Origin: Burkholderiales bacterium
Lineage (GTDB): Bacteria > Pseudomonadota > Gammaproteobacteria > Burkholderiales > Ga0077523
Direction: 5' to 3'
Assembly (NCBI GenBank): GCA_965279325.1
Contig: OZ257154.1
Coordinates: forward strand, 3,521,340-3,585,339
Length of the DNA: 64,000 nt
A model generated the notes under the pieces. That model was not told where the DNA came from. It was given only the letters and a program-made list of their open reading frames with translations, and ran no database searches. Below are positions 1 to 64,000 of the stretch, piece after piece (positions within the stretch are counted from its first letter, which is position 1; the number at the start of each line of letters is the position of its first letter). Position numbers and translations under genes: made by a program.

Positions 1-597
1 CGCTATTCGGTGCGCTGGGCGGGAGAGCGCACGGATCTCTCCGGCTTTCTTTCCGCCTTCCATAACATTCCCGGTGGCAACGACGGTGACCAGGCGACCT
101 TCGATCGATCGCGACCTGGTGCGAGTGCAACTTATACGCTGTATCGCTATGGCGCTTCCGTAACCCAGACCCTCCCGGCCGATATCCAGATACGGCTCTC
201 GGCCAATGCCCAATACACGAGCGAACCTCTGGTTTCGGGCGAACAGTACGGTATCGGCGGCATGGATTCGGTGCGCGGCTTCATCGAGCGCGAGATCGTC
301 AACGACCGCGGCAGCCGCGTCTCGCTCGAGCTCTTCAGCCCCGACTTCGGCAGCCGTCTCTTTGCCGGAGCCAATGCGCGCATGGTGGCCTTCGGCGACG
401 CAGCCCAGGTGTCGCGTGTGCGCCCGCTTCCCGGCGAGGTGGTGAACGAATCGATCAGCGGTGCCGGTGTCGGCTTGCGGGCGAACTACAAGGCGATGTT
501 CTCGCTGCGGCTGGACTATGGCGTCGTGATCCAGCCGGGTGGGCTCCAGAGTCGCGGTGACCAGCGCCTGCAGGGCGTTGCCGCGGTGTACTTCTGA
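1..597 (+). CDS. TpsB-type outer-membrane transporter (ShlB/FhaC/HecB family), C-terminal fragment; 5' end outside window
   Basis: Frame open from base 1. Contains GIGGMDSVRGF motif and a beta-barrel-like C-terminus ending in F (GVAAVYF*). Lies 10 nt upstream of a TPS-domain exoprotein gene. Confidence 0.85.
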   Translation, partial: RYSVRWAGERTDLSGFLSAFHNIPGGNDGDQATFDRSRPGASATYTLYRYGASVTQTLPADIQIRLSANAQYTSEPLVSGEQYGIGGMDSVRGFIEREIVNDRGSRVSLELFSPDFGSRLFAGANARMVAFGDAAQVSRVRPLPGEVVNESISGAGVGLRANYKAMFSLRLDYGVVIQPGGLQSRGDQRLQGVAAVYF

Positions 598-607
598 GGC
601 GATACGG

Positions 608-3600
608 ATGAGCCGCCGCCGGGAATTCAGACCGACCACCCTCGCCGTCGCGCTCGCCGCGTGCTTTCCGATCGCGTCCATCGGCAATCCGCTCGACCCG
701 GCGGTCGTGGTGGGTGGAGCGACGTTCCAGACCCAGGGCAATACGCTGACCGTCACCAATGCGCCGGGGACGGTGATCAACTGGCAGTCGTTCTCCATCG
801 GCCAGGACGAGGTCACGCGCTTCATCCAGCAATCGGCCGCGAGCCAGGTGCTGAACCGTGTGATCGGCGGCGATCCCAGCCAGATCCTGGGTACTCTCCA
901 GTCCAACGGCCAGGTGTTCCTGATCAATCCCAACGGGATCGTCTTCGGTGTCGGCGCGCAGGTGGACGTCGCGGGCCTCGTCGTCTCGTCGCTCGGCATC
1001 ACCAACGCCGATTTCCTTTCCGGGCGGTTGTCCTTCGCCAGCGGCGCGACCGCGGGCAGCATCCGCAACGATGGTACGTTGCGGGCCGTCGACGGCGGTT
1101 CGATCTATCTCATCGCGCCTTCCATCGAGAACCACGGCATCGTCGCCGCGCCCGACGGATCCGTGGTGCTCGCGGCGGGCAAGACCGCGACCCTGATGGA
1201 TTCGAACCGGCCGTTCGTGCAGGTCGAGATCACGGCGGGTGGCGAAGCCATCAATGTCGGGCAACTGGTGGCGAGCAACGTCGGCATCTATGCCGGTGCG
1301 GTCCGCGTGAGTGGAACGGTCGAAGCCACGCATGCCGTGATGGATGAGTCCGGCCGGATCCGTTTCGCCGCGACCGGTGACACGACGATCACCGCAGACG
1401 GCGTGGTGAAGGCCGATGGTGCCTCGGGCGGTGAAGTGCGAATCGAGTCCGGCGGCACGACCCTGGTCGACGGGAAGATCACGGCCAACGGCAGCAGCGG
1501 CACCGGCGGCACCATCGTGCTGCTGGGAGCGCAGGTGGGCTTGCGGGAGGAGAGCTTCGTCGACGCATCGGGATTGCGCGGCGGCGGCAGCGTGTTCGTC
1601 GGCGGTGGCGTTCGAGGAATGGACCCGACGCTGCCGAAAGCCTCGCGTACGTACGTCGCGCCCGGTGCCATCGTCCGCGCCGACGCGCAGGAACGCGGCG
1701 ATGGCGGGCGCATCGTCGTCTGGGGTGACCAGTTCGCCGGCGTTCACGGAGCGTTGTCGGCGCGCGGCGGTGCAGTCGGCGGCAATGGGGGTTTCATCGA
1801 GACCTCGGGCGGCTCGCTCGTGGTGTCGTCCACGCCGGATGTCACCGCACCGGCGGGTGTCGGCGGAACCTGGCTCATCGACCCGAACAACATCACGATC
1901 GTGGCGGGCACCGGGTTCACGGGCATCAACAACGTCAACCCGTTCGCATCCACCGTCGACGGTGCACAACTCGGCGTCACGTTGATCCGCAATGCGCTGA
2001 CCGGTGGAGCGAACGTCACGATCACGACGGGTGCGGGCGGCAGCCAGGCCGGCGACATCGTCTGGAGCACCGGCGCGGCGCTGGATTACAACGGCTCCGG
2101 CACGAACTCGCTCACGTTGTCGGCGCATAACAGCATCACGCTGAGCTCGAACATCAGCGACAGCAATGCGACGACCACTGACCGGCTCAATCTGACGCTC
2201 ACGCCCAACAGCGACGGTGTCGGCGGTGGTGGTGTCACCGTGATGGCGTCCACCGTCCTGGATCTGAAAGGTGGATTGCTGCAGGTCAACGGTGGCGGCG
2301 GCATCACTTTCGCGAATGGCTCGACGCTGTCCAATGCCACGCTTCAGGCCGGCGCCGTCACGCTGAACAGCGGGAGCATCTACTTCAACGGCATTGCACT
2401 CGCGACGGACCTCACCGTCCCGTCCGGCACGACGTTGCGAGTGGACAGCGGGGATCTGACGTTGAGCGGCGCGAATCGTACGCTCACGCTGGCCGGAGAC
2501 ATGTACCTCTACCAGCAGACCGGGACGCAGACCCTCGGCGGGGCAGGACGAATCGTGTTCGCCAGCAGTGGGGCGACGATCTACTCGCCCTATGGCGGCA
2601 GTACGCAGGTGATCGGATCGGGGATCACGCTGACGGGTACCACCAACGGACAGTTCCAGAGCTGGGGCAACTTCCGCAACGAAGGGATCATCCGTTCCGA
2701 GGTCGCCGGGACCACCATCACGGTGACCAAGCAGAACACCGCCGGTACCAGGGCGGTGAACGTCGGGTTGATCGAGGCGACGGCTGGCTCGGTGACCCTG
2801 GGCGGCGGGCCCTGGGAGAACGAGGACGGTCCGACCAACGGGACGATCCGCGCCAACGGCGGCACGCTCAACCTGAACGGCGCATTCAGCACGGCCACCC
2901 TGGGCAACCTGCAATCGCCCTCGGGTGTGATGCAGATCGGTAGTGGTGGTGTGCTCACCAACACCGGCCAGACGCTGGCGTTGGGCAGCGGACTGACCAC
3001 CGCCTCGTTGCGGTTGGCCAATGGTGCAATCACCGGCGGCACCATCACCACGGCCAATGGTGCGACCTTCACGCAACTGGGTAGCGGTACCAGTTACCTG
3101 AACGGCGTCACGCTGGGCACCGACTTCGTCGTCCCGTCCGGTGCAGTGCTGCGGGTGGATAGCGGCGACCTGAACCTGAGTGGGACCAACCGCGTGCTGA
3201 CGCTGCAGGGTGATATTTACCTGTATCAGCAGACCGGCACGCAGACCCTGGGCGGGACGGGCCGGATCGTGTTCGCCAACAATGGCGCGCAGATCTACGC
3301 GCCCTATGGCGGCAGCACGCAAGTGATCGGCCCCGGGATCACGCTCACGGGGACGACCAACGGGCAGTTCCAGAGCTGGGGCAACATCCGCAACGAAGGG
3401 ACGATCCGTTCGGAAGTGGCCGGTACCACGATCACGGTGACCAAGCAGAACACCGGCGGCACCAAGGCGGTGAACGTCGGGACGATCGAGGCTACAGCGG
3501 GCGTGGTCACGCTCGCGGGCGGTTCGTGGGAGAACGAGGACGGGGCGTTGAACGGGACGATCCGTTCGGCCGGCGGGACGATGAACCTCACCGGCGGCTT

Positions 3601-6600
3601 CAGCACCGCCACGCTGGGCAATCTGCAATCGCCTTCTGGCGTGATGCAGATTGGCACTAGCGGCGTGCTGACCAATACCGGCGAGACGCTGGCACTCGGT
3701 AGCGGACTGACCACCGCCTCGTTGCGGCTGGCGGGCGGTGCGATCAACGGTGGAACCATCACCACGGCCAATGGCGCGACCTTCACGCAACTGGGCAGCG
3801 GCACCAGCTACCTGAACGGCGTCACGCTGGGCACCGACTTCGTCGTCCCGTCCGGTGCAGTGCTGCGGGTGGATAGCGGCGACCTGAACCTGAGTGGGAC
3901 CAACCGCGTGCTGACGCTGCAGGGTGATATTTACCTGTATCAGCAGACCGGCACGCAGACCCTGGGCGGGACGGGCCGGATCGTGTTCGCCAACAATGGC
4001 GCGCAGATCTACGCGCCCTATGGCGGCAGCACGCAAGTGATCGGCCCCGGGATCACGCTCACGGGGACGACCAACGGGCAGTTCCAGAGCTGGGGCAACA
4101 TCCGCAACGAAGGAACGATCCGTTCGGAAGTGGCCGGCACGACGATCACGGTGACCAAGCAGAACACCGGTGGCACCAAGACGGTGAACGTCGGGCTGAT
4201 CGAAGCGGTGGCCGGGTCGGTAACCTTGAGCGGTGGTCCGTGGGAGAACGAAGACGGGGCGCTCAACGGCACCATCCGCGCGGGCGCGGCGGGCACGGTC
4301 AACCTCAATGGTGCGTTCAACACCGCCACGCTGGGCAACCTGCAGACCACCGGCGCGGGTGTGATGCAGCTGACGGCCAGCGGCTCGATCGCGAACACGG
4401 GCCAGACGCTGACCCTGGGTGGGACGGGGACTTCGGCTTCATTGCGGATCGCAGGCGGAGCGATCAACGGCGGCACTATCACCACGGCCAACGGTGCATC
4501 CCTCACACAGCTCGCTAGCGGCTACAGCTACCTGAACGACGTCACGCTGGACACCGACTTCACCGTCCCGGCGGGCGGGATCCTGCGCGTCGACAGCGGC
4601 GGTCTGACGTTGGCCGGTACCAATCGCACGCTCACGCTGGTCGGGGACATGTACCTGTACCAGCAGACGGGGACACAGACCCTGGGCGGTACCGGCCGGA
4701 TCGTGTTCGCCAACGCGGGCGCGCAGATCTACAGCAACTACGCCGGCAACACCGTGGTGGTGGGCCCGAACGTCACGGTGAGCGGCACTACCAACGGCGG
4801 CCTCCAGCTGTACAGCAACTTCCGCAACGAGGGGACGATCCGTTCGGAAGTGGCGGGCACGACGATCACGGTGACCAAGCAGAACACCGGCGGCACCAAG
4901 GCGGTGAACGTCGGGCTGATCGAAGCGGTGGCCGGGTCGGTAACCCTTAGCGGTGGTCCGTGGGAGAACGAAGACGGTGCGCTCAACGGGACGATCCGTG
5001 CCAACGGCGGCACGCTCAATCTGAACGGCGCGTTCAGTACCGCCACGCTGGGCAACCTGCAATCGCCCGGCGGCGTCCTGCAGATCAGCAGCAGCGGCAG
5101 TCTCGACAACACCGGCCAGACCCTCGCCCTGGGCAGCGGACTGACCACGGCGTCGCTGCGCCTGGCCGGTGGGGCGATCAACGGTGGAACCGTCACGGCG
5201 GCCAATGGCGCGACCTTCACACAGCTCGCCAGCGGTTACAGCTACCTGAACGACGTCACGCTGGACACCGATTTCACCGTCCCGGCGGGCGGTATCCTGC
5301 GCGTCGACAGCGGCGGTCTGACGTTGGCCGGCGCCAACCGCACGCTCACGCTGGCCGGGGACATGTACCTGTACCAGCAGACCGGAACGCAAACGCTCGG
5401 CGGCACGGGTCGCATCGTGTTCGCCAACGCGAATGCGCAGATCTACAGCAACTACACCAACAACACCGTGGTGGTGGGCCCGAACGTCACGGTGAGCGGC
5501 ACCACCAACGGCAGCTTCCAGCTGTACAGCAGCTTCCGCAACGAAGGGACGATCCGTTCGGAAGTGGCCGGCACGACGATCACGGTGACCAAGCAGAACA
5601 CCGGTGGCACCAAGGCGGTGAACGTCGGGCTGATCGAAGCGGTGGCCGGATCGGTAACCTTGAGCGGTGGTCCGTGGGAGAACGAAGACGGGGCGCTCAA
5701 CGGCACCATCCGCGCGGGCGCGGCGGGCACGGTCAACCTCAATGGTGCGTTCAACACCGTCACACTGGGCAACCTGCAGGCGACCGGCGCAGGCGTGATG
5801 CAGTTGTCGAGCGGCGGCTCGATCGCCAACACCGGCCAGACACTGACGCTGGGTGGCGCGGGAACCTCGGCGTCCCTGCGACTCGCCGGTGGCGCCATCA
5901 CCGGCGGGACGGTCGCGACGGTCAACGGTGCGAGCCTCACCCTGGCTGCGGGCACCAGCCGGATGAATGCGGTGACGCTGGCCACGGATCTGACCGTCCC
6001 CGTGGGATCGGTGCTGCAAGTGGACTCCGGCGATGTGACTCTGAGCGGGTCGAATCGGGTGTTGACGCTGCAGGGTGATATGTACCTGTACCAGCAGACC
6101 GGAACGCAGACCCTGGGCGGCACGGGCCGGATCGTGTTCGCCAACGCGGGCGCGCAGATCTACGCCAACTACACCAACAACACCGTGGTGGTGGGCCCGA
6201 ACGTCACGGTGAACGCAACCACCAACGGAGCCTTCTCGCTGTACAGCAACTTCCGCAACGAGGGGGCGATCCGTTCGGACGTGGCTGGCACCACGATCAC
6301 GGTGAACAAGTACGGCACCGGCACTTCGGAGAACGTCGGGTCGATCGTGGCCGACGGATCATCGGCCGTGGTGCTGAACGGCACCACCGCCACGCTCGAC
6401 AATACCGGCGGCACGATTCGCGCGAGCAATGGCGGGCGCATCGACATCAACACGACCATCGCCACGTCGGATCTCGGGACTCTCGATGCCACCGGCGGCA
6501 CGGTGCGCCTCATGAGCAGTGGCGTGCTCGACAACACGGGCGACACGTTCCAGCCGGGCGTGGACATGGCGGGCTCGCTCACCGTGGCCGGCGGCACGAT

Positions 6601-9600
6601 CCGCGGCGGCATCGTGCAGGACGACCCGGCGAATCCGGCCGCGCTCATCCTCGTCAACGGCACCTCGCCGAGGTTCGACAACGTCACGGTCGACTACGAC
6701 CTCGCACTGGCGGCCAACCAGTTGCTCTACGTGGACAACGGCAACCTCACGCTGGCGAACGGCCGGACGCTGACCATCGGATCCGCCGCCGGAGCCGCCT
6801 ACCTGTATTTCACGCAGAACGCCGCGCAGGAACTCAGGACCACCGCCGGCGGCTCGGCGCAAGTGTTGTTCGCCAATGCGTCCGGCACCAGTTACGTCTA
6901 CTCCAATTCCAGCACGCTCAGCCACCAGTTGACCATCCGGCCGGGCATCACGATCGGTGGCACCGGCGACGGTCTCGTCTACGCGCCCACGCTGGTCAAC
7001 GAGGGCACCATCCGCGCCGGAGCCACGGGCCAGAGCATCAATGTCCAGGCCTACTCGTTCGACAACCTGTCCGGCGGCCTGGTCGAAGCGGCGTCGGGCG
7101 GCTCGATCCTGTTCCAGAACTACGCCACGAGTGCCTCCGAGTTCACCAATGCAGGGACGATTCGCGCCGCGCCCGGTGGCACGGTCGAGCTCGACTACGG
7201 CACTTTCTCCGGCACCTTCCTGTCGTCGCTGACGAGTACCGGCGGAACGGTGGCCGTCGGCAGCGTGGTCGACAACACCAATCAGACGCTGACACTCGAC
7301 CCCGCTACCATCGGCAATCTGAACCTGTTCTCCGGCGGCACGATCCGCGGCGGCACGGTGACGAGCGTCGGCGGTGCAACGCTCACCATCCCGAACGCCG
7401 GTTCGATCACGCTCGACGGTGTGACGCTCGACACCGATCTGGTCGCGGCCGGCAACTCGACCATCTCCGTGCCCGGCACGCTCACGATCGTGGGTGGCCA
7501 CCGGCTATCGTTGGGCTCGGCGGGCACGTCGGCGACGCTCGTCTTCAATGGAGCCGCGGCCAACAGCCTGCTGCGCGGCGGCACCGGGACGGCCGAGGTC
7601 GCCTTCGCCTCCGGTACGGGCAGCAACCTTTATCACAACAGCGGCACGCTCGACATCGGTTCGGGTGTCCTGATCCATTCCACCGGCGGCAGCGGAACGA
7701 TCAACAACAACGGCCGGGTTTTCACCAACAGCGGCGAGATCGACGCGGACGTATCCGGCCAGACCATCAACCTCGTCGCGACCGGGATGACCAATAGCGG
7801 CCTGGTCGGCGCCTCGAACGGCGGCGTTCTCGCCCTGAGCGGTACGTTCAACCCGGCATCGCTCGGTGTATTCGATGCCAACGGAGGCACGGTCCGGATC
7901 GGAAGTTCGGCGATCTTCGACCTGCAAGGCGGCGTCTTCGCCATGACTGCCGCAACCGGCGGCGTCGAACTCTCCGCCGGCACGATCCGTAACGGCACCT
8001 TGCGCGATGCCGGCGCCGCCATGACGGTCGGTCCGTCCTCCGGAACGCTCGACGGCGTGACGCTCGACCAGAATCTCACGCTCGCGAGCCGGAATCTCAA
8101 CGTTCCGAACGGTCTCGCGATCCAGGGCGGACGCACCGTCAACCTCGAAGGCGGCGGCGTGCTGACGCTCACGGGTACCGGCGTCGCCCGCGCGATCACC
8201 CGTGGAGGCAGCGGCACGGCGGAGATCGTGCTCGGCAACGGCGCGATCAGCGCCAACAACACCGGCACGCTGACATTGGGGCAAGGGTTGCTCGTGCGCT
8301 CGGGTGCCAACGGCAACGGGTCGATCGGTAGCGGCAACACGACCGCACTCATCAATCAGGGCACGATCGCCGTCGACCAATCCGGCCGCTCCATTTCGCT
8401 GTTCGCGAACGCGACCGGATCGATCGACAATCAGGGGCTGATCCGCGTCGTGCAGGGCGCGTCCCTGTCCACGACCGGCCATGCTCTCGTCAACAACAAC
8501 ACGGCGGTCGGCGGCGGATTGCAGATCGGCGGCACGATCACGCTGGGCACGGGTATCACGCTCACCAACAACGGGCGATTCGGCCCGGGCAATTCGCCGG
8601 GCCTGGCGACGATCAGCGGCAATCTCGTGCTCGGCACCAACAGCGTCCTCGATATCGAAGTCGAAGGGCTCGCGCGCGGCACGCAATACGACGCGATCGA
8701 CGTCACGGGGACGGCCACCCTCGGCGGCGCGGTCAATGTCATCCGGTTCGGGGCCTACACGGAGACCGCCGGCGATATCCTGCGGGTCGTGACCGCGCAG
8801 GCTCTGTCCGGCAATTTCCGATCGGTCACGGGCACCGCCACGTGGACGGTGCAAACAGACGTGCGCAACGCGTTCCTGCAAGCGATCAGCAGCGATCCGA
8901 TTCTTCTCTGGACCCTCAACGGTTCCGGGGCCTGGACGACGGCAGCCAACTGGAACCTCAATCGAGTTCCGACGGCCACGGACATCGTGCTGATCGATCA
9001 ACCGGGCACGATCAACGTCGCATTGTCCTCCGGTGCCTTGGCGGCGCGACGCCTGTTCGCGTTCGACGGCGTCACGATCAACGGCGCGACGCTGACGCTC
9101 GCCGGGTCGTCGTTCGTGGGAGCGGGATCGTCGTTCGCGCTGTCCAGCGGCGGACTCGGCGGTGCCGGCGACCTCACGTTGACGGGCGCGTCCACCTGGA
9201 GCGGTGGTGTCCTGAGCGGCGGCAGCGCGTTGCGTCTCGCCTCCGGCGCCGTACTGACCGCCAGCGGCAACTCTGCCACTACGCAGCTCGCGGGTCGCAC
9301 GCTGGAGATCCAGAGCGGTGCGAGCGCGACCTTCAACGGCGAGATCGAATCCGAGCCCGGCACCAGCGTGATCAACAATGCCGGCACGCTGACCTTGGCG
9401 GGCACGCGGCTGAGCCACATCTATAACGCCAGCGGCACGATCACGGTGAACAACACCGGGACGGTCAACAAGACCGGCGCCGGCGTCTACGACCTGGGCA
9501 CCGACTTCAACAACGACGGTACCGTGAACATCCAGGGCGGGACACTGCGCCTGGCTGGCTCCGGCACCAGCAACGGCGTCGTTGCGATCGGCGGCAACGT

Positions 9601-12600
9601 GCTCGAACTGGCCGGCGGTACCCAGACGCTCACCAGCGCTTCGAACCTCTCGGGCAGTGGAACGCTACGCACCAGCGGCGGCAGTCTGGTCGTGAACACC
9701 ACCACACCGAACTTCAGCTTCAACGGCACGGTGCAGACCAGCAGCGGCAGTGCGAGCTTTGCACCGTCGATGACCCTGTCGCAGCTCACGTTGAGCGGTG
9801 GTACGACGACCTTCAATGCTGCGGTGAGCACGCCACGGCTGACCCAGAGCGGCGGTACGCTCGCCGGCGCAAGTACGCTCACGCTGAGCGGTCCCGGCTC
9901 CACCTGGAGCGGTGGCACGTGGAGCGGTGGTGGCCGCGTGGTGCTGAACACCGGGACCGATCTCGTGGCCAGCGGCAACTCTGCTACTACGCAGCTTGCG
10001 GGTCGCACGCTGGAGATCCAGAGCGGCGCGAGCGCGACCTTCAACGGCGAGATCGAATCCGAGCCCGGGACGAGCGTGATCGCCAACGCCGGCACGCTGA
10101 CCCTGGCGGGAACGCGGCTGAGCCACATCTACAACGCCAGCGGCACGATCACGGTGAACAACACCGGCACGATCAACAAGACCGGCACGGGCACCTACAG
10201 CCTTGGCGCCAATCTGAACAACGACGCGGTGTTGAATGTCCTCGCCGGCAATCTCACGAACGACGGCAATGGGACCAGCACGGGCGATCTCGATATCGCC
10301 GCCTCGGCGACCTATCAGCACGCCGGCGGAACGCAGACGTTGACCAACGCATCCGGCGTGACCGGCGTCGGCGAGTTGCTGGTGTCCGGCGGTACCTTGG
10401 CGGTGAACACGCCGACTGCCGGATTCGCGCATACGGGCGTCATCCGGAACACCGGCGGACTGGCGAGTTTCGCCGCGAATCTCACGCCGTCGCACGTGGC
10501 TCTCTCCGGCGGTACGACGACCTTCAACGGCAGCGTCATCACGCCGTTGCTCAGTCAGAGCGGCGGCACGCTTGCAGGCGGGAGTCTGGTGACGCTGACC
10601 GGCGCCGGATCGACCTGGACCGGTGGAACGTGGACCAGCAACGGCACCGTGCGCCTGAACCCGGGTGCATCGTTGACCGCCAATGGCAGCTCCGCCACCA
10701 CGCAGCTTGCGGGTCGCACGCTGGAGATCCAGAGCGGTGCGAGCGCGACCTTCAACGGCGAGATCGAATCCGAGCCCGGTACGAGCGTGATCGCGAATGC
10801 CGGCACGCTGACCCTGGCGGGCACGCGGCTGAGCCACATCTACAACGCCAGCGGCACGATCACGGTGAACAACACCGGCACGATCAACAAGACCGGCGCC
10901 GGCGTTTACGATCTGGGCACCGACTTCAACAACGACGGTACCGTGAACATCCAGGGCGGGACACTGCGCCTGGCCGGCTCCGGCGCCAGCAACGGTACCT
11001 TCGCGATCGGCGGCAGCGTCCTCGAGCAAGCCTTCGGGACGCAGACCTTCACCAGCGCCTCGAGCCTCTCGGGCAGCGGGACGCTGCGCACCAGCGGCGG
11101 CAGTCTCGTGGTCAACACCACCACAGCGAACTTCGGCTTCTCCGGTACGGTACAGACCAGCAACGGCAGTGCGAGCTTCGCCCCGTCGATGACCCTGTCG
11201 CAGCTCACGTTGAGCGGTGGTACGACGACCTTCAATGGCGCGGTGAGCACGCCGCAGTTGACGCAGAGCGCGGGCGTGCTCGCGGGCGCGAGCGTAGTGA
11301 CGCTCACTGGTCCCGGCTCCACCTGGAGCGGCGGTACGTGGACGGGCAACGGCACCGTTCGTCTCGCCTCCGGCGCCGTACTGACGGCGAGCGGCAGCAC
11401 CGCCAGCACGCAGTTGGCCGGTCGCACGCTGGAGATACAGAACGGTGCGAGCGCGATCTTCAACGGCGAGATCGAATCCGAACCCGGCACGAGTGTGATC
11501 AACAACGCCGGGACGCTGACGCTGGCCGGCACGCGGCTGAGCCACGTCTACAACGCCAGCGGCACGATCACGGTGAACAACACCGGGACCATCGAGAAGA
11601 CCGGTACGGGCGCCTACATCCTTGGCGCCAACCTCAACAACAACCAGACCGGTGATATCAACGCGTCCGGGACCCTCGTGCTCGCCGGTGGCACGCTCAC
11701 CAATGCCGGCACCCTGCGCCCGGCGGGTGCCGGCACCATCGGCACGCTCAATCTCGGCGGAAACTTCGTGCAAACCGGCACGGGCGTGATCGAGATCGAG
11801 ACGATCGGTACCGCGCCGGGCGATTCGGACGTGCTCGCCGTGTCGGGCAACGCGGCATTGGGTGGATTGCTGGAACTGGTCGCCATCAACGGCTACACGC
11901 CATCCGGCGCGAGTGCGTACGCCGACGTTCTCACCTACGCATCCCGTACCGGAGCCTTCGAAGCCGTCGGTGGCGCGGCATTCCCGGCGCTTACCCCGAC
12001 CTACGGAGCCAACGGCCTCACGATCGCGATCACCACCGGTGGCTCCATCGTGTGTCCCACCGGCTTCAGCGTGTGCTGGATCGGCACTTCGGATGGCAGC
12101 TGGAACGATACCGCGCAATGGAACACCGGCGCAGTGCCAACGGCAACGGACGATGTGTACGTGGCGGCGCCCGGCAGCATCACCATTACTGCGGCGAACG
12201 GCGGCGCCGTGAATCGACTCGTGAGCGAAGAGAGCTTCCTCCTGGCCGGTGGGACGTTCTTGCTCAACGGCGCATCGTCCGTCGGTCAGACACTGGCGAT
12301 CACGGGCGGTATCTTGCAGGCTAACGCAAACCTGGCGGCTGGATCGATCACCCTCAATGGTGGCGCGCTCAACGTCGGGGCTGGCGCGACGGTGTCCATC
12401 GCGAACCAGTTCGCATGGTCGGGGGGGGGCATCAATGGTGCGGGCACCAGCTCGGTGCTGCAGATCGCCGCGCCCGCCACCGTGAATGTGAGTGGCGCAA
12501 CGAAGGCGTTGGTCAACGTCGCCGTTGTCAACGCCGGCCAGATGAATCTGGGCCTCAGCACGAACAGCATGCTGCAGTTGAACGACGGTGCGTCAATTTC

Positions 12601-15600
12601 GAACAGCGGGACGCTCACGTTCACCGAGACCAACGCGATCGGTAGCGTGTCGGGCTCGGGCAGCCTCACCAATACCGGCACCATCGCTGCCGCCGCGAGC
12701 CGCACGGGCACCGTCCAGTCGACCACGTTCGCCAACAACGGCGGAACGCTGCAGGCGAGCGCGGTGGGCTCTTCGCTGCAGATGCGTTCCGCGTCGAGCA
12801 GCTACAGTGGTACGACGACCGTCGCTGGTACCGGTGTCCGGTTCGATGGCGGGGCACACACGTTCAGCGACGGCGCGACGGTCACGGGCCAGGTGAACCA
12901 GTCCAGCGCCATCACGTTCAATTCGACGGCCATCAACGGAACGTGGAACCAGTCTGGAGGTTCCACCAGCATCGCGGCGGGTGATACGTTGACGTTGAAC
13001 GGCACGGCGAACTGGTCCGGCGGCGGTATCTTCGGTGCGGGGCCAGGCGCAGCGCTCGCGCTTACCACGGGCGACGTGCTGAACGTGAGCGGCGCGACGC
13101 GCGGCTTGACCAATGTCGCCCTGACCAATGCCGGCCAGGTGAACGTCGGGCTCGACACCAACGGCATGCTGCAGCTGAACGACGGTGCCTCGATCGCGAA
13201 CAGCGGCGCACTCACTTTCGCGGAGACCAACGCCATCGGTACCGTTTCCGGGTCGGGCAGCTTTGCCAATGCCGGGACGATCGCCGTGGCCGCCGGCCGG
13301 ACCGGCACGGTCGAATCCACGAGCTTCAGCAATGGTGGCGGAGCCCTGCAGACGGGCTCCGGGTCGGTCCTGCGGATGCGCTCCGGGAACAGCAGCTACT
13401 CCGGCGCAACGACGATCACCGGTACCGGAGTGCAATTCGACGCGGGGACGCACACGTTTGCCGATGGCGCCAGTGTCGTCGGCCAGTTCAATCAGGCAAC
13501 GAACATCGTCTACGGCGACACGGTGCTGGCCGGTGTCTGGAACCTGAGCGCCGGCACGGCCTTGCTGGGTGCCGGCAAGACAATCACGTTGAACGGTACG
13601 GCCAATTGGTCAGGTGGCGGTATCGTCGGCTCGGGACCCACCTCGGCTCTCGCACTGTCCTCGGGCGACACGCTCAACATCACAGGTAGCACCAAGGCGC
13701 TGACCAACGCTCGTGTCGATGCGGGTCCCGGCTCCGCCGTGAACGTGGGCCTGAACACCAATGGAATGCTGCAGTTGAACGACGGTGCGTCGATCACGAA
13801 CAGTGGGACGCTCACGTTCACCGAGACCAACGCGATCGGTAGCGTGTCGGGCTCGGGCAGCCTCACCAATACCGGCACCATCGCTGCCGCCGCGAGCCGC
13901 ACGGGCACCGTCCAGCCGACCACCTTTGCCAACAACGGTGGAACGCTGCAGGCAAACGCGGCTGGCTCCTCGCTCCAGCTGCACTCGGGTTCGAGCAGCT
14001 ACAGTGGCACCACCACGCTCAACGGTACCGGCGTGCAGTTCAGCAGCGGCACCCACAGCTTCGCCGACGGTGCGAGCGTGAACGGCGTGCTGAACCAGTC
14101 TGCCAATCTCGTCTTCGGTACCGTTGCGCTCAACGGCACGTGGAACCAGTCGGGTGGCAACGCCCTGATCGACGCCAACGACACGCTCAGCGTCAACGGC
14201 ATCGTCAACTGGTCCGGCGGCGGCATCGTGGGCAGCGGTGGCTCCTTGCTGCAGGTCGCAGCGCCGGCGCGGTTCAACATGAGCGGGGCGACACGCGCAC
14301 TCACCAATGTGGCACTGGTGAATGCCGGAGTGATGAACCTCGGCCTGAACACCAACGCCGTGCTGCAGTTGAACGATGGGGCGTCAATCGCCAATGCGAG
14401 TACGTTCACTTTCGTCGAAACCAACGCTATCGGCACCGGCTCCGGATCGGGCAGCTTCGTCAACAATGGAACGTTGACGACGGTTGCCGGCGTGGCCGGA
14501 ACCGTGGGCAGCACGTCGTTCACCAACGCAGGTCTGGTGCGGGCCGCCGCCAACGCGAGCGTGGCGCTGCAGGCGGGCGGAACGCACACCGGTGCGTTCG
14601 AAGCGGACACCGGCGGCACCGTGGCATTCAGCGGCGGAACCCACAACCTGGGCGACGGCAGCCGCCTCACCAACGGACTGGTTCAAGTGAACGGGGGCAG
14701 CTTGAATCTCGTCGGGACCGGCGCCGGAACGCTGATACCGGTGGGTGCCGTCGTGTCATTGAGCGGTCAGACACTCGGCGGTTCAGGACTCCTGGACAAC
14801 CGGGGTACCCTCAATCTCGGCAACAGCACCGTCGCGGGCAGCGTGACCAATACCGGGACGTTGAACGTGACCGGCTCCAGCGCCGTCAACGGCGCGCGCT
14901 TCGACCAGAACAACGGAATCCTGTTGCTCAACGCGGGCTCGACGCTGACCAAGAACAGCGGCGTCTTCGCGTGGAACGGCGGTACGCTCGGCGGTCCCGG
15001 CACGCTGACCATGGCGAATGGAGCGTTGTTCGACATCGCAGGAACCGGCGCCCGCGTGCTCGACGGTCCGACGCTCAACATCGGCGGTCTCGGTCTGCAG
15101 GCCGGCTCGCTCGAAGTGCGCTCGGGGAGCCTCACCACCGCCGGCATCTCCACCATCGTGTCCGGCGCGACGCTCGTCCTCAATGGTGGCACCTTCAACA
15201 ACACCGCGCCCATGACTGTCGCGGGCACACTCGATCTGCGGACCGGCAGCCTTGCGCTCAACGGCGACGCGAGCCATACCGGCAGCTTCCTGCTCGGATC
15301 CGGGACGACGCTCGCTTTTGCATCCGGAATCCAGACGCTCACCGGACCGCTGTCGGGCAACGGCACGGTGGTGGTGTCCGGTGCGACGGTGACGTCGACT
15401 GGGTCCTATTCCGCGGCCACCACCAACGTCTCCGGCGGGACGCTCGCACTGAACGGCGCCGCGCAATCCCAGATCGTCAACGTGGGCCAGGGCGGAACGT
15501 TGGCGACAGGCGGAACCGTCACGTTCACGTCGCTCAACGTCAGCGGCGGGACTGTCGATGCGCAAGGCACCCTGAACGCCACCAATCTGTCGGTGGGGTC

Positions 15601-16513
15601 GGGTGCGGTGAACGGCGCTGGAACGGTGAACGTCGCGAACTTCACGCAATCCGGTGGCAGCGTGGACGGCACCGGCACTTTCAACGTGACCAACCGCTAC
15701 AACGCGACCGGCGGTTCGCTCGGCACCCGCTGGCGTGTGATGGCCATCACGCACACGCAGGGTGACCTCGTGTTGAATCGGGTGCACGCGGCGGGTACGA
15801 CGTCGGTCAGCGTGAGCAACGGCGCCCTGCGGGTCGTGGCGCTCGGCAGTCGCGCCGGTATCAGCGGCAGTACCGGCGTGACGGTGAACGCGTCGGGCGA
15901 CCTGGTATTGCAGGGCGGTTCCGGCGAGGGGGCGAGCGCCTTCGTGCAGTCCGGTGGCGGACCCTGCACGATCAACGTCGGCGGTACCACGCGACTGATC
16001 GGCGGGACCGGACCAAGCTCCAATGCCTTCATCAACGGCACTCCCGATGTCGGCAGCTTCGCGCAGCCGATCCGGCTCGCGGGACCGATCGAATTCATCG
16101 ACGGCTCGGGCGGTACGGCGCAGGTGCAGTCTTTCTCGCCGAGCAGCGTGTACGTGAACTTCCCGACCTTGAGTTCGGGCGGCTACACCGTCAACGGCGT
16201 CGAGGTGACATCTGCTGGATCGTCGGGATTCTTCGCGGGCGGCGCGCCTGCAGTGTTGAACAGCAATCTGTTCATCACGTACGGAGCGCTAGTGGTGCCG
16301 CCACCGCCACCACCACCACTCGGAGGTGGCACGTTGCAGCTTCCACTACTGACCGGAGCGCTCGAAGGCGGACCGTTAGCCACCAACGTGGTGGTTACCG
16401 CATCGGAACGTGGTCTGCTGTTCAACTTCCCAGAACCGCCGAAACCCGCTCTCGGCCCGGGTAGCCAAGGCGTGGTCGGAACCGAACGCCGGAGCATTCC
16501 ACAATGTCGATAG
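608..16513 (+). CDS. Giant two-partner-secretion exoprotein (TpsA / filamentous-haemagglutinin-like), 5,301 aa
   Basis: ATG at 608 verified in sequence (ORF track opens at 539). Signal peptide MSRRREFRPTTLAVALAACFPIASIG. TPS domain with QVLNRVIGGDPSQILG...QVFLINPNGIVFG, then GGFIETSG...WLIDPNNITIV. Remainder is Gly/Thr/Asn/Ser-rich beta-helix-like repeats. Confidence 0.92.
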   Translation: MSRRREFRPTTLAVALAACFPIASIGNPLDPAVVVGGATFQTQGNTLTVTNAPGTVINWQSFSIGQDEVTRFIQQSAASQVLNRVIGGDPSQILGTLQSNGQVFLINPNGIVFGVGAQVDVAGLVVSSLGITNADFLSGRLSFASGATAGSIRNDGTLRAVDGGSIYLIAPSIENHGIVAAPDGSVVLAAGKTATLMDSNRPFVQVEITAGGEAINVGQLVASNVGIYAGAVRVSGTVEATHAVMDESGRIRFAATGDTTITADGVVKADGASGGEVRIESGGTTLVDGKITANGSSGTGGTIVLLGAQVGLREESFVDASGLRGGGSVFVGGGVRGMDPTLPKASRTYVAPGAIVRADAQERGDGGRIVVWGDQFAGVHGALSARGGAVGGNGGFIETSGGSLVVSSTPDVTAPAGVGGTWLIDPNNITIVAGTGFTGINNVNPFASTVDGAQLGVTLIRNALTGGANVTITTGAGGSQAGDIVWSTGAALDYNGSGTNSLTLSAHNSITLSSNISDSNATTTDRLNLTLTPNSDGVGGGGVTVMASTVLDLKGGLLQVNGGGGITFANGSTLSNATLQAGAVTLNSGSIYFNGIALATDLTVPSGTTLRVDSGDLTLSGANRTLTLAGDMYLYQQTGTQTLGGAGRIVFASSGATIYSPYGGSTQVIGSGITLTGTTNGQFQSWGNFRNEGIIRSEVAGTTITVTKQNTAGTRAVNVGLIEATAGSVTLGGGPWENEDGPTNGTIRANGGTLNLNGAFSTATLGNLQSPSGVMQIGSGGVLTNTGQTLALGSGLTTASLRLANGAITGGTITTANGATFTQLGSGTSYLNGVTLGTDFVVPSGAVLRVDSGDLNLSGTNRVLTLQGDIYLYQQTGTQTLGGTGRIVFANNGAQIYAPYGGSTQVIGPGITLTGTTNGQFQSWGNIRNEGTIRSEVAGTTITVTKQNTGGTKAVNVGTIEATAGVVTLAGGSWENEDGALNGTIRSAGGTMNLTGGFSTATLGNLQSPSGVMQIGTSGVLTNTGETLALGSGLTTASLRLAGGAINGGTITTANGATFTQLGSGTSYLNGVTLGTDFVVPSGAVLRVDSGDLNLSGTNRVLTLQGDIYLYQQTGTQTLGGTGRIVFANNGAQIYAPYGGSTQVIGPGITLTGTTNGQFQSWGNIRNEGTIRSEVAGTTITVTKQNTGGTKTVNVGLIEAVAGSVTLSGGPWENEDGALNGTIRAGAAGTVNLNGAFNTATLGNLQTTGAGVMQLTASGSIANTGQTLTLGGTGTSASLRIAGGAINGGTITTANGASLTQLASGYSYLNDVTLDTDFTVPAGGILRVDSGGLTLAGTNRTLTLVGDMYLYQQTGTQTLGGTGRIVFANAGAQIYSNYAGNTVVVGPNVTVSGTTNGGLQLYSNFRNEGTIRSEVAGTTITVTKQNTGGTKAVNVGLIEAVAGSVTLSGGPWENEDGALNGTIRANGGTLNLNGAFSTATLGNLQSPGGVLQISSSGSLDNTGQTLALGSGLTTASLRLAGGAINGGTVTAANGATFTQLASGYSYLNDVTLDTDFTVPAGGILRVDSGGLTLAGANRTLTLAGDMYLYQQTGTQTLGGTGRIVFANANAQIYSNYTNNTVVVGPNVTVSGTTNGSFQLYSSFRNEGTIRSEVAGTTITVTKQNTGGTKAVNVGLIEAVAGSVTLSGGPWENEDGALNGTIRAGAAGTVNLNGAFNTVTLGNLQATGAGVMQLSSGGSIANTGQTLTLGGAGTSASLRLAGGAITGGTVATVNGASLTLAAGTSRMNAVTLATDLTVPVGSVLQVDSGDVTLSGSNRVLTLQGDMYLYQQTGTQTLGGTGRIVFANAGAQIYANYTNNTVVVGPNVTVNATTNGAFSLYSNFRNEGAIRSDVAGTTITVNKYGTGTSENVGSIVADGSSAVVLNGTTATLDNTGGTIRASNGGRIDINTTIATSDLGTLDATGGTVRLMSSGVLDNTGDTFQPGVDMAGSLTVAGGTIRGGIVQDDPANPAALILVNGTSPRFDNVTVDYDLALAANQLLYVDNGNLTLANGRTLTIGSAAGAAYLYFTQNAAQELRTTAGGSAQVLFANASGTSYVYSNSSTLSHQLTIRPGITIGGTGDGLVYAPTLVNEGTIRAGATGQSINVQAYSFDNLSGGLVEAASGGSILFQNYATSASEFTNAGTIRAAPGGTVELDYGTFSGTFLSSLTSTGGTVAVGSVVDNTNQTLTLDPATIGNLNLFSGGTIRGGTVTSVGGATLTIPNAGSITLDGVTLDTDLVAAGNSTISVPGTLTIVGGHRLSLGSAGTSATLVFNGAAANSLLRGGTGTAEVAFASGTGSNLYHNSGTLDIGSGVLIHSTGGSGTINNNGRVFTNSGEIDADVSGQTINLVATGMTNSGLVGASNGGVLALSGTFNPASLGVFDANGGTVRIGSSAIFDLQGGVFAMTAATGGVELSAGTIRNGTLRDAGAAMTVGPSSGTLDGVTLDQNLTLASRNLNVPNGLAIQGGRTVNLEGGGVLTLTGTGVARAITRGGSGTAEIVLGNGAISANNTGTLTLGQGLLVRSGANGNGSIGSGNTTALINQGTIAVDQSGRSISLFANATGSIDNQGLIRVVQGASLSTTGHALVNNNTAVGGGLQIGGTITLGTGITLTNNGRFGPGNSPGLATISGNLVLGTNSVLDIEVEGLARGTQYDAIDVTGTATLGGAVNVIRFGAYTETAGDILRVVTAQALSGNFRSVTGTATWTVQTDVRNAFLQAISSDPILLWTLNGSGAWTTAANWNLNRVPTATDIVLIDQPGTINVALSSGALAARRLFAFDGVTINGATLTLAGSSFVGAGSSFALSSGGLGGAGDLTLTGASTWSGGVLSGGSALRLASGAVLTASGNSATTQLAGRTLEIQSGASATFNGEIESEPGTSVINNAGTLTLAGTRLSHIYNASGTITVNNTGTVNKTGAGVYDLGTDFNNDGTVNIQGGTLRLAGSGTSNGVVAIGGNVLELAGGTQTLTSASNLSGSGTLRTSGGSLVVNTTTPNFSFNGTVQTSSGSASFAPSMTLSQLTLSGGTTTFNAAVSTPRLTQSGGTLAGASTLTLSGPGSTWSGGTWSGGGRVVLNTGTDLVASGNSATTQLAGRTLEIQSGASATFNGEIESEPGTSVIANAGTLTLAGTRLSHIYNASGTITVNNTGTINKTGTGTYSLGANLNNDAVLNVLAGNLTNDGNGTSTGDLDIAASATYQHAGGTQTLTNASGVTGVGELLVSGGTLAVNTPTAGFAHTGVIRNTGGLASFAANLTPSHVALSGGTTTFNGSVITPLLSQSGGTLAGGSLVTLTGAGSTWTGGTWTSNGTVRLNPGASLTANGSSATTQLAGRTLEIQSGASATFNGEIESEPGTSVIANAGTLTLAGTRLSHIYNASGTITVNNTGTINKTGAGVYDLGTDFNNDGTVNIQGGTLRLAGSGASNGTFAIGGSVLEQAFGTQTFTSASSLSGSGTLRTSGGSLVVNTTTANFGFSGTVQTSNGSASFAPSMTLSQLTLSGGTTTFNGAVSTPQLTQSAGVLAGASVVTLTGPGSTWSGGTWTGNGTVRLASGAVLTASGSTASTQLAGRTLEIQNGASAIFNGEIESEPGTSVINNAGTLTLAGTRLSHVYNASGTITVNNTGTIEKTGTGAYILGANLNNNQTGDINASGTLVLAGGTLTNAGTLRPAGAGTIGTLNLGGNFVQTGTGVIEIETIGTAPGDSDVLAVSGNAALGGLLELVAINGYTPSGASAYADVLTYASRTGAFEAVGGAAFPALTPTYGANGLTIAITTGGSIVCPTGFSVCWIGTSDGSWNDTAQWNTGAVPTATDDVYVAAPGSITITAANGGAVNRLVSEESFLLAGGTFLLNGASSVGQTLAITGGILQANANLAAGSITLNGGALNVGAGATVSIANQFAWSGGGINGAGTSSVLQIAAPATVNVSGATKALVNVAVVNAGQMNLGLSTNSMLQLNDGASISNSGTLTFTETNAIGSVSGSGSLTNTGTIAAAASRTGTVQSTTFANNGGTLQASAVGSSLQMRSASSSYSGTTTVAGTGVRFDGGAHTFSDGATVTGQVNQSSAITFNSTAINGTWNQSGGSTSIAAGDTLTLNGTANWSGGGIFGAGPGAALALTTGDVLNVSGATRGLTNVALTNAGQVNVGLDTNGMLQLNDGASIANSGALTFAETNAIGTVSGSGSFANAGTIAVAAGRTGTVESTSFSNGGGALQTGSGSVLRMRSGNSSYSGATTITGTGVQFDAGTHTFADGASVVGQFNQATNIVYGDTVLAGVWNLSAGTALLGAGKTITLNGTANWSGGGIVGSGPTSALALSSGDTLNITGSTKALTNARVDAGPGSAVNVGLNTNGMLQLNDGASITNSGTLTFTETNAIGSVSGSGSLTNTGTIAAAASRTGTVQPTTFANNGGTLQANAAGSSLQLHSGSSSYSGTTTLNGTGVQFSSGTHSFADGASVNGVLNQSANLVFGTVALNGTWNQSGGNALIDANDTLSVNGIVNWSGGGIVGSGGSLLQVAAPARFNMSGATRALTNVALVNAGVMNLGLNTNAVLQLNDGASIANASTFTFVETNAIGTGSGSGSFVNNGTLTTVAGVAGTVGSTSFTNAGLVRAAANASVALQAGGTHTGAFEADTGGTVAFSGGTHNLGDGSRLTNGLVQVNGGSLNLVGTGAGTLIPVGAVVSLSGQTLGGSGLLDNRGTLNLGNSTVAGSVTNTGTLNVTGSSAVNGARFDQNNGILLLNAGSTLTKNSGVFAWNGGTLGGPGTLTMANGALFDIAGTGARVLDGPTLNIGGLGLQAGSLEVRSGSLTTAGISTIVSGATLVLNGGTFNNTAPMTVAGTLDLRTGSLALNGDASHTGSFLLGSGTTLAFASGIQTLTGPLSGNGTVVVSGATVTSTGSYSAATTNVSGGTLALNGAAQSQIVNVGQGGTLATGGTVTFTSLNVSGGTVDAQGTLNATNLSVGSGAVNGAGTVNVANFTQSGGSVDGTGTFNVTNRYNATGGSLGTRWRVMAITHTQGDLVLNRVHAAGTTSVSVSNGALRVVALGSRAGISGSTGVTVNASGDLVLQGGSGEGASAFVQSGGGPCTINVGGTTRLIGGTGPSSNAFINGTPDVGSFAQPIRLAGPIEFIDGSGGTAQVQSFSPSSVYVNFPTLSSGGYTVNGVEVTSAGSSGFFAGGAPAVLNSNLFITYGALVVPPPPPPPLGGGTLQLPLLTGALEGGPLATNVVVTASERGLLFNFPEPPKPALGPGSQGVVGTERRSIPQCR
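2288..6590 (+). repeat. Coding tandem repeat family A: six copies, period 714-720 bp (238-240 aa), inside tpsA
   Basis: YLYQQTGTQTLGG landmark (TAC codon) at 2504, 3218, 3932, 4652, 5366, 6083. Copies 2 and 3 are almost base-identical over more than 400 bp (about 3070-3480 vs 3785-4195). Three degenerate units follow to about 8400. Confidence 0.9.
9190..11660 (+). repeat. Coding tandem repeat family B: four copies, period 708-711 bp (236-237 aa), inside tpsA
   Basis: GGGTCGCACGCTGGAGATCCAGAGCGG landmark at 9292, 10000, 10711, about 11419. Peptide TQLAGRTLEIQSGASATFNGEIESEPGTSVI.NAGTLTLAGTRLSHIYNASGTITVNNTGT recurs four times. Confidence 0.9.
12330..14680 (+). repeat. Coding tandem repeat family C: four copies, period 594-600 bp (~199 aa), inside tpsA
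   Basis: ATGCTGCAG(T/C)TGAACGA landmark at 12569, 13166, 13766, 14360. Peptide NWSGGGI...MLQLNDGASI.NSG.LTF.ETNAIG.VSGSGS recurs. Copies 1 and 3 share a near-identical stretch of about 150 bp. Confidence 0.9.
12421..12429 (+). repeat. G9 homopolymer inside the tpsA reading frame
   Basis: Read directly: ...gcatggtc ggggggggg catc..., encoding W-S-G-G-G-I. The same motif in the other three family-C units is encoded TGGTC(C/A)GG(C/T)GGCGG(T/C), without a run. Confidence 0.95.
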
Positions 16514-17859
16514 TGTCCAGGACGCGGATCGTCGCGGTGGCAGTACTGTGCCTGTGGACGGTGGCCGGCCATGCCGCCGAACCCGCCGCGCGTGCATCAG
16601 GCGTGAGCGGTGTGGTCATCATCGAACGGGCGGCGGGCGGCGTGAAGTTCGCCGCAGATGGCACTGCACTCGAGACGGGCGACACGCTGCGCACGGAAGC
16701 GGCCAGCCAGACTCGGCTCGATTTCGCCGACGGCACCCAGGTGTTGTTGCGCCCGCAGTCCGTGTTCAAGGTCGAGAAGTACCGCTACAACGAGGCGAAG
16801 CCGCAGGAGGACGGGGCGCTGCTGCGCCTGCTCAAAGGCGGCCTGCGAACCGTCACGGGCCTGATGGGCAAGCGACGACCGGATGCATTCCAGCTCGGCG
16901 CCGGCACCGCGACGATCGGTATCCGCGGCACCGATTTCGTCGTCCGCATGTGCACCGACGATTGCGTCGCCGAGACGAAGGTGGCGGCCAAGACGGATCT
17001 GCCCCCGTTGCCAAGCTTCGCGGGACGGGTGATGAGTGTGCAGGGCCGGCTCCAGGTGGATCGAGGGGCCGGACCGCGGCCGCTGGCGGCAGGCGAGACT
17101 TTCTACGGCGGCGACACTCTGATCACGGCACCGTCCGCGCTGGCAGTCATCCTGTTTCGCGACGGCATGCGCGTCGTGCTCAAGGCCGACACGAAATTCC
17201 TCGTGGACACATTCCGCTACGAAGCCGCGAATCCGGAGCGCGGCAACGCGATCCTGCGCCTGCTCAAGGGCAGCCTGCGCGCGGTGACCGGTCTCGTCGC
17301 CCAGCGCAACCCGTCGCAGGTGCAGTTCGGTACTTCGGTAGCGACCATCGGCATCCGCGGTACGGGATTCGATCTGCGCTGTACCGGACCGTGCGCGAGC
17401 GAGGCGCCGGTCGCCTCGGACGAACTCGACGGACTGGCGGCTTACACCTGGAAGGGCTGCACGACGATGCTGACCGAGCAGGGCAACCTCGATCTGTGCG
17501 AGGGGCAGGCCGGTCAGGTTTCCGGCCCGGGCAAGGCACCGCGCAAGTTCGATGCGGTGCCGCGCTACTTCCTCGACGACAAGTCACCCCGGCCGGACGC
17601 GATCGATGGCGATCCGGATACGGTGTTCGGTCCGCAGAAGCAGGACTTCTCTTCCGCGGGCACTTACGTCTACGTCCGGGATGGCGCCGTCGTGCTGCGG
17701 GGTGGCGGTACGGAACAGGGCCTCGCGCGTGGCGAGGTCGGGTATCTCGATCAGAACGGGCGGTTTTCGCGCCTGCCCACGCCCCCGCTATTTATCGATC
17801 GCGATCCGGTGCTGCGTCACATGGATACCGACGCGAGCATGAGTTGCAGCGTGCCGTGA
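16504..17859 (+). CDS. Periplasmic protein with two tandem FecR-like domains, 451 aa
   Basis: Signal peptide MSIVSRTRIVAVAVLCLWTVAGHAAEP. Internal duplication: GDTLRT..RLDFADGTQVLL..LLRLLKGGLRTVTGL..ATIGIRGTDF and GDTLIT..VILFRDGMRVVL..ILRLLKGSLRAVTGL..ATIGIRGTGF. Start overlaps the tpsA stop by 10 nt. Confidence 0.8.
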   Translation: MSIVSRTRIVAVAVLCLWTVAGHAAEPAARASGVSGVVIIERAAGGVKFAADGTALETGDTLRTEAASQTRLDFADGTQVLLRPQSVFKVEKYRYNEAKPQEDGALLRLLKGGLRTVTGLMGKRRPDAFQLGAGTATIGIRGTDFVVRMCTDDCVAETKVAAKTDLPPLPSFAGRVMSVQGRLQVDRGAGPRPLAAGETFYGGDTLITAPSALAVILFRDGMRVVLKADTKFLVDTFRYEAANPERGNAILRLLKGSLRAVTGLVAQRNPSQVQFGTSVATIGIRGTGFDLRCTGPCASEAPVASDELDGLAAYTWKGCTTMLTEQGNLDLCEGQAGQVSGPGKAPRKFDAVPRYFLDDKSPRPDAIDGDPDTVFGPQKQDFSSAGTYVYVRDGAVVLRGGGTEQGLARGEVGYLDQNGRFSRLPTPPLFIDRDPVLRHMDTDASMSCSVP

Positions 17860-17872
17860 ACGACCGTCGGTA

Positions 17873-18529
17873 CTAGCGGGTCGGGGTCACGGCGTCGCGG
17901 ATTCGCAGAGCGGCCTGCAACATCGATTCGCCCGTGCGGCGTTCGATGTGTTCCACGCGCAGGAAGCGCGCGCTGTTGTGATCGGGATCGATGTCGGACG
18001 CCAGCGCCCTGCGGCTCAGGTGGAAGCGCATGAGTCGGTCGGCGCGATCGGCGTGACGATCGGTGAGATAGAGCCCCATGTAGATGTCGGCCAGGAGTTC
18101 GGCGCGCTGCACCTGGGCCGATGCTTCGCCGGCGCGCGCGGAATCGCTCGCCACGGCCTGGGCCTTGATGAACCCGGGGGACGCATTCGCGTGCTGTTCG
18201 GCGCAGTGTCCCATTTCATGGGCCAGCAGGCCCTCGAGATACGGCGCGCGATCCGACGGGTCCAGCTGCGCGAGCGTGGTGTCCAGGAACGAGGAGTTCC
18301 TGAGGGCGGCTACTTCGCAATCGGCCGGCCTGGCGAACGCAGCCAGGGCCGTGGTGATGGACGGGTCCGTGACGTGCCGCAGTCGGGGTTGCCACGCAGG
18401 GTCCGCGGCGGTACGGACCGCGGCCGCGAAGGCCTGATCGATGTCGGTCGCCGATTCCGCGGGTGCCGGCAGGAACGTCGCCAGGACTGCCGCCATGACG
18501 GGGATTGCCGGGGTTTGCCAGTGCCACAT
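17873..18529 (-). CDS. Hypothetical exported protein with HEXXH zinc-metallopeptidase motif (LLAHEMGHCAEQH), 218 aa
   Basis: ATG with GGAG 8-11 nt upstream. Hydrophobic N-terminus (AIPVMAAVLATFLPAPAESA). Single HEMGH motif; family not recognised. Stop lies 14 nt from the stop of the convergent FecR gene. Confidence 0.6.
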   Translation of the reverse strand: MWHWQTPAIPVMAAVLATFLPAPAESATDIDQAFAAAVRTAADPAWQPRLRHVTDPSITTALAAFARPADCEVAALRNSSFLDTTLAQLDPSDRAPYLEGLLAHEMGHCAEQHANASPGFIKAQAVASDSARAGEASAQVQRAELLADIYMGLYLTDRHADRADRLMRFHLSRRALASDIDPDHNSARFLRVEHIERRTGESMLQAALRIRDAVTPTR

Positions 18530-18604
18530 GTTTGCGTCGCTCCGTAGGTTCAGTGTTCGAACCGACGACTACCGGGCGACGACACGCGCTGGCGGGGAAA
18601 CGTC

Positions 18605-18712
18605 ACGGTCCCTCGAACCGGCAGCCCCGCTGGCATTCGGGAGAGATGCTCTCCCGGGTAGCCCGGTGGCTTTGCGTCCCCGTCTTTCGACGGGTTTGCC
18701 CTTGTAGCTCGT
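18605..18712 (-). promoter_or_regulatory. c-di-GMP class I (GEMM-I) riboswitch aptamer in the 5' leader of the HEXXH gene
   Basis: Minus-strand read: AAGGGCAAACCCGUCGAAAGACGGGGACGCAAAGCCACCGGGCUACCCGGGAGAGCAUCUCUCCCGAAUGCCAGCGGGGCUGCCGG. It has the hallmark GGCAAACC-[GAAA-capped helix]-GGGACGCAAAGCC...CCGG...AGCGGGGYURCCGG. Confidence 0.8.
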
Positions 18713-18861
18713 CCATTGCCGGGAGGAATGAAACCCGATCCCGGCGACGCACCTATTTCGGCGGTCCGGACACTTTCTTGAGGTGATTTTTCGGGTGGCC
18801 GTCTGGCGCGCTAGATGCTTCGGTCATGACCCCCGCCACTGCCCGCCCAATCGGAGGCTCC

Positions 18862-19176
18862 ATGCTCGTCACCAATCTCGAAATCATCCCCGGCAAACGC
18901 GTCGGCAAGCACCTCGGCCTCGTACAGGGCAGCACCGTGCGATCCAAGCATGTCGGCAAGGACATCCTGGCCGGCCTCAAGAACATCGTCGGCGGCGAGC
19001 TGAAGGGCTATACCGAACTGCTCAAGGAAGCCCGCGAGGAGGCCACCGAGCGCATGGTCCAGCAGGCCCAGTCGGTCGGCGCCAATGCGGTCCTCAACGT
19101 GCGCTTCAGCACCTCGTCGATTACCCAGGGCGCGGCGGAGATGCTCGCCTACGGCACCGCCGTGTTCCTCGAGTAA
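18862..19176 (+). CDS. YbjQ/UPF0145 family (heavy-metal-binding-domain) protein
   Basis: MLVTNLEIIPGKRV...GGELKGYTELL...ANAVLNVRF...AEMLAYGTAV is typical YbjQ. Internal ATG at 18862 chosen over ORF start 18826 to match family N-termini. Confidence 0.75.
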   Translation: MLVTNLEIIPGKRVGKHLGLVQGSTVRSKHVGKDILAGLKNIVGGELKGYTELLKEAREEATERMVQQAQSVGANAVLNVRFSTSSITQGAAEMLAYGTAVFLE

Positions 19177-19182
19177 GCCGCC

Positions 19183-19623
19183 ATGTGGGATCTCGTCATA
19201 TTCGTCACCCTCGTGGTGATCGGCTACGTCGTCGGGCGCATCCTGGAGGCGAGGCACTACCGTTCGATCCGGGCGCGCGAACAGGAACTGCGCGACATCA
19301 TGCTGTTCGCCAGCCGTTTCCCGCCGACGCTCGAGCCGTTGCAGCAGGATCTGGTGGCCGGCAGCGTCGTGGTCTCGGCCGACTATTTCAAGGTCGTGGT
19401 CGCGGGCTTGCAGAGCATCGTCGGCGGTCGCATGAAGACCTACGAGACACTGCTGGATCGCGCTCGCCGCGAGGCCATCCTGCGCATGAAGGAGGAAGCG
19501 CGCGGGCGCGGCTCGAAGATGATCGTGAACGTGAAGTTCCAGACCTTTTCCATTCCGGGCCGCAAGGCCGGCAGCCTCAAGGGCGTGGAAATGCTGGCGT
19601 ACGGGACGGCCTTGCTTGCCTGA
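19183..19623 (+). CDS. Membrane-anchored YbjQ-like domain protein
   Basis: N-terminal TM helix (WDLVIFVTLVVIGYVVG) followed by a YbjQ-like core (IVGGRMKTYETLL...MIVNVKF...VEMLAYGTAL). Starts 6 nt after the upstream YbjQ gene. Confidence 0.65.
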   Translation: MWDLVIFVTLVVIGYVVGRILEARHYRSIRAREQELRDIMLFASRFPPTLEPLQQDLVAGSVVVSADYFKVVVAGLQSIVGGRMKTYETLLDRARREAILRMKEEARGRGSKMIVNVKFQTFSIPGRKAGSLKGVEMLAYGTALLA

Positions 19624-20485
19624 CTATTCGAACCCGCAGATTCCGGACGGGATCAACGTCAGCCACACGCATCCGCTGGCGGATTTCGCTCGCCTTCTGG
19701 GGGGCATCCTGGTCGTGCTGGTCGTCGTCGTCGCAATCCTCGCGCTCGTGGCGGGACACGTGGCGAAATACATCCCCTTCGAGACCGAGCTCGCCATCGC
19801 CAACCGCTTCGCCGGCCAGCTCGATCAGCCCGGATCGAAGCCCGTCGTCGACTATCTGGATGGGGTCACCCGCAAGATCGTCGCGGCGCACGACCTGCCA
19901 CCGGGAATGACGATCACGGTGCATTACCTGCCGGACGACACGGTGAACGCCTTCGCCACCCTCGGCGGGCACGTCGCGGTCTATGGCGGGTTGATGCGGC
20001 GGATGCCCAACGAGAACGCGCTGGCGATGGTGATCTCGCACGAGATCGCGCACGTGAAGCTGCGGCATCCGATCTCCACGATGGGGCGTGGAATCGTGGT
20101 CGGCGTCGCCCTGACCGTGGTCTCGTCGGCAGCCGGCGGCGACCTGGTCGGCCGGGCACTCGGACCGGCCGGGTTGCTCACCATGATGAGCTTCTCGCGC
20201 GACCAGGAACGCGATGCCGATGCGGTGGGCCTTGAGGCCGTCGTGAAGGCGTATGGCCATGCGGGCGGTGCCGACGATACCTTCCGGAAGCTGAAGGAAT
20301 CCTTTGCCGGCAAGACCAGGCCCCCGGAGTTCTTCAGCACCCACCCGCTCGACGATGAGCGCATCGCGACCATCGCCGACACGGCCCGCGAACGCGGCTG
20401 GGCCGCGACCGGGAGCCTGACGCCCTACCCGCCGGAAGTCACCGCGGCGTTGGACGAGACCCGGACCGATACGCCGAAACCGTAG
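19616..20485 (+). CDS. M48-family zinc metallopeptidase, membrane-anchored
   Basis: HEIAHVKLRHP zinc motif and N-terminal TM segment (LLGGILVVLVVVVAILALVAG). TTG start overlaps the upstream gene by 8 nt; exact start uncertain. Confidence 0.75.
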   Translation: MPDYSNPQIPDGINVSHTHPLADFARLLGGILVVLVVVVAILALVAGHVAKYIPFETELAIANRFAGQLDQPGSKPVVDYLDGVTRKIVAAHDLPPGMTITVHYLPDDTVNAFATLGGHVAVYGGLMRRMPNENALAMVISHEIAHVKLRHPISTMGRGIVVGVALTVVSSAAGGDLVGRALGPAGLLTMMSFSRDQERDADAVGLEAVVKAYGHAGGADDTFRKLKESFAGKTRPPEFFSTHPLDDERIATIADTARERGWAATGSLTPYPPEVTAALDETRTDTPKP

Positions 20486-20578
20486 TCCGAACGCGAGGTC
20501 GATTGACACGCGAGTGCCCGGGCACTTACTTTGTGCGCTGCGTCATCCGTGCGGCGTTCCGCACAAGGATCCTCGGAC

Positions 20579-21880
20579 ATGCGTGTGCTCGTGCTGGGTG
20601 CCGGCGTGGTGGGTACCGCGTCGGCCTGGTATCTGTCGAAGGCCGGTCATGAAGTGACCGTGGTCGATCGACAGCCCGCAGCGGGGCTCGAGACCAGCTT
20701 CGCCAACGGCGGGCAGATTTCCGTGAGTCACGCGGAACCGTGGGCCAATCCCGGCGCGCCGGCGAAGATCCTGAAATGGCTGGCGAAGGAGGATGCACCG
20801 CTGCTGTTCCGGCTGCGTGCCGACTCGGCCCAGTGGTCCTGGGGCCTGCGCTTCCTGCGGGAGTGCCTGCCCGGTCGTACGCGCGACAACATCCTCCAGA
20901 TTCTCAACCTGGGCGTGTACAGCCGCACCGCGCTGCAGGCGTTGCGGGCCGAGACGGACATCCGCTACGACCAGCTCGAACGCGGCATCCTCCATTTCTA
21001 CACCAACCCGGCCGAGTTCGAAGCGGCGCTGGAGCCGGCGCGAGTCATGCGCGAGTTCGGCGTCGAGCGCCAGGTGAAGACCGCTGCCGAATGCGTGGCG
21101 ATCGAACCCGCACTCGAGACCGCACGCAGCCGTATCGCGGGCGGCACCTACACGCCGACCGACGAATCGGGCAATGCGCACAAGTTCACCACGGAGCTCG
21201 CGCGGCTGTGCGCCGCGCGCGGGGTCGCGTTCCGATTCGGCGCCCAGGTCCGTGAACTGCTCCGGGCCGGTGATCGTATCGAGGGTGTGCGCGTGGTTGG
21301 CGGCGACGGCGACGAGGCAACGATCACCGCGGATGCCTACCTGCTGGCCTTCGGCAGCTACAGCCCGCTGCTCCTGCGGCCGCTCGGATTGTCGATTCCA
21401 GTCTACCCGGCGAAGGGCTACTCGATCACGGTGCCGATCGCCGATTCCAGCCGTGCGCCCACGGTGAGCCTCACCGACGACGAGCACAAGCTCGTGTTCT
21501 CGCGCCTCGGCGGCGAGTTGCGGGCGGCCGGCACCGCCGAGCTGACCGGGTACGACACGAGTATCAACCGGGTGCGATGCGAAGCCATCGTCAAACGCAC
21601 CGAGGACCTCTTTCCCGGCTTCGGCGACCTGGCGCAGGCGCGCTTCTGGACCGGTCTCAGGCCCGCGACGCCGGGCAACGTGCCCCTGATCGGTCGCTTC
21701 GGCCTCGCCAACTTGTTCCTCAATACCGGCCACGGTACGCTCGGCTGGACGCAGGCGTGCGGATCGGGCCGCGCCATCGCCGACATCGTCAGCGGGCGCG
21801 TCCCGGACGTGGATTTCCGTTTCATCGGCCTCGAACCGTCATCGAAACCGGTTTCGAACGAACACCGCCGAGCGGCCTGA
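20579..21880 (+). CDS. dadA: D-amino-acid dehydrogenase (FAD-dependent)
   Basis: MRVLVLGAGVVGTASAWYLSKAGHEVTVVDRQ dinucleotide fold and DadA-like length and sequence. ATG at 20579 verified. Confidence 0.8.
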   Translation: MRVLVLGAGVVGTASAWYLSKAGHEVTVVDRQPAAGLETSFANGGQISVSHAEPWANPGAPAKILKWLAKEDAPLLFRLRADSAQWSWGLRFLRECLPGRTRDNILQILNLGVYSRTALQALRAETDIRYDQLERGILHFYTNPAEFEAALEPARVMREFGVERQVKTAAECVAIEPALETARSRIAGGTYTPTDESGNAHKFTTELARLCAARGVAFRFGAQVRELLRAGDRIEGVRVVGGDGDEATITADAYLLAFGSYSPLLLRPLGLSIPVYPAKGYSITVPIADSSRAPTVSLTDDEHKLVFSRLGGELRAAGTAELTGYDTSINRVRCEAIVKRTEDLFPGFGDLAQARFWTGLRPATPGNVPLIGRFGLANLFLNTGHGTLGWTQACGSGRAIADIVSGRVPDVDFRFIGLEPSSKPVSNEHRRAA

Positions 21881-21931
21881 AACCAGGGCCGCGAGTTTTC
21901 CTCCCACCGCAAGAACAAGGAGACCCCCACC

Positions 21932-23680
21932 GTGAATAACCGATCGTTGCGCAACTGGCTCATCGCAGCCGTATTCGCCGGATTGCCGTCCGCCGCGATG
22001 GCGGGTCCCTCCGACGCCGATCTCGCCGCGGCGGGAAAGAACCGGAGCGACTGGCTGATGTACGGCCGTAGCTACGACAACCAGCGCTTCAGCCCGCTTA
22101 CGCAGATCAAGCCCGCGAACGTGAAGAATCTGCGGCCGGTCTGGACCGCCGGGCTGAATTCGCTCGACGGCCTCGAGGCCACGCCCGTGGTCCACGGCGG
22201 CGTGCTCTATGCGACCGGCTCCCACTCCAACGTCTTCGCCTTCGACGCGGTCACCGGCCGCCGCCTCTGGCACTGGGCACCCGAGGAACCGGAAGGGCTC
22301 GGCACCGTGCTGTGCTGCGGCCCGGTGAATCGCGGTGTCGCGATCCACGGCGACCTCGTCTACGTGCTGACGCTGGATGCGCGGGTCGTTGCGCTCAACA
22401 AGGACACCGGCGCGGTCACCTGGGAGAAGGTCATCGATGACTGGAAGACGGGCTACTCCGCCACCGGTGCACCTCTGGTGGTGAAGGGCAACGTCATCGT
22501 CGGCGTCGCGGGAGGCGAGTACGGCATCCGTGGCTACATCCGCGCCTATGACGCGAACACCGGCGAAGAGAAGTGGACCACCTACACCATCCCCGGACCG
22601 GGCGAACCCGGCAACGAGTCCTGGCCCGGCGATACCTGGAAAACGGGCGGCGGTGCCACGTGGCAATCGGGTGCCTTCGATCCGGAGCTCAACCTGCTCT
22701 ACTGGGGCACGAGCAACCCCGGTCCGTGGACGTCGAACCTGCGCACCGGCGACAACAAGTGGACGGCCTCCCTGATCGCGCTCGATCCCGACTCCGGCAA
22801 GATCCGCTGGGGCTTCCAGTACACGCCCAACGACGGCTGGGATTACGACGGCAACAACGCGCCGATCCTCGCCGACATCTCCGTCGGCGGCAAGCCGGTG
22901 AAGGCCGCGCTGCAGACCAACCGCAACGGTTTCTTCTACGTGCTCGACCGCACCAACGGCAAGTTCATCTATGCCGTGCCGACGCTCGAAGGCATCAACT
23001 GGACCTCGGGCCTCGATCCGGTCACGGGCCGGCCGACGGTGAACGAGAAGATGCGCCCGCTCGCCGACGGGCAACCGGTATTGCCGATCATCCCGGGACT
23101 CGAAGGCGGAACCAACTGGTTCCCGATGGCGTTCAATCCGGACATGAAGGTCGCGTTCGTCCCGACCAACACGTGGGCGATGGCGCTGACCGGCTACAAA
23201 CCCGAGGACATCAAGTACGAGCCGGGCAAGGTGTACATGGGCATGGACTACAAGATGCACACGCTCGGTGACACGGTCGGCCGCCTCCGCGCCTTCGACG
23301 TGCAGAACAAGAAGTGGCTATGGGAGATCCCGAGCCCGCTGCCGGTGTTCGCGGGCGTGCTCGCGACCAAGTCGGGCCTCGTCTTCACCGGTGACCAGCT
23401 CGGTTTCTTCTATGCTGCCGACGCGAAGAGCGGCAAGGTGTTGTGGCGCTACCAGACCGGTTCCGGTATCAACGCTTCGCCGGTGACCTATGAAATCGGC
23501 GGCAAGCAGTACGTCGCGATTCTCTCGGGCCTCGGCGGCGATCCGAGCTTCTACTACAGCGCGCCGAAGGGCAACAGCCTGTTCGTGTTCGCGCTCGACA
23601 ACGCCAGCCACGCGAAAGCGGGTAGCGGCAAATGGGGCGTGACGAACATCGAGGGCGCCCTGACGCCGGTGCCGAAGTAA
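21932..23680 (+). CDS. PQQ-dependent alcohol dehydrogenase (methanol/ethanol family), lanthanide-type signature
   Basis: GTG start with AAGGAGA 9 nt upstream; signal peptide. Vicinal CC (VLCCGPVNRG). Propeller W-motifs. NDGWDYDGNN has Asp two residues after the catalytic Asp. Confidence 0.85.
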   Translation: MNNRSLRNWLIAAVFAGLPSAAMAGPSDADLAAAGKNRSDWLMYGRSYDNQRFSPLTQIKPANVKNLRPVWTAGLNSLDGLEATPVVHGGVLYATGSHSNVFAFDAVTGRRLWHWAPEEPEGLGTVLCCGPVNRGVAIHGDLVYVLTLDARVVALNKDTGAVTWEKVIDDWKTGYSATGAPLVVKGNVIVGVAGGEYGIRGYIRAYDANTGEEKWTTYTIPGPGEPGNESWPGDTWKTGGGATWQSGAFDPELNLLYWGTSNPGPWTSNLRTGDNKWTASLIALDPDSGKIRWGFQYTPNDGWDYDGNNAPILADISVGGKPVKAALQTNRNGFFYVLDRTNGKFIYAVPTLEGINWTSGLDPVTGRPTVNEKMRPLADGQPVLPIIPGLEGGTNWFPMAFNPDMKVAFVPTNTWAMALTGYKPEDIKYEPGKVYMGMDYKMHTLGDTVGRLRAFDVQNKKWLWEIPSPLPVFAGVLATKSGLVFTGDQLGFFYAADAKSGKVLWRYQTGSGINASPVTYEIGGKQYVAILSGLGGDPSFYYSAPKGNSLFVFALDNASHAKAGSGKWGVTNIEGALTPVPK

Positions 23681-23746
23681 CTGCTGTCCTTGTAATCTGC
23701 GGCGCGCCGTCCACGCGGATGGCGCGCCGCGCGTTCGAATCCCACG

Positions 23747-24121
23747 ATGAAGATCCACTCGTACTTCCTGTGTGCCTTCGCCGCGTTGCTGACGGTCGGC
23801 GATGCCGCCGGTCAGGCGCACCAGCCGCCCAAGATCGAGGCCGACACCTATGTCTGGGAGAACGCGGAGAATCCGTTCAGCGGCAACGCGGAGTCCATCG
23901 CCGAGGGTCAGCGCCTGTACCGGAGCACCTGCTACATCTGTCACGCGGATACCGGCTCGCGCGGCCCGAACCTGCGCAAGTCCAGGCTGAAGGGTCAGGC
24001 ATTCCTGAAGGTCGTGATCAACGGCAAGAAGGGCACTCAGATGCCGGCCTGGAAAGGCAAGCTCTCCGAAGAGGAGATGTGGAAGATCTACAGCTTCCTC
24101 GAGGTACCCCTGCCGCAGTAG
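23747..24121 (+). CDS. Small periplasmic c-type cytochrome
   Basis: Signal peptide, a single CYICH haem-binding motif and a distal Met (GTQMPAW). Directly downstream of the PQQ dehydrogenase. Confidence 0.8.
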   Translation: MKIHSYFLCAFAALLTVGDAAGQAHQPPKIEADTYVWENAENPFSGNAESIAEGQRLYRSTCYICHADTGSRGPNLRKSRLKGQAFLKVVINGKKGTQMPAWKGKLSEEEMWKIYSFLEVPLPQ

Positions 24122-24128
24122 CCGGAAC

Positions 24129-24207
24129 TCAGCCCTCGCCAGGCCGCCCTAAGAGGGCTGGCCCCCGGGGGAGAGGCCGAAAGGCCTATCGGGGGAACGT
24201 CACCTCA
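24129..24207. repeat. REP-like GC-rich intergenic element, copy 1
   Basis: TCAGCCCTCGCC...AAGAGGGCTGGCCCCCGGGGGAGAGGCCGAAAGGCCTATCGGGGGAACGTCACCTCA. Near-identical copy at 41003-41157. Confidence 0.8.
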
Positions 24208-25011
24208 GAGCAGCCCGTAGAGCATCTTCGCGGCGAGGATCGACAGCACCACCGCGAACACACGCTTGAGTTTGCGAATCGGAAGGGTGTGCGTGAGCCT
24301 CGCGCCGATGGGTACCGTGACGAAGGTGCCGGCCACGATGCCCACGAACGCGGGCAGGTAGACGTAGCCGATGGACAAGGCGGGCAGGTGATCCTTGTCC
24401 CAGCCCATCCACAGGTAACCGACCACGCCCGCGAGCGCGATGGGGATACCCAGCGCCGAGGAGGTCGCCACGCACTGGCGCATGGGGACGTTGCACAGGC
24501 TCATGAGCGGGATGCTGACGAAGCCGCCACCCGCACCCACCAGCGCCGACATCACGCCCACCACGCCGGCACTCGCCTGCAATCCGACCGGCCCGGGCAA
24601 TTGCCGCGACGCCTTGGGCTTCAGGTCGAACAGCATGTTGATCGCGGAATAGATCACGAATGCGAGGAACACCATCGCCAGCCACTTGGAGCGGAACTGT
24701 TCGGCGATCACCGCACCGAGCAGCGTGCCCGCGACCAGGCCGAAGGCGGAGTTGCGCACGATGTCCCAGCGCACCGCGCCGTGGGTGTGGTGCGACCAGG
24801 CGCTCTTCATCGACGTGAACACGATGGTGGCCATCGACGTGCCGAGCGCCAGGTGCATCACGCGATCTGCCGGAAAGCCCTGGGCATTGAACGCGATTAC
24901 CATCAGTGAGACGAGGATGAGGCCGCCGCCGACGCCGAGCAGGCCCGCGAAGAAACCCGCGAACAACCCCATCGCGGGATAGACCAGCCACCAGATCGAG
25001 AGCTCTGGCAC
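24205..25011 (-). CDS. TSUP (TauE/SafE) family anion permease
   Basis: Polytopic protein with GLLGVGGG and GAGGGF motifs, 268 aa. Confidence 0.8.
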   Translation of the reverse strand: MPELSIWWLVYPAMGLFAGFFAGLLGVGGGLILVSLMVIAFNAQGFPADRVMHLALGTSMATIVFTSMKSAWSHHTHGAVRWDIVRNSAFGLVAGTLLGAVIAEQFRSKWLAMVFLAFVIYSAINMLFDLKPKASRQLPGPVGLQASAGVVGVMSALVGAGGGFVSIPLMSLCNVPMRQCVATSSALGIPIALAGVVGYLWMGWDKDHLPALSIGYVYLPAFVGIVAGTFVTVPIGARLTHTLPIRKLKRVFAVVLSILAAKMLYGLL

Positions 25012-25012
25012 G

Positions 25013-25468
25013 CTAGAACAGCGTTTCGATGAAGCGCCACTCCTCGGGCGTCACCGGCGTGATGGACAGCCGGTTGCCCCGCTGAAGGATGATCATCCTG
25101 GCGAGCTGTGGGTGCTCGCGCAGTTCCGGCAGGCCGATGAGCCGCGTCTTCTTCACGAGCTTCACGTCGACCAGCATCCAGCGCGGCTGTTCACGCGTGG
25201 CCTTGGGGTCGAAATACTTGCCCTTCGGATCGAACTGCGTGTCGTCGGGATAGGGCGTGCTCGCCACCTTCGCGATCCCGGCGATGCCCGGCTCGGGACA
25301 ACTCGAGTGATAGAAGAGCACCGGATCGCCCAGCTGCATCTGGTCGCGCATGTAGTTGCGCGCCAGGTAGTTGCGCACCCCGAACCAGGGCACGGTCTTC
25401 TTCGGCATGCCGGCGACGTCGTCGACGCTGACCTCGTCGGGTTCGGACTTCATCAACCAGTGGCGCAT
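25013..25468 (-). CDS. EVE domain protein
   Basis: MRHWLMKSEPDEVSVDD...VRNYLARNYMRD...GDPVLFYHS is typical of EVE/PUA-like proteins. Confidence 0.8.
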   Translation of the reverse strand: MRHWLMKSEPDEVSVDDVAGMPKKTVPWFGVRNYLARNYMRDQMQLGDPVLFYHSSCPEPGIAGIAKVASTPYPDDTQFDPKGKYFDPKATREQPRWMLVDVKLVKKTRLIGLPELREHPQLARMIILQRGNRLSITPVTPEEWRFIETLF

Positions 25469-25488
25469 GTTCGGATGCCTTCGTCTCG

Positions 25489-25522
25489 AAAAAAGGAAGA
25501 GGCGGCTCGAGCCGCCTCTTCC
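25489..25522 (-). terminator. Rho-independent terminator closing the 6S RNA
   Basis: GGAAGAGGCGGCUCGAGCCGCCUCUUCC perfect hairpin followed by UUUUUU on the minus strand. Confidence 0.75.
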
Positions 25523-25524
25523 GT

Positions 25525-25720
25525 ACTACGGGTGCCCCCCGCAAATGCCGTTTGGCCGGGTCCCTTGAACCGGGCGGTTCAAGAGTGGTCGTGATCCGGG
25601 CGCCGCAGGTACGTCCGACGTGGGACGCGCACAAAAGCGCCTGACTGGTTCACAACGCTACGAAGTGCATTGGTTCAGAGAACATCGGCCTTGGCGAACA
25701 CCGCAGGGAGCGAAGCTTCA
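25525..25720 (-). ncRNA. ssrS: 6S RNA
   Basis: Conserved position immediately 3' of zapA. 5' arm CCCUGCGGUGUUCGCCAAGGCC (25708-25687) pairs imperfectly with 3' arm GGCCAAACGGCAUUUGCGGGGGG (25557-25535). Ends at a terminator. Ends approximate. Confidence 0.65.
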
Positions 25721-25774
25721 CGGCACCGCGACGCCATCGCATCGCGAACTCCCCGATTCCTCGCTTGGGCGATC

Positions 25775-26086
25775 TCAGAACAGCTCGTCCTGACTGGACA
25801 GCGCTGCGTCGATCACCGACTGCATGTGACGCATTCTACGCTTGACCTCGCCGACATCAAATCCGCCGGGCACGCGCGTGGTGAGCAATTCATGGGCAAT
25901 GTTGAGCGCGGCCATGACCGCGATGCGCTCGGTGCCGATGACCTTGCCCTGGTCGCGGATGTCGCGCATCTTGCGATCGAGATAGTCCACGGCGCGCAGC
26001 AGCTCGGGCTCTTCCTCGTCGGTGCACGAGATGCGGAAGTCGCGACCGAGAATCTGCACGTCGAGCGATTTCGCTTCCTTGCTCAT
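25775..26086 (-). CDS. zapA: Cell division protein ZapA
   Basis: VQILGRDFRISC...ERIAVMAALNIAHELL matches the ZapA pattern. Confidence 0.85.
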   Translation of the reverse strand: MSKEAKSLDVQILGRDFRISCTDEEEPELLRAVDYLDRKMRDIRDQGKVIGTERIAVMAALNIAHELLTTRVPGGFDVGEVKRRMRHMQSVIDAALSSQDELF

Positions 26087-26286
26087 GTGCCGCTGTCCTC
26101 CGGCAGGCGCGTGAGGACGCCCTCGAGGCGGACACGGGCCGCCGTCATCCGGTCGCGCATCAGCTTGCCTTCGTTCTGCGATGCGACGAGCTGCTGCCGC
26201 AGCTCCCCATTTTCCAACCGTAACCGCTCCGCGACCCGGATAAGGTGCTGGATCCGCTCGTCAAGGGTGTTCAGTTCGGCTTCCAT
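26083..26286 (-). CDS. Small coiled-coil protein (ZapB-like / TIGR02449-like)
   Basis: 67-aa heptad-rich protein overlapping the zapA start by 4 nt. Confidence 0.6.
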   Translation of the reverse strand: MEAELNTLDERIQHLIRVAERLRLENGELRQQLVASQNEGKLMRDRMTAARVRLEGVLTRLPEDSGT

Positions 26287-26461
26287 GGCTGGGACTATAC
26301 TTAGGAAAAATCATAAGAGTCAACGGATAACAAGACGTTTTGCATCCTGTTTTGCAGAACTTTCATCGATCCCCGCGTTGGCGCAAGACCCGTGCCTCGC
26401 CGGACCTCCGGTCTGCGTGCGTTCGGCCCGTGGATCGATTCGCGCTACACTCCAGCCCAAG

Positions 26462-26650
26462 TTTCAGGTGCCCGCGCCGGGTTTCCCGGCAGGGTTAAAC
26501 GGGAAACAGGTGAGCGGTTCGCGCCGCGATGCCTGTGCTGCCCCCGCAACGGTCAGTGAGGATGAGTGCGTCACGATGCCACTGTCGGCACGTGTCGCCC
26601 CGGGCTTGAGCCCGGGCCGACACCCGATGGGAAGGCGGCGCCCTTGGTCT
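26462..26650 (+). promoter_or_regulatory. Cobalamin (B12) riboswitch
   Basis: GGUUAAACGGGAAACAGGUGAGC...CCUGUGCUGCCCCCGCAACGGUCAG...GCCACUG (26578-26584)...GGGAAGGCGG. Upstream of a BtuB-like receptor. Confidence 0.85.
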
Positions 26651-26814
26651 CGCGAGCCCGGATACCGGCCAGGAACCCGACCGGCACGATTCCGCGGGGG
26701 GCGGACACCGGCGACGGTCGGTTCCCGACGGTCGCTGCCCCGACCACCCATGGCGTCATGTCATTCCGATTCAAGGCGTGCGGAGGGCACGCCACCACCA
26801 GGGTGGGGGACATC

Positions 26815-28782
26815 ATGGGATTTCGATCCGGCACGGCGCTGACCGCGGCATTGTCCATCGTCCCACTGATCGGACTGGCGGAGAGCGATCTCGCTTCCCC
26901 CAAGGTCGTCGTCACCGCCAACCGTTTCGAACAGAGCCCGGAGCAGACTCCGATCGGCGTGACGGTCATCACCGCGGAGCAGATTCGCGACAGCGGTGCC
27001 CGGACCATGCCCGAAGTATTGGCCCGGGAGGTCGGGTTCACCGTCCGCGACAATTCCGGTAGTCCGAACCGGCAGATCGACCTGCGTGGTTTCGGCGTCA
27101 CCGGCGACCAGAACACGCTGATCCTGGTAAACGGCCAGCGCATCTCGGAGAACGAACTCACCCCGGCCGACCTCGCGTCGATATCGCTCGCCACGGTCGA
27201 GCGGGTCGAGGTGCTGCGCTCGAGCGGCGCCGTGCTGTATGGCGGCGGGGCCACCGGCGGCACGGTGAACATCATCACGCGTGGCCCGCGACCTCGTGAA
27301 AGGTCGGCACAGGTCGCGGCCACGGTGGGGTCTTATGACACTTATGGCGTTTCAGCGGGCGTCAACCTTGGCCTCGAGCGCTGGGGTGCGACGCTGAATG
27401 CCGCTCGCCTGTCGTCGGACAACTACCGCCGCAACAACGCGCTGCGGCAGGAGAACGTATCCGGTGACCTGACCTGGTTCGGTGACCGCGGTCCGGTGTC
27501 GTTCAAGTTCTCGGCTGGATCGCAGGAACTCGGGCTCCCCGGGGCTCGCACCGAAGCGCAGCTGGAAACCGACCGGCGCGGCGCGACCAATCCGAACGAC
27601 TCATCTTCGCTGGACGACACGCGGGTGACGCTCGGAACCACGCAGCGGTTCGATGCCATGGAACTGGCCGTGGACGTCACCCATCGCGAGCGCCGCTCGA
27701 ACACGTTCCAGTTCGGCGGTACCAACGACATCAACGGGCGCGTGACCGGCCTGTCGCCGCGCGTTCGCATTCCCTTCACGCTCGGGCCGGTCGTGAATAG
27801 CCTCGTGCTCGGCGGCGACTGGGAGCAGTGGAACTTCAACAACCAGATTTCCTCTTTCAACTACTTCGGTACCTCGAAGCAGGACAACAGTGCCCTGTAT
27901 TTCCAGGACACCATCGAATTCCCGACCCGGACGATCGTGAGCCTCGGGGCGCGCAAGCAGTGGGTCGATACGTCGCTGACCGAGACCCAGACGACGGAGC
28001 AGCGTCGCACCGTTCCCGCCACCGAACTCGCGCTGCGGCAGGCCATCGGCGAGGCCTGGTCCGTGTACGGCAAGTTCGGTCGCAGCTTCCGCCTGCCGGT
28101 CGTGGACGAGATCCGCAGCTTCGGTTTCGGATTGCCCAACCTGCTCGAACCGCAAACCTCGCGCGATCGCGAGGTCGGCGTTCAGTATGCGGAGGAAGGC
28201 CGGCGTGCTCGGTTGGCCGCCTTCCAGTCGCGGCTCGAGAACGAGATCATGTTCGTCCCGTTCGCGGTCAGCCCCTTCTCCGGGCAGAACGTGAATCTCC
28301 CACCCACCCGGCGCACGGGCATCGAGGTCGACGCCGCCGCGACGTTCTTCCAGCGCTGGGAGTTCGGCGTCCGATACGCGTACACGGAAGCGGAGTTCCG
28401 GTCCGGTACGTTCTCCGGCATCGACGTCACCGGCAACGAGATCCCGCTTGTGCCCCGGCACAAGGCCGGCTTCTCGCTCGCCTGGCGGCCCACCACGGCG
28501 TGGCGCCTCGGCGCGGATGTGAACTACATCGGCGAGCAGCGGTACGACGGCGACCAGGCCAACACCTTCGACCGCATGATGCCGAGCTACACCGTGCTCG
28601 ACCTCAACGCGGCCTGGACCCACGGGCCGTTGACCCTGCGGGCGGCGATCCTCAATGTCACCGGCGAGAAGTACTATTCCTACGCCATTCTCGACACGTT
28701 CACGCCGGGCAACGCGTTCAACGCCTACCCGGCTCCCGAACGGACCCTGCTGGTCACCGCGGAGCTGCGTTTCGGCCGCTGA
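26815..28782 (+). CDS. btuB: TonB-dependent receptor, BtuB-like (cobalamin/corrinoid uptake)
   Basis: ATG 26815 verified with GGGGGA upstream; signal peptide. TonB-box/plug VVVTANRFEQSPEQTP resembles E. coli BtuB. C-terminus ends ...AELRF-GR. Preceded by a B12 riboswitch. Confidence 0.8.
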   Translation: MGFRSGTALTAALSIVPLIGLAESDLASPKVVVTANRFEQSPEQTPIGVTVITAEQIRDSGARTMPEVLAREVGFTVRDNSGSPNRQIDLRGFGVTGDQNTLILVNGQRISENELTPADLASISLATVERVEVLRSSGAVLYGGGATGGTVNIITRGPRPRERSAQVAATVGSYDTYGVSAGVNLGLERWGATLNAARLSSDNYRRNNALRQENVSGDLTWFGDRGPVSFKFSAGSQELGLPGARTEAQLETDRRGATNPNDSSSLDDTRVTLGTTQRFDAMELAVDVTHRERRSNTFQFGGTNDINGRVTGLSPRVRIPFTLGPVVNSLVLGGDWEQWNFNNQISSFNYFGTSKQDNSALYFQDTIEFPTRTIVSLGARKQWVDTSLTETQTTEQRRTVPATELALRQAIGEAWSVYGKFGRSFRLPVVDEIRSFGFGLPNLLEPQTSRDREVGVQYAEEGRRARLAAFQSRLENEIMFVPFAVSPFSGQNVNLPPTRRTGIEVDAAATFFQRWEFGVRYAYTEAEFRSGTFSGIDVTGNEIPLVPRHKAGFSLAWRPTTAWRLGADVNYIGEQRYDGDQANTFDRMMPSYTVLDLNAAWTHGPLTLRAAILNVTGEKYYSYAILDTFTPGNAFNAYPAPERTLLVTAELRFGR

Positions 28783-28830
28783 TCAGCCCGCGGAATTGGG
28801 ACGGCGCAGCATCTCTGCTATCGTCGCCCC

Positions 28831-30660
28831 ATGTCGACGCTGACGAGCCGGCAGCTCTACCTCCGCCTCCTCTCTTATGTGAAGCCGCACTGGCGCGTGT
28901 TTCTCGCGTCGGTATTCGGCACCACGATCGCTGCGCTCACCGAGCCCGCGCTTCCGGCGATGATGAAGCCCTTGCTCGACGGCACCTTCGTCGACAAGGA
29001 CCCGTGGCTGATGACGTGGATGCCGGTGCTGCTGGTCGTCCTGTTCCTGGTGCGAGGCTCCGCCAACTTCGTCGAGAACTACTGCTCGAACTGGGTCGCG
29101 AGCCGCGTCGTGCTGGACCTGCGCGATGCGATGTTCCGCAAGCTGATGCGGCTCCCCGCCGGCTTCTACGACGAACAGGGCAGCGGCAACCTCGTGTCCA
29201 AGGTCACCTACGACGTCACGCAGGTCACCTCGGCCGCCACCTCGGCAGTCACCGTTTCCATCAAGGACAGCATCGCGATCCTCGGCTTGCTCAGCTGGCT
29301 GTTCTGGCTCAACTGGAAACTCACGCTGGTCACGCTCGTGGTCGCGCCGCTGATCACCGTCATCGTGCGCCTGTTCAGCCGGCGACTGCGGCGCGTGGGC
29401 CGAGAGGTGCAAGCCGCCATGGGCGACACGACCCAGGTGCTGCAGGAGGGCATCGACTGCCAGAAGGTGGTGAAGATCTTCGGTGGGGCGGAATACGAGA
29501 TCGCGCGCTTTCGGGACAGCGCCAACCGCGTGCGAAAGTTCACGATGAAGTACGCCGCCGCGGCCGCAGCCAACACGTCCATCGTTCAGCTCCTCGCGGC
29601 CATTGCACTCGCGTTCGTGATCATGATGGTCGGACGGCAATCGGCGGCCAACGAAACGACGGTGGGCGGCTTCGTCTCCTTCGTGGCGGCGATGCTCATG
29701 CTGCTGCAACCGTTGAAGCGCATCACCGGCGTCAACGAACAATTGCAAAAGGGCTTGGCCGCGGCCGAGAGCATCTTCGCGCTGCTCGACACCGAGCCCG
29801 AACCCGACACCGGGACCGTGACGCTGCCTCGGGCGCGCGGTGAACTGCGATTCGATCACGTGACGTTGAAGTACCCACGCGCCGAACGCTCCGCATTGAA
29901 CGACGTGTCGATCGACATCCGCGCCGGCGAGACGATCGCCCTGGTGGGACCTTCCGGCGGCGGCAAGACCACGTTCGCCAATCTCGTCCCGCGCTTCTAT
30001 CTGCCGACGGCGGGCCGCATCCTGCTCGACGGCCACGAACTCGGTACGCTGACGCTCGAAAGTCTGCGCGCGAATGTCGCCCTGGTGTCGCAGGACGTGG
30101 CGCTGTTCAACGATACCGTGGCAGCCAACATCGCCTATGGTGCGAAAGCGGATGCGACGGAAGCGGAGATCATCGCCGCGGCGGAAGCCGCGAACGCGAT
30201 GGGCTTCATCCGCGAGATGCCGCAGGGGCTCCGGACGGTGGTCGGCGAGAATGGCGTGCGCCTGTCGGGCGGCCAGCGGCAGCGGCTCGCTATCGCCCGC
30301 ACGCTGCTCAAGGATGCGCCGGTGCTGATTCTCGACGAGGCGACCTCCGCCCTCGATTCGGAATCGGAACGGCAGGTCCAGGCGGCGCTCGAGACGCTCA
30401 TGCGCAATCGCACCACGATCGTGATCGCCCACCGGCTCTCGACCATCGAGCGCGCGGACCGCATCGTCGTCCTGAACCAGGGCGAAGTGGCCGAGGTCGG
30501 CACGCATGCCGAGCTGCTGGCGAAGGACGGCATCTACGCGCGCCTGTATCGCATCCAGTTCGCGCGTACCGAATCGCCGGAAGCGAACGCATTGCCCGGC
30601 GTCGTGCCGCTGCCCGAACCCGAAGCGGAACTCGCAGTGAAAGCCCAGTCGCCTTACTGA
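28831..30660 (+). CDS. msbA: Lipid A export ABC transporter MsbA
   Basis: Six-TM domain plus ABC ATPase (GPSGGGKTT, LSGGQRQRLAIAR, ILDEATSALD) with an MsbA-like N-terminus. Confidence 0.8.
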   Translation: MSTLTSRQLYLRLLSYVKPHWRVFLASVFGTTIAALTEPALPAMMKPLLDGTFVDKDPWLMTWMPVLLVVLFLVRGSANFVENYCSNWVASRVVLDLRDAMFRKLMRLPAGFYDEQGSGNLVSKVTYDVTQVTSAATSAVTVSIKDSIAILGLLSWLFWLNWKLTLVTLVVAPLITVIVRLFSRRLRRVGREVQAAMGDTTQVLQEGIDCQKVVKIFGGAEYEIARFRDSANRVRKFTMKYAAAAAANTSIVQLLAAIALAFVIMMVGRQSAANETTVGGFVSFVAAMLMLLQPLKRITGVNEQLQKGLAAAESIFALLDTEPEPDTGTVTLPRARGELRFDHVTLKYPRAERSALNDVSIDIRAGETIALVGPSGGGKTTFANLVPRFYLPTAGRILLDGHELGTLTLESLRANVALVSQDVALFNDTVAANIAYGAKADATEAEIIAAAEAANAMGFIREMPQGLRTVVGENGVRLSGGQRQRLAIARTLLKDAPVLILDEATSALDSESERQVQAALETLMRNRTTIVIAHRLSTIERADRIVVLNQGEVAEVGTHAELLAKDGIYARLYRIQFARTESPEANALPGVVPLPEPEAELAVKAQSPY

Positions 30661-30661
30661 C

Positions 30662-31975
30662 CTACGCGAGCTCGATGCGCTTCACGTCGCCGAGCACGAA
30701 GAGGTAGGAGGCCGCGCCGATCAGTGCCACCGCGCCGACGTACGCAAGCGCGTAGTGGAACGATCCGGTCAGGCCTACGATGAGACCGATGACGATCGGC
30801 GTGATGATGCCCGCGAGATTGGCGGCGAAATTGAAGACGCCGCCGGTGAGCCCCATCAGGTTCTTCGGTGCGATGTCGGAGATCAGCGCCCAGCCCAGCC
30901 CCGTCATGCCCTGGGCGAAGAAGGCCGCGGACAGGATGGCGATCACGGCGACATCGCTGTCCACGTAGTTCGCGAGGATGATGGTCGACGCGCCGAGCAG
31001 GCCGGCGATGATCGGGAGCTTGCGCGCGATATTGGCGGAACCGGTCCGTTGCAACAGTGCGTCGGAAAGCCAGCCGCCGAACATCACGCCCACCGCGGCC
31101 GCGAGGAAGGGCATGACGGCGAAGAAGCCGATCTTGATCCAGCCCATGTGACGCTCGGTCGCGAGATACGTCGGGAACCAGGTGAGAAAGAAGACGAGCG
31201 TGGAATTGCCGCCGAACTGGCCGAGGCAGGCGCCCCAGATCTGCCGGAAGCCCAGCAGCTTGCGGACCCGGGACCACGAGAAGCCACTGGAGCCCGATGC
31301 TGATGGCGGCACCAGTCCGCCGCCCTGGGCGATGTAATCCAGTTCGGCGCGGTTCACCGTCGTGCTCTCGTGCGGCTCGCGGTACTTCGCCCACCAGACG
31401 AACGCGAACACCACGCCCGCGACACCGGTGACGATGAAGGGCGCGCGCCAGCCGTAGGCGCCCATCAGCCAGAACAGCGCGGGACTGAAACACGCGAGGC
31501 CGAGGTACTCGCCGACGGTATAGACGCCAGTAGCGCGCGCCCGCTCCTGCTGCGGGAACCAGGTGGTGACCACGCGGCTGTTGGTCGGAAAGCACGGCGC
31601 TTCCGCGAGCCCGAGTCCGAAGCGGAACGTGAGCAGCGAATACAGTCCGGTCGCGAAGCCCTGGAGGATCGTGAACACCGACCACAGGCCGACCGACAGA
31701 AAATAGGTCAGGCGTGCGCCGAACCGGTCGAGGAACACGCCGCCGGGAATCTGCGCGAATGCGTAGGTCCACGAGAAGGCCGAGAACACGAGCCCCATGA
31801 CCGCGGCCGACAGGCCGAGCTCACTCGTGAGGGAAGGTGCCGCGATGCCGAGCACGGTGCGATCGAGATAGTTGATCATCGTGCCGGTCGCCAGCAGTGC
31901 GAGCACGACGAAGCGGGCGCGGGTCCGGCGTACCACGGGAAGCGTGGTGGTGTCCAAGGAGGTGTTTGTCGTCAT
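30662..31975 (-). CDS. MFS transporter (anion:cation symporter / D-galactonate-like family)
   Basis: ATG at 31975 verified. MINYLDRTVLGIAAP and GLGLAEAPCFP motifs. The ORF-track extension to 32332 overlaps the upstream gene and is rejected. Confidence 0.8.
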   Translation of the reverse strand: MTTNTSLDTTTLPVVRRTRARFVVLALLATGTMINYLDRTVLGIAAPSLTSELGLSAAVMGLVFSAFSWTYAFAQIPGGVFLDRFGARLTYFLSVGLWSVFTILQGFATGLYSLLTFRFGLGLAEAPCFPTNSRVVTTWFPQQERARATGVYTVGEYLGLACFSPALFWLMGAYGWRAPFIVTGVAGVVFAFVWWAKYREPHESTTVNRAELDYIAQGGGLVPPSASGSSGFSWSRVRKLLGFRQIWGACLGQFGGNSTLVFFLTWFPTYLATERHMGWIKIGFFAVMPFLAAAVGVMFGGWLSDALLQRTGSANIARKLPIIAGLLGASTIILANYVDSDVAVIAILSAAFFAQGMTGLGWALISDIAPKNLMGLTGGVFNFAANLAGIITPIVIGLIVGLTGSFHYALAYVGAVALIGAASYLFVLGDVKRIELA

Positions 31976-31989
31976 GGACTGGAGAACCT

Positions 31990-32856
31990 TCAGGTGGCGC
32001 TCATGGCGGCGAAATGATCGAGCATGCGCTGTGGATCGGGTGCAGCGCCGGTGAACAAACGAAAGGCTTCGACCGCCTGGAACACGGCCATGCCGCCGCC
32101 GTCGAGCGTGCGGCAGCCGACACGCCGTGCAGTGCGCAGCAGCTCGGTCTCCAGCGGGAAGTACACGATCTCCGCGATCCAGAGCTCGGGGCGTAGCCAC
32201 TGCGCGGAGAGCGGCAGGCCGGGATGATTCGCCATGCCGGTGGGTGTCGCATGGATGAGGCCTTGTGCGTCCGCGACGACCGCTTCGAGGTCGTCGACGG
32301 CGATGGCCTTGCCCGCACCGAAGCGTCCGCAAAGATCCTGCGCCAGGCGACCTGCGCGGGCGCGATCCGTATCGAACACGCTCAGAACGCCGGCACCGAG
32401 CGTCAGGATCGCGTGTGCCACCGCTGCGCCTGCGCCGCCCGCACCGAGCAGCACGACGCGGTCGATGCGCGCATCGGGGAGCCCACGCCGAAAGCTCGCC
32501 GCGAAACCCGACCAGTCGGTGTTGTGGCCGATGCGCCGTCCATCCCGCAACAAGACGGTGTTCACTGCACCCAGCGCCCGGGCGTCGTCCGAGAGGTCCG
32601 TGAGCAGTGGAATGACGGCCTGCTTCAGCGGATGGGTGATGTTGAGTCCGGCGAATCCCATCAGCTCGGCGGCGGCGAGCAATTGCGGCAGCGCCTCCGG
32701 TCCGACGTGGAGCACTTCCAGGTCGATCAGGCGGTACCAGTACTTGAACCCATGCGCGGCCCCTTCACGTTCATGCAGCGCGGGCGATCGAGAAGCCTGG
32801 ATGCCGGCGCCGATCAAGCCGATGAGGAATTCGCGCGTTGGTGCAGGAGAAGCCAT
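31990..32856 (-). CDS. Shikimate/quinate dehydrogenase family protein
   Basis: LIGAGIQASRSPALHE...GLNITHPLKQ...NTDWSGF...LLGAGGAGAAVA are AroE/YdiB motifs. Confidence 0.8.
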   Translation of the reverse strand: MASPAPTREFLIGLIGAGIQASRSPALHEREGAAHGFKYWYRLIDLEVLHVGPEALPQLLAAAELMGFAGLNITHPLKQAVIPLLTDLSDDARALGAVNTVLLRDGRRIGHNTDWSGFAASFRRGLPDARIDRVVLLGAGGAGAAVAHAILTLGAGVLSVFDTDRARAGRLAQDLCGRFGAGKAIAVDDLEAVVADAQGLIHATPTGMANHPGLPLSAQWLRPELWIAEIVYFPLETELLRTARRVGCRTLDGGGMAVFQAVEAFRLFTGAAPDPQRMLDHFAAMSAT

Positions 32857-32868
32857 TCAACCGCTCGA

Positions 32869-32954
32869 AACACGAAGGACACGAAGGATCACGAAGGAAA
32901 CCCGACCCAGGCCTTCGAGCGCCTTCCTTCGTGTCCCTTCGTGCCCTTCGTGTT
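32869..32954. repeat. Long hairpin built from three CACGAAGGA units and their inverted copies
   Basis: AACACGAAGGACACGAAGGATCACGAAGGAAA ... loop ... TTCCTTCGTGTCCCTTCGTGCCCTTCGTGTT. Lies between the polA stop and the shikimate-DH start. Confidence 0.85.
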
Positions 32955-32984
32955 CCAAGCTTTTCCCGACCCGCGCTTCGCGCA

Positions 32985-35690
32985 TCAATGCGCCCGCTCC
33001 CAGTTCGGCCCTGCCCCCACGTCCACGACCAGCGGCACCGCGAGTTCCGCGACCCGTGTCATGTATCCGGGCAGTTCGCTCTTGACCCGCGTGAGTTCGG
33101 CGTCCGGCACCTCCAGCACCAGTTCGTCGTGCACCTGCATCACCAGTCGCGTGGCGAGCCGATCGGATTCGAGCCAGCGCTGCACTGCGATCATCGCGAG
33201 CTTGATGAGATCGGCCGCGGTTCCCTGCATCGGCGCGTTGATCGCCGCGCGTTCCGCGCCCTGGCGCCGGCCCTGGTTCTGCGCGCGGATCTCGGGCAGG
33301 TACAGCCGGCGGCCGAAGACCGTCTCCACGTAGCCTGAATCGCGCGCCGCATTGCGGGTGCGCTGCATGTAGTCGGCCACGCCCGGATAGCGCGCGAAGT
33401 AGCGTTCCATGTACTGCTGCGCGGCCGAGCGCTCGATGCCGAGCTGGGATGCGAGCCCGAAGGCCGACATCCCGTAGATCAGGCCGAAGTTGATCACCTT
33501 GGCGTAGCGACGCTGCTCCGAATTGACCTGATCCACCGGAACGCTGAAGACTTCGGCCGCAGTCGCACGGTGCACGTCCTCGCCTTCGGCGAAGGATTTC
33601 AAGAGCGATGCGTCACCCGACAGATGCGCCATGATGCGCAGCTCGATCTGTGAATAGTCGGCCGACACGATGTGCGACCCGGGCGGCGCGATGAAGGCTT
33701 CGCGGATGCGCCGGCCTTCGGCGGTGCGGACGGGAATGTTCTGCAGGTTCGGATCCGTGCTCGACAGGCGCCCCGTCACCGCAGTCGCCTGGCCGTAGTT
33801 GGTATGCACGCGGCCCGTGCTCGGATTCACCATGCGCGGCAGCTTGTCCGTGTAGGTGGACTTGAGCTTCGTCATGCCGCGCCATTCGAGGATGCGCTTG
33901 GGCAACGGATGGTCGAGCGCGAGTTGTTCGAGCACATCCTCGTCGGTGGAAGGCGCCCCGCTCGGCGTCTTCTTGATCACCGGAAGCTTGTGCTTGTCGA
34001 ACAGGATCTCCTGCAACTGCTTGGTCGAACCGAGGTTGAACGGCTGGCCCGCCAGCTCCTGGGCCTCGCGTTCCAGTTGCAGCATGCGCTCCCCCAGTTC
34101 CCGGCTCTGGACCTCCAGGAGGCGCGCGTCGATCAGAACGCCGTGCCGTTCCATGGCCAGCAGCACCGGCATCACGGGCATCTCGATGTCGCGGTACACC
34201 CGCTCGAGCGCCGGTTCCCGCTCGACCTGCGGGAACATCGCCTGATGCAGTTGCAGCGTGATGTCCGCGTCTTCGGCGGAATACTCGGTGGCGGTCTCCA
34301 CGCTCACCTGGTCGAAGCCGATCTGGCCCGCGCCCTTGCCCGCCACCTCTGCGAAGGTGATGGTCTTGACGCCGAGATGGCGCATCGCGAGCGAATCCAT
34401 GTCATGCGGCTTGTGGCTCTCGATCACGTAGGATTCGAGCAGCGTGTCGTGCACGATGCCGCCCAGCCGGATTCCATGATTCGCAAGCACGTGGGCATCG
34501 TATTTCGCGTTCTGCCCCAGTTTCGGCTTGGCTTCGTCCTCTATCCAGGGCTTCAGCCGCGCGAGCGTCGCATCGAAGTCGAGCTGGTCTGGCGTGCCTG
34601 GGTAGCGATGCGCGAGCGGCAGATAGGCGGCCTCGTGCGGCGTGGTCGCGAACGACAGGCCGACGATGCGAGCCGTCATCGGATCGAGGCTCGTGGTCTC
34701 GGTATCGAAGGCCACGAGAGGTGCTGCGTCGATCTTCGCCATCCAGCGATCGAGTGCTGCCGCATCGAGAATGCATTCGTAGTGACGCTCGGGCGGCGGA
34801 ACGTCGAGCGCCGGCACCGTCGAGGGCTGCGGATCGGCGGCGTTCGCGTCCTTCAGTTCGCGCAGCCAGCTCTTGAAGTCGAAGCGTTCGAAAAGTTGCG
34901 CGAGACGGTCCCGATCCTCGGGCTGTGCTGCCAGGTCCTCCGGCGTCACCGGCAGCTCGACGTCGCGTTTCACCGTCAACAGGCGGCGGCCGAGCGGCAG
35001 CCAGTCGAGCGCCTTGCGCAGGTTTTCGCCGACCGCACCGCCGATCTCGTCTGCCCTTGCCACGATCTCGTCGAGGCTGCCGTACTGTTGCAACCACTTC
35101 ACGGCGGTCTTGGGACCGACCTTCTCCACGCCTGGCACGTTGTCCACGCTGTCGCCCACCAGCGAGAAATAATCGACGATGCGCTCCGGCGGGACACCGA
35201 ACTTGGCCTCGACGCCCGGCACGTCGAGGGTTTCGTTCGACATCGTGTTGACCAGGGTGACGTGCGGCGTCACCAGCTGGGCGAGGTCCTTGTCGCCGGT
35301 GGAGACCACCGTGTTCATGCCGTGATCGACCGCGCGGACGGCGAGCGTTCCGATCACGTCGTCGGCCTCGACGCCGTCCACCATCAGCAGCGGCCAGCCG
35401 AGCGCGCGCACCAGTTCGTGGATCGGTTCGATCTGCCGCGCGAGGTCCTCGGGCATCGCTGCGCGGTTCGCCTTGTATTCCGGATACCAGTCGTCGCGAA
35501 AGGTCTTTCCTTTCGCGTCGAAAACGCAGGCGATATAATCCGCCGGAATCTCGCGACGCAGACGGCGCAGCATGTTTGCGACACCATAGACCGCGCCGGT
35601 CGGCTCTCCGGCCCGGTTTCTCAGGTCCGGCATCGCGTGGAACGCCCGGTAGAGATAGGACGAGCCGTCCACCAGCAGAAGCGTTTTCAC
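32985..35690 (-). CDS. polA: DNA polymerase I
   Basis: GTG at 35690 verified (VKTLLLVDGSSYLYRAFHA). 5'-nuclease, 3'-5' exonuclease and polymerase motifs present (DYSQIELRI, QVHDELV). Confidence 0.92.
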   Translation of the reverse strand: MKTLLLVDGSSYLYRAFHAMPDLRNRAGEPTGAVYGVANMLRRLRREIPADYIACVFDAKGKTFRDDWYPEYKANRAAMPEDLARQIEPIHELVRALGWPLLMVDGVEADDVIGTLAVRAVDHGMNTVVSTGDKDLAQLVTPHVTLVNTMSNETLDVPGVEAKFGVPPERIVDYFSLVGDSVDNVPGVEKVGPKTAVKWLQQYGSLDEIVARADEIGGAVGENLRKALDWLPLGRRLLTVKRDVELPVTPEDLAAQPEDRDRLAQLFERFDFKSWLRELKDANAADPQPSTVPALDVPPPERHYECILDAAALDRWMAKIDAAPLVAFDTETTSLDPMTARIVGLSFATTPHEAAYLPLAHRYPGTPDQLDFDATLARLKPWIEDEAKPKLGQNAKYDAHVLANHGIRLGGIVHDTLLESYVIESHKPHDMDSLAMRHLGVKTITFAEVAGKGAGQIGFDQVSVETATEYSAEDADITLQLHQAMFPQVEREPALERVYRDIEMPVMPVLLAMERHGVLIDARLLEVQSRELGERMLQLEREAQELAGQPFNLGSTKQLQEILFDKHKLPVIKKTPSGAPSTDEDVLEQLALDHPLPKRILEWRGMTKLKSTYTDKLPRMVNPSTGRVHTNYGQATAVTGRLSSTDPNLQNIPVRTAEGRRIREAFIAPPGSHIVSADYSQIELRIMAHLSGDASLLKSFAEGEDVHRATAAEVFSVPVDQVNSEQRRYAKVINFGLIYGMSAFGLASQLGIERSAAQQYMERYFARYPGVADYMQRTRNAARDSGYVETVFGRRLYLPEIRAQNQGRRQGAERAAINAPMQGTAADLIKLAMIAVQRWLESDRLATRLVMQVHDELVLEVPDAELTRVKSELPGYMTRVAELAVPLVVDVGAGPNWERAH

Positions 35691-35728
35691 GTGTTCGTTC
35701 GAATCACCGCTCGAGGAATGACCAGACC

Positions 35729-36457
35729 ATGACGATCGGGAACAAGATTCCTGTTCCGCTTGCGCCCGAGTTGCTGGAAAAAGCATGGTCGGCGCGCGAG
35801 TCGTGGCGGGTGTTCGCGATTATGGCAGAGTTCGTCGAGGCGACCGAGCGTCTGAGCACGGTACGCCCGGCGGTTTCGATCTTCGGCAGCGCACGCACGC
35901 CGCCCGATCATCCCTACTACGCGCTCGCGGAAGACATCGCGCGGCAACTCTCGGACGCCGGCTTCACGGTCATCTCCGGTGGCGGCCCGGGCATCATGGA
36001 GGCGGCCAACAAGGGCGCGTTCTACGGCCGTTCGCTCTCGGTCGGCCTCAACATCCAGTTGCCCCACGAGCAGGCGTCCAACCGCTACCAGGACATCAGC
36101 CAGACCTTCCGCCATTTCTTCGCGCGCAAGGTGATGTTCGTGAAGTTCGCGTCGGCCTACGTCGTGATGCCCGGCGGATTCGGCACCCTGGACGAGCTGA
36201 TGGAGGCGCTGACACTGGTGCAGACGCGCAAGACGCGTCGCATCCCCATCATCCTGGTGCAGTCGGCGTTCTGGAAGGGCATGCTCGACTGGTTCCGCAG
36301 CACGCTCGTGACCGAAGGCATGATCGACGCCGACGACATGGATCTCATCCAGGTCATCGACGAACCCGCGGCGGTGGTCCAGGCGATCTTCGATCACTAC
36401 GAGAAACGCGGCTTCGAGCCGTCCGCAGCCGAGCGCGAGGCTCTGCTTAACCTCTAG
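35729..36457 (+). CDS. LOG-family / TIGR00730 Rossmann-fold nucleotide-binding protein
   Basis: GGGPGIMEAANKGA and PGGFGTLDEL motifs. ATG 35729 verified. Confidence 0.8.
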   Translation: MTIGNKIPVPLAPELLEKAWSARESWRVFAIMAEFVEATERLSTVRPAVSIFGSARTPPDHPYYALAEDIARQLSDAGFTVISGGGPGIMEAANKGAFYGRSLSVGLNIQLPHEQASNRYQDISQTFRHFFARKVMFVKFASAYVVMPGGFGTLDELMEALTLVQTRKTRRIPIILVQSAFWKGMLDWFRSTLVTEGMIDADDMDLIQVIDEPAAVVQAIFDHYEKRGFEPSAAEREALLNL

Positions 36458-36459
36458 CG

Positions 36460-37419
36460 ATGTCTGTTTTCACACGCGTCTCGCCCGAGCAACTCGCCGA
36501 GTGGCTCAAGGGGTACTCGATCGGGCACCTGACCGAACTGAAGGGTATCCTCGCGGGCATCGAGAACACCAACTACTTCGTCACCACGACCCACGGGCGC
36601 TACGTGCTGACGTTGTTCGAGAAGCTCAAACCGGCGGAGCTGCCCTTCTACCTCAACCTGATGGCCCACCTGTCCAGCCATGGACTGCCGTGCCCCAAGC
36701 CGATCGCGAATCTGGACAACGATTTTCTCGGTCACCTGAACGGCAAGCCGGCGGCGCTCGTCACGTGCCTCGAAGGCGCGCCCGTGATGACGCCCGGCGT
36801 GGACCAGTGCGCGCGCGTGGGCGAGGTGCTCGCCGACCTGCATCTGGCGGGCCGGTCCTACCGGGGCCAGCTCGACAATCTGCGCGGACCGAAGTGGTGG
36901 AACGCGACGGCGCCGGAACTGCTGCCGTTTCTTTCCGATGAGAACAAGGCCATGCTGACCGAGGAAGTGCGGTTCCAGTCGAGTCACCGGCTCGACGACC
37001 TGCCACGCGGTGTGGTCCATGCAGATCTGTTCCGCGACAACGTGCTGTTCCATGGCGAGGCCATCGGCGGGGTCATCGACTTCTACTTCGCGTGCATCGA
37101 CGTGTTGCTCTACGACGTGGCCATCACGGTCAACGACTGGTGCATGACCGACGATTGCGAGCTCGATCCCGTGCGTACCCGTGCCCTGCTCGATGCCTAT
37201 CGCGCCACGCGGGATTTCACCGAAGCCGAACGCACCGCGTGGCCGGTGATGTTGCGCGCGGGAGCGCTGCGCTTCTGGGTGTCGCGCCTGTACGATTTTC
37301 ACCTGCCGCGGCCCGGCGATCTCACCCACGCACATGACCCGGCGCGTTTCGAGCGCATCCTGCGCCACCACGTGACGGCGGCCGCGCGTCCCGACCGCAC
37401 CCTGCGACTAGTAGCGTAA
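36460..37419 (+). CDS. thrB: Homoserine kinase (APH-fold type)
   Basis: GIENTNYFVTTTHGRYVLTLFE and HADLFRDNVLF motifs. Confidence 0.85.
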   Translation: MSVFTRVSPEQLAEWLKGYSIGHLTELKGILAGIENTNYFVTTTHGRYVLTLFEKLKPAELPFYLNLMAHLSSHGLPCPKPIANLDNDFLGHLNGKPAALVTCLEGAPVMTPGVDQCARVGEVLADLHLAGRSYRGQLDNLRGPKWWNATAPELLPFLSDENKAMLTEEVRFQSSHRLDDLPRGVVHADLFRDNVLFHGEAIGGVIDFYFACIDVLLYDVAITVNDWCMTDDCELDPVRTRALLDAYRATRDFTEAERTAWPVMLRAGALRFWVSRLYDFHLPRPGDLTHAHDPARFERILRHHVTAAARPDRTLRLVA

Positions 37420-37421
37420 CC

Positions 37422-38162
37422 ATGCCCGAGATCCGACGCGTCGCTTTCACCCGGGGCTGGTACTGGATCGCCGAAGGCTGGCGCCTGTTCCTGCGCAAGC
37501 CGCTCACCGGCATCGTGTTCACGTTCGCGCTCTGGGGCATCATCGTGGTGAGCGGCATCCACTGGATGCTTGCGTCGGCCATCGCGGTGCTGCTGCCGGT
37601 GTTTCTCGCTGGCTGGGTGGTGGCCTGCGACACGATCGCGCGCGGCGAGCCGGTCCCGGTGACGATGTTCTTCGAAGGCTTCCGCCGCCGCACCGCCGAA
37701 CTGGGTGCCATCGGCGGCTTCAACGTGATCGCCAACCTGCTCATCCTGATGATCGTCTTCGCCGTGGGCGGCGAGACGCTGGGCAAGTTGATGAGCGACC
37801 CGACGTCGGTGGACCAGGCGACCATGCTCGAAGCCTATCCGCGCATCATGCAGGCGCTATTCCTGGGCGTGCTGGTCGGCGTGCCGGTGGCGATGGCGGT
37901 CTGGTTCGCGCCGCTCGCCGTGGCGCTGGACGGCATCCGGCCGCCGCAGGCGCTGCTCGGTTCGCTGCGAGCCATGGCCAGGAACATGCTGCCCTTCCTC
38001 CTCTACAGCATCGTCTGGAGCATCGTCGGCATCGCGCTGTTCAGCGTCGCAAGCGCGCTGTTCAGTCCGCGCGCCGCGCTCGGCATCGCGGTCTGGATCA
38101 TGATGCCGGTGCTGGTGCCCAGCGTGTACGTGAGCTACCGCGACATCTTCAAGGCTGCGTAG
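37422..38162 (+). CDS. Polytopic membrane protein of unknown function
   Basis: Multiple hydrophobic segments. Position after thrB resembles conserved betaproteobacterial membrane proteins; family not assigned. Confidence 0.6.
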   Translation: MPEIRRVAFTRGWYWIAEGWRLFLRKPLTGIVFTFALWGIIVVSGIHWMLASAIAVLLPVFLAGWVVACDTIARGEPVPVTMFFEGFRRRTAELGAIGGFNVIANLLILMIVFAVGGETLGKLMSDPTSVDQATMLEAYPRIMQALFLGVLVGVPVAMAVWFAPLAVALDGIRPPQALLGSLRAMARNMLPFLLYSIVWSIVGIALFSVASALFSPRAALGIAVWIMMPVLVPSVYVSYRDIFKAA

Positions 38163-38181
38163 GCCGAAGCCCCCACCCTGA

Positions 38182-38245
38182 CCCTCCCCCGGCAAAGCCA
38201 GGGGAGGGGATGTACACCCCTTCCCCCACCTTCGGTGGGGGAAGG
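38182..38245. terminator. Two GC-rich hairpins between convergent genes
   Basis: CCCTCCCC-N11-GGGGAGGG (38182-38208). CCTTCCCCCACC-TTCG-GTGGGGGAAGG with a C(UUCG)G loop (38219-38245). No clear U-tract. Confidence 0.4.
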
Positions 38246-38266
38246 CTGGGATGGGGGCAACGCTGC

Positions 38267-40450
38267 TCACGCTGCCGTAAGCTTCGCGTATTCGAGCGCG
38301 AGCCACTTGAGGCCCGCGTTGCGGAAATTGACCTGCACGCGCGCATCCGCACCGCGGCCCTCCGCATTCACGATGACGCCGGTCCCGAACTTCGGGTGCT
38401 GGACATTCTGGCCCACACGCCAGCCGGTATCGCCGGCGGTGGCCGAAGCGAACGGCGACGGCGCAGCAGCGCGAAACGGTGCCGGGGCCCACGAGTGGAC
38501 CGGGCGGGCATTGAGGCGCTTCATCAACTTCTCGGGCAACTCCTCGAGAAAGCGCGACGCGACGTTGTAGCGCGTCTGCCCATGCAGCATTCGCGACTGG
38601 GCGTACGACAGATACAGTCGTCGCCGGGCCCGCGTGATCGCGACGTACATCAGACGGCGCTCCTCCTCGAGCCCGTGGTTCTCGTTCAGGCTGTTCTCGT
38701 GCGGGAACAGCCCTTCCTCGAGCCCGCCGACGAACACCGCGTGAAACTCGAGCCCCTTGGCCGAATGCACGGTCATGAGCTGCAGCGCGTCTTCGCCCGC
38801 TCCTGCCTGGTGTTCACCGGCCTCGAGCGACGCATGCGCCAGGAACGCCGTGAGTGCGGCGAGCGGATCGTTCGGATCGGCGGTCCCGCCGCCCTCGGCG
38901 GCCGGATCGTAGATCTCCTCGACGACGAAGGAAGCCGCGGCATTGACCAGTTCGTCGAGGTTCTCGAGCCGTTCCGCGCCCTCCTTCTCGGTCTGGTAAT
39001 GCTGCTTCAGCCCGCTGCCGTCGATGGTGTGCTCGATGATCTCCGCGAGCGGCAATCCCGTGACCTGCCGGCGCAGCCCCTCGATCAATTGCACGAAGGC
39101 ACCGATGGCCTTGCCCCCGAGCGCACCGGCGCAGGCGGCCTGCCACAGGCTGGTGCCCCTCTGCTTCGCCGCCTCCTGCAACTGCTCGATGCTCCGGTTG
39201 CCGATGCCGCGCGTGGGGAAATTGATCACCCGCAGCAGCGCGCCATCGTCCTCGGCATTGGCGATGAGTCGCAGGTAGGCGAGCGCGTGCTTGACCTCCT
39301 GGCGTTCGAAGAAGCGCAGCCCGCCGTAGACCCGGTAGCTGATTCCGGCATTGAACAACGCGTGTTCCAGCACCCGCGACTGCGCGTTCGATCGATACAG
39401 CAGCGCCATGTCGGACAGGCGCACATCTTCGCGCTTGAGGTTCTTCACCTCGTCGACGATGAACGTGGCCTCCTCCACGTCCGTCGTGGCTTCGAAGACG
39501 CGCAAGGGTTCGCCGATGCCTTCGGCGGTCCAGAGATTCTTGCCGAGCCGCTCGCGGTTGTGCGAGATGAGAGCGTTCGCGGCGTCGAGGATGTTGCCGT
39601 GGGAGCGGTAGTTCTGCTCGAGCTTGATGACCTTCTCGATGCGGAAGTCGCGCTCGAAGGACGCCATGTTGCCGACGTCGGCGCCACGGAAGGCATATAT
39701 CGATTGGTCATCATCACCTACCGCGAACACCGCCGCCTCCTGGCCCGCCAGCAGTTTCAACCAGCCGTACTGCAGCTTGTTCGTATCCTGGAATTCGTCC
39801 ACCAGGATGTGCTGGAAGCGCGCCTGGTAGTGGGCACGCAACACCTCGTTGCGCTTCAGGAGTTCGTAGCAGCGCAGCAGCAGCTCGGCGAAATCGACCA
39901 CGCCTTCCTGGTTGCACTGGCGGTCGTACGCGGCATAGATGTCGGTCAGGCGGCGTGAGAAATCGTCGACCGGTTCCACCTGCGGAGCACGCAGTCCGGC
40001 GTCCTTCTGGCCGTTGATGAACCACTGGACCTGGCGCGGCGGAAACTTCTCGTCGTCCACGTTGAGCGAGCGCATCACGCGCTTCACCATCGCCAGCTGG
40101 TCGCTCGTGTCCAGGATCTGGAACGACTGCGGCAGGGCCGCGTCGCGATGATGCGTGCGCAGCAGGCGGTTGCACAGGCCGTGGAAGGTGCCGACCCACA
40201 TGCCGCGGGTGTTGATCGGCAGCATGGCCGAGATGCGCGTGAGCATCTCCCGGGAAGCCTTGTTGGTGAAGGTCACCGCGAGCAGCGCCATCGGACTCAC
40301 CTGCCCGGTCTGGATCAGCCACGCGATCCGCGTCGTCAGTACGCGCGTCTTGCCGCTGCCCGCGCCTGCGAGGATCAGCGCCGACATGCGTGGGAGGGTG
40401 ACCGCTTCGAGCTGTTGCGGGTTGAGGCCGTCGAGAATGGAAGAGGTCAT
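38267..40450 (-). CDS. uvrD: DNA helicase II UvrD
   Basis: LILAGAGSGKTRVLT (Walker A), VDEFQDTN, TVHSAKGLEF and a UvrD-type C-terminal domain. Confidence 0.88.
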   Translation of the reverse strand: MTSSILDGLNPQQLEAVTLPRMSALILAGAGSGKTRVLTTRIAWLIQTGQVSPMALLAVTFTNKASREMLTRISAMLPINTRGMWVGTFHGLCNRLLRTHHRDAALPQSFQILDTSDQLAMVKRVMRSLNVDDEKFPPRQVQWFINGQKDAGLRAPQVEPVDDFSRRLTDIYAAYDRQCNQEGVVDFAELLLRCYELLKRNEVLRAHYQARFQHILVDEFQDTNKLQYGWLKLLAGQEAAVFAVGDDDQSIYAFRGADVGNMASFERDFRIEKVIKLEQNYRSHGNILDAANALISHNRERLGKNLWTAEGIGEPLRVFEATTDVEEATFIVDEVKNLKREDVRLSDMALLYRSNAQSRVLEHALFNAGISYRVYGGLRFFERQEVKHALAYLRLIANAEDDGALLRVINFPTRGIGNRSIEQLQEAAKQRGTSLWQAACAGALGGKAIGAFVQLIEGLRRQVTGLPLAEIIEHTIDGSGLKQHYQTEKEGAERLENLDELVNAAASFVVEEIYDPAAEGGGTADPNDPLAALTAFLAHASLEAGEHQAGAGEDALQLMTVHSAKGLEFHAVFVGGLEEGLFPHENSLNENHGLEEERRLMYVAITRARRRLYLSYAQSRMLHGQTRYNVASRFLEELPEKLMKRLNARPVHSWAPAPFRAAAPSPFASATAGDTGWRVGQNVQHPKFGTGVIVNAEGRGADARVQVNFRNAGLKWLALEYAKLTAA

Positions 40451-40618
40451 GAGCGGTCGGGATTATAGGGGGCGCATCGCGCCGACCGGCAGCGGCGTTG
40501 CGCGGGTCATCTGGTATCGTTTCGGCCCGACATGCACGTTGAAGGGCAGCCCCTTCCGTCCCACCAGGAGCAGAGCTTGAACAATTCCCGCGCAGTCCCG
40601 GTTGTCCAATCCACTTCG

Positions 40619-40993
40619 ATGCGCACCCCCCGGTGGCGCTGGTCCGCCCTGCTGGCGCTGGCAATGATCGCGACCACGGCCAAGGCGGCCGAGGACGCGC
40701 AGCCGGTGCTGGTGACCATCGACTGGATTGGGGGCGATCGCTGCGAATTCATGCTGACGAAGGACGACGAAGGTTACGGCATCGTCCTCAAGATGGATCC
40801 GATCATTCCGCTCGCCCCCGGCGACGTGCTCAAGGGCAAGCTCTCGAGCATCAATTTCACCGGCCGCGTGGTGAAGGAGCCCTCCGGCGAGGCGACGATG
40901 ATGCGAGCCATGATGTACGGCGCCCGTCGCAAGGACGCGGTCAAACAGATCAAGATCTGGTCGCGCTTCTGCAAGCCGCCGGTGGAGGAGTAG
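40619..40993 (+). CDS. Small secreted hypothetical protein
   Basis: ATG 40619 verified. Signal peptide MRTPRWRWSALLALAMIATTAKAAED. No family recognised. Confidence 0.5.
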   Translation: MRTPRWRWSALLALAMIATTAKAAEDAQPVLVTIDWIGGDRCEFMLTKDDEGYGIVLKMDPIIPLAPGDVLKGKLSSINFTGRVVKEPSGEATMMRAMMYGARRKDAVKQIKIWSRFCKPPVEE

Positions 40994-41002
40994 CGCGCGG
41001 GG

Positions 41003-41157
41003 TCAGCCCTCGCCGGGCCTGCCATCGACCGGAGGCCGATGGCCTTCGGAAGGCACAGACAGTCCGCAGGGACTGTCTGTGTCCGGCCTCAGTCCGCAAG
41101 AGGGCTGGCCCCCCGGGGGGAGAGGCCGCAAGGCCTATCGGGGGGAACGTCACCTCA
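41003..41157. repeat. REP-like GC-rich intergenic element, copy 2 (with ~75-bp internal insertion)
   Basis: Shares both ends with 24129-24207. Extra segment includes the perfect palindrome CACAGACAGTCC-GCAG-GGACTGTCTGTG (about 41054-41081). Confidence 0.8.
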
Positions 41158-41832
41158 GTTCTCGATGCGGCGATAGAACAGCGTGTAGCCCACCCAGTTG
41201 GCGAAGCGGTAACCCAGGCCGGCGAGCAGCCGGTGCAGGTCGGAGGCGAGGATCTCGTCGATGTCGGTCGACAGGCGTTCCACCAGGATCAACGCCGGTC
41301 GGTAGCGCGCGAAGTCCAGGCCGCGAAGCACGTTCACGTCTTCGCCTTCCACGTCCACGTTGAGCAGGTCGATCGGGCGATCGCGAAACGTCGACGCATC
41401 CAGGATGGCCGTGAGCGTCGTGGTGGTCACTTCGCGCGTTCGACTGAATTCCCCGGCATCGGCGCCATCGGCGATCTCCGCGCTCAACGTCGCACGGGTG
41501 GAGTACCACTTGTCGGTGTAGACGTGGCGGACGACGGCGCGGTCGGAAACGGCTGCCACGATGCTGAGGTCACCAGGCCTCAGGAGACGGAAGGCGAGGA
41601 TCTTCGCCTCGTCCAGGTCGATATTGATGCCGCGCCAGCCGCGCTGCCGCAACAGATGGGTGTTCGAGCCCTTGGTCGGGTGATAGGCGCCGACATCCAC
41701 GTAGAACCCGTTGCGACGGTCGGACAGCCAGCTCGCGAGCACGCAGTCCTCGCCGTACTGGGACCAGTGGGATTTGGCTGCCCGCGTCAGCACGCTCTTG
41801 CGGACCACCTTCAACTTCTCGAGCAGCTTCAT
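41155..41832 (-). CDS. FkbM-family methyltransferase
   Basis: ATG 41832 verified, preceded by GGGGAGGAAG. YVDVGAYHPTKGSNT and LLNVDVEGEDVNVLRG motifs. Confidence 0.75.
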   Translation of the reverse strand: MKLLEKLKVVRKSVLTRAAKSHWSQYGEDCVLASWLSDRRNGFYVDVGAYHPTKGSNTHLLRQRGWRGINIDLDEAKILAFRLLRPGDLSIVAAVSDRAVVRHVYTDKWYSTRATLSAEIADGADAGEFSRTREVTTTTLTAILDASTFRDRPIDLLNVDVEGEDVNVLRGLDFARYRPALILVERLSTDIDEILASDLHRLLAGLGYRFANWVGYTLFYRRIEN

Positions 41833-41894
41833 CTTCCTCCCCGCGGAATGCGACGCCGCGGCATTCTGCCTCATGCCGCGGGGAAGGGACGGCG

Positions 41895-42773
41895 TTACAT
41901 GGACACGGCGGGCTCCGCCAGTTCGAATTCCGTCCGAAGCCGCTTGCCCAGCGCCAGTGCTTCGGCGCGGGATGGCAGGCCGGCGATCCTGACCTGGTAG
42001 GTCGTGGCCTCTCCGGCAGTGACTGGCCGGATCGATGCGGGATAGCCCGCTCCCCGCAGTCGGTCGTAAAGGGCCAGAGCGCCGCCCTGATCGGCGAAGC
42101 TCCCGGCCACGACCTTCCATTTGCCACCCGCACGCGCGGCCCCGCTGCCGGCGGCGATCTCGGTCTCGGCGGCGTACTTCAGGAGGTCAGGCATCGAGAC
42201 CGTGCCGAGCGGCGGCGTCGCCATGTCCTTCGGTGCATTGAACACCGACAGGGGCTGGTCCATGGCGACCTCGGGCGCATCGCCGCGTTGCACGGCGATC
42301 TTGCCTTCGATCAGGACCACGAACTCGCGATCGGCCTCGGCCTTGCCCCAGAGATCGGTGCCGCGGATGCCGGCGGTCACCGTGGGCAGCTGAATCCGGA
42401 TGTCGCGCTGCATCCGCGCCTTCGCGAGCGCCGAGGTGGTGAATCGGAACGCCCCGGTCAGCACCTGCAGCGTGGCCCGGAAGAGCCCCGCGTTCTCCTC
42501 GGCGCGTCCGGCCGTCGCGACGACGAAACGGGCGTTCTCGCCGAGCTTCACCGCACTGCCGTCCCCCAGGCGCAGCAACACGCGCGAACCGGTCGCCGTG
42601 GTGATCTCGTCCGCCGGCCGCAGGCTGTTGCCCACCGCGAGCGGCTGCTTTGCCGCCCCACGGGTGACCCAGGCCGGCATGTTCAGCCCCTCCACCACCA
42701 CTTCGTTGGCAGCCTGGACGTCGGCCGTGACGGCTGCGACCAGTGCGGTCGCCATGAACCACTTCGAAACCAT
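41895..42773 (-). CDS. Periplasmic FecR-domain protein with C-terminal SPOR domain
   Basis: Start at 42773 with AGGAGA upstream; signal peptide. FecR-like core (RVLLRLGDGSAVKL...TAGIRGTDLWG). C-terminus WKVVAGSFADQGGALALYDRLRGAGYPASI...YQVRIAGLPSRAEA resembles SPOR. Confidence 0.7.
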   Translation of the reverse strand: MVSKWFMATALVAAVTADVQAANEVVVEGLNMPAWVTRGAAKQPLAVGNSLRPADEITTATGSRVLLRLGDGSAVKLGENARFVVATAGRAEENAGLFRATLQVLTGAFRFTTSALAKARMQRDIRIQLPTVTAGIRGTDLWGKAEADREFVVLIEGKIAVQRGDAPEVAMDQPLSVFNAPKDMATPPLGTVSMPDLLKYAAETEIAAGSGAARAGGKWKVVAGSFADQGGALALYDRLRGAGYPASIRPVTAGEATTYQVRIAGLPSRAEALALGKRLRTEFELAEPAVSM

Positions 42774-42866
42774 GTCTCTCTCCTGGTGTTGCAGGGCCGC
42801 GCTCCCCACCAGCCCGGCCTGAGATACGGCGCCGGATGCCTGTTGGATGGGGGGCCACGGGTATAA

Positions 42867-45479
<2,613 letters not shown>

Positions 45480-45482
45480 ATC

Positions 45483-45577
45483 CGTGAGGGGTAAGGCGTG
45501 AGGCGTGAGGCGGGGACGGACCATGGCGCCGACGCTCCGCCGTGCGGGGTTGCACCCCTCACGCCTCACGCCTCACG
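45483..45577. repeat. Inverted arrays of GTGAGGC-type heptamers
   Basis: CGTGAGGGGTAAGGCGTGAGGCGTGAGGCGGGG ... ~40 nt ... CCCCTCACGCCTCACGCCTCACG. Begins 4 nt after the leuS stop. Confidence 0.85.
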
Positions 45578-46100
45578 TTGCACGAACCCACGCCTCGCCA
45601 GGCGCACAGCGATCCTGGTCGCGATCACGGCCGTCTTGACGGCCTCCTGCGGCTTCCAGTTGCGCGGCCGGGCGGACCTGCCGTTCGAGACGATCTTCGT
45701 GGAGGGCATGGACTATTCGCCCTTCACCGGCCAGCTCCGGCGTGCCATCGAGACGGCGAGCAGCACGCGCCTCCTGAACAGCGTCGAGGGTGCCCAGGCT
45801 GTCCTGACCCTGCTCGGCGAATCGCAGGAGCGCACGATTCTCGCGTTGTCCGGCGGTGGTCGCGTGCGCGAGTTCCAGTTGCGCTATCGCGTGAGCTTTC
45901 GCGTGCACGACGGCAAGGGCAAGGAATGGTTGCCGATCGACGAAGTGATCCTGCGCCGGGACTTGACCTACGACGATACCCAGGTGCTGGCGAAGGAAGC
46001 GGAAGCGCAGTTGTTGTTCAAGGACATGCAGAGCGATGCCGTGAACCAGGTCCTGCGCCGCATCCAGGCGATCCGGGCCGCTTCCACGCTGGACAGTTGA
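45498..46100 (+). CDS. lptE: LPS-assembly lipoprotein LptE
   Basis: Lipobox LTASC followed by GFQLRG, and an LptE-like body. The only canonical in-frame start upstream of the lipobox is the GTG at 45498 inside the repeat; start uncertain. Confidence 0.75.
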
Positions 46101-46104
46101 GGCG

Positions 46105-47265
46105 ATGAGCGCCGCCGCCGCTTCCGTGGCCGATTCCGTCGGTGCGGTGACGCCGATCGATGCGTCGTTCGAGGAGCCGCTGCGGTTGAAAAGCGGTGCC
46201 GTCATGCCGCAGTACTCGCTGCGCTATGAAACCTACGGCACCCTGAATGCACAGCGCACGAACGCGGTGCTGGTCTGCCATGCGCTGAACGCGTCCCATC
46301 ACGTGGCTGGTTGGTATGCGGAAGATCCGCGCAACGTCGGCTGGTGGGACAACCTGATCGGTCCCGGCAAGCCGGTGGACACCAACCGGTTCTTCGTGAT
46401 CGGCGTGAACAACCTCGGCGGCTGCCACGGCTCCACCGGACCGGCCACCACGAATCCCGCGACCGGCCGGCCGTGGGGCGCGGATTTCCCGGTGGTCACG
46501 GTGGACGACTGGGTGGAAACGCAGGCGCGCCTTGCCACCCATCTCGGGATCGAACGGTTCGCCGCGGTGATCGGCGGGAGCCTGGGCGCGATGCAGGCGC
46601 TGCAATGGACCATCAGCCATCCCGATCGTGTGGGTCTCGCGCTGGTGAGCGCGGCCGCGCCAAAGCTCTCGGCGCAGAACATCGCCTTCAACGAAGTGGC
46701 GCGCCAGGCCATCACGACCGATCCCGATTTCCACGGCGGCAACTTCTACGCCCATGGCGTCGTGCCGCGGCGCGGTCTGCGCCTGGCGCGCATGCTGGGC
46801 CACATCACCTATCTGTCCGACGATGCGATGGCCGAGAAATTCGGTCGCGAATTGCGCGGCGGCGGATTCAAGTTCGGCTTCGACGTGGAGTTCGAGATCG
46901 AGTCCTACCTCCGTTACCAGGGCGACAAGTTCTCGACCTACTTCGACGCCAATACCTACCTCCGCATCACCAAGGCACTCGACTATTTCGATCCGGCGCT
47001 CGAGCACGGCGGCAAGCTGTCGGCCGCGATGGCGCACGCGAAGGCGCGGTATCTCGTCGTTTCGTTCACCTCCGACTGGCGGTTCTCGCCGGCGCGCTCG
47101 CGCGAGATCGTCAAGGCGTTGCTCGAGAATCGTCTCGACGTGACCTACGCGGAGATCGATGCGCCGCACGGCCACGACGCGTTCCTGATGGAGGATCCGC
47201 GCTATCACGCGCTGATTCGCGCGACGATGGACAACATTCCGCTCGGAACAACGAGGGCGGCATGA
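46105..47265 (+). CDS. metX: Homoserine O-acyltransferase MetX
   Basis: Alpha/beta-hydrolase MetX pattern ([32 protein letters not shown]). Confidence 0.88.
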
Positions 47266-47882
47266 ACCTGGCGCTTCCCGGCCGTTCCGACTTCGACGCC
47301 ATCGCCGCCTGGGTGAAGCCCGGCGCGCACGTGCTCGACCTCGGCTGCGGCGACGGCTCGCTGCTGCGCTTCCTCAAGGAGGCGCGCGGCGCGAGCGGCT
47401 ACGGCGTGGACATCGCCGACGACAACGTGCTCGCGTGCGCGAAGAACGGCGTGAGCGTGATCCAGAGCGACCTCGAAGCCGGACTTTCCGGTTTCGACAC
47501 CGGATCGTTCGATTGCGTGATCCTGTCGCAGACCCTGCAGGCGATGAAGCACACCGAGCGCATCCTCAAGGAGATCCTGCGCGTGGGTCGCGAGGGCATC
47601 GTGAGCTTCCCGAACTTCGCCTACTGGCGCGTGCGGCTGCAACTGCTCAACGGGCACATGCCGGTATCGAAGGAACTGCCCTACCAGTGGTACGACACGC
47701 CCAACATCCACCTGTTCACGCTCTCGGACTTCGAGACCTTCTGCCGTGGCCATGGCGTGCGCATCCTCGAGCGCGTTGTGCTCACCGCCGGCCGGCCCGT
47801 CACTCGATGGCCGAACATGCTCGGGACGCTCGCGGTGTACCGCCTGGACCGCGCCCCCGGTGCCGTCCCCGTCGCCCCTTGA
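47262..47882 (+). CDS. metW: Methionine biosynthesis protein MetW
   Basis: ATGA overlap with the metX stop. [15 protein letters not shown] motif; MetW-like throughout. Confidence 0.88.
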
Positions 47883-47892
47883 TTCCGGTCTA

Positions 47893-49161
47893 GTGACGAG
47901 CGCCAAGCCCTCGATCTGGTCGGCGCTGCTCACGCGGCGGATGCTGATCTGCATCTTCACGGGTTTCAGCTCCGGACTGCCGCTGTACATCCTGCTGAAC
48001 CTCGTGCCGGCCTGGCTGCGTACCGAGGGCATCAGCCTGAAGGCGATCGGCGCGTTCGCGCTCATCCAGTTCCCCTATACCTGGAAGTTCCTGTGGTCGC
48101 CGCTGCTCGACCGGTATGTGATCCCGGTCCTTGGCCGGCGCCGGGGCTGGATGCTGGTGACCCAGATCGGCCTGCTCGCGGTGATCGCGTGGCTGGGTAC
48201 GCTCTCGCCGCGCGACGATCTCGCTTGGGTCGTCTATGCCGCGACCGCGCTCGCGTTCCTGAGCGCGACCCAGGATATCGTGCTCGACGCGTATCGCCGT
48301 GAGCTGTTGCAGGAGACCGAACTCGGCCTCGGCAATTCGGTGCACGTGAATGCGTATCGCGTAGCCGGCCTCGTACCCGGCTCGCTCTCGCTGATCCTCG
48401 CTGACCATCTGCCGTGGTCCGCCGTATTTGCCGTCACCGCGGCTTTCATGGTGCCGGGACTCCTGATGGCGCTGTCGGTGAGCGAACCGGCGCTGCGCAT
48501 CGCCGCACCGAAGACCCTGCGTGAAGCCGTCGTCGAGCCGTTCCGCGAGTTCATCGGTCGCGCGACGGGTGTGCAGGGTGCGGTGCTCGTGCTCGGCTTC
48601 ATTTTTCTCTACAAGCTGGGCGACAGCATGGCCACGGCGCTGGCCACGCCGTTCTATCTCGACATGGGCTTCACCAAGTCGGACATCGGCCTGATCGCGA
48701 AGCACGCGGGTCTGTGGCCCGCCGTCATTGGCGGGCTGGCCGGCGGGCTGTGGATGGTCCGGATCGGGATCAATCGCGCCCTGTGGCTGTTCGGCGTGGT
48801 GCAGGTGGTGAGCATCCTCGGCTTCGCCTGGCTGGCGCACGTGGGGCCGTTCGCCTCGATCGGTGCGGACGAAAGAATCGCGCTCGCGCTGGTGATCAGC
48901 TTCGAAGCGCTCGGCGTCGGGCTCGGGACGGCGGCGTTCGTCGCCTTCATCGCGCGCACCACGAACCCGGCCTACACGGCGACGCAGTTCGCCCTGTTCA
49001 CCAGTCTCGCTGCCGTGCCGCGCACCTTCATCAACGCCACCACCGGCTGGATCGTCGAGCGCATGGGCTGGTTCGGCTTCTTCTGGCTGTGCGTGGTGCT
49101 GGCCGTGCCCGGGATGCTGCTGCTGTTCAAGGTCGCGCCGTGGCGCGGTGACGATCAGTAG
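47893..49161 (+). CDS. ampG: AmpG-family muropeptide MFS permease
   Basis: GTG at 47893. FSSGLPLYILLNLVPAWLR and FPYTWKFLWSPLLDRY motifs. Confidence 0.82.
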   Translation: MTSAKPSIWSALLTRRMLICIFTGFSSGLPLYILLNLVPAWLRTEGISLKAIGAFALIQFPYTWKFLWSPLLDRYVIPVLGRRRGWMLVTQIGLLAVIAWLGTLSPRDDLAWVVYAATALAFLSATQDIVLDAYRRELLQETELGLGNSVHVNAYRVAGLVPGSLSLILADHLPWSAVFAVTAAFMVPGLLMALSVSEPALRIAAPKTLREAVVEPFREFIGRATGVQGAVLVLGFIFLYKLGDSMATALATPFYLDMGFTKSDIGLIAKHAGLWPAVIGGLAGGLWMVRIGINRALWLFGVVQVVSILGFAWLAHVGPFASIGADERIALALVISFEALGVGLGTAAFVAFIARTTNPAYTATQFALFTSLAAVPRTFINATTGWIVERMGWFGFFWLCVVLAVPGMLLLFKVAPWRGDDQ

Positions 49162-49925
49162 TCGTAGTCGATCGTGAGGGGCGCGTGATCCGAGAACCAT
49201 TGCTCCGTGTAGATCGACGTACTGCGCGCCAGGGTTGCGAACCCTGGCGTGGCGATCTGGTAGTCGATGCGCCATCCGACGTTCTTCGCACGCGCCTGGC
49301 CGCGATTCGACCACCACGTGTACTGGCCCGGGCGTTGATCGAGGCGGCGGAACACGTCTTCGAAACCCAGGTGGTCGAACACGCCGGAGAGCCACGCCCG
49401 CTCCTCGGGCAGGAAGCCGGAGTTCTTCTGGTTGGAGCGCCAGTTGGTGAGATCGATTTCGCGGTGCGCGATGTTCCAGTCGCCGCAGATGACGACGTGC
49501 CGGCCGCTTTGCGCGAGATCGTGCAACCTCGGGATGACGCGCTCCATGAAGCGGAACTTGATCGCGAGCCGCTCCTCGGACGTCGTGCCGGAGGGCAGGT
49601 AGAGGGATATGACGGAGAGATCGCCGAAGTCGGCCTGCAGATAGCGGCCTTCGGCGTCGATGTCGAGGATGCCCAGCCCCTCGACGATGCGGTCGGGTTC
49701 GCGGCGGCAGTACAGGCCCACGCCGCTGTACCCTTTCTTCTCGGCATGATGGAACCAGCCCTTCAGGCCGGCGGGAGCGCGCATGGCGTCGGAGAGATCC
49801 GAGGCCTGCGCCTTCAGTTCCTGTAGGCATACGACATCGGCATTCTGCCGCTCGAGCCAGGGGAGGAAGCCCTTGGCCACCGCCGAGCGGATGCCGTTCA
49901 CATTGACGGAGATGATGCGCAGCAT
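49155..49925 (-). CDS. xthA: Exodeoxyribonuclease III
   Basis: [15 protein letters not shown]...VVCLQELK...SDHAP. Confidence 0.9.
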
Positions 49926-50580
49926 GGATGACGGTCAGAAATATCGGGGAGAGTTCGTCGGGTTCGCGGTCGAGAAAGGCGTGTTGCTGTTCGGCGAGTT
50001 CACGACCAAGGCCGGCCGGCAGTCACCCTACTTCTTCAATGCGGGGTTGTTCAACGACGGCGAGAGCCTGCGGCGGCTGGGGCGATTCTACGCACAAGCG
50101 CTGCAGGCTTCGGGGCTCGGTTTCGACGTGCTGTTCGGGCCGGCGTACAAGGGCATTCCCCTGGCGGCCGCCACCGCCGTCGCTCTTGCCGAATTTGGGC
50201 GGAATGTGCCGTTCGCATTCAACCGCAAGGAAATCAAGGATCACGGCGAAGGCGGCAACGTGATCGGCGCGCCGCTGAAGGGCCGCATCCTGATCATCGA
50301 CGACGTCATTTCGGCCGGCACCTCGGTACGGGAGTCGGTCGACCTGATCCGGGCGGCCGGCGCCCAGCCCGCCGGGGTGGTTATTGCCGTCGATCGGCAG
50401 GAGCGGGGGCAGGGGGATCTGTCGGCGGCGCAGGAAGTCCGGCGCCTGTACGACATTCCCGTCCTGAGCATCTGCAGCCTGGACGACATCGTCACCTACC
50501 TGTCACATCGTGAGGATTTGGCACACCGCTTGCAGTCCGTTCAGGCGTACCGGCAACGCTACGGAGTGCAGATATCATGA
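49924..50580 (+). CDS. pyrE: Orotate phosphoribosyltransferase
   Basis: [21 protein letters not shown] and [13 protein letters not shown] motifs. N-terminus aligns with E. coli PyrE. Confidence 0.9.
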
Positions 50581-51206
50581 AGTCCCATGTTTTCATCATC
50601 TTAACGGCTACCCTGGCTCTGGCGACCAGCGGCGCTTCGGCGGCGGCCAAACTCTACAAGTGGGTGGACGACAAGGGTCAGGTCCACTACTCCGAGACCA
50701 TGCCGCCCGAACACAAGGACAAGAGCTCCACCGAGCTCGACCGGCGCGGGCGCGTGCTGAAGAAGAACGACGCCGCCATCCCGTCGGAAACGGCCAAGCT
50801 CGACGACGAAGGCCTCGTGCGCAAGCGCCTCGAGGAGAAACGCCTCTACGAGCAGCGCCGCCGCGACAGCGCCCTGATCAACACCTATACGACCGAGGCC
50901 GAGATCGACGTCGCGCGCGACCGCAACCTTTCGCTGCCGACGCAGGCGATCAAGGGTATCGAGCCACGCCTCAAGGCCGCATGGGCTCGCCTGGAGGCGC
51001 TCAAGGGACAGGCCGATGCGCTCGCCAAGAGCGGCAAACCGGTCCCGGACGCGCTCAAGGAAGACATCCTGCTGGAAGAGAAGCAGGTCGCGCTGTTCGA
51101 GGGTGAACTGCGCGCCAAGCAGACCGAAGCCACCCACATTCGCGAGAAGTACGACGCCGACAAGATGCGTTTCCGGGAGTTGTCCTCGGTCGCCTCGAAC
51201 AAGTAA
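50577..51206 (+). CDS. DUF4124-domain periplasmic protein
   Basis: Signal peptide followed by [18 protein letters not shown], the hallmark of DUF4124. Confidence 0.75.
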
Positions 51207-51260
51207 TATCACGCAGCCCGACGAAGTCCCCCGCCGCCCGATCGGCTGACCTGGCGGGAA

Positions 51261-51296
51261 CTGGCCGACTCCTCAAGAGCCGGCCAGTTTCTTTTT
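51261..51296 (+). terminator. Putative rho-independent terminator after the DUF4124 gene
   Basis: CTGGCCG-N13-CGGCCAG followed by TTTCTTTTT. Overlaps the 3' end of convergent gatB. Confidence 0.45.
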
Positions 51297-52727
51297 CAGG
51301 ATCTCGTTCACCTGCGCCGGGTTCGCCTTGCCCTTGGTCGCCTTCATGGCCTGGCCCACCAGCGCGTTGAACGCCTTGTCCTTGCCGGCGCGGAATTCCT
51401 CGACCGACCTGGGGTTCGCCGCCAGCACGTCGTCGATGATCTTCTCGATCGCACCGGCGTCCGAGATCTGCTTCAGGCCGCGCGCTTCGATGATCGCATC
51501 GGCCGCACCCTCGCCCGCCCACATGGCGTCGAATACTTCGCGCGCCATCTTGCCCGAGAGCGTGCCGTCGGCGATCCGGGCGAGCAGCCCCGCCAGTGCT
51601 TCCGCTGCGACGGGCGAGGCCTCGATCTCGACCTGGTCGCGGTTCAATCGCGCCGAGAGTTCTCCCATGACCCAGTTGGCGCAGAGCTTCGGATCCGCCG
51701 GCAGCTTCGCCACCAGGGTTTCGAAGTAGTCGGCCATTTCGCGGGAGGCGGTCAGGGCGGCGGCGTCGTAGGCGGGAAGTCCGTACTGTGACTCGAAGCG
51801 CTCACGCATCGCCTGCGGCAACTCGGGCAGCTCGCGCCGGACGCCCTCGATCCAGCTCTCCGCGATTTCCAGCGGCAGCAGATCGGGATCGGGAAAGTAG
51901 CGGTAGTCCTGCGCATCTTCCTTCGAACGCATGGACCGCGTCTCGTCGCGGTCGGGGTCGTACAGCCGCGTTTCCTGCACCACGCGACCGCCGTCCTCGA
52001 TCAGCTCGATCTGGCGCGTCACCTCGTACTCGATGGCGCGTTCGAGGAACCGGAACGAGTTGAGGTTCTTGATCTCGCAACGCGTACCGAGCTTCGGGTC
52101 GCCGATGCGCCGAACGGAGACGTTGGCATCGCAGCGGAACGAGCCTTCCTGCATGTTGCCGTCGCAGATGCCGATCCAGCGCACCAGCGCGTGCAGCGCT
52201 TTGGCGTATGCCACGGCTTCGGCCGAGGAGTGCATCTCGGGTTCGGAGACGATCTCGAGCAACGGCGTGCCGGCACGGTTGAGATCGATGCCGCTCATGC
52301 CGTGGAAGTCCTCGTGCAGCGACTTGCCGGCGTCCTCTTCCAGATGCGCTCGAGTCAGTTGGACGACCTTCTCCGCGTCGCCGACCTGGATCCGTACCGT
52401 ACCGCCCTGGACCACCGGGATCTCGTACTGGCTGATCTGGTAGCCCTTGGGCAGATCGGGGTAGAAGTAATTCTTGCGCGCGAAGATGGAGCGGCGGTTG
52501 ATCGTCCCGCCGATCGCGAGGCCGAAGCGGATCGCGCGCTCCACCGCGCCGCGGTTCAGCACCGGCAGCACGCCCGGCAGGGCGAGATCGACCACGCTCG
52601 CCTGCGTGTTCGGTTCGGCACCGAAAGCAGTCGAGGCGCCCGAGAAGATTTTCGACCGGGTCGAAAGCTGGGCGTGGGTCTCGAGGCCGATGACCGTTTC
52701 CCAGCCGCTCCTGGCGCCAGCGCTCAT
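51273..52727 (-). CDS. gatB: Asp/Glu-tRNA amidotransferase subunit B
   Basis: [14 protein letters not shown]-terminus. Start derived from the ORF-track frame (residue 173 of the long ORF). ATGA overlap with the gatA stop. Confidence 0.9.
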
Positions 52728-54187
52728 GCGAACCCCTTCGGCACCCGCGTGTGCCAATCGGTGGCGAGCTGATACTGGTGCGCCGCGCCGAGCATCTTCG
52801 CTTCCTCGAAGTAGTTCGCCATCAGCTGCAGGCCCACGGGCCGGTCGTTCGCGCCGAAGCCGCAGGGGATGCTCATGCTCGGGATGCCGGCGAGGCTGCC
52901 GGGGATCGTATAGAGGTCGGACATGTACATCGCGACCGGGTCGGCAGCCTTTTCGCCGAAGCCGAAGGCGACGCTGGTCGTCACCGGTCCGGCGATCAGG
53001 TCGCATTGCGTGAAGGCGCGCCGGAACTCGTCCGCGATCAGGCGCCGGACCTTCTGCGCCTGGATGTAGTAGGCGTCGTAGTAGCCGTGCGACAGGACGT
53101 AAGCGCCGATGAGGATGCGACGCTTCGGCTCGGCGCCGAGCCCTTCGGCCCGCGACTTGCGGATCATATCGGTCAGGTCGGCGTAGTCCTTCGCCCGGTG
53201 GCCGTAGCGGACGCCGTCGAAGCGGGACAGGTTGCTCGAGCACTCCGCCGGGGCGATCACGTAGTAGACCGGGATGCCCAGCTCGGCACTCGGCAGCGAG
53301 ATGTCCACCAGGGTCGCGCCGAGCGACCGGTACTGCTCCAGAGCCGCGCGGACCGCCTTCTCCACGTCCGGCTGGAGTCCGGCGCCGAAGAACTCCTTGG
53401 GTACCCCGATGCGGATACCCTTCATCGAGGCCTGCAGGTCGCGGGAGAAGTCTTCCGCGGGGCGGTCGACGCTGGTGGAGTCCTTCGGGTCGAAGCCCAC
53501 CATCTGGCTGAGCACCAGGGCGGCGTCTTCGGCCGACGACGTCATGAGGCCGGCGGTGTCGAGGCTGGAGGCAAAGGCGATCATGCCCCAGCGCGATGGT
53601 CGGCCGTAGGTCGGCTTGGTGCCGGTGACGCCGGTGAAGGCCGCGGGCTCGCGGATCGACCCGCCGGTGTCCGTGGCGGTGGCGACCGGCGCGATGCGGG
53701 CGGCCACGGCGGCGGAGGAGCCGCCCGAGCTTCCGCCCGGCACGGCGCCCTTGTCCCAGGGGTTGAGCACGTTGCCGTAGGCGCTGTTCTCGTTCGACGA
53801 GCCCATGGCGAACTCGTCGCAGTTCAGCTTGCCCAGGGTGACCATGCCGGCCGCACCCAGCTTCTCCACCACGGTCGCGTCGAACGGGCTCATGTAGCCC
53901 TCCAGCATCCGGCTGGAGGCGGTCGAGGCGAAATCCCGGGTGACGAAGATGTCCTTGTGGGCGATCGGGACGCCCGTCAGCGGGCCGGCGGTACCTGCGG
54001 CAATGCGCGCATCCGCGGCCCGGGCCTGCGCCAGCGTCACCTCAGGCCGGACATCCAGGAAGGCATTGAGGTCGCGGTGCGCCTCGATCCGCGCGAGAAA
54101 GAGCTGCGCCAGCTCCACCGCGGAGATGCGCTTGCTGGCGAGCTGCCGGGACAGTTCGGCGATCGAGGCTGCGTGGAGCGCGCTCAT
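52724..54187 (-). CDS. gatA: Asp/Glu-tRNA amidotransferase subunit A
   Basis: Amidase signature [12 protein letters not shown], 487 aa. Confidence 0.92.
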
Positions 54188-54471
54188 TCGATCACCTTGG
54201 GTACTAAAAATAGCCCGTCCTGCTGCGCCGGCGCATTCGCCATGTTGGCCTCGCGGCCGCCGTTCTCCGTGACCGCGTCCTCGCGCAAACGCTGCCCGCC
54301 CCCGAGGGGATGGGCCATGGGCTCCACGCCGGAGGTGTCCACGGCCTGCATCTTCGCGATCAGCGCGAAGATGTCGTTCAGCTGGTCCAGCGTCCGTCGG
54401 GCTTCGGCGTCAGTAATCTCGATGCGCGCCAGGTGCGCGATGCGGGCGACGTCGTCAAGCGTCAGCGCCAT
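54184..54471 (-). CDS. gatC: Asp/Glu-tRNA amidotransferase subunit C
   Basis: [19 protein letters not shown], 95 aa. Overlaps the gatA start. Confidence 0.9.
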
Positions 54472-54591
54472 GGGGGATCAGGGCTGAAAAGGGGCTCAAT
54501 TGCGGGGAAAACAGGACGAAAACAACAGGGACCATTTTGTCCAACGAAGCGGCGTAAGGTACCATAGCCCGCTTGATCCGCACCACATTGA

Positions 54592-55668
<1,077 letters not shown>

Positions 55669-55742
55669 TCCGGCCCGTTGCAAGCCCCCGGTAACTCTTC
55701 GCCGCGTTCCGCGCGCGCCTCCGGCCACTGCTGAACGGCTCC

Positions 55743-56645
55743 ATGCAAGCCACGCCCCAGCCCATCTTCAAGCGGGGCCCGAGCCTCGCGGTCCGGCTGG
55801 CCTTCTTCTCGCTGCTGTCGCTGGTCCTGCTGGTCTCCGATGCCCGATTCCGCTACCTGGAGGGCATCCGTAGCGTCGTCTCGGTCGTGCTCTATCCGTT
55901 GCAGCAGGCTGCGAGCCTGCCGGGCGACCTCCTGGCCCGCACCGGGGAGTTCTTCGTGACCCAGTCGGCGCTCTACCGTGAGAACGAGCTGCTCAAGCGC
56001 GACAACCTGCTGAACGCGCCGAAGCTCCAGCGCCTGGCGATACTCGAAGCCGAGAACGCCCAGTTGCTGCGCCTGATCGACGCGAAGCCCGCGCCCGATC
56101 GCAAGACCACGATCGCGGAGATCCTCTATGAGAGCCGTGACGCCTTCACCCGGAAGGTCGTCATCGACCGCGGTTCCAACCACGGTGTCCGGGAAGGTCA
56201 GGCCGTCATCGACCACGTGGGCGTGATCGGCCAGGTCACGCGCGTGTTCCCGTTCGTGTCCGAGGTGTCGCTGGTCACGGACAAGGCCCAGTCGGTGCCG
56301 GTGCAGAACGCCCGCAGCGGCATGCGCTCGGTCACTTTCGGTCTCGGTCACGACGGCGCGCTGGAATTGCGATTCATCCCGGTGAATGCGGACATCCAGA
56401 CCGGCGACGTGCTGGTGACCTCCGGCATCGACGGCACCTATCCGGCGGGGCTGCCCGTGGCGACGGTGGCCAACATCGAGCGCAATGCGGCCTTCGCCTT
56501 CGCCCGTATCACCTGCACACCCTCGGCGGGTGTCTCCAGCTTCAACCGGGTCGTGGTGCTCTCCGATGGAACATCCCCGACCGGGAACCCGCTCAAGACC
56601 GATCCGGCCGCCGTCAAGCCGCGCAAAACGGTGACGAAGCCATGA
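55743..56645 (+). CDS. mreC: Rod-shape protein MreC
   Basis: Position after mreB. N-terminal TM, coiled coil and beta domains. Confidence 0.88.
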   Translation: MQATPQPIFKRGPSLAVRLAFFSLLSLVLLVSDARFRYLEGIRSVVSVVLYPLQQAASLPGDLLARTGEFFVTQSALYRENELLKRDNLLNAPKLQRLAILEAENAQLLRLIDAKPAPDRKTTIAEILYESRDAFTRKVVIDRGSNHGVREGQAVIDHVGVIGQVTRVFPFVSEVSLVTDKAQSVPVQNARSGMRSVTFGLGHDGALELRFIPVNADIQTGDVLVTSGIDGTYPAGLPVATVANIERNAAFAFARITCTPSAGVSSFNRVVVLSDGTSPTGNPLKTDPAAVKPRKTVTKP

Positions 56646-57175
56646 GCCGCTCGAATCTCGGCGACAACATCCAGGGCGGCGAGATCCTGCTGCCGGTCAG
56701 GACCGGGTACATCCTGATCACGCTCCTGATCGCGGTGGTGCTCGATCTCGTGCCGCTGCCGGGTTGGCTCACCTGGGCGTGGCCCGATTTCGTGGCGGTC
56801 ACGCTGGTCTACTGGGGCGTGTTCCAGCCGCGGCGCCTGGGTCTGTTCCCGGCCTGGCTGCTGGGCCTGCTCATGGACGTCGCCGATGCCACGCTGTTCG
56901 GCCAGCACGCGCTCGCCTATTCCGCACTCATGTTCGCGGCGATCTTCCTGCACCGGCGCATCCAGATGTTCCCGATGCCCTATCAGATGGCGCACGTGGG
57001 CGCGCTGCTGCTCGCGCAGCAGTGCATCCAGCTCCTCGTGCGGCTGGTCGATGGCGCCGAGTTTCCCGGCTTTCCCTACTTCGTCGCGAGCCTGACCGCG
57101 GCCGCGCTCTGGCCCGCGCTCGTGATGGCGTTCAACGCGCCGCTGCGGCGGCGCTCGGGTGCGGACGACGTCTGA
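56642..57175 (+). CDS. mreD: Rod-shape protein MreD
   Basis: Polytopic 177-aa protein overlapping the mreC stop. Confidence 0.85.
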   Translation: MSRSNLGDNIQGGEILLPVRTGYILITLLIAVVLDLVPLPGWLTWAWPDFVAVTLVYWGVFQPRRLGLFPAWLLGLLMDVADATLFGQHALAYSALMFAAIFLHRRIQMFPMPYQMAHVGALLLAQQCIQLLVRLVDGAEFPGFPYFVASLTAAALWPALVMAFNAPLRRRSGADDV

Positions 57176-57277
57176 CCGGCGGCGCGCGCTGACCTCATGC
57201 TGCTTCGGCTGCCGTTCAAGCTCGGAATCTTCCAGCGCTCGCGGGCCGGGTTTCGTCCACGCGGCCGCGGCGTGGAG

Positions 57278-59164
57278 ATGCGCGATCTCATGCGCGATCT
57301 CCAGCGCTTCCAGTTGCGGCTCGCCATCAGCGCGGGCGGCGTGCTGCTCATGTTCTTCCTGCTGCTGTTGCGCTTCGTCTACCTCCAGGTGGTCCAGCAC
57401 GAGTACTACCTCACCCTGGCGGAGAACAACCGGATCTCGGTACTCCCGGTCATCCCCAACCGCGGCCTGATCCTCGACCGCAACGGGGTCGTGATCGCGC
57501 ACAACTACTCTGCCTTCACGCTCGAGATCACGCCCAAGGAGGTCGGCGACATCGAGCCACTGATCGACGAGCTCTCGGCCATCATCGACATCCAGCCGAA
57601 GGACCGCAAACGCTTCAAGAAACTGCTGGAAGAAAGGCACGACCTCGACTCGCTGCCGATCCGGACCCGCCTGACCGACGAGGAAGTCGCGCGCTTCTCG
57701 GTGAACCGCTACCGCTTCCCCGGCGTGCAGATCAACGCGCGCCTGTTCCGCCACTACCCGAACGGCGACCTTGCCTCGCACGTGCTTGGCTACATCGGCC
57801 GCATCAGCGACCGCGACAAGGCGAAACTGGAGAAGGACGGCCTCGCGGCGAACTACAGCGGCTCGGACTACATCGGCAAGGTGGGCCTCGAGGACAGGTA
57901 CGAGAAGGAGCTCCACGGCGTCACCGGGTTCGAGCAGGTGGAAACCGACGCCGGCGGCCGGGCGGTGCGGACGCTGCGGCGGATCCTGCCGGTCTCGGGC
58001 AACAACCTGCATCTCGCGCTGGACCTGCGGCTCCAGGAGATCGCCGAGCGCGTGTTCGGCGATCGCCGCGGCGCGCTCGTGGCCATCGAGCCGGCCACGG
58101 GTGGGGTGCTGGCGCTCGTGTCGAAGCCTGGATTCGATCCGAACCAGTTCGTCGAAGGCATCGACGCGAAGGACTGGGAGCTGCTCAACACGGCTTCCGA
58201 CAAACCCCTCAACAACCGCGCATTGCAGGGCGTGTATCCCCCGGGTTCCACGTTCAAGCCGTTCATGGCGCTCGCCGGCCTCGAGCTCGGCAAGCGCACG
58301 CCCCAGTACACGATTTCCGATCCCGGTTACTACATCCTGGGCGGTGCCGCGCATCGCTTCCGCGACTGGAAGGCGGGCGGGCACGGCATGGTCGACCTGC
58401 ACCGCTCCATCGTGATCTCCTGCGACACCTACTACTACGGTCTCGCGAACGATCTGGGCATCGACAACATCCATCGCTTCATCGGTCAGTTCGGCTTCGG
58501 CAAGGCGACCGGCATCGACATTTCGGGCGAGTCCACCGGCCTGCTGCCGTCGCAGGACTGGAAGCAGCGCCGCTTCAACCAGAAGTGGTACGCCGGCGAC
58601 ACCATTTCGGTGGGCATCGGCCAGGGCTACAACCTCGCCACGCCGGTCCAGCTCGCCTTCGCCACGGCGATTCTCGCCAACAGCGGCGTGGTCTATCGTC
58701 CGCACCTGGTCCGCCAGATCGAGGACAGCCAGACCGGAGAACGGCGCACCATCGAAGCCGAGCCCTTCACCACGTTCACCATCAAGCCCGACACTGTGAA
58801 TCGCGTGCGCGACGCCATGGTCGACGTCAACAAGTCCGGTGGCACGGCGGCCGGCGCGTTTTCGGGCGCGGGCTATCCCGTCGCGGGCAAGACCGGCACG
58901 GCACAGGTGGTCGCGATGAAGCAGAACGAGAAGTACGACGAGTCGAAGGTGGCGGAACAGTTCCGCGACCACGCCCTCTACATCGCCTACGCGCCGGCCG
59001 ATGCGCCGAAGCTCGCGCTCGCGATCCTGGTGGAGAACGGCGGCCACGGCGGCTCGGCCGCGGCACCGATCGCGCGCGCCATCTTCGACTACATCCTGCT
59101 CGGCAAGGAGCCGAAGCCGCCCAAGGAAGTCGTGCGTCCCGGAGAGGAACCCGAAGGTGATTGA
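57278..59164 (+). CDS. mrdA: Penicillin-binding protein 2 (elongasome transpeptidase)
   Basis: STFKP, SCD and KTGTA motifs. Start at 57278 chosen by N-terminal similarity to PBP2; 57197 also possible. Confidence 0.88.
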   Translation: MRDLMRDLQRFQLRLAISAGGVLLMFFLLLLRFVYLQVVQHEYYLTLAENNRISVLPVIPNRGLILDRNGVVIAHNYSAFTLEITPKEVGDIEPLIDELSAIIDIQPKDRKRFKKLLEERHDLDSLPIRTRLTDEEVARFSVNRYRFPGVQINARLFRHYPNGDLASHVLGYIGRISDRDKAKLEKDGLAANYSGSDYIGKVGLEDRYEKELHGVTGFEQVETDAGGRAVRTLRRILPVSGNNLHLALDLRLQEIAERVFGDRRGALVAIEPATGGVLALVSKPGFDPNQFVEGIDAKDWELLNTASDKPLNNRALQGVYPPGSTFKPFMALAGLELGKRTPQYTISDPGYYILGGAAHRFRDWKAGGHGMVDLHRSIVISCDTYYYGLANDLGIDNIHRFIGQFGFGKATGIDISGESTGLLPSQDWKQRRFNQKWYAGDTISVGIGQGYNLATPVQLAFATAILANSGVVYRPHLVRQIEDSQTGERRTIEAEPFTTFTIKPDTVNRVRDAMVDVNKSGGTAAGAFSGAGYPVAGKTGTAQVVAMKQNEKYDESKVAEQFRDHALYIAYAPADAPKLALAILVENGGHGGSAAAPIARAIFDYILLGKEPKPPKEVVRPGEEPEGD

Positions 59165-60251
59165 CCGCCTGATCGCATTCCTGACGCGCCACCTCGACCC
59201 CTTCCTCGGGACCGTCGTGAGCGTGTTGCTCCTTCTCGGACTGGTCGTGCTGTTCAGCGCGTCTGGCGAAAGTTTCGGCCGCATCGGCAGCCAGCTCGTC
59301 AACATCCTGGTGGCGGTGACGGTGATGTGGGTCGCCGCCAACGTCGCACCCCAGCACATGCTGCGGCTCGCGGTGCCGGTGTACGTCGTCGGCCTGATCC
59401 TGCTCATCGCGGTGCCGCTGGTCGGCGACGAAGCCAAGGGCGCCAAGCGCTGGCTCGACCTGGGCGTGACGCGCATCCAGCCTTCCGAGCTCATGAAGAT
59501 CGGCGTGCCCCTGATGCTCGCCTGGTACTTCGACCGCTACGAGGCGATCCTCAAGTTGAAGGACTACGTGATCGGCACCATCGTCCTGGTGGTGCCGGTG
59601 GGCCTGATCGCGACACAACCCGATCTCGGGACCGCGATCCTGGTGGCGACCGCCGGTTTCTTCGTGCTGTTTCTCGCGGGCCTGTCATGGAAGGTGCTCG
59701 TCGCGCTGGGTGTTGCTGCCGGCGCCAGCCTGCCGATCATCTGGGGCACGATGCGCGACTACCAGCGCCAGCGCGTGCTGACGCTGATCGATCCGGACCA
59801 GGATCCACTCGGCCGCGGTTATCACACCATCCAGTCCACCATCGCGCTCGGTTCCGGTGGCGTGTTCGGCAAGGGCTGGCTGAACGGCACGCAGGCCCGC
59901 CTCGATTTCCTGCCGGAGCGCACCACCGACTTCATCTTCGCCGTCTACTCGGAAGAGTTCGGCCTGTTCGGCAACATGATCCTGCTCATCCTGTTCCTGC
60001 TCGTGATCGGCCGCGGGCTCTACATCGCGGCCAACGCATCGACCCTGTTCTCGCGGCTGCTCGCCGGTGCCGTGACGCTGACCTTCTTCACCTACGCGTT
60101 CGTGAACATGGGCATGGTGAGCGGCATCCTCCCCGTCGTGGGCGTGCCGCTGCCCTTGATCAGTTACGGTGGTACCTCGGCGGTGACGATCCTGTTCGGC
60201 ATCGGCATCCTGATGAGCATCCACACGCACAAGCGGCTGGTGAAGACGTGA
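59157..60251 (+). CDS. rodA: SEDS glycosyltransferase RodA
   Basis: GTG at 59157 overlapping the mrdA stop by 8 nt. PSELMK and GVPLPLISYGGTS motifs. Confidence 0.88.
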   Translation: MIDRLIAFLTRHLDPFLGTVVSVLLLLGLVVLFSASGESFGRIGSQLVNILVAVTVMWVAANVAPQHMLRLAVPVYVVGLILLIAVPLVGDEAKGAKRWLDLGVTRIQPSELMKIGVPLMLAWYFDRYEAILKLKDYVIGTIVLVVPVGLIATQPDLGTAILVATAGFFVLFLAGLSWKVLVALGVAAGASLPIIWGTMRDYQRQRVLTLIDPDQDPLGRGYHTIQSTIALGSGGVFGKGWLNGTQARLDFLPERTTDFIFAVYSEEFGLFGNMILLILFLLVIGRGLYIAANASTLFSRLLAGAVTLTFFTYAFVNMGMVSGILPVVGVPLPLISYGGTSAVTILFGIGILMSIHTHKRLVKT

Positions 60252-60261
60252 GGTCGATCTC

Positions 60262-61209
60262 ATGAGGCGCGAGGCGTCAGGGGTAAGGCGCGTACTGAAT
60301 TGCGTGTTCGCAGCAGCCTGCGCGATGCTTGCAGCCTGCGCGGGGACGCCGATCCAGGAGAACGAAGCCGGTGCGCCATCACGGCCCGCCCCAAGCACGG
60401 CGCCTTCGCGACCGCCGGATATCGCGGCACCGGGCAAGAAGCCCGGCGGCTACTACCTCGACGATGGTCCCGACGCGAATCCGCCGACGAATCTCGATGC
60501 GATTCCCGATGCCGTGCCCCGCCGCGAGCTGATCAAGGTATCGACGGCGCGCCCGTACACGGCGCTGGGACGTGCCTACACCCCGAAGAGCGAGCTCGCG
60601 CCGTACAAGGCGCGGGGTCTGGCCTCGTGGTACGGCAAGCGTTACCACGGCCAGCGCACGTCGAGCGGCGAGGTCTACGACATGTACGCCATGACCGCGG
60701 CGCATACGACGCTCGCCATTCCGAGCTACGTGCGCGTGACGTCGCTGCGCAACGGGCGATCGGTGGTCGTGCGCGTCAACGACCGCGGCCCTTTCCACTC
60801 CGATCGCATCATCGATCTGTCCTACGTCGCCGCGTGGAAGCTCGGCATCGTGAGCGACGGCAGCGGCATGGTGGAGGTCGAGTCCATCATTCCCGGGGCC
60901 GGAGAAACGCCGGTCGAAACGCCCAAAACCGTCGCCGCGCCGGTCCAGGCGACGCCTCCACCAGCGTCGCCGCCGACCGCCGGGATCTTCCTGCAGCTCG
61001 GCGCCTTCGGCAGCCGCGACAACGCCGAGGATTTCCTCTCCAAGATGCGCGTAGAGCTGGAAGATCTCGGTGTCTCGCAGGAAATCCTGGCACGCGACAA
61101 CCTGTATCGCGTGCACGCAGGCCCCTACGTCGATCGCGCCACGGCCGCGAACGACGCGACCCGCATCAACGATCGCCTCGGCGTGAAGCCGGTGATCGTG
61201 GTCCGCTGA
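60262..61209 (+). CDS. rlpA: Septal-ring lytic transglycosylase RlpA (lipoprotein, DPBB + SPOR)
   Basis: Lipobox MLAAC. GLASWYGKRYHGQRTSSGE...VRVNDRGPF. C-terminal SPOR (FLQLGAFGSRDNAEDF...YRVHAGPY). Confidence 0.88.
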   Translation: MRREASGVRRVLNCVFAAACAMLAACAGTPIQENEAGAPSRPAPSTAPSRPPDIAAPGKKPGGYYLDDGPDANPPTNLDAIPDAVPRRELIKVSTARPYTALGRAYTPKSELAPYKARGLASWYGKRYHGQRTSSGEVYDMYAMTAAHTTLAIPSYVRVTSLRNGRSVVVRVNDRGPFHSDRIIDLSYVAAWKLGIVSDGSGMVEVESIIPGAGETPVETPKTVAAPVQATPPPASPPTAGIFLQLGAFGSRDNAEDFLSKMRVELEDLGVSQEILARDNLYRVHAGPYVDRATAANDATRINDRLGVKPVIVVR

Positions 61210-61257
61210 ACCTGCCTCCCCCCTTACCCCTCACTCCTTACGCCTCACGGGAAAAGC

Positions 61258-62196
61258 ATGCACACCCTCATCTGCGGTTCCGTCGCCTACGACACTATCA
61301 TGGTGTTCCACGACCGCTTCAAGCACCACATCCTGCCCGACCAGATACACATCCTGAACGTCTCCTTCCTCGTGCCCGACCTGCGGCGCGAGTTCGGCGG
61401 CTGCGCGGGCAACATCGCCTATTCCCTCCAGATGCTGGGCGGTGCCCCGTTGATGATGGCGACCGTGGGTTCGGAGGATTTCTCGAGCTACGCGCGGCGC
61501 CTGGACGCGCTCAAGCTGCCGCGTGCCCACGTGCGCGAAGTGCCGGACAGCTACACGGCGCAGGCCTTCATCACCACCGATCTCGACGACAACCAGATCA
61601 CGGCGTTCCATCCGGGCGCGATGATGCATTCGCACCTGAACCACGTGGCGGATGCGAAGGACGTGAAGCTCGGCATCGTCGCGCCGGACGGCCGCGACGG
61701 CATGCTGCAGCACGCGCGAGAATTCCATGAGGCAGGCATCCCCTTCATCTTCGACCCAGGCCAGGGATTGCCGATGTTCGACGGTGCCGATCTATCGCGC
61801 TTCATCGACATGGCGAGTTACGTGACCGTGAACGACTACGAGGCGAAGCTGGTGGAGGAACGAACCGGCGAGACCGTCGAGGCGCTGTCGAAGCGCGTCA
61901 AGGCGTTCGTCGTCACGCGTGGTGGCGACGGCTCCACCATCTTCACCGATGGCAAGCGGCTCGACATTCCGAGCGTCGCGCCGCAGGCTGTCGTCGATCC
62001 CACCGGTTGTGGAGATGCGTATCGCGCCGGGCTGCTGCACGGCATCGTCACCGGCATGGACTGGTCGCTGACCGGGAGGCTCGCATCGCTGATCGGTTCC
62101 ATCAAGATCGCACGTCGCGGCGCGCAGAACCATCGATTCACGCGCGACGAGATCGAAACGCGCTTCCGCGAGGCTTTCAGCACACGGCCCTGGTGA
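61258..62196 (+). CDS. PfkB-family carbohydrate/nucleoside kinase
   Basis: GGCAGNIAYSL and DPTGCGDAYRAG motifs. Confidence 0.8.
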   Translation: MHTLICGSVAYDTIMVFHDRFKHHILPDQIHILNVSFLVPDLRREFGGCAGNIAYSLQMLGGAPLMMATVGSEDFSSYARRLDALKLPRAHVREVPDSYTAQAFITTDLDDNQITAFHPGAMMHSHLNHVADAKDVKLGIVAPDGRDGMLQHAREFHEAGIPFIFDPGQGLPMFDGADLSRFIDMASYVTVNDYEAKLVEERTGETVEALSKRVKAFVVTRGGDGSTIFTDGKRLDIPSVAPQAVVDPTGCGDAYRAGLLHGIVTGMDWSLTGRLASLIGSIKIARRGAQNHRFTRDEIETRFREAFSTRPW

Positions 62197-62306
62197 TGTC
62201 GGCGTTCGCGAACAGGCGGATTAACCAAAACTTCAATCGCCGGTAACCCCGCTGTCACCGAGCCTCACGAACATGTGCGCCGTCCAACCAGTGCTTGGAG
62301 GCGTAC

Positions 62307-63065
62307 ATGCTTCTTTCCGAAGTCAATGCCCGCCCGCGCGTGCGGGCGCAGCTCTCGGTGCACCTTGCCCGGGATGCCGCGGAGGTTCGTGAGGCGCAGA
62401 AACTGCGCTGGCGCGTGTTCGCCGACGAGATGGGCGCCCGGCTCGACGCGCCTGAAGTCGGCGTAGACAGCGATCTGTTCGATCCGTGGTGCGAGCACCT
62501 CATCGTGCGCGAGCACGGCAGCGGCGAAGTGATCGGCACCTATCGCATCCTCACCGGCGCCCGTGCGCGCGAACTCGGCGGCTTCTACTCCGACGACGAG
62601 TTCGATCTCACCCGCGTCGATCATCTACGCGACCGGACCGTCGAAGTGGGCCGCTCGTGCGTGCATCCGGACCACCGCAACGGCGCGACCATCGCACTGC
62701 TGTGGCAGGGCCTCGCGCAGTTCATGCAATCGCACCACTACGAATACATGCTGGGTTGCGCCTCCATCTCCATGGCCGACGGTGGACATGGTGCCGCGAG
62801 CATCTACAATAGGCTCCGGCAAGCCAGCATGAGTCCGATCGAGTACCGGGTGTTTCCGCGCTGCCCGTTGCCGCTCGAGCGCCTCGACGAATCGCTCGCC
62901 GCAGCCATCCCCCCGCTCATCAAGGGGTACGTGCGCTGCGGTGCGTGGGTCTGCGGAGATCCCGCGTGGGATCCGGACTTCAATACGGCCGATCTGCTCA
63001 TGTTGCTGCCCATGTCCCGGCTCGACAGCCGGTACGCTCGGCACTTCATGAAGCATGACCACTAG
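62307..63065 (+). CDS. olsB: GNAT-type acyl-ACP N-acyltransferase, OlsB-like (ornithine lipid synthesis)
   Basis: AQKLRWRVFADEMGA...GTYRIL... pattern with GGAGG upstream of ATG 62307. Followed by a PlsC-type acyltransferase. Confidence 0.7.
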   Translation: MLLSEVNARPRVRAQLSVHLARDAAEVREAQKLRWRVFADEMGARLDAPEVGVDSDLFDPWCEHLIVREHGSGEVIGTYRILTGARARELGGFYSDDEFDLTRVDHLRDRTVEVGRSCVHPDHRNGATIALLWQGLAQFMQSHHYEYMLGCASISMADGGHGAASIYNRLRQASMSPIEYRVFPRCPLPLERLDESLAAAIPPLIKGYVRCGAWVCGDPAWDPDFNTADLLMLLPMSRLDSRYARHFMKHDH

Positions 63066-63912
63066 CGCACTCGCCCGCACCTATCGCATCACCCGGATGT
63101 TCGTGCACCTGGCCACAGGCCTCGCGGCCTCGTCGCTGGTGTTTCCCTTCGTCGGCCGCAACGGCCGGCTCGCCATCTTCCGCCGCTGGTCGCGCTCCCT
63201 GCTGGCCATTCTCTCGGTGCAGGTCCGGGTGCACGGCACCCCGCCCATCGAACGCCACGCCGCGACCATGCTGCTGTCGAATCACGTGTCGTGGCTCGAC
63301 ATCTTCGTCATCGCCAGCACCGTGCCTTCGCGTTTCATCGCCAAATCGGAGATCCGCGGCTGGCCCGTGGTCGGCTGGCTCATCGCCCGGCAGGGGACGC
63401 TGTTCCTCGAGCGAGCGCGTCGCCACGACACCGCGCGCATGAACGGATCTGTGAACGAAGCGCTGGCGAAGGGCTATTGCGTGGCCGTGTTTCCCGAAGG
63501 CACGACGAGCGACGGCACTGAAGTGAGACCCTTCCACGGTTCGTTGCTGCAGCCGATCGTGCACGCTCACGGTGTCGCGGCGCCGGTGGCGCTGCGCTAC
63601 GTCACGGCCGAGGGCGAGATCGACGACTACCCCGCCTATACAGGCGAACGGACGCTGTGGGATTCGCTGAAGCTGATCGCCTCGCGCCGCGAGCTGTTCG
63701 CGGAAGTCCACTTCCTGCCGCAAGTGACAGCCACCGGCAAGCATCGGCGCGACCTGGCCGAGCACACCGCCAGGCTCATCGCCGAGGCGCTTTCGCTTCC
63801 GGCCCCGGGCAGGAAACGCGGAACAGCTTCCGGTCTTCCAGGCGCACCGCCGTCAGCGCCCGGCCCCACAGACAACCCGTATCCAGCGCAAGGAGCCGCG
63901 GCTCGACCTTGA
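63055..63912 (+). CDS. olsA: Lyso-ornithine lipid / 1-acylglycerol-3-phosphate O-acyltransferase family, OlsA-like
   Basis: NHVSWLDIF (HX4D) and FPEGTTSDG motifs. Overlaps the olsB stop. Confidence 0.7.
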
Positions 63913-64000
63913 GGCTGAGGGCGGACCAGTGCCCGCACAGGACCGTGTGCGAGGTGCTGCGGCGGCCGGGCACGTCGAACCAGGGGATGTAGCCGCGCGG
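63776..64000 (-). CDS. apaH: Symmetrical bis(5'-nucleosyl)-tetraphosphatase ApaH, C-terminal fragment (5' end outside window)
   Basis: Reverse frame open to the window edge: [14 protein letters not shown]...[11 protein letters not shown]...[20 protein letters not shown]. Confidence 0.75.

What the first reader, a model, noticed from the sequence alone, without database searches (positions are those of the whole stretch)
1..17859. Three-gene two-partner-secretion locus: tpsB, a 5,301-aa tpsA, and a translationally coupled tandem-FecR gene
Seen: a ShlB/FhaC-type transporter fragment (1-597) is followed after 10 nt by a 15.9-kb ORF. That ORF has a signal peptide, a TPS domain (QVFLINPNGIVFG) and a GGFIETSG...WLIDPNNITIV segment. 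Its stop overlaps by 10 nt (16504-16513) the start of a 451-aa signal-peptide protein made of two internally duplicated FecR-like domains. Established: textbook TPS systems are two-component (TpsA + TpsB), and FecR-type domains are periplasmic sensor or anti-sigma modules. Inference: the stop/start overlap argues for co-expression of a third, periplasmic component (chaperone, secretion checkpoint or signal transducer). No such role is described in the standard TPS model. The upstream side of the locus is outside the window and may hold further partners.
Basis: partly seen in the sequence, partly recalled or inferred. Interest (0 to 1): 0.78.

Follow-up and report, generated by a model that had tools for sequence, protein, structure and literature searches.

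The report
Giant secreted protein with periplasmic anchor
A 5,301-residue surface protein and its outer-membrane exporter are encoded together with a third, periplasmic protein that probably locks the giant protein to the cell through matching end-cysteines; the trio recurs in many proteobacteria, and I found no description of it in the literature I searched.

Summary
A tpsB 3' end lies at 1-597, a 5,301-aa tpsA at 608-16513, and a 451-aa secreted tandem-FecR gene at 16504-17859 that overlaps the tpsA stop by 10 nt.

The trio is not chance. In 46 species-representative loci with at least 5 kb on both sides, every tandem-FecR gene sits with a tpsB and/or tpsA. The gene order is shuffled between lineages (B-A-F, A-B-F, A-F-B, B-F-A, F-B-A). 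No fourth gene is conserved.

The FecR protein has no membrane span beyond its signal peptide, no anti-sigma domain and no sigma-factor neighbour. Its repeats resemble, in sequence and fold, the periplasmic "retention module" that plugs giant RTX adhesins (LapA, MpIBP) in their outer-membrane pore.

New here: 45 of 46 FecR-linked TpsAs end in Cys at -2/-3, often their only cysteine. All 76 complete partners, and 129 of 130 family representatives, carry a Cys in their last 7 residues, and most have an odd cysteine count. Eight TpsAs without a FecR neighbour lack the terminal Cys.

Best reading: a trans-acting, disulfide-coupled periplasmic stopper that retains TpsA in TpsB. That would be a new variant of two-partner secretion. 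The disulfide is inferred, not shown.

The parts
1..597 (+). 3' end of tpsB (last 198 codons plus stop). It encodes the C-terminal part of the ShlB/FhaC-type Omp85 barrel. The 5' part with the POTRA domains lies outside the window.
   Evidence: Pfam ShlB E 4.5e-14, Omp85 E 2e-9; 26-38% identity to full-length TpsB genes next to tandem-FecR genes in other species.
608..16513 (+). tpsA, encoding a 5,301-aa exoprotein rich in Gly, Thr, Ala and Ser (0.1% Cys). It starts 10 nt after the tpsB stop.
   Evidence: the identical product is on record.
725..1408 (+). TPS secretion domain of TpsA (aa 40-267), with the NPNG motif at aa 107.
   Evidence: PF05860, E 9.8e-32; TIGR01901, E 8e-24.
1649..7417 (+). 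Repeat family R1 of TpsA: about 8 copies of 238-240 aa (714-720 nt). The central copies are 74-92% identical at protein level. Boundaries are approximate.
   Evidence: chunk-wise BLASTP; direct DNA repeats 2369-6247, spacing 714-720.
8465..11992 (+). Repeat family R2 of TpsA: about 5 copies of 236-237 aa (708-711 nt), 45-82% identical. Boundaries are approximate.
   Evidence: family D5: 9191-11617, spacing 708-711.
12005..14677 (+). Repeat family R3 of TpsA: about 4-5 copies of 199-200 aa (597-600 nt), 39-68% identical. Boundaries are approximate.
   Evidence: family D7: 12543-14039, spacing 597-600.
16298..16510 (+). C-terminal tail of TpsA: PPPPPPP (aa 5231-5237) followed by a 64-residue non-repetitive tail ending ...RRSIPQCR. 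This is the proposed segment that stays threaded through TpsB or in the periplasm.
   Evidence: tails of FecR-linked TpsAs are enriched in Pro, Glu, Lys and Gln and depleted in Gly and Asn relative to the protein body.
16505..16507 (+). Codon of Cys5300, the penultimate residue of TpsA. This is the conserved terminal cysteine.
   Evidence: 45 of 46 FecR-linked TpsAs have Cys in the last 5 aa, against 0 of 8 controls.
16491..16494 (+). GGAG Shine-Dalgarno-like element 9 nt upstream of the FecR-gene ATG, inside the tpsA coding sequence.
   Evidence: read directly from the sequence.
16504..17859 (+). Gene for the 451-aa secreted tandem-FecR protein, the proposed periplasmic retention partner. It overlaps tpsA by 10 nt.
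   Evidence: more than 3,000 homologues; 2,240 50%-identity clusters at E<=1e-30.
16504..16575 (+). Signal peptide of the FecR protein (aa 1-24, ...VAGHA|AEP). It is not a lipobox, and the Cys16 inside it is not conserved.
   Evidence: alignment; no hydrophobic run longer than 7 residues after residue 30.
16588..16953 (+). FecR repeat 1 (aa 29-150) ending in the GIRGTDF motif, with the C150-x3-C154 pair at and just after its 3' end (Cys154 at 16963-16965). Its N-terminal half (aa 33-93) resembles the LapA retention module.
   Evidence: AF2 strands; NF033682, E 1.9e-9; conserved residues.
17017..17385 (+). FecR repeat 2 (aa 172-294) ending in the GIRGTGF motif, with the C293-x3-C297 pair at and just after its 3' end (Cys297 at 17392-17394). 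The corresponding profile positions match PDB 5ix9, the MpIBP periplasmic anchoring domain.
   Evidence: (E 2.3e-6); (5ix9: TM 0.75, rmsd 1.2 A).
17431..17799 (+). C-terminal beta-rich domain(s), aa 310-432, with invariant W316 and the P-R-P-D motif (aa 362-365). No known family matches. The Variovorax plasmid encodes the distal part of this domain as a separate 108-aa protein.
   Evidence: (no NCBIfam hit).
17845..17847 (+). Codon of Cys448, in the low-confidence (pLDDT < 50, probably flexible) C-terminal tail of the FecR protein. It is the invariant odd cysteine and the proposed disulfide partner of TpsA Cys5300.
   Evidence: invariant; pLDDT < 50 for aa 444-451; 76 of 76; 129 of 130 representatives; 118 of 130 with an odd Cys count.

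Best explanation
This is a three-component type Vb (two-partner) secretion system.

Proposed mechanism:
- TpsB exports the 5,301-aa repetitive TpsA, which is probably a beta-helical fibre or adhesin.
- The third gene encodes a Sec-exported, soluble periplasmic protein of about 45 kDa. It has two FecR-type beta-sandwich repeats plus a C-terminal domain.
- I propose that it acts as a retention module supplied in trans. Its single unpaired cysteine (Cys448, in a low-confidence, probably flexible C-terminal tail) forms an intermolecular disulfide with the penultimate residue of TpsA (Cys5300). That residue sits at the end of a proline-rich, charged tail.
- The folded FecR body is too large to pass the TpsB pore. 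The C-terminus of TpsA therefore stays in the periplasm or pore, and the fibre remains attached to the cell.
- Reduction of the disulfide or proteolysis of the tail would release the fibre.

Shown: gene identities, co-linearity and overlap; conservation of the trio with shuffled order; absence of anti-sigma features; sequence and fold similarity to the LapA/MpIBP retention module; the matched and specific conservation of the two terminal cysteines.

Inferred: periplasmic location, the intermolecular disulfide, the stopper function and the release mechanism.
For: 1. Linkage. In 46 of 46 species-representative loci with at least 5 kb on each side, tpsB and/or tpsA lie with the tandem-FecR gene. 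TpsB is adjacent in 37 and TpsA is in the locus in 34. Five different gene orders occur across Beta-, Gamma- and Deltaproteobacteria. No fourth gene is conserved across lineages.

2. Not an anti-sigma factor. Only PF04773 matches. There is no membrane span after the signal peptide and no sigma factor nearby.

3. Retention-module homology.
- The best NCBIfam hit is NF033682 'retention_LapA' (E 1.9e-9), and the Variovorax single-domain version also hits it.
- The family profile hits PDB 5ix9 (E 2.3e-6).
- The AF2 model (pLDDT 86.8, pTM 0.80) superposes on 5ix9 with TM 0.75 and rmsd 1.2 A.
- 5ix9 is the periplasmic domain said to be too large to pass the TolC pore, which prevents release of the adhesin (PMC5550230). 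It was the modelling template for the LapA retention module (bioRxiv 10.1101/198937).

4. Cysteines.
- 45 of 46 FecR-linked TpsAs have Cys in the last 5 residues (usually -2). In 40 of those 45 there is no other Cys in the preceding 100 residues. In several it is the only Cys in 1,200-3,000 aa.
- A deltaproteobacterial locus also ends ...RLICR.
- 76 of 76 complete partners and 129 of 130 representatives that are less than 50% identical to one another have Cys in the last 7 residues. 118 of 130 have an odd number of cysteines after residue 30, most often 5: two CxxxC pairs plus the terminal one.
- TpsB has no conserved Cys.
- Eight TpsAs without a FecR neighbour do not end in Cys (Fisher p = 9e-9). 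The one plasmid TpsA with a FecR-type neighbour (Variovorax SRS16) ends ...MYCN, and its split partner ends ...DCEVR.

5. Precedent. TpsAs anchored by a periplasmic C-terminal disulfide-locked element are known: HMW1 and HxuA (PMC5422565) and the CdrA 'cysteine hook' (PMC7616799).

6. Tail composition. The tail is Pro, Glu, Lys and Gln-rich, unlike the Gly and Asn-rich body, as expected for an extended linker.
Against: - No direct evidence exists for a disulfide or for any physical contact between the two proteins. No complex model could be computed.
- Twelve of 46 loci (Ramlibacter, Caenimonas, Polaromonas, Variovorax lineages) have the FecR-tpsB pair but no tpsA within 10 kb, and yet keep the terminal Cys. 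A cognate TpsA elsewhere in those genomes was not checked. This is equally compatible with a primary FecR-TpsB relationship.
- The loci are phylogenetically related, so the counts are not independent events.
- The control set is small (8) and evolutionarily distant.
- The retention-module match is below NCBIfam's curated cut-off (37.8 versus 50 bits) and covers only the N-terminal half of a FecR repeat. That half is shared with genuine FecR anti-sigma proteins (one search hits 4m0n and 6ovk are stronger than 5ix9).
- The similar C-x-COOH endings of both proteins could instead be a common signal for some other process.
Confidence: 0.5

Rival explanations
1. The protein is a periplasmic chaperone or secretion checkpoint. 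It binds unfolded TpsA, or its C-terminal tail, transiently and possibly through a transient mixed disulfide. This keeps TpsA export-competent or times its release, but it does not anchor the mature protein.
For: Same linkage evidence. FecR/PupR-type domains bind partner domains in the periplasm (6ovk hit). Giant repetitive TpsAs plausibly need holdases. The terminal cysteines fit a transient as well as a permanent bond.
Against: A one-to-one covalent handle at the very last residues is an odd design for a chaperone of a 5,301-aa client. The closest functional homologue by sequence is a retention module, not a chaperone. General periplasmic chaperones are sufficient for other TpsAs (background knowledge).
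Confidence: 0.22
2. The protein is a TpsB-directed regulator or plug. It docks on the POTRA domains or pore of TpsB and gates the channel. TpsA is only an indirect partner.
For: The FecR gene is more often immediately adjacent to tpsB (37 of 46) than in the same locus as tpsA (34 of 46). Twelve loci keep a FecR-tpsB pair without tpsA in 10 kb. FecR-family C-terminal domains are known to bind beta-rich N-terminal domains of outer-membrane proteins (PupR-PupB, 6ovk).
Against: TpsB has no conserved cysteine to pair with the invariant odd Cys. This reading does not explain why the linked TpsAs, and not unlinked ones, end in Cys. In the window the FecR gene is translationally coupled to tpsA, not tpsB.
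Confidence: 0.12
3. The protein is a signal transducer. Like FecR or the LysM-FecR partners of CHASE2 kinases, it senses the state of TpsA or an external cue and relays it to a membrane sensor encoded elsewhere.
For: The domain family is best known from signalling: anti-sigma hits 4m0n and 6ovk, and FecR-CHASE2 operons (PMC5192318). A different FecR-TPS link with an ECF sigma factor exists in Methylosinus, as does VreR-controlled TPS expression in P. aeruginosa (PMC2729926).
Against: There is no transmembrane segment, no anti-sigma N-domain and no FecR_C. No sigma factor, CHASE2 or kinase gene is conserved in 80 loci.
Confidence: 0.08
4. The adjacency is coincidental or an annotation artefact. 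The FecR gene would be functionally unrelated to the TPS genes.
For: None beyond the general possibility. High-GC DNA gives many spurious ORFs.
Against: There is a Pfam-significant product with more than 3,000 homologues. Linkage was found in 46 of 46 loci despite rearrangements.
Confidence: 0.02

Closest known systems
C-terminal periplasmic anchors of TpsA proteins: HMW1 and HxuA disulfide loop, CdrA 'cysteine hook'
   Same: A TPS exoprotein is kept on the cell because its extreme C-terminus stays on the periplasmic side of TpsB and is made too bulky to pass, with a disulfide as the key element (PMC5422565; PMC7616799).
   Different: In those systems the lock is intramolecular: two cysteines within the TpsA tail. 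Here 40 of 45 tails have only one Cys, sometimes the only one in the protein. The bulk would come from a separate 45-kDa protein. No LapG-type TAAG site is visible in the tail sequence of the window's TpsA (by eye, no motif search was run).
Retention module of LapA-like RTX adhesins (NCBIfam NF033682; MpIBP RIN domain, PDB 5ix9)
   Same: It is a periplasmic beta-sandwich that plugs an outer-membrane pore and so tethers a giant repetitive adhesin. Sequence similarity is detectable (E 1.9e-9 and 2.3e-6) and fold similarity is good (TM 0.75) (PMC5550230; bioRxiv 10.1101/198937).
   Different: The retention module is the N-terminus of the adhesin itself, works with a type I system (TolC-like LapE) and is released by LapG. 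Here the module is a separate duplicated protein in a type Vb system. The NCBIfam score is below the family cut-off.
FecR/PupR/FoxR-type anti-sigma regulators of cell-surface signalling
   Same: They share the PF04773 domain, including the conserved RGT motif, and the fold (4m0n E 3e-5; 6ovk_R E 9e-4).
   Different: The window protein has no cytoplasmic anti-sigma domain, no transmembrane helix, no STN-binding FecR_C, no ECF sigma factor and no TonB-dependent transducer nearby.
Accessory third genes of TPS loci (HMW1C glycosyltransferase, BcpO, CdiC) and the FhaB prodomain
   Same: They show that TPS systems can carry a dedicated extra factor, or a periplasmic C-terminal element that controls the fate of TpsA (PMC3983070, seen; PMC5422565).
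   Different: They are unrelated proteins and activities: a cytoplasmic glycosyltransferase, a small lipoprotein, an acyltransferase and a cis prodomain. None has FecR domains. No paper found here links FecR-domain proteins to TpsA/TpsB as a structural partner.
LysM-FecR periplasmic proteins paired with CHASE2 histidine kinases (COG4254; 'BiofilmReg' operon)
   Same: They are secreted, non-anti-sigma FecR-domain proteins encoded in operons with an envelope partner (PMC5192318).
   Different: The partner there is a CHASE2 kinase plus a response regulator, and the proteins carry LysM. Neither occurs in the TPS-linked loci.

Membership tests
Two-partner (type Vb) secretion system | TpsB transporter: an Omp85-superfamily beta-barrel of the ShlB/FhaC type preceded by POTRA domains | tested here: inconclusive
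   The barrel C-terminus is present (Pfam ShlB E 4.5e-14). The POTRA part lies outside the window. Full-length orthologous neighbours elsewhere carry POTRA_2 plus ShlB.
Two-partner (type Vb) secretion system | TpsA exoprotein with a signal peptide and an N-terminal TPS domain containing the NPNG motif | tested here: met
   PF05860 E 9.8e-32 over aa 40-267. TIGR01901 E 8e-24. NPNG at aa 107.
Two-partner (type Vb) secretion system | tpsA and tpsB are adjacent and co-oriented | tested here: met
   A 10-nt gap on the same strand.
FecR-type anti-sigma factor (cell-surface signalling) | Periplasmic FecR domain (PF04773) | tested here: met
   E 7e-21 in two copies. Fold hits 4m0n and 6ovk_R.
FecR-type anti-sigma factor (cell-surface signalling) | N-terminal cytoplasmic anti-sigma domain plus a single transmembrane helix | tested here: not met
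   Only a cleavable signal peptide is present. There is no other Pfam hit and no hydrophobic run longer than 7 residues after residue 30.
FecR-type anti-sigma factor (cell-surface signalling) | Adjacent ECF sigma factor and TonB-dependent transducer with an STN domain | tested here: not met
   Window neighbours are an HExxH protein, an M48 peptidase, a DAO oxidoreductase and a PQQ dehydrogenase. No sigma-factor or transducer cluster is conserved across 80 loci.
LapA-type retention module (NF033682) | Sequence match above the curated family cut-off | tested here: not met
   37.8 bits against a cut-off of 50. E 1.9e-9, covering profile positions 8-68 of 145.
LapA-type retention module (NF033682) | RIN-like beta-sandwich fold | tested here: met
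   5ix9: Foldseek probability 1.00, TM (target) 0.75, rmsd 1.2 A over 62 columns. The profile-to-sequence hit is E 2.3e-6.
LapA-type retention module (NF033682) | Located at the N-terminus of a type I-secreted adhesin, followed by a LapG cleavage site | tested here: not met
   It is a separate protein in a type Vb locus. No T1SS genes lie in the locus.
HMW1/HxuA/CdrA-type cis disulfide anchor | Two cysteines in the C-terminal tail of TpsA that form an intramolecular loop | tested here: not met
   The window TpsA has only Cys5300 in its last 180 residues (the next is Cys5120). 40 of 45 relatives have a single Cys in the last 105 residues.
Proposed trans disulfide-coupled retention partner (this family) | Covalent TpsA-FecR adduct and FecR-dependent surface retention | not testable with these tools
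   This needs biochemistry or a multimer structure prediction. Only the matched cysteine conservation is shown.

The most novel reading that the evidence does not exclude
Tandem-FecR proteins may define a widespread, undescribed subclass of type Vb secretion (2,240 50%-identity clusters at E<=1e-30). In it the exoprotein would be covalently tethered, by an intermolecular disulfide between the last residues of both proteins, to a dedicated periplasmic stopper that is evolutionarily related to the LapA retention module. Surface display of giant fibres would then be switchable by periplasmic redox state or proteolysis. It would also show that the same plug domain was recruited independently by type I and type V adhesin systems.
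Probability: 0.4. Interest if true: 0.75.

Novelty: new variant of a known kind. Interest (0 to 1): 0.62.

Why it matters
Two-partner secretion is usually presented as the simplest secretion pathway, with one cargo and one pore. How very large TpsA proteins are kept on, or released from, the cell is known for only a few pathogens.

A conserved third component would add several things:
- It would add a new part to the pathway in a large group of environmental Beta-, Gamma- and Deltaproteobacteria.
- It would give a function to a big family now annotated only as 'FecR domain-containing protein'.
- It would link type I and type V adhesin anchoring through a shared plug domain.
- It suggests that FecR-domain annotations should not be read automatically as iron signalling.

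The hypothesis can be tested directly with two point mutants and a non-reducing gel. Cultured organisms carry the full module: Limnobacter sp. MED105, Limnobacter alexandrii, Aquabacterium sp. A7-Y, Parvibium lacunae, Craterilacuibacter sp. RT1T and Variovorax sp. SRS16.

Tried and rejected
- Reaching the DNA upstream of the window. The look-up of encoding contigs with the window's own FecR protein found nothing on record. A homologue search with the TpsB fragment returned only three partial proteins from other organisms. Further upstream partners in this genome therefore remain unknown. Limnobacter and Variovorax loci with the same B-A-F order show no conserved upstream gene.
- Homologue search with the TPS domain, meant to sample C-termini of close TpsA relatives. 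All 120 hits were 400-780-aa fragments, useless for C-termini.
- Tandem Repeats Finder found nothing because the repeat periods (about 600-720 nt) exceed its 500-nt limit. I replaced it with the repeat finder and chunk-wise BLASTP. A whole-protein self-BLASTP gave only the identity hit.
- A linker-fused 'complex' prediction of the TpsA tail plus the FecR protein was considered but not run. Input is restricted to native sequences, and the tool returns no coordinates or inter-residue distances.
- A conserved fourth gene (oxidoreductase, protease, kinase, sigma factor) was looked for by clustering all ORFs of 83 loci. Only lineage-specific housekeeping synteny appeared: ubiE, UbiB, a Tim44-like gene, aspS and a DUF3683 oxidase.
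- The idea that TpsB supplies the partner cysteine was rejected. There is no conserved Cys column, and 18 of 58 sequences have none.
- The promoter and terminator scan of 15800-18800 found no internal promoter-like site before the FecR gene and no terminator after it. This is uninformative but compatible with co-transcription.
- Literature searches for FecR with TPS, TpsA, TpsB, retention module, CHASE2 or MtxA found no description of this arrangement.
Full report
**1. The observation**

- tpsB fragment. Frame 1 of 1-597 is open from the window edge and ends in TGA. It matches Pfam ShlB (E 4.5e-14) and Omp85 (E 2e-9) over the last part of the barrel.
- tpsA. Ten nucleotides later an ATG at 608 opens an ORF that runs to TAG 16511-16513, giving 5,301 aa. 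The identical 5,301-aa product is on record in public gene calls. It has a signal-like N-terminus, Pfam TPS (E 9.8e-32, aa 40-267), TIGR01901 (E 8e-24) and the NPNG motif.
- TpsA body. The protein is Gly, Thr, Ala, Ser and Asn-rich with 0.1% Cys. It is built from three repeat families of about 239, 237 and 199 aa. Some copies are up to 92% identical.
- TpsA end. It finishes with a PPPPPPP run and a 64-residue tail ending ...RRSIPQCR.
- FecR gene. The ATG at 16504 overlaps the last 10 nt of tpsA and shares bases with the codon of Cys5300. A GGAG lies 9 nt upstream. The 451-aa product has a signal peptide and two PF04773 FecR stretches (E 7e-21).
- Conclusion.

**2. Surroundings**

- Downstream genes are a convergent 218-aa HEMGH-motif protein (17873-18529), an M48 peptidase, a DAO-family oxidoreductase and a PQQ dehydrogenase. 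The same genes follow in 74-78%-identical relatives, and the HEMGH protein recurs only in those close relatives. None of them recurs in the wider set.
- The upstream side of tpsB could not be reached.

**3. Is the third gene part of the system?**

- Family size. The FecR protein has more than 3,000 homologues in the 5.8-billion-protein set, almost all 440-500 aa. It has 2,240 50%-identity clusters at E<=1e-30 in the representative library.
- First contexts. A 46%-identical homologue again overlaps the end of a gene of more than 3,800 aa. A Nitrosomonadales homologue lies between a 2,553-aa TPS gene and a POTRA_2/ShlB gene. A deltaproteobacterial three-repeat version follows a TPS gene.
- Systematic scan. 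A scan of one genome per species returned 80 loci. tblastn and all-against-all clustering show TpsB and TpsA next to the FecR gene almost everywhere.
- Counts. Of 46 loci with at least 5 kb on each side, all 46 carry tpsB and/or tpsA. TpsB is adjacent in 37, TpsA is in the locus in 34, and none has neither.
- Gene order differs between lineages:
  - B-A-F: the window and Limnobacter.
  - A-B-F: Gallionella, Sideroxydans and Nitrosomonadales-type MAGs.
  - A-F-B: Rhodoferax and Aquabacterium.
  - B-F-A: several Gammaproteobacteria.
  - F-B-A: Craterilacuibacter.
- Meaning. Linkage that survives such rearrangement is the classical signature of a functional module. No fourth gene is conserved. 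The next most frequent clusters are lineage-specific housekeeping synteny.

**4. What kind of protein is it?**

- Domains. Only PF04773 matches. There is no anti-sigma N-domain, no FecR_C, no membrane span after the signal peptide and no sigma factor nearby.
- Model. AlphaFold2 with a 70-sequence alignment gives a confident model (pLDDT 86.8, pTM 0.80). It shows two similar beta-rich repeats (aa 29-150 and 172-294), a further beta-rich C-terminal region (aa 310-432) and a low-confidence tail at 444-451.
- Fold search. Foldseek finds FecR-type anti-sigma periplasmic domains (4m0n E 3e-5; PupR 6ovk_R E 9e-4). With a very tight superposition (TM 0.75, rmsd 1.2 A) it also finds 5ix9, the 'cell surface anchoring domain'.
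- Sequence search. Independently, the family profile hits the 5ix9 sequence at E 2.3e-6. The best NCBIfam match is NF033682 'retention_LapA' (E 1.9e-9, below the curated cut-off).
- What 5ix9 is. It is the periplasmic N-terminal domain of the 1.5-MDa adhesin MpIBP. The authors describe it as too large to pass the TolC pore, so that it prevents release of the adhesin (PMC5550230). It served as the modelling template for the LapA retention module (bioRxiv 10.1101/198937).

**5. The cysteines (a new observation)**

- FecR partner, conserved positions. The alignments show five conserved cysteines: C150/C154 and C293/C297 (a CxxxC after each repeat) and an invariant Cys448 in the low-confidence tail.
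- FecR partner, counts. 76 of 76 complete orthologues in the species loci have a Cys in the last 7 residues. So do 129 of 130 representatives that are less than 50% identical to one another; the exception has it at -9. In 118 of 130 the number of cysteines after residue 30 is odd, most often 5.
- TpsA. The linked TpsAs end in ...PQCR, ...PMCK, ...EICR, ...AVCK, ...VCQP and so on. 45 of 46 have a Cys in the last 5 residues. The single exception is a probable frameshift in a MAG.
- No room for a cis loop. In 40 of those 45 there is no other Cys in the preceding 100 residues. In several proteins of 1,200-3,000 aa it is the only cysteine. The deltaproteobacterial locus follows the rule (...RLICR).
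- TpsB has no conserved cysteine.
- Controls. Plasmids carry 288 TPS-domain genes but no tandem-FecR gene. The eight sampled TpsAs without a FecR neighbour do not end in Cys (Fisher p = 9e-9). They come from Ralstonia (two), E. coli EtpA, Salmonella, Caballeronia, Cupriavidus, Methylosinus and Paraburkholderia.
- Informative extra case. The best plasmid hit, Variovorax sp. SRS16, has tpsB, then a tpsA ending ...MYCN, then a one-repeat FecR protein, then a 108-aa protein. That last protein corresponds to the C-terminal domain of the tandem protein and ends ...DCEVR. It is a split version that keeps both terminal cysteines.
- Tail composition. Tails of linked TpsAs are enriched in Pro, Glu, Lys and Gln and depleted in Gly and Asn relative to the protein body.

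**6. Mechanism**

- Known precedent. Some TpsAs are kept on the cell because their C-terminus stays periplasmic and is locked by an intramolecular disulfide. This is established for HMW1 and HxuA (PMC5422565) and for the CdrA 'cysteine hook' (PMC7616799).
- What differs here. The TpsAs have only one cysteine at the very end, so they cannot make such a loop. They are always encoded with a secreted protein that has one spare cysteine at its own end and whose repeats are related to a known pore plug.
- Proposal. The most economical explanation is an intermolecular disulfide that couples a trans-acting retention module to the TpsA C-terminus. The fibre would then stay threaded through TpsB.
- Status of the steps. 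The disulfide, the periplasmic location and the anchoring effect are inferences. I put 0.5 on this specific mechanism and about 0.9 on the weaker claim that the protein is a dedicated third component of the TPS system.

**7. Rivals**

- A chaperone or checkpoint role (0.22) fits the linkage. It explains less well the terminal, stoichiometric cysteine pair and the retention-module homology.
- A TpsB-directed regulator or plug (0.12) is suggested by 12 Comamonadaceae-type loci that keep FecR-tpsB without tpsA within 10 kb. It does not explain the TpsA cysteine. Whether those genomes encode a Cys-terminated TpsA elsewhere was not testable.
- Signal transduction (0.08) lacks any conserved downstream partner.
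- Coincidence is excluded.

**8. Comparison and novelty**

- The locus is a bona fide type Vb system on the features that can be tested here.
- The third protein is not a FecR anti-sigma factor: two defining features were tested and not met.
- It is not a LapA retention module in the family sense either. It scores below the cut-off, is a separate protein and belongs to a different secretion type. It plausibly works like one.
- No paper in the searchable library links a FecR-domain protein to TpsA or TpsB as a partner. Public annotation calls these proteins only 'FecR domain-containing protein' or 'hypothetical protein'.
- I rate it a new variant of a known kind. It is of moderate to high interest because it is widespread, specific and directly testable.

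Noticed in passing
L096 (Methylosinus sp. C49 plasmid pMSC49a, NZ_AP022333.1), locus 2986-27997: This is a different FecR-TPS association. The cluster runs TonB, STN-domain protein, ECF sigma factor, 315-aa FecR-type protein, ShlB/FhaC transporter, ExbB, ExbD, TonB, porin, PPIase, YbjN, and then a 4,128-aa filamentous-haemagglutinin-family protein. That TpsA does not end in Cys. It looks like a sigma/anti-sigma-controlled, TonB-linked TPS locus.
   Followed up: no
L088 (Variovorax sp. SRS16 plasmid 4), 14346-19513: This is a split version of the module in a cultured strain: tpsB, an 886-aa tpsA ending ...MYCN, a 156-aa one-repeat FecR protein without a terminal Cys, and a 108-aa protein equal to the C-terminal domain of the tandem protein, ending ...DCEVR. 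It suggests that the Cys-bearing C-terminal domain and the FecR repeats are separable modules.
   Followed up: partly
L034, L036, L038, L041, L042, L047, L052-L054, L056, L080 (Ramlibacter, Caenimonas, Polaromonas, Variovorax): These loci have a FecR-tpsB pair without any tpsA within 10 kb. The pair is inserted between a DUF3683/FAD-oxidase gene and the ubiquinone genes ubiE, a Tim44-like gene and ubiB. The FecR proteins still end in ...NQC[KR]. Whether a cognate TpsA is encoded elsewhere is unknown.
   Followed up: partly
window 17873-18529 (- strand): A convergent 218-aa ORF ends 13 nt after the FecR stop. It has a signal-like N-terminus and an HEMGH zinc-metalloprotease motif, and a weak NCBIfam hit to YpfJ-type metallopeptidase (E 4e-4). 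It is conserved only in the 74-78% relatives (L006, L008, L009). A release protease is conceivable but unsupported.
   Followed up: partly
window 2369-6247, 9191-11617, 12543-14039: Long in-frame direct repeats lie inside tpsA, with periods of 714-720, 708-711 and 597-600 nt. Some DNA copies are up to 96% identical. This is a likely hotspot for recombinational length variation and for assembly collapse.
   Followed up: partly
window 16918-16932 and 17350-17364 (FecR protein aa 139-143 and 283-287): Both FecR repeats keep an (almost) invariant G-x-R-G-T motif (GIRGT). In FoxR-type anti-sigma factors a Gly-Thr bond in this domain is the site of self-cleavage (recalled from the literature, not checked here). 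Whether the TPS-linked proteins self-cleave is unknown.
   Followed up: no
L005 (deltaproteobacterial metagenome contig), 3114-12115: This is a three-repeat, 704-aa version of the FecR partner with a faint MtxA_N hit. It follows an exoprotein split into two ORFs (1,066 and 1,097 aa), the second ending ...EEEEEEKKRGRLICR. The family therefore extends beyond Beta- and Gammaproteobacteria, and the repeat number varies.
   Followed up: partly
L036, L066, L072 (record titles): Some loci carrying clearly betaproteobacterial-type modules sit in MAGs labelled Synechococcus sp., Sphingobacterium thalpophilum or Enterobacteriaceae. These are probably binning contamination rather than real hosts.
   Followed up: no

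What the first reader, a model, noticed from the sequence alone, without database searches (positions are those of the whole stretch)
8570..12165. Two autotransporter-passenger-like junction modules partition the TpsA into three concatenated passengers
Seen: at 8570-9000 the protein reads GPGNSPGLATISGNLVLGTNSVLDIEVEGL..GTQYDAIDVTGTATLGGAVNV.... This is followed by WTLNGSGAWTTAANWNLNRVPTATDIVLI. At 11712-12165 it reads GAGTIGTLNLGGNFVQTGTGVIEIETIG...DVLAVSGNAALGGLLELV..., followed by CWIGTSDGSWNDTAQWNTGAVPTATDDVYV. Established (from memory): the SPG-TL-x-(V/I)-x-GN...E(I/L)...D.L.V.G.A.L.G.L pattern typically ends type-Va autotransporter passengers. W.G...G.W....NW......P...D.V typically begins PATR-rich passengers. 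Inference: the gene looks like a TPS domain fused to three passenger cassettes joined head to tail, each with its own repeat family. That is a chimeric Va/Vb architecture.
Basis: inference. Interest (0 to 1): 0.55.

Follow-up and report, generated by a model that had tools for sequence, protein, structure and literature searches.

The report
Segmented giant two-partner-secretion fibre protein
A 5,301-residue secreted fibre protein is split into three repeat arrays by two copies of an "end-cap plus start-cap" joint, a very common and so far unnamed building block of bacterial surface fibres, so it is not a one-off fusion of two secretion systems.

Summary
The 608..16513 gene encodes a TpsA exoprotein with a TPS domain. 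The 3' end of its tpsB transporter gene lies upstream.

The protein contains exactly two copies of a ~200-aa junction, which are paralogous (E=3e-18). Each junction has two parts:
- Module A, an "end" module of ~125 aa.
- Module B, a "start" module of ~90 aa.

The junctions separate three distinct tandem-repeat arrays, with periods of 714-720, 708-711 and 597-600 nt.

- In real type Va autotransporters, module A is the last passenger element, 127-198 aa before the beta-barrel.
- Module A's best structural and sequence matches in the PDB are the autochaperone regions of IcsA and Ssp. These matches are weak.
- Module B usually sits right after a signal peptide.

The "Va/Vb chimera" inference is not supported:
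- Module A occurs in more than 50,000 protein clusters. These include TPS, autotransporter, PEP-CTERM, T9SS and dockerin proteins, mostly with 2-10 copies per protein.
- At least 20 TpsA relatives share the same segmented design.
- All three arrays best-hit the same TpsA lineage.
- No PATR, pertactin or barrel model matches the window protein.

It is a member of an undescribed but widespread class of segmented beta-solenoid TpsA proteins.

The parts
10..597 (+). 3' end of the tpsB transporter gene (cut by the window edge)
   Evidence: Pfam ShlB PF03865 4.6e-14 and Omp85 PF01103 2.4e-9
608..16513 (+). tpsA gene, 5,301 aa from ATG 608 (the ORF is open from 539)
   Evidence: The ATG lies 11 nt after the tpsB stop codon.
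725..1408 (+). TPS secretion domain (aa 40-267), contains NPNGIVFG
   Evidence: PF05860 1e-31; TIGR01901 5e-23
2045..8527 (+). Array F1: about nine 238-240-aa super-repeats. Six are 63-93% identical and the last three are 33-38% identical.
   Evidence: DNA period 714-720 nt, up to 96% nt identity
8549..8923 (+). Module A1, the autochaperone-like end module (aa 2648-2772)
   Evidence: 120 bits to the module A profile. AF2 pLDDT is about 90. Foldseek top hits are 3ML3 and 8E7F.
8885..9178 (+). Module B1, the W..W..NW..P..D start module (aa 2760-2857)
   Evidence: 91 bits. The AF2 model has pLDDT 86.9 and the beta-solenoid starts here.
9185..11683 (+). Array F2: four ~237-aa super-repeats
   Evidence: DNA period 708-711 nt, 85% nt identity
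11684..12061 (+). Module A2 (aa 3693-3818)
   Evidence: 95 bits; paralogous to A1
12053..12337 (+). Module B2 (aa 3816-3910), preceded by the Cys pair CPTGFSVC
   Evidence: 101 bits; the Cys pair is conserved in L001 and L008
12338..14707 (+). Array F3: about four ~199-aa super-repeats
   Evidence: DNA period 597-600 nt
14708..16513 (+). Non-repeat C-terminal region with a P7 tract (nt 16298-16318) and a penultimate Cys (nt 16505-16507). It has no module A.
16504..17859 (+). FecR-domain gene overlapping the tpsA stop. It is conserved next to the orthologues.
   Evidence: PF04773 7e-21. tblastn gives 78% identity in L001 and L008 and 30% in L004.

Best explanation
The gene encodes a giant two-partner-secretion (type Vb) exoprotein built as a segmented beta-solenoid fibre.

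Each segment is a cassette with three parts: a start module, an array of long ~200-240-aa super-repeats, and an end module.
- Module B is an N-terminal cap or nucleus of a beta-solenoid. In free-standing proteins it follows the signal peptide.
- Module A is a C-terminal cap. It belongs to the same sequence family as the autochaperone-like last rungs of PATR-type autotransporter passengers.
- In this protein the TPS domain takes the place of B for cassette 1.
- Cassette 3 ends in a different C-terminal region instead of A.

The cassette is a generic, widely reused building block of surface proteins exported by many routes. The A+B joints are therefore normal cassette boundaries in a TpsA lineage, and the protein is not a fusion of autotransporter passengers onto a TpsA.

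Inferred mechanism: TpsA chains emerge N to C. Each A module closes off a finished helix and the following B module re-nucleates folding of the next one. This gives a jointed rod whose arrays expand and contract by tandem duplication.

Shown: the anatomy, the homology, the distribution and the predicted beta-solenoid fold. Inferred: the cap and nucleator roles and an adhesin or fibre function.
For: - TPS domain and adjacent TpsB.
- Two paralogous junctions, with exactly two A and two B copies.
- Three separate tandem-repeat families.
- The module A profile finds 50,870 cluster representatives at E<=1e-3 and 25,903 at E<=1e-10. The top 150 all carry 2-10 copies.
- In those 150 proteins there are 463 A copies. 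Of these, 138 are followed directly by B and 96 lie within 200 aa of the C-terminus.
- Carriers include PEP-CTERM, PATR, TPS, Autotransporter, Por_Secre_tail and Dockerin proteins.
- In Va proteins the last A ends 127-198 aa before the barrel.
- Foldseek top hits for the junction model are the IcsA autochaperone 3ML3 (E 2.3e-3, TM 0.53 on the target) and Ssp 8E7F (3.5e-3).
- The A profile's best PDB sequence hit is Ssp residues 497-592. This lies directly after the Ssp PATR (464-496), in the part that PMC9977779 describes as autochaperone-like rungs plus a beta-hairpin cap.
- B follows signal peptides or LExLExR leaders in most free-standing hits. It occurs in at least 8 phyla.
- The AF2 model of B plus the start of F2 is a confident beta-solenoid from its first residues (pLDDT 86.9).
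- Orthologues L001 and L008 are colinear (A-B-F2-A-B-F3-Cterm), but L001 has about two fewer F2 units.
- The more distant TpsA proteins L002 (Vitreoscilla; TPS+ESPR) and L004 have two and at least three A+B joints.
- Twenty of the top 150 share the TPS domain; the 14 listed are 42-51% identical.
- Secretion order: in classical autotransporters the passenger C-terminus emerges first; in TPS systems the region that emerges first, with the N-terminal TPS domain the favoured candidate, is thought to nucleate folding (PMC5422565, PMC8151025).
Against: - The link between module A and the autochaperone is weak statistically. Foldseek E-values are above 1e-3, the profile hit is E=0.12, and Pfam AC_1 does not match.
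- The A-to-B linker and module B had only pLDDT 56-74 in the model that spans the whole junction, so the geometry of the joint (rigid or hinge) is unknown.
- There are no functional data for any member.
- The sample used for export-route counts was partly hand-picked, so the proportions are not population estimates.
- Cap and nucleator roles are inferred from position only.
Confidence: 0.75

Rival explanations
1. One reading: a true Va/Vb chimera, in which autotransporter passenger cassettes were recently captured and fused behind a TPS domain.
For: Module A is found at the passenger end of PF03797 autotransporters and next to PATR. Its closest structural and sequence matches in the PDB are autotransporter autochaperone regions.
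Against: No PATR, pertactin, AC_1 or barrel match in the window protein. Modules A and B are equally present in PEP-CTERM, T9SS and dockerin proteins. F1, F2 and F3 all best-hit the same TpsA lineage. The A+B design is shared by TpsA proteins whose TPS domains are only ~42-51% identical, so it is old within TpsA.
Confidence: 0.1
2. Internal duplication only: one ancestral unit [B-array-A] was duplicated inside this gene. The three arrays then diverged and re-amplified, without any exchange of cassettes with other proteins.
For: A1/A2 and B1/B2 are each other's paralogues. There is a weak F3-F2 similarity (31%, 2e-6). Array copy number clearly changes by tandem duplication.
Against: A1 and A2 are only 33% identical, no closer than to modules in other phyla (identities of 23-39%). 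F2-type repeats also occur in non-TPS proteins of Acidobacteriota and Planctomycetota (L022, L017). F1 shows no detectable similarity to F2 or F3.
Confidence: 0.12
3. Artefact: the segmented gene is a mis-assembly of repeat-rich reads, or the motif resemblance is compositional noise in a G/T/S/A-rich protein.
For: The repeats reach 96% nt identity. Uncorrected self-BLAST is full of low-level matches.
Against: The frame is uninterrupted for 16 kb. Two independent MAG contigs (L001, L008) have the same order of modules, arrays and C-terminus, with the same FecR gene downstream. Only two sharp A and two sharp B matches stand out against noise of 6 bits or less.
Confidence: 0.03

Closest known systems
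Giant TpsA exoproteins of two-partner secretion (FhaB/FHA, HMW1, CdiA class)
   Same: N-terminal TPS domain with an NPNG motif, an adjacent ShlB/FhaC-type transporter gene, a very long beta-solenoid passenger made of tandem repeats, and a proline-rich tract near the C-terminus.
   Different: Beyond the TPS domain, no Pfam or NCBIfam family reached its curated cut-off with an aligned stretch. The passenger is cut into three cassettes by A+B joints. The system has a conserved FecR-domain partner gene and a penultimate C-terminal Cys. No toxin or known functional domain was detected.
Autochaperone region at the C-terminus of beta-helical type Va passengers (IcsA 3ML3/5KE1; Serratia Ssp 8E7F; Rojas-Lopez 2018, PMC5767081)
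   Same: Module A occupies the same position in real autotransporters, as the last passenger element 127-198 aa before the barrel and after a PATR. It gives these structures as top Foldseek hits. It aligns to Ssp 497-592 with the shared pattern SPGN.IGTL.V...Y.VEV...SD.I...GG.V.VSL...G..Y.ILT...G.F.
   Different: There is no match to a Pfam autochaperone model, and the similarity is below the usual significance thresholds. In the window protein the module is internal, present twice, in an N-to-C-secreted protein, and is followed by a start module instead of a linker and barrel. The same module is also common in proteins that are not type V at all.
G8 domain / Amnionless N-terminal beta-helix start
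   Same: Module B carries the W...W....NW......P...D.V.I pattern. Relatives of B hit Pfam Amnionless (best 1.3e-9) and occur in G8-domain proteins (3e-25). In L005 the Amnionless hit (aa 74-138) coincides with B (aa 71-154).
   Different: In the window the hit is sub-threshold (E=0.031, 13.5 bits against a cut-off of 30.4). The module is bacterial, short (~90 aa), and used both at N-termini and internally.
PATR-rich ('autotransporter-associated beta strand repeat') giant proteins of Planctomycetota and Verrucomicrobiota with PEP-CTERM or other anchors
   Same: These proteins carry the same A and B modules, often in several copies.
   Different: The window protein has no PATR (PF12951) match. 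It is exported by a TpsB partner.

Membership tests
TpsA (type Vb, two-partner secretion exoprotein) | N-terminal TPS secretion domain | tested here: met
   PF05860 1e-31 (111 bits against a cut-off of 33.5); TIGR01901 5e-23
TpsA (type Vb, two-partner secretion exoprotein) | Cognate Omp85-family TpsB transporter encoded alongside | tested here: met
   ORF 10..597 matches ShlB PF03865 at 4.6e-14. Only the C-terminal 195 aa lie inside the window.
TpsA (type Vb, two-partner secretion exoprotein) | Beta-helical/solenoid passenger | tested here: met
   The AF2 models are all-beta solenoids. pLDDT is about 90 over module A and 86.9 over B plus the start of F2.
TpsA (type Vb, two-partner secretion exoprotein) | Sec signal peptide | not testable with these tools
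   The sequence MSRRREFRPTTLAVALAACFPIASIG looks like one, but no predictor was available.
Classical autotransporter (type Va) | C-terminal 12-stranded beta-barrel (PF03797) | tested here: not met
   No hit in any segment at E<=1
Classical autotransporter (type Va) | PATR repeats (PF12951) / pertactin-like passenger models | tested here: not met
   No hit, even on the junctions alone at E<=10
Classical autotransporter (type Va) | Autochaperone domain at the passenger end | tested here: inconclusive
   There is no Pfam hit. Foldseek top hits are 3ML3 (2.3e-3) and 8E7F (3.5e-3), and the best profile hit is Ssp 497-592 at E=0.12. The position in real Va proteins is equivalent.
Module A family (unnamed end module, >50,000 clusters) | Full-length match to the profile G.SPG.L.I.GN(Y/L)...G.L.IE..G....YD.L.V.G.A.L.G.L.V....GF.P..G..F.V.......G.F | tested here: met
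   120 and 95 bits, covering profile positions 2-115
Module B family (G8/Amnionless-like start module) | Invariant W, W, W, P, D pattern and a full-length profile match | tested here: met
   Invariant columns W9 W17 W23 P29 D33 in 16 sequences; 91 and 101 bits
Module B family (G8/Amnionless-like start module) | Passes the Pfam Amnionless or G8 gathering threshold | tested here: not met
   Amnionless E=0.031, 13.5 bits against a cut-off of 30.4; no G8 hit

The most novel reading that the evidence does not exclude
The A+B joint marks a portable beta-solenoid cassette that has been reused across at least five export or anchoring routes (Va, Vb, T9SS, PEP-CTERM/exosortase, dockerin). Its A module is the general form of the autotransporter 'autochaperone'. 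That would make the autochaperone a generic beta-helix C-cap and not a type Va secretion device. In N-to-C-secreted TpsA proteins the following B module would act as a re-nucleation point, allowing fibres of more than 5,000 aa to fold segment by segment. In addition, this TpsA lineage (TpsB + FecR-domain partner + penultimate C-terminal Cys) may be an uncharacterised TPS subclass with its own C-terminal retention or anchoring mechanism.
Probability: 0.3. Interest if true: 0.6.

Novelty: new variant of a known kind. Interest (0 to 1): 0.4.

Why it matters
The autochaperone has been described as a feature exclusive to beta-helical type Va passengers (PMC5767081). Here a module of the same sequence family is internal, repeated, and sits in an N-to-C-secreted TpsA. 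It also occurs in tens of thousands of proteins exported by unrelated routes.

If the homology holds, two things follow:
- The autochaperone's role shifts from "secretion helper" to "general end cap of beta-solenoids".
- Giant adhesin-like proteins can be parsed into cassettes using a simple grammar of start module, array and end module.

Neither module matched any model in the Pfam-A or NCBIfam copies searched, so profiles for them would improve annotation of many very large "hypothetical" surface proteins. For this particular locus the practical message is more modest. It is a normal member of a widespread, unstudied TpsA lineage and not a unique chimera.

Tried and rejected
- Pfam and NCBIfam on the three segments, and on the junctions alone at E<=10, gave only the TPS domain plus noise.
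- phmmer of junction 1 against PDB sequences gave nothing meaningful.
- Tandem Repeats Finder found nothing because the periods (597-720 nt) exceed its 500-nt limit. The repeat finder was used instead.
- Self-BLAST without composition correction was swamped by low-complexity matches. It was repeated with correction.
- The search for homologous proteins returned only short metagenomic fragments, because its word prefilter favours them. These were useful for what flanks the modules, but not for full architectures.
- A combined alignment of A-only and B-only fragments (A7) misplaced the B fragments onto module A. It was not used for structure prediction, and B was modelled separately (A8).
- Foldseek of the B model gave only generic beta-helices, best E=0.22.
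- An exact-sequence look-up of the FecR-like protein found no record, so the source organism is unknown. The nearest relative is a Burkholderiales MAG.
- Literature searches for autochaperone + PEP-CTERM, two-partner secretion + FecR, and modular giant TpsA found no description of this architecture.
- Considered and rejected: mis-assembly, and chance motif resemblance (see the rival explanations).
Full report
**What is at the locus.** A single open frame runs from 539 to 16513 on the + strand. From the ATG at 608, which lies 11 nt after the stop of the preceding ORF, it encodes 5,301 aa.
- The N-terminus carries a TPS secretion domain: PF05860 1e-31 and TIGR01901 5e-23, with the NPNGIVFG motif visible.
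- The preceding ORF (10..597, cut by the window edge) is the C-terminus of a ShlB/FhaC-type transporter: PF03865 4.6e-14.
- The following ORF (16504..17859) has a FecR domain: PF04773 7e-21.

The gene is therefore a TpsA of a two-partner (type Vb) secretion system. Beyond the TPS domain, no other Pfam or NCBIfam family reached its curated cut-off with an aligned stretch in any part of the protein. There is no PATR, pertactin, autochaperone or autotransporter barrel, even when the two junctions are scanned alone at E<=10.

**Checking the observation.**
- The two junction regions are homologous: 33% identity over 202 aa, BLASTP E=3e-18.
- Each junction has two parts. Module A is about 125 aa (aa 2648-2772 and 3693-3818). 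Module B is about 90 aa (aa 2760-2857 and 3816-3910).
- Profiles built from relatives score these four sites at 91-120 bits. Nothing else in the protein scores above 6 bits, so there are exactly two junctions.
- Composition-corrected self-comparison shows that they separate three repeat families:
  - F1: aa ~480-2640, about nine units of 238-240 aa. Six are 63-93% identical and three are diverged.
  - F2: aa ~2885-3780, four units of ~237 aa.
  - F3: aa ~3910-4700, about four units of ~199 aa.
  - F1 is not detectably similar to F2 or F3, and there is only a faint F3-F2 match.
- At the DNA level the periods are 714-720, 708-711 and 597-600 nt, with up to 96% identity between neighbouring F1 units.
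- The last 600 aa are not repetitive and contain no module A.

**What module A is.** An exhaustive HMMER search of 1.84 billion cluster representatives with an 18-sequence module A profile found 50,870 proteins at E<=1e-3 and 25,903 at E<=1e-10. Every one of the best 150 has 2-10 copies.
- In those 150 proteins I counted 463 A copies. Of these, 138 are followed directly by a B module (an undercount, because the B profile was built from two sequences). A further 96 lie within 200 aa of the C-terminus.
- Short metagenomic fragments show A just upstream of PEP-CTERM and related sorting tags, dockerin-like segments and PATR repeats.
- A Pfam scan of 38 carriers gave PEP-CTERM 8, PATR 5, TPS 4, Autotransporter beta-domain 3, T9SS Por_Secre_tail 3 and Dockerin 2. 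That sample was partly hand-picked, so it shows breadth and not proportions.
- In the three autotransporters the last A ends 139, 127 and 198 aa before the barrel. In one of them it follows a PATR.

**Structure of the first junction.** An AlphaFold2 model spanning junction 1 is all-beta, with pLDDT about 90 over the end of F1 and module A.
- Its best Foldseek matches in the PDB are the IcsA autochaperone region (3ML3; E 2.3e-3, TM 0.53 on the target), the Serratia Ssp autotransporter (8E7F; 3.5e-3) and the IcsA C-terminal passenger fragment (5KE1).
- Independently, the module A sequence profile has as its best PDB hit Ssp residues 497-592 (E=0.12), with a convincing shared pattern.
- In the Ssp structure paper the PATR is residues 464-496. 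The last three rungs resemble an autochaperone and end in a beta-hairpin cap (PMC9977779).
- None of these numbers is significant on its own. The agreement of fold search, sequence profile and position in real autotransporters makes "autochaperone-like end cap" the best reading. I rate it as moderately supported.

**What module B is.** The pattern is W..G...W....NW.....P...D.V.I, with invariant W, W, W, P and D in 16 diverse copies.
- A scan of one genome per species found it in 52 loci from Burkholderiales, Gammaproteobacteria, Planctomycetota, Verrucomicrobiota, Bacteroidota, Acidobacteriota, Gemmatimonadota, Nitrospirota and others.
- In free-standing fragments it comes directly after a signal peptide or an LExLExR-type leader.
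- In giant proteins it also occurs internally, often right after A.
- Of 27 B-bearing ORFs, 10 have a T9SS sorting domain, 4 a G8 domain, 4 hit Amnionless (best 1.3e-9) and only 3 have PATR. B is therefore a general start module and not a PATR-specific one.
- The window copy hits Amnionless only below threshold (E=0.031).
- A second AlphaFold2 model of B1 plus the start of F2 is confident (pLDDT 86.9, pTM 0.82). It shows the solenoid beginning at B. Its PDB matches are only generic beta-helices.

**Is this a Va/Vb chimera?** The evidence says no.
- L001 (a Burkholderiales MAG; 64% identity in the junction) and L008 are colinear with the window: late F1, A, B, F2, A, B, F3, and the C-terminal region. 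L001 also keeps the same poly-Pro ...ISQCR end, and both have the same FecR gene downstream.
- In L001 the A1-to-A2 distance is 592 aa, against 1,045 aa in the window. That is about two F2 units fewer, so the arrays change in length while the joints are kept.
- L002 (Vitreoscilla; Pfam TPS + ESPR) has two A+B joints. L004 is a gammaproteobacterial locus ordered tpsB-fecR-tpsA. Its large ORF has a TPS-like N-terminus by eye, although Pfam found no TPS domain in it. It has five A modules and three A+B joints.
- Twenty of the top 150 module A carriers share the window's TPS domain; the 14 best listed are 42-51% identical.
- All three arrays best-hit TPS-type proteins of this lineage. F2-like units also turn up in non-TPS proteins of Acidobacteriota and Planctomycetota.

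The "three concatenated cassettes" description stands.

**How it most likely works.** The protein is a jointed beta-solenoid fibre.
- TPS substrates are translocated progressively. The region that emerges first is thought to nucleate folding, with the TPS domain as the favoured candidate (PMC5422565).
- In classical autotransporters the C-terminal autochaperone emerges first and templates folding (PMC8151025).
- In an N-to-C-secreted TpsA, an A module would fold last in its cassette and can only act as a closing cap. The following B module would restart folding of the next helix.
- Cassette 1 uses the TPS domain as its start. Cassette 3 ends in a different C-terminal region.
- These roles are inferred from position and predicted fold and have not been shown. 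The biological function is unknown, since no enzymatic or toxin domain was detected. It is presumably adhesion or a surface fibre.

**Novelty and score.** The locus is an ordinary member of a widespread TpsA lineage. The two modules belong to very large families that matched no model in the Pfam-A and NCBIfam copies searched. I found no description of them in the searchable literature. The point of interest for a type V specialist is that an autochaperone-type module is internal, repeated and used well beyond type Va. The point of deflation is that the "chimera" is not real. I score interest at 0.40 and class it as a new variant of a known kind.

Noticed in passing
window 16298-16510 (C-terminus of TpsA); L001 ORF end; L004 ORF end: The TpsA ends with a P7 tract and then ...ERRSIPQCR*, so the penultimate residue is Cys. 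L001 ends ...RRPISQCR* and L004 ends ...GSLICN*. Of the top 150 module A carriers, 37 end in C-x, and so do 12 of the 15 with a detectable TPS domain. The fragments P0003 and P0012 also end ...QCS and ...QCR. This may be a conserved extreme-C-terminal signal of this TpsA lineage. I know of no described function.
   Followed up: partly
window 16504-17859; L001 9522-10790; L008 5193-6461; L004 3547-4863: A FecR-domain protein gene is conserved next to the TPS genes. It is 78% identical in L001 and L008. In L004 it is 30% identical and lies between tpsB and tpsA. In the window it overlaps the tpsA stop codon by 10 nt. No ECF sigma factor gene was looked for. It could be a third component of this TPS subclass.
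   Followed up: partly
window 12053-12076: A Cys pair (CPTGFSVC) sits immediately before the first Trp of module B2. It is conserved as CPPGFDVC in L001 and L008, and L012 has ...VCW. Junction 1 lacks it. It may form a disulphide at the joint.
   Followed up: no
window 9185-11683 versus L001 ORF aa 1217-1601: Array copy number varies between orthologues. The A1-to-A2 spacing is 1,045 aa in the window but 592 aa in the Burkholderiales MAG, about two F2 units fewer. The B2-to-C-terminal-region spacing is the same in both, ~790 aa.
   Followed up: partly
proteins P0007, P0229, P0230, P0232, P0236, P0238, P0241: In many fragments module B is preceded by an LE.LE.R-type N-terminal motif instead of a classical signal peptide. 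From memory this leader is typical of giant Planctomycetota proteins. It was not examined further.
   Followed up: no
window 455-4036 (-), 7505-9418 (-), 9665-12118 (-), 9919-11655 (+): Very long ORFs lie on the opposite strand and in other frames inside tpsA (up to 1,193 aa). They coincide with the GC-rich repeat arrays and are most likely stop-codon-poor artefacts and not genes.
   Followed up: no
window 19616-23680: Downstream genes appear to be unrelated housekeeping or metabolic genes: an M48 peptidase, a DAO-family FAD oxidoreductase and a PQQ-dependent dehydrogenase. Nothing suggests a mobile element around the TPS locus. GC content is flat at 64-68% across the window.
   Followed up: no

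What the first reader, a model, noticed from the sequence alone, without database searches (positions are those of the whole stretch)
12421..12429. In-frame G9 homopolymer in tpsA: candidate slipped-strand ON/truncated switch
Seen: W-S-G-G-G-I is encoded TGG TCG GGG GGG GGC ATC, giving nine consecutive G. The equivalent motif in the three sister units uses TCC/TCA GGC/GGT GGC GGT codons with no run. Both alternative frames hit stops quickly: the ORF-track alternative-frame ORFs end at 12485 and 12645. Established: G/C tracts of 8 or more are classical contingency-locus switches in surface proteins. Inference: a +/-1 slip would yield a secreted product of about 3,950 aa that lacks family C and the C-terminal region.
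Basis: partly seen in the sequence, partly recalled or inferred. Interest (0 to 1): 0.62.

Follow-up and report, generated by a model that had tools for sequence, protein, structure and literature searches.

The report
Lone G9 run inside giant tpsA
A run of nine G's really does sit in frame inside a 5,300-residue secreted fibre-protein gene and could occasionally slip to give a truncated protein, as a G10 run does in the whooping-cough fhaB gene, but nothing here shows that it varies or was selected as a switch.

Summary
G9 lies at 12421-12429, read TGG TCG GGG GGG GGC ATC (W-S-G-G-G-I). It is in frame in an intact 5,301-aa (ATG 608) two-partner-secretion exoprotein gene. This gene follows a tpsB 3' end and precedes a FecR-domain gene. 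The run is the only homopolymer of 7 or more in 64 kb. G8 stops at 12483-12485 (3,958 aa). G10 stops at 12643-12645 (4,012 aa). Either loses the ~200-aa family-C repeats and a conserved beta-helix plus proline-rich C-terminus.

Whether it is a switch remains untested. The gene strongly avoids G/C runs (1 run of 6 or more against 9.2 expected), so the tract stands out. Chance expectation is still not negligible: 0.02 per gene under a 2nd-order Markov model, 0.2 under synonymous shuffling. That implies several such runs per genome.

Three syntenic orthologues (~65% aa identity) read TCG AAC GGA AGC, with no run. No same-species sequence was found in any collection, so length polymorphism could not be checked.

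The closest precedent is the B. pertussis fhaB G10 tract, which varies G9/G10/G11 and is also absent from sister species. Verdict: a plausible but unproven slippage hotspot, probably young. If real, it is a new member of a known kind. Interest is low to moderate.

The parts
12421..12429 (+). G9 mononucleotide run, in frame (tcG GGG GGG GGc), encoding part of S-G-G-G in the W-S-G-G-G-I motif
608..16513 (+). tpsA: giant two-partner-secretion exoprotein gene. It is 5,301 aa from ATG 608; the mechanical ORF starts at GTG 539 and gives 5,324 aa. The TPS domain covers ORF residues 63-290. The tract lies 74% of the way along the gene.
1..597 (+). 3' end of tpsB (ShlB/FhaC/HecB Omp85-type transporter), cut by the window edge. 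It ends ...AAVYF*.
12483..12485 (+). TGA stop reached after a -1 slip (G8). Product: 3,958 aa from ATG 608, with a 20-residue out-of-frame tail.
12643..12645 (+). TAG stop reached after a +1 slip (G10). Product: 4,012 aa from ATG 608.
13013..13030 (+). Sister W-S-G-G-G-I motif, coded TGG TCC GGC GGC GGT ATC, with no run
13607..13624 (+). Sister W-S-G-G-G-I motif, coded TGG TCA GGT GGC GGT ATC, with no run
14210..14227 (+). Sister W-S-G-G-G-I motif, coded TGG TCC GGC GGC GGC ATC, with no run
12310..14905 (+). Family-C tandem array of ~200-aa (~597-600 nt) units. There is a partial first unit that carries the tract, three full units 60-71% identical to each other, and one degenerate unit. Boundaries are approximate. 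All but the first ~40 residues would be lost after a slip.
15308..16510 (+). Unique C-terminal region. It is a confident beta-helix (pLDDT > 90) for ~250 residues, then a disordered proline-rich tail ending in the conserved ...ERRxIxQCR. It is conserved in orthologues and would be lost after a slip.
16504..17859 (+). FecR-domain protein gene. It overlaps the tpsA stop by 10 nt and is syntenic in all orthologous loci.

Best explanation
The G9 is a real, in-frame mononucleotide run in an intact, expressed-looking tpsA gene, and the assembled sequence is the full-length (ON) state. It arose in this lineage by G-ward substitutions. Positional orthologues read TCG AAC GGA AGC where the window reads TCG GGG GGG GGC. 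The run sits in a motif that has become W-S-G-G-G-I in all four family-C units of this organism.

Physically, it is the one site in the gene where slipped-strand mispairing during replication should produce reversible +/-1 frameshifts far more often than elsewhere. G8 gives a 3,958-aa product and G10 a 4,012-aa product. Both keep the TPS secretion domain and about 74% of the beta-helix fibre. Both lose the family-C repeats, the terminal beta-helix and the conserved proline-rich C-terminus.

Most likely it is a young hypermutable site, unselected or only weakly selected, at the lower length limit for instability. It is a candidate phase-variable site, not a demonstrated or conserved contingency switch.

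Shown: the tract, its frame, the stops, the gene's identity, the absence of the tract in orthologues, and the conservation of the region that would be lost. Inferred: that slippage occurs at a measurable rate, that the truncated products are secreted, and that the run is young.
For: - Tract, frame and stops.
- Genuine TPS system: TPS domain PF05860 with E = 6.6e-32, and a tpsB 3' end matching PF03865.
- The frame after the tract is the real one. It continues into three sister units and a C-terminus that are 50-75% identical to L001, the same range as upstream of the tract.
- Positional orthologues (synteny tpsA-fecR-orf218-M48 peptidase-DAO) carry TCG AAC GGA AGC, with no run.
- The gene otherwise avoids runs: 1 against 9.2 expected runs of 6 or more, and GGG followed by a Gly codon 4 times against 20.5 expected. 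A run here is therefore unusual and probably recent.
- Precedent in Burkholderiales at similar GC: fhaB G10 varies G9/G10/G11 in all 49 isolates tested, with loss of FHA.
- The BP3651 tract is stable at G8 but mixed G9/G10 within single colonies.
- The fhaB tract is 3 and 2 G's in sister species.
Against: - No length variation was observed, because no second sequence of this species exists in any collection searched.
- G9 is the minimum of the range considered unstable.
- The organism probably has mismatch repair, which lowers slippage rates. A uvrD gene is in the window, but mutS and mutL were not seen.
- Some Bordetella tracts that passed the length threshold were invariant in 90 strains.
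- Chance alone gives such a run in 2-20% of comparable genes, depending on the null model.
Confidence: 0.55

Rival explanations
1. Evolved contingency locus. The G9 is maintained by selection as a reversible switch between a full-length TpsA and a truncated, differently behaving fibre that lacks family C and the C-terminal tail.
For: - The tract is the only exception in a gene that otherwise avoids G/C runs.
- Five substitutions, all towards G, separate it from the orthologous codons.
- It lies in a surface or secreted protein gene, and both shifted frames stop quickly.
- There is a direct precedent in fhaB.
- The region that would be lost is conserved and resembles, in layout only, the FhaB prodomain with its proline-rich region and conserved extreme C-terminus. 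Deleting those in FhaB changes behaviour without abolishing secretion.
Against: - The tract is absent in all three positional orthologues.
- There is a single tract of minimal length, and no other long tract in 64 kb.
- It lies at 74% of the gene, so it gives truncation rather than ON/OFF.
- Relatives are environmental or bioreactor metagenome-assembled genomes (MAGs), not host-restricted pathogens where contingency loci are typical.
- Genome-wide, several such runs are expected by chance.
Confidence: 0.2
2. Inert chance run. It is a by-product of a Gly-Gly-Gly motif plus codon drift in a 17%-glycine protein. It is effectively stable in a repair-proficient cell and has no biological consequence.
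For: - Synonymous shuffling gives a run of 9 or more in 20% of shuffles.
- The protein has 921 Gly residues and 17 GGG tripeptides.
- The S-G-G-G peptide motif is shared by four units, so the amino acids are explained without invoking the tract.
- Orthologues lack the run.
- Some Bordetella tracts are invariant.
Against: - Homopolymer indel rates rise steeply with run length in every bacterium examined (and the studies cited there).
- G9 was visibly unstable in Bordetella.
- The strong avoidance of runs in the rest of the gene implies that runs do carry a cost, meaning they do mutate.
Confidence: 0.19
3. Programmed recoding at the RNA or ribosome level. G GGG GGG would act as a -1 slippery heptamer, or RNA polymerase would slip on the run. 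Either would give a constant fraction of truncated product without any DNA change.
For: G_GGG_GGG formally fits the X_XXY_YYZ pattern in the zero frame. The -1 frame terminates 20 codons later.
Against: - The 91 nt downstream fold no better than shuffled sequence (z = -0.09), so there is no stimulatory structure.
- From established knowledge, G-only heptamers are poor shifters, and transcriptional slippage is characteristic of A/T runs.
- The site is not conserved in orthologues.
Confidence: 0.03
4. Sequencing or assembly artefact. The true tract length differs, or the consensus hides a mixed population.
For: Homopolymers are the commonest site of length miscalls on several sequencing platforms (established knowledge).
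Against: - The assembled length keeps a 5,301-aa frame open.
- That frame continues into homologous repeats and a conserved C-terminus. A +/-1 error would have broken it.
- An error of exactly +/-3 is unlikely.
Confidence: 0.03

Closest known systems
Homopolymeric G10 tract in Bordetella pertussis fhaB (PMC7446907; Gogol et al. 2007, PMC1891110)
   Same: - It is an in-frame poly-G run inside a giant TpsA (filamentous haemagglutinin type) gene of a ~67% GC member of the Burkholderiales.
- A +/-1 slip leads to early stops.
- The tract is species-specific: 10 G's in B. pertussis but 3 and 2 in its sister species. Here likewise the orthologues have no run.
- The length is just above the threshold of 8 found for Bordetella.
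   Different: - The fhaB tract is G10 at nt 1078-1088 of 10,773, about 10% into the gene, so a slip abolishes FHA. Here G9 lies 74% into the gene, so a slip would leave a 3,958- or 4,012-aa product that still carries the TPS domain.
- fhaB variation is demonstrated by LDR (ligase detection reaction), whole-genome sequencing, western blot and in vivo selection. Here nothing is demonstrated.
- The present protein matches no FHA repeat Pfam family and comes from an unidentified, probably environmental betaproteobacterium.
Coding-region homopolymeric tracts in other Bordetella surface-protein genes (tcfA, bapC, BP0059; Gogol et al. 2007)
   Same: C/G runs inside genes for exported or cell-envelope proteins, where length changes truncate or restore the ORF.
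   Different: Those tracts were genotyped in 90 strains, and some were shown to vary within one culture. Others of similar length (BP0880, bhuR) were invariant. That shows length alone does not predict behaviour.
FhaB C-terminal prodomain (proline-rich region plus conserved extreme C-terminus; Melvin et al. 2015, PMC4542190)
   Same: [quoted passage not shown] In FhaB, removing these does not prevent production or release of the fibre but does change biological function. The region lost after a slip here has the same general layout.
   Different: No sequence similarity to FhaB was tested or shown. Here most of the lost region is predicted beta-helix like the rest of the fibre. In FhaB, removal is proteolytic and regulated, not genetic.

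Membership tests
Two-partner secretion (type Vb) TpsA exoprotein | N-terminal TPS secretion domain | tested here: met
   PF05860 with E = 6.6e-32 and 111.8 bits (cut-off 33.5), ORF residues 63-290. 1,166 database relatives with E <= 1e-20, those that carry a name being annotated as filamentous hemagglutinin N-terminal or two-partner secretion domain proteins.
Two-partner secretion (type Vb) TpsA exoprotein | Cognate Omp85-type TpsB transporter gene adjacent | tested here: met
   The partial ORF at 1-597 matches ShlB/FhaC/HecB PF03865 (E = 4.5e-14) and Omp85, and ends in ...VYF. Its 5' part lies outside the window.
Two-partner secretion (type Vb) TpsA exoprotein | Long beta-helical passenger | tested here: met
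   An AF2 model of the last 401 aa has pLDDT > 90 over ~250 residues of regular beta-strand coils. The only weak PDB neighbours are beta-solenoids, none significant. The rest of the protein was not modelled.
Phase-variable (contingency) locus by slipped-strand mispairing | Simple-sequence tract above the instability threshold, placed so that length changes alter expression or product | tested here: met
   G9 is in frame, and both +/-1 frames stop within 20-75 codons. It exceeds the >8 threshold derived for Bordetella.
Phase-variable (contingency) locus by slipped-strand mispairing | Tract-length polymorphism between strains or within a population | not testable with these tools
   No same-species sequence and no reads. 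Three protein searches, the genome and metagenome scans, and four exact-protein look-ups found relatives no closer than 77% aa identity, and that one is a 596-aa fragment that does not reach the tract.
Phase-variable (contingency) locus by slipped-strand mispairing | High-frequency, reversible switching with a phenotypic or protein-level read-out | not testable with these tools
   Requires culture, amplicon sequencing and western blot.
Phase-variable (contingency) locus by slipped-strand mispairing | Tract longer or more frequent than composition predicts (a signature of selection) | tested here: inconclusive
   Expected runs of 9 or more: 0.021 per gene and 0.058 per window under a 2nd-order Markov model; 0.21 per gene under synonymous shuffling. 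The gene otherwise avoids runs. This is one window only, so no genome-wide excess can be computed.
Phase-variable (contingency) locus by slipped-strand mispairing | Tract present at the orthologous site in relatives | tested here: not met
   L001, L002 and L005 read TCG AAC GGA AGC, and their synteny is confirmed. This is not a strict defining feature, since the proven fhaB tract also fails it.
Programmed -1 ribosomal frameshift site | Slippery heptamer followed by a stimulatory RNA structure, conserved in relatives | tested here: not met
   The heptamer is formally present, but the downstream fold has z = -0.09 and the site is absent in orthologues.

The most novel reading that the evidence does not exclude
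The G9 is a selected genetic switch in a non-pathogenic, environmental betaproteobacterium. It would toggle a giant TpsA fibre between two forms. One is the full-length form, whose conserved proline-rich C-terminus acts like the FhaB prodomain in retention or maturation control. The other is a 'prodomain-less' 3,958- or 4,012-aa form that is released or behaves differently. That would achieve by DNA slippage what Bordetella achieves by regulated proteolysis.
Probability: 0.1. Interest if true: 0.5.

Novelty: new member of a known kind. Interest (0 to 1): 0.27.

Why it matters
If the tract does vary, it would extend homopolymer-driven phase variation of TpsA fibres beyond Bordetella to an uncultured or environmental Burkholderiales lineage. 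It would also be an example of a late-gene tract that changes the protein's C-terminal architecture rather than switching it off. That could be used to probe what the conserved C-terminus of this uncharacterised TpsA family does. If the tract does not vary, it is simply a rare codon coincidence in a glycine-rich protein. Either way the mechanism is already known, and the finding opens no long-standing question.

Tried and rejected
1. Protein search with the 350 aa around the tract found nothing at E <= 1e-10. The 8,000-candidate word filter was saturated by low-complexity Gly/Thr words.
2. Protein search with the N-terminal 431 aa gave only partial proteins of 77% identity or less, on short contigs that do not reach the tract.
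3. Protein search with the C-terminal 450 aa gave one distant hit at 35% identity.
4. The genome contigs and metagenome-contig scans returned only three orthologous loci at ~66% identity. Two of these are the same population.
5. Exact-protein look-ups of four neighbouring genes (FecR, DAO with two alternative starts, and the 218-aa ORF), meant to find same-species contigs, found nothing on record.
It was rerun with the window sequence plus P0121.
7. A Foldseek PDB search of the C-terminal model gave no significant match. A toxin or enzymatic C-terminal domain of the CdiA kind is therefore not supported, and Pfam also found nothing there.
8. Programmed frameshifting was considered and rejected. 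There is no downstream structure and the site is not conserved.
9. Recent gene conversion from sister units as the origin of the run was rejected. The sister units use different codons.
10. Whole-protein self-BLAST returned only the self-hit, so it was replaced by chunked queries.
Full report
**Observation**

Window positions 12421-12429 are nine consecutive G's flanked by C on both sides. They lie in the frame of a 5,324-codon ORF (539..16513) as TGG TCG GGG GGG GGC ATC = W-S-G-G-G-I. The likely start is ATG 608, just after the upstream gene's stop at 597. That gives 5,301 aa and puts the tract at nt 11,814 of 15,903, which is 74% of the gene.

Removing one G leads to a TGA at 12483-12485 (3,958 aa from ATG 608). 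Adding one G leads to a TAG at 12643-12645 (4,012 aa). They use TCC/TCA and GGC/GGT codons without any run.

**What the gene is**

The ORF has an N-terminal TPS secretion domain (PF05860, E = 6.6e-32). The truncated ORF at the left edge of the window is the C-terminal part of a ShlB/FhaC/HecB Omp85 transporter (PF03865). A FecR-domain protein gene overlaps the tpsA stop by 10 nt. This is a two-partner secretion locus.

The passenger is built from three tandem repeat families:
- about six units of 714 nt (2369-6660);
- four units of about 708 nt (9191-12000);
- a family of about 597-600 nt that begins around the tract.

The tract lies in a partial first unit of this last family ('family C'). 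Three full units follow, 60-71% identical to each other, and then a degenerate one.

The last 401 aa were modelled as a confident beta-helix for ~250 residues, followed by a disordered proline-rich tail. There was no significant PDB neighbour and no Pfam domain. There is thus no toxin-like C-terminal domain. The protein looks like an adhesin-type fibre.

The rest of the window carries polA, uvrD, leuS, gatB and a TonB-dependent receptor. The locus is therefore chromosomal.

**Is the run more than chance?**

The run is the only homopolymer of 7 or more in 64 kb. Three null models were used.
- A 2nd-order Markov model predicts 0.058 G/C runs of 9 or more in the window and 0.021 in tpsA.
- Extrapolating the window's own run-length spectrum gives 0.066 per window.
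- Permuting synonymous codons within tpsA, which keeps the 17%-glycine protein, gives at least one run of 9 or more in 20% of shuffles.

The same shuffles predict 9.2 runs of 6 or more, where the real gene has one, the tract itself. GGG codons are followed by another Gly codon 4 times against 20.5 expected, and two of those four are the tract.

The gene is therefore strongly run-averse and the G9 is its lone exception. In absolute terms, however, a multi-megabase genome of this composition is expected to contain several such runs. The statistics alone do not show selection for the tract.

**Comparison with relatives**

No sequence of the same species exists in any collection I could search. 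The best protein relative is 77% identical over the N-terminus and sits on a 2.6-kb contig. Two other protein searches found nothing useful. Four exact-protein look-ups of neighbouring genes found nothing.

The genome and metagenome scans gave three loci at ~66% identity over the 500 aa around the tract:
- L001, a Burkholderiales MAG;
- L002, a Betaproteobacteria MAG;
- L005, a metagenome contig 99.98% identical to L002.

They are positional orthologues. The genes for tpsA, the FecR protein, the 218-aa ORF, an M48 peptidase and a DAO oxidoreductase follow in the same order at 67-81% aa identity.

At the tract site all three read TGG TCG AAC GGA AGC (W-S-N-G-S), with no run. Their sister units read W-S-N-G-N-I or W-S-G-G-N-I. 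The W-S-G-G-G-I motif in all four units is thus a feature of the window's lineage. The run required five substitutions, all towards G. None of these loci has a homopolymer of 7 or more.

The region downstream of the tract is as conserved against L001 (50-75% per 150 aa) as the region upstream (46-77%). The conserved extreme C-terminus (...ERRxIxQCR) is also shared. The full-length frame is therefore the functional, selected state, and the assembly shows ON.

**Mechanism**

Established knowledge says that mononucleotide runs mutate by slipped-strand mispairing at rates that rise steeply with length (and the studies cited there).

The best calibrated comparison is Bordetella, which belongs to the same order and has similar GC.
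- C/G tracts longer than 8 are over-represented there.
- The BP3651 tract was stable at G8, but G8/G9 or G9/G10 mixtures arose within single colonies.
- The fhaB gene, itself a giant tpsA, carries a G10 at nt 1078-1088. It was a G10/G9 or G10/G11 mixture in all 49 clinical isolates examined. The mix correlated with FHA level, and mutant alleles were enriched in the lungs of vaccinated mice.
- That fhaB tract is only 3 and 2 G's in B. bronchiseptica and B. parapertussis.

Conversely, several Bordetella tracts that met the length threshold were invariant in 90 strains. Length alone does not prove a switch either.

I therefore regard the G9 as a physically plausible slippage hotspot at the lower limit of instability. 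It is most likely young, and unselected or weakly selected (0.55). Two main rivals remain: a selected contingency switch (0.2) and an effectively inert chance run (0.19). Programmed ribosomal or transcriptional slippage is unlikely. There is no downstream structure (z = -0.09) and no conservation. An assembly artefact is also unlikely, because the frame is intact and continues into homologous, conserved sequence.

**Consequence of a slip (inferred)**

Both frameshift products keep the signal peptide, the TPS domain and about 3,940 aa of fibre. From established TpsA biology, N-terminal fragments that carry the TPS domain are exported by TpsB, so the products should still be exported.

They would lose about 1,340 aa: the family-C units, the terminal beta-helix and the proline-rich conserved tail. 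In FhaB, deleting the proline-rich region and the conserved extreme C-terminus left FHA production and release unchanged but abolished persistence in the lower airway. By analogy only, truncation here could change retention or maturation rather than abolish the protein. No sequence relationship to the FhaB prodomain was tested.

**Comparison with the known, and novelty**

The mechanism, and even the gene class (poly-G in a tpsA), are already documented in B. pertussis. What differs is the late position of the tract, which gives truncation rather than ON/OFF. The host also differs: it is uncharacterised, probably environmental, and belongs to a TpsA subfamily with no FHA-type Pfam repeats. If real, this is a new member of a known kind.

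The key defining features of phase variation are length polymorphism and reversible switching. Neither could be tested here.

**Verdict**

Interest is 0.27. The tract is a reasonable target for a quick read pile-up check, but not a surprising finding.

Noticed in passing
L002:4870-4880 versus L005:4717-4748: The MAG contig L002 and the metagenome contig L005 are 99.98% identical. L002 lacks about 31-34 bp near the 3' end of the tpsA orthologue. The deletion lies between short CTTC-type repeats and is not in a homopolymer. It frameshifts the last ~100 residues, so L002 ends ...GFFASSPTVLCLRHPHRRRIHLYK* instead of the conserved ...ERRPISQCR*. This is either a natural C-terminal truncation variant in that population or an assembly artefact.
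   Followed up: partly
window 608-16513: tpsA strongly avoids G/C homopolymers. It has 1 run of 6 or more against 9.2 expected from synonymous shuffling, and GGG codons are followed by a Gly codon 4 times against 20.5 expected. This suggests selection against slippage-prone runs in this Gly-rich gene.
   Followed up: yes
window 2369-6660 and 9191-12000: There are long tandem direct repeats inside tpsA: six units of ~714 nt, some pairs 91-96% identical over 300 nt, and four units of ~708 nt at 85% identity. They are in-frame substrates for recombinational gain or loss of units. The orthologue L001 appears to have fewer of the ~708-nt units. This is probably a more potent source of length variation than the G9.
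   Followed up: partly
window 16504-17859 (+), and L001, L002, L005: A FecR-domain protein gene overlaps the tpsA stop by 10 nt and is conserved at 78% aa identity in the same position in all orthologous loci. A 218-aa ORF with an HExxH motif on the opposite strand and an M48-type peptidase gene follow it. The tpsB-tpsA-fecR arrangement looks like a conserved operon of unknown function.
   Followed up: partly
window 16200-16510: The TpsA C-terminus has a PPPPPPP stretch and a conserved terminal motif, ERR(S/P)I(P/S)QCR. The terminal I..C(R/K) is shared even with a 35-39%-identical protein (P0121). The last ~115 residues are predicted to be disordered. The layout recalls the FhaB proline-rich region plus extreme C-terminus, but homology was not tested.
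   Followed up: partly
window 41109-41145: An intergenic C6G6 palindrome (ggccccccggggggagaggccgcaaggcctatcgggggg) with a nearby G6. It is probably a hairpin or terminator-like element and is unrelated to the finding.
   Followed up: no

Follow-up and report, generated by a model that had tools for sequence, protein, structure and literature searches.

Does an RNA that senses c-di-GMP set the level of a small protease, and does that protease act on the giant adhesin encoded next to it? These questions are raised by an ORF with an HEXXH motif that converges on a two-partner secretion (TPS) operon in a 64,000-nucleotide stretch of DNA from a Burkholderiales bacterium (the window). Our analysis suggests that the gene is probably controlled by a c-di-GMP-I riboswitch and probably encodes a Sec-exported, minimal zinc metallopeptidase of the gluzincin type, ~190 aa in its mature form, from a new family. 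Our confidence in the riboswitch alone is higher than in this composite reading, within which a substrate unrelated to the TPS system is the default assumption.

The target ORF occupies 17873-18529 on the minus strand, starts with ATG and encodes 218 aa. Its translation begins with MWHWQTPAIPVMAAVLATFLPAPA, followed by ES, and the length, the hydrophobic N-terminus and the single HEMGH motif named in the original prediction were all recovered from it. On the plus strand, the 3' end of a tpsB transporter gene (1-597; Pfam ShlB, 53.1 bits, E = 4e-14) is followed by tpsA, which encodes a giant exoprotein of 5,301 aa counted from its ATG (608-16513; TPS domain, E = 1.8e-32). The next ORF encodes a putative periplasmic FecR-domain protein of 451 aa with two FecR stretches (16504-17859, plus strand; Pfam FecR, E = 7e-21), and its start overlaps the tpsA stop. 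A ShlB/FhaC-type TpsB plus a TpsA with an N-terminal TPS domain make this a two-partner secretion locus, and the operon order is tpsB-tpsA-fecR. The Pfam FecR, TPS domain and ShlB matches agree with the earlier view that the TPS operon ends with fecR. fecR is convergent to the target ORF. The two stop codons had been placed 14 nt apart; the adjacency stands, but we counted a gap of 13 nt, one base off. On the non-TPS side, 1.1 kb from the target gene, an M48 peptidase is encoded in a ybjQ-ybjQ-M48 block.

We assessed the relationships of the protein at several depths. A search of 5.8 billion clusters gave 9 proteins at 61-90% identity to the target, and phmmer over 1.84 billion representatives gave 12 matches. 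A profile search extended the set to about 60 clusters of ~219 aa each, many from Limnobacter and other Burkholderiales. The homologues, 9 close and about 50 distant, are all annotated as 'hypothetical' and carry no Pfam domain. We found no family-level match for the target family in Pfam, NCBIfam or the PDB, and neither the lone sequence nor profiles built from 18 and 36 sequences retrieved anything meaningful from the PDB by sequence search. No curated threshold was reached, in agreement with the statement that the 218-aa product has no nameable family. Judged by its sequence, the target is a member of a rare, undescribed protein family that is Burkholderiales-like.

A lone HEXXH would be unremarkable. 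In the HEMGH motif (18206-18220, minus strand), which is predicted to bind zinc and to be catalytic, H104, E105 and H108 were invariant in 53 homologues down to 19% identity, and this argues against a motif that arose by chance. It is followed directly by an invariant cysteine, C109. Alignments of 36-53 sequences reaching down to 19% identity showed no variation at C71, H104, E105, H108, C109, E144, D148 and R174; A147, Y154, P182, H184 and E201 were conserved at 90% or more. E144, A147 and D148 belong to ELLAD (18086-18100, minus strand), an ExxA(D) motif whose conservation and position on a modelled helix (residues 133-158) mark it as the predicted third zinc ligand on a 'glutamate helix'. 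A distal motif, DPDH (D181, P182 and H184; 17978-17989, minus strand), has a D181 that was invariant in 18 sequences, and its histidine is a candidate transition-state or fourth-ligand residue. C71 and C109 would form a disulfide.

HExxH combined with ExxA(D) on the next helix characterises the M48/M56, M34 and M13 types of gluzincin (PMC6414381). We observed both elements in the target family: HExxH in the 53 sequences and E144 of ExxA on the following helix. AF2 modelled the full-length protein with a pLDDT of 82.6, and the protein without its signal peptide with a pLDDT of 90.6 and a pTM of 0.87. The order of elements in the model was a backing helix, three strands, a short helix, the long HExxH helix (residues 91-114, carrying HEMGH), a disordered loop and the helix with E144 and D148 (residues 133-158). 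By published criteria (PMC6414381), the protein resembles M48/M56 enzymes (soluble minigluzincins, PDB 3C37), M34 and M13 in its HExxH, its ExxAD and its backing helix with a three-stranded sheet. It differs from known gluzincins in falling below all curated thresholds, in its invariant C71/C109 pair and DPxH, and in having no transmembrane segments.

Comparisons with individual families and folds gave weak signals. M48 (PF01435) reached 15.6 bits, below its cut-off of 20.3, with weak matches in 8 of 36 members, and hhalign against the neighbouring M48 peptidase aligned 22 columns around HEXXH at a probability of 4%, with no homology beyond the motif. The recurrent sub-threshold matches in Pfam and NCBIfam were all zinc peptidases: M48, YpfJ/Zn_peptidase, DUF4953, DUF922 and ATLF. 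Foldseek searches of the PDB with two AF2 models gave no match at E < 0.3 (best E 0.3-0.6, TM ≤ 0.40). The weak matches comprised MATCAP, an M61 peptidase, the ChlB HExxH domain, SPRTN, DPP III, CapP, YbeY and lethal factor. The fold check that had been proposed for the 218-aa protein was thus split: the top weak matches were mostly HEXXH-type zinc enzymes, but none was significant. Separately, we rejected YpfJ/KPN_02809 (NF050010, PF04228) as an assignment, at 20 bits against 250; the target reads HEMGHC here and not HExGHH.

The lack of any peptidase family above threshold, and of a significant fold match, would also suit an HExxH protein that is no peptidase, such as another metal-dependent enzyme or a zinc-binding periplasmic factor. 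The ChlB HExxH domain, an oxygenase, is one of the weak fold matches, and the near-invariant H184 could block the site as a fourth ligand, as in PDB 3C37 (PMC6414381). We consider such a non-peptidase role quite improbable, since the catalytic Glu and the full ExxAD are invariant in 53 sequences, the predicted order of elements fits gluzincins and every recurrent weak profile match is to a peptidase. The metallopeptidase-like character given to the product in the original prediction is upheld by the full gluzincin signature and the zincin-like order of secondary structure. The protein is best described, from sequence and model, as a new small family within the gluzincin clan, and it is presumably catalytically active.

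We also assessed whether this gluzincin-type protein would leave the cytoplasm. Codons 1-26 (18452-18529, minus strand) encode a predicted Sec signal peptide with the core AIPVMAAVLATFL and a cleavage-type site between PAPA and ES. Residues 9-18 were helical in the full-length AF2 model, where the N-terminal stretch had low pLDDT. The n-region of the target contains no Lys or Arg. Among distant homologues there are classical signal peptides and, in P0012, a lipobox (LSGC). The hydrophobic N-terminus with its AxA-type site, the signal peptides and lipobox of homologues and the invariant Cys pair together suggest that the protein is probably exported.

The RNA ahead of the gene was assigned with Rfam. 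The aptamer (18616-18709, minus strand) lies on the coding strand of the target gene, ends 86 nt upstream of the ATG and covers model positions 1-80 of RF03167, at 70.1 bits against a gathering threshold of 59 (E = 1.5e-14). The RF01051 score of the window was masked by clan competition (Rfam clan CL00126). The leaders of orthologous genes scored 65-81 bits on RF01051 (gathering threshold 35) or 68-72 bits on RF03167, and RF03167 was the best-scoring Rfam model for the window and for L006, L008, L016 and L023. We observed the aptamer upstream of the target-gene orthologue in every orthologous contig that reaches that far. The Rfam match and its retention at orthologous loci agree with the earlier placement of a c-di-GMP-class RNA ahead of the gene.

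Within the aptamer we found a GAAA tetraloop hairpin and a core of GGGCAAACC, GACGCAAAGCC and GCUGCC. We take the ligand contacts G20, A47 and C92 (Vc2 numbering) to lie in GGGCAAACC, GACGCAAAGCC and GCUGCCGG; the window has all three, and they do not vary among the aligned leaders that cover those positions. In the Vc2 structure, A47 intercalates between the two guanines. On the basis of these contact nucleotides, the ligand would be c-di-GMP. The likeness to Vibrio cholerae Vc2 (GEMM-I) extends to the full-length model match, the tetraloop hairpin, the core and a same-strand location 5' of an ORF.

Since RF03167 scores best in the window and several other leaders, the RNA could instead be a true c-di-GMP-I-GGC variant with a ligand other than c-di-GMP. 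We take the 'GGC' class to be defined by a G replacing A47, as the Rfam consensus indicates. At this position the window reads GACGCAAAG against the RF03167 consensus GACGCGAAG, the sole mismatch in that block; in GACGC[G/A]AAGCC, the RF03167 model has G, and the window and all orthologues have A. The leaders assigned to RF01051, at 65-81 bits, share the core of the window aptamer and differ from it at few positions, all outside the ligand-contact core. c-di-GMP covariance models recognise overlapping sequences (PMC9943018). The A at the GGC-defining position, the RF01051 assignments of orthologues and the shared recognition by the models make the variant reading highly improbable and identify the RNA, in our assessment, as a canonical c-di-GMP-I riboswitch aptamer. 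The 'c-di-GMP-I-GGC' label is misleading here, with the canonical A and not G at the diagnostic position. The riboswitch provides a way into the function of a wholly unannotated protein family, and it would tie a small zinc enzyme of this lineage to the motile/sessile decision, whatever the role of that enzyme.

Between aptamer and ATG lies an 86-nt expression platform (18530-18615, minus strand). It is GC-rich, and the leader is 88% identical over 7 loci. A platform scan found no intrinsic terminator or terminator-like site on the minus strand. The RNA here differs from a Vc2-type riboswitch in this platform, which has no terminator, is GC-rich and is apparently translational. We observed a conserved hairpin (18542-18568) that pairs UCGU with ACGG and overlaps the Shine-Dalgarno sequence GGAG (18540-18543); it shows one compensatory change, G-C to A-U, in the L008/L015/L016 lineage. 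Enforcing the aptamer in folding gave a longer stem over both the Shine-Dalgarno sequence and the AUG. The central strand of this stem reads GUAGUCGUC and is the complement of GACGAGCUAC, a stretch made up of the P1 5' strand and its flank. Pairable alignment cells amounted to 85% for the stem over the Shine-Dalgarno sequence and AUG and 92% for the helix competing with P1, compared to 11-70% in slid controls. Covariation in both platform helices was not above shuffles, because the leaders, as an 88% identical set, are too alike.

These data suggest that control is most likely exerted at translation initiation. Ligand-stabilised P1 would free GUAGUCGUC, the stem over the Shine-Dalgarno sequence and AUG would be completed, and translation would fall. 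High c-di-GMP would then lower translation, an OFF switch, and we favour this direction by a slight margin. In constrained and unconstrained folding of 7 leaders, the AUG was more open in the apo model for the window, L001 and L006; this effect was absent from the leaders of L008, L015 and L016. Thermodynamic modelling of the 7 leaders showed no consistent change in accessibility of the Shine-Dalgarno sequence between bound and apo states. RNAalifold also paired columns 95-108 with columns 204-219, that is, the aptamer 3' strand with codons 3-8, and L004 shows one compensatory change in this pairing. As a gauge of RNA-level constraint on the first codons, third-position conservation was 1 of 5 for codons 1-9 and 2 of 39 later, a very small number of sites.

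To what extent is this riboswitch-controlled gene linked to the TPS operon? The convergence of gene, fecR and tpsA is kept in all 9 orthologous contigs (including L001, L003, L004, L005, L008, L015, L016 and L023), and the orthologues at 61-90% identity retain the riboswitch as well as the FecR/TpsA neighbour where the contigs reach. In L001 the ybjQ-ybjQ-M48 block is missing and a DAO gene abuts the leader, yet the junction is kept, so the protease/TPS junction has come through one rearrangement or more. A cobalamin riboswitch 8 kb off lies at equal distance in L015, L016 and L023, which points to synteny of the whole locus. Given this long-range synteny across the clade, the junction counts as essentially one observation.

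Distant members of the family, at 25-42% identity, gave a different picture. Where contigs were long enough to judge (L009, L010, L017, L019 and L021), we observed no TPS gene, FecR gene or riboswitch; the neighbours were aldehyde dehydrogenase, APH, PHB depolymerase, efp-earP and xerC. The clade that bears the riboswitch is exactly the clade beside the TPS operon. The family is not TPS-specific, and at most one clade was recruited. Co-occurrence with tpsA and fecR, as originally expected, is therefore constant in the riboswitch clade but absent from all distant members examined. The opposite possibility, a gene mostly found without a TPS neighbour, describes the family and does not describe its riboswitch-bearing clade. 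For the proposal that a c-di-GMP-tuned protease acts on the TPS exoprotein, the support is adjacency in one syntenic clade, and the link to the TPS system is not supported beyond this.

We compared the locus with known systems in which c-di-GMP governs adhesin proteolysis. In Pseudomonas, c-di-GMP acts through LapD and LapG to determine the fate of giant adhesins, whose retained end may or may not be cleaved by a protease in the periplasm, with LapA and the TpsA protein CdrA as substrates. LapG is a calcium-dependent cysteine protease that is sequestered by the c-di-GMP receptor LapD. The target differs from LapG in being a predicted HExxH zinc-type protein whose synthesis would be controlled at the RNA level. 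We found no LapD-like receptor and no lapG among the ORFs examined at 1-21,880.

The closer parallel is in Firmicutes. The Clostridioides difficile zmpI mRNA (PPEP-1, CD2830) has a c-di-GMP-I riboswitch, and c-di-GMP represses the gene; PPEP-1 releases its adhesin by cleavage, and its two substrates, CD2831 and CD3246, are both encoded by genes with ON-type c-di-GMP-II riboswitches (PMC6366702). PPEP-1 and Paenibacillus PPEP-2, whose substrate is VMSP, are encoded beside their substrates in opposite orientation (PMC8610288). By motif, they and the target fall in the HExxH+ExxA gluzincin group (PMC6414381). The claim that RNA-based, c-di-GMP-gated proteolysis of an adhesin would be novel was therefore overstated, as it is known in Firmicutes (PMC6366702, PMC8610288). 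The target shares with PPEP-1 and PPEP-2 a small size (about 220 aa), predicted secretion, HEXXH, a c-di-GMP-I riboswitch and an adhesin neighbour in opposite orientation. We observed no sequence or fold relation to PPEP-1: a single member out of 36 matched ATLF/M34 (PF07737), at E = 0.19, lethal factor appeared in Foldseek at E = 2.5-6.7 and PPEP-1 was not among the top 50 matches listed. The locus also differs in its Gram-negative periplasmic/outer-membrane setting and in having a TPS exoprotein instead of an LPXTG protein. Unlike CD2831, the TPS operon here carries no riboswitch by Rfam scan. On paper the locus resembles the PPEP-1 system, and it does not appear to be a member of it. What is new is the protein family and the Gram-negative variant; the regulatory design was already known.

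Does the exoprotein offer a plausible target? Mature TpsA contains four cysteines only, including C5120 and C5300, the penultimate residue. These two bracket a variable Pro-rich linker, which reads PPPPPPP in the window and PNPNPN... in L008. The C-terminal module is conserved and ends PPPKP...RRSIPQC(R/K). This module resembles the CdrA periplasmic retention device and the FhaB prodomain. The TpsA C-terminus has the appearance of a loop for periplasmic retention in which the linker is exposed, and the module is a circumstantial point in favour of clade recruitment. A LapG-type site (TAAG, AAAG or PAAG) was absent from the TpsA sequence.

We weighed whether the protease could be a dedicated processing and release factor for TpsA, with c-di-GMP control carried by RNA in place of LapD/LapG. 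The gene is adjacent to the TPS operon in 9 of 9 orthologous contigs, L001 with its rearranged far side included; the riboswitch clade coincides with the TPS-adjacent clade; the conserved TpsA end has Cys5120 and the Pro-rich linker; and a riboswitch-controlled HEXXH protease beside its adhesin substrate has a precedent (PMC6366702, PMC8610288). However, the adjacency reflects a single evolutionary event with whole-locus synteny, family members elsewhere have no TPS neighbour, the genes are convergent and not co-transcribed, TpsA has no TAAG site and the protein has no sequence or fold relation to PPEP-1 or LapG. We regard a dedicated TpsA factor as doubtful. The one specific candidate for a substrate is the neighbouring TpsA or its FecR-like partner, and it is a tentative one, which we would not expect to be the true substrate.

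If the protease did act there, the enzyme made at low c-di-GMP would cleave TpsA in its C-terminal module, the part held back in the periplasm, and the exoprotein would be released, much as in the pairs ZmpI/PPEP-1 with CD2831 and LapG with CdrA. In its most specific form, this would be a Gram-negative, RNA-based counterpart of LapD/LapG: a gluzincin whose level is set by the riboswitch would cut the TpsA linker before Cys5120...Cys5300, or the FecR-like partner, and a fall in c-di-GMP would lead to release from the TpsB pore. We think it unlikely that all of this holds. Were TpsA processed, c-di-GMP-gated release of adhesins would have three or more evolutionary origins (LapD/LapG, PPEP-1 in Firmicutes and here), and the locus would provide a compact, experimentally tractable module of riboswitch, 190-aa protease and C-terminal target for studying TpsA retention and release. 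If TpsA were not processed, there would still be a new family of gluzincins in which an unusual pair of cysteines flanks the active site, a matter of specialist interest only.

The convergent arrangement allows one further output. Transcription gated by the riboswitch could run through the ORF into the antisense strand of fecR-tpsA and interfere with the TPS operon. We found no terminator-like structure between the convergent stops in the 13-nt gap (z = -0.6), and c-di-GMP riboswitches are the most prone of any class to antisense placement (PMC9943018). Strong purifying selection acts on the ORF itself, the family also exists without the riboswitch and the platform looks translational, all of which speak against antisense as the main output of the locus, and we judge it very unlikely. 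An antisense effect would be compatible with a riboswitch-controlled zinc peptidase and does not exclude it.

We examined the C-terminal module of the giant exoprotein TpsA (window 15965-16513; residues about 5120-5301). Mature TpsA (5,301 aa) contains only four cysteines, and C5120 and the penultimate residue, C5300, flank a variable Pro-rich linker. The linker reads PPPPPPP in the window versus PNPNPN in the orthologous locus L008. The conserved module that encloses it, ending in PPPKP...RRSIPQC(R/K), was noted in the window and in L001, L003, L004, L008 and L015. No Pfam family covered the last 670 aa of TpsA. The C5120/C5300 module may be a periplasmic retention loop.

In the FecR-like protein encoded at the end of the TPS operon (window 16504-17859, + strand), we noted two FecR stretches and CxxxC motifs that occur in pairs, in addition to a signal peptide. 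This protein matched the LapA 'retention module' of NCBIfam below threshold (37.8 bits; cut-off 50). Sub-threshold NCBIfam matches to the Leptospira surface proteins Lsa33 and LipL45 were also observed.

We also assessed distant homologues of the 218-aa HEMGH protein. In P0012 (contig L013), a lipoprotein signal, LLSGC, replaces the plain signal peptide, which supports an extracytoplasmic location for the family. Two others at about 40% identity, P0010 and P0011 (L009 7825-9075 and L010 11909-13129), both have a gene for PHB_depo_C, the polyhydroxybutyrate depolymerase C-terminal domain, no more than 1-2 kb away; their surroundings are otherwise unlike each other. This proximity may reflect lineage synteny, or it may hint at another association.

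The 3' strand of the c-di-GMP-I-type aptamer (GCGGGGCUGCCGGU) has a complement at the start of the HEMGH gene, in codons 3-8 (CAC UGG CAA ACC CCG GCA); the predicted pairing joins window 18505-18529 to 18617-18630. We observed one compensatory change, in L004 (GGAG with CUCC). The encoded N-terminus, MWHWQTP, is invariant and odd. RNA pairing may have a part in shaping it, a point on which the synonymous-site statistics are too thin.

Diverging from the riboswitch promoter region is a three-gene block (window 18826-20485, + strand) of two YbjQ_1 genes, putatively heavy-metal-binding, and an M48 peptidase gene. The block is kept in L006 and missing from L001, where a DAO-family oxidoreductase gene immediately adjoins the riboswitch leader.

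The orthologous loci are broadly syntenic, as shown by a cobalamin riboswitch (window 26449-26687, + strand; 79.6 bits) whose relative position is conserved in L015, L016 and L023. A 6S/SsrS RNA match (window 25532-25712, − strand) scored slightly over the gathering score (50.7 versus 46.4 bits).
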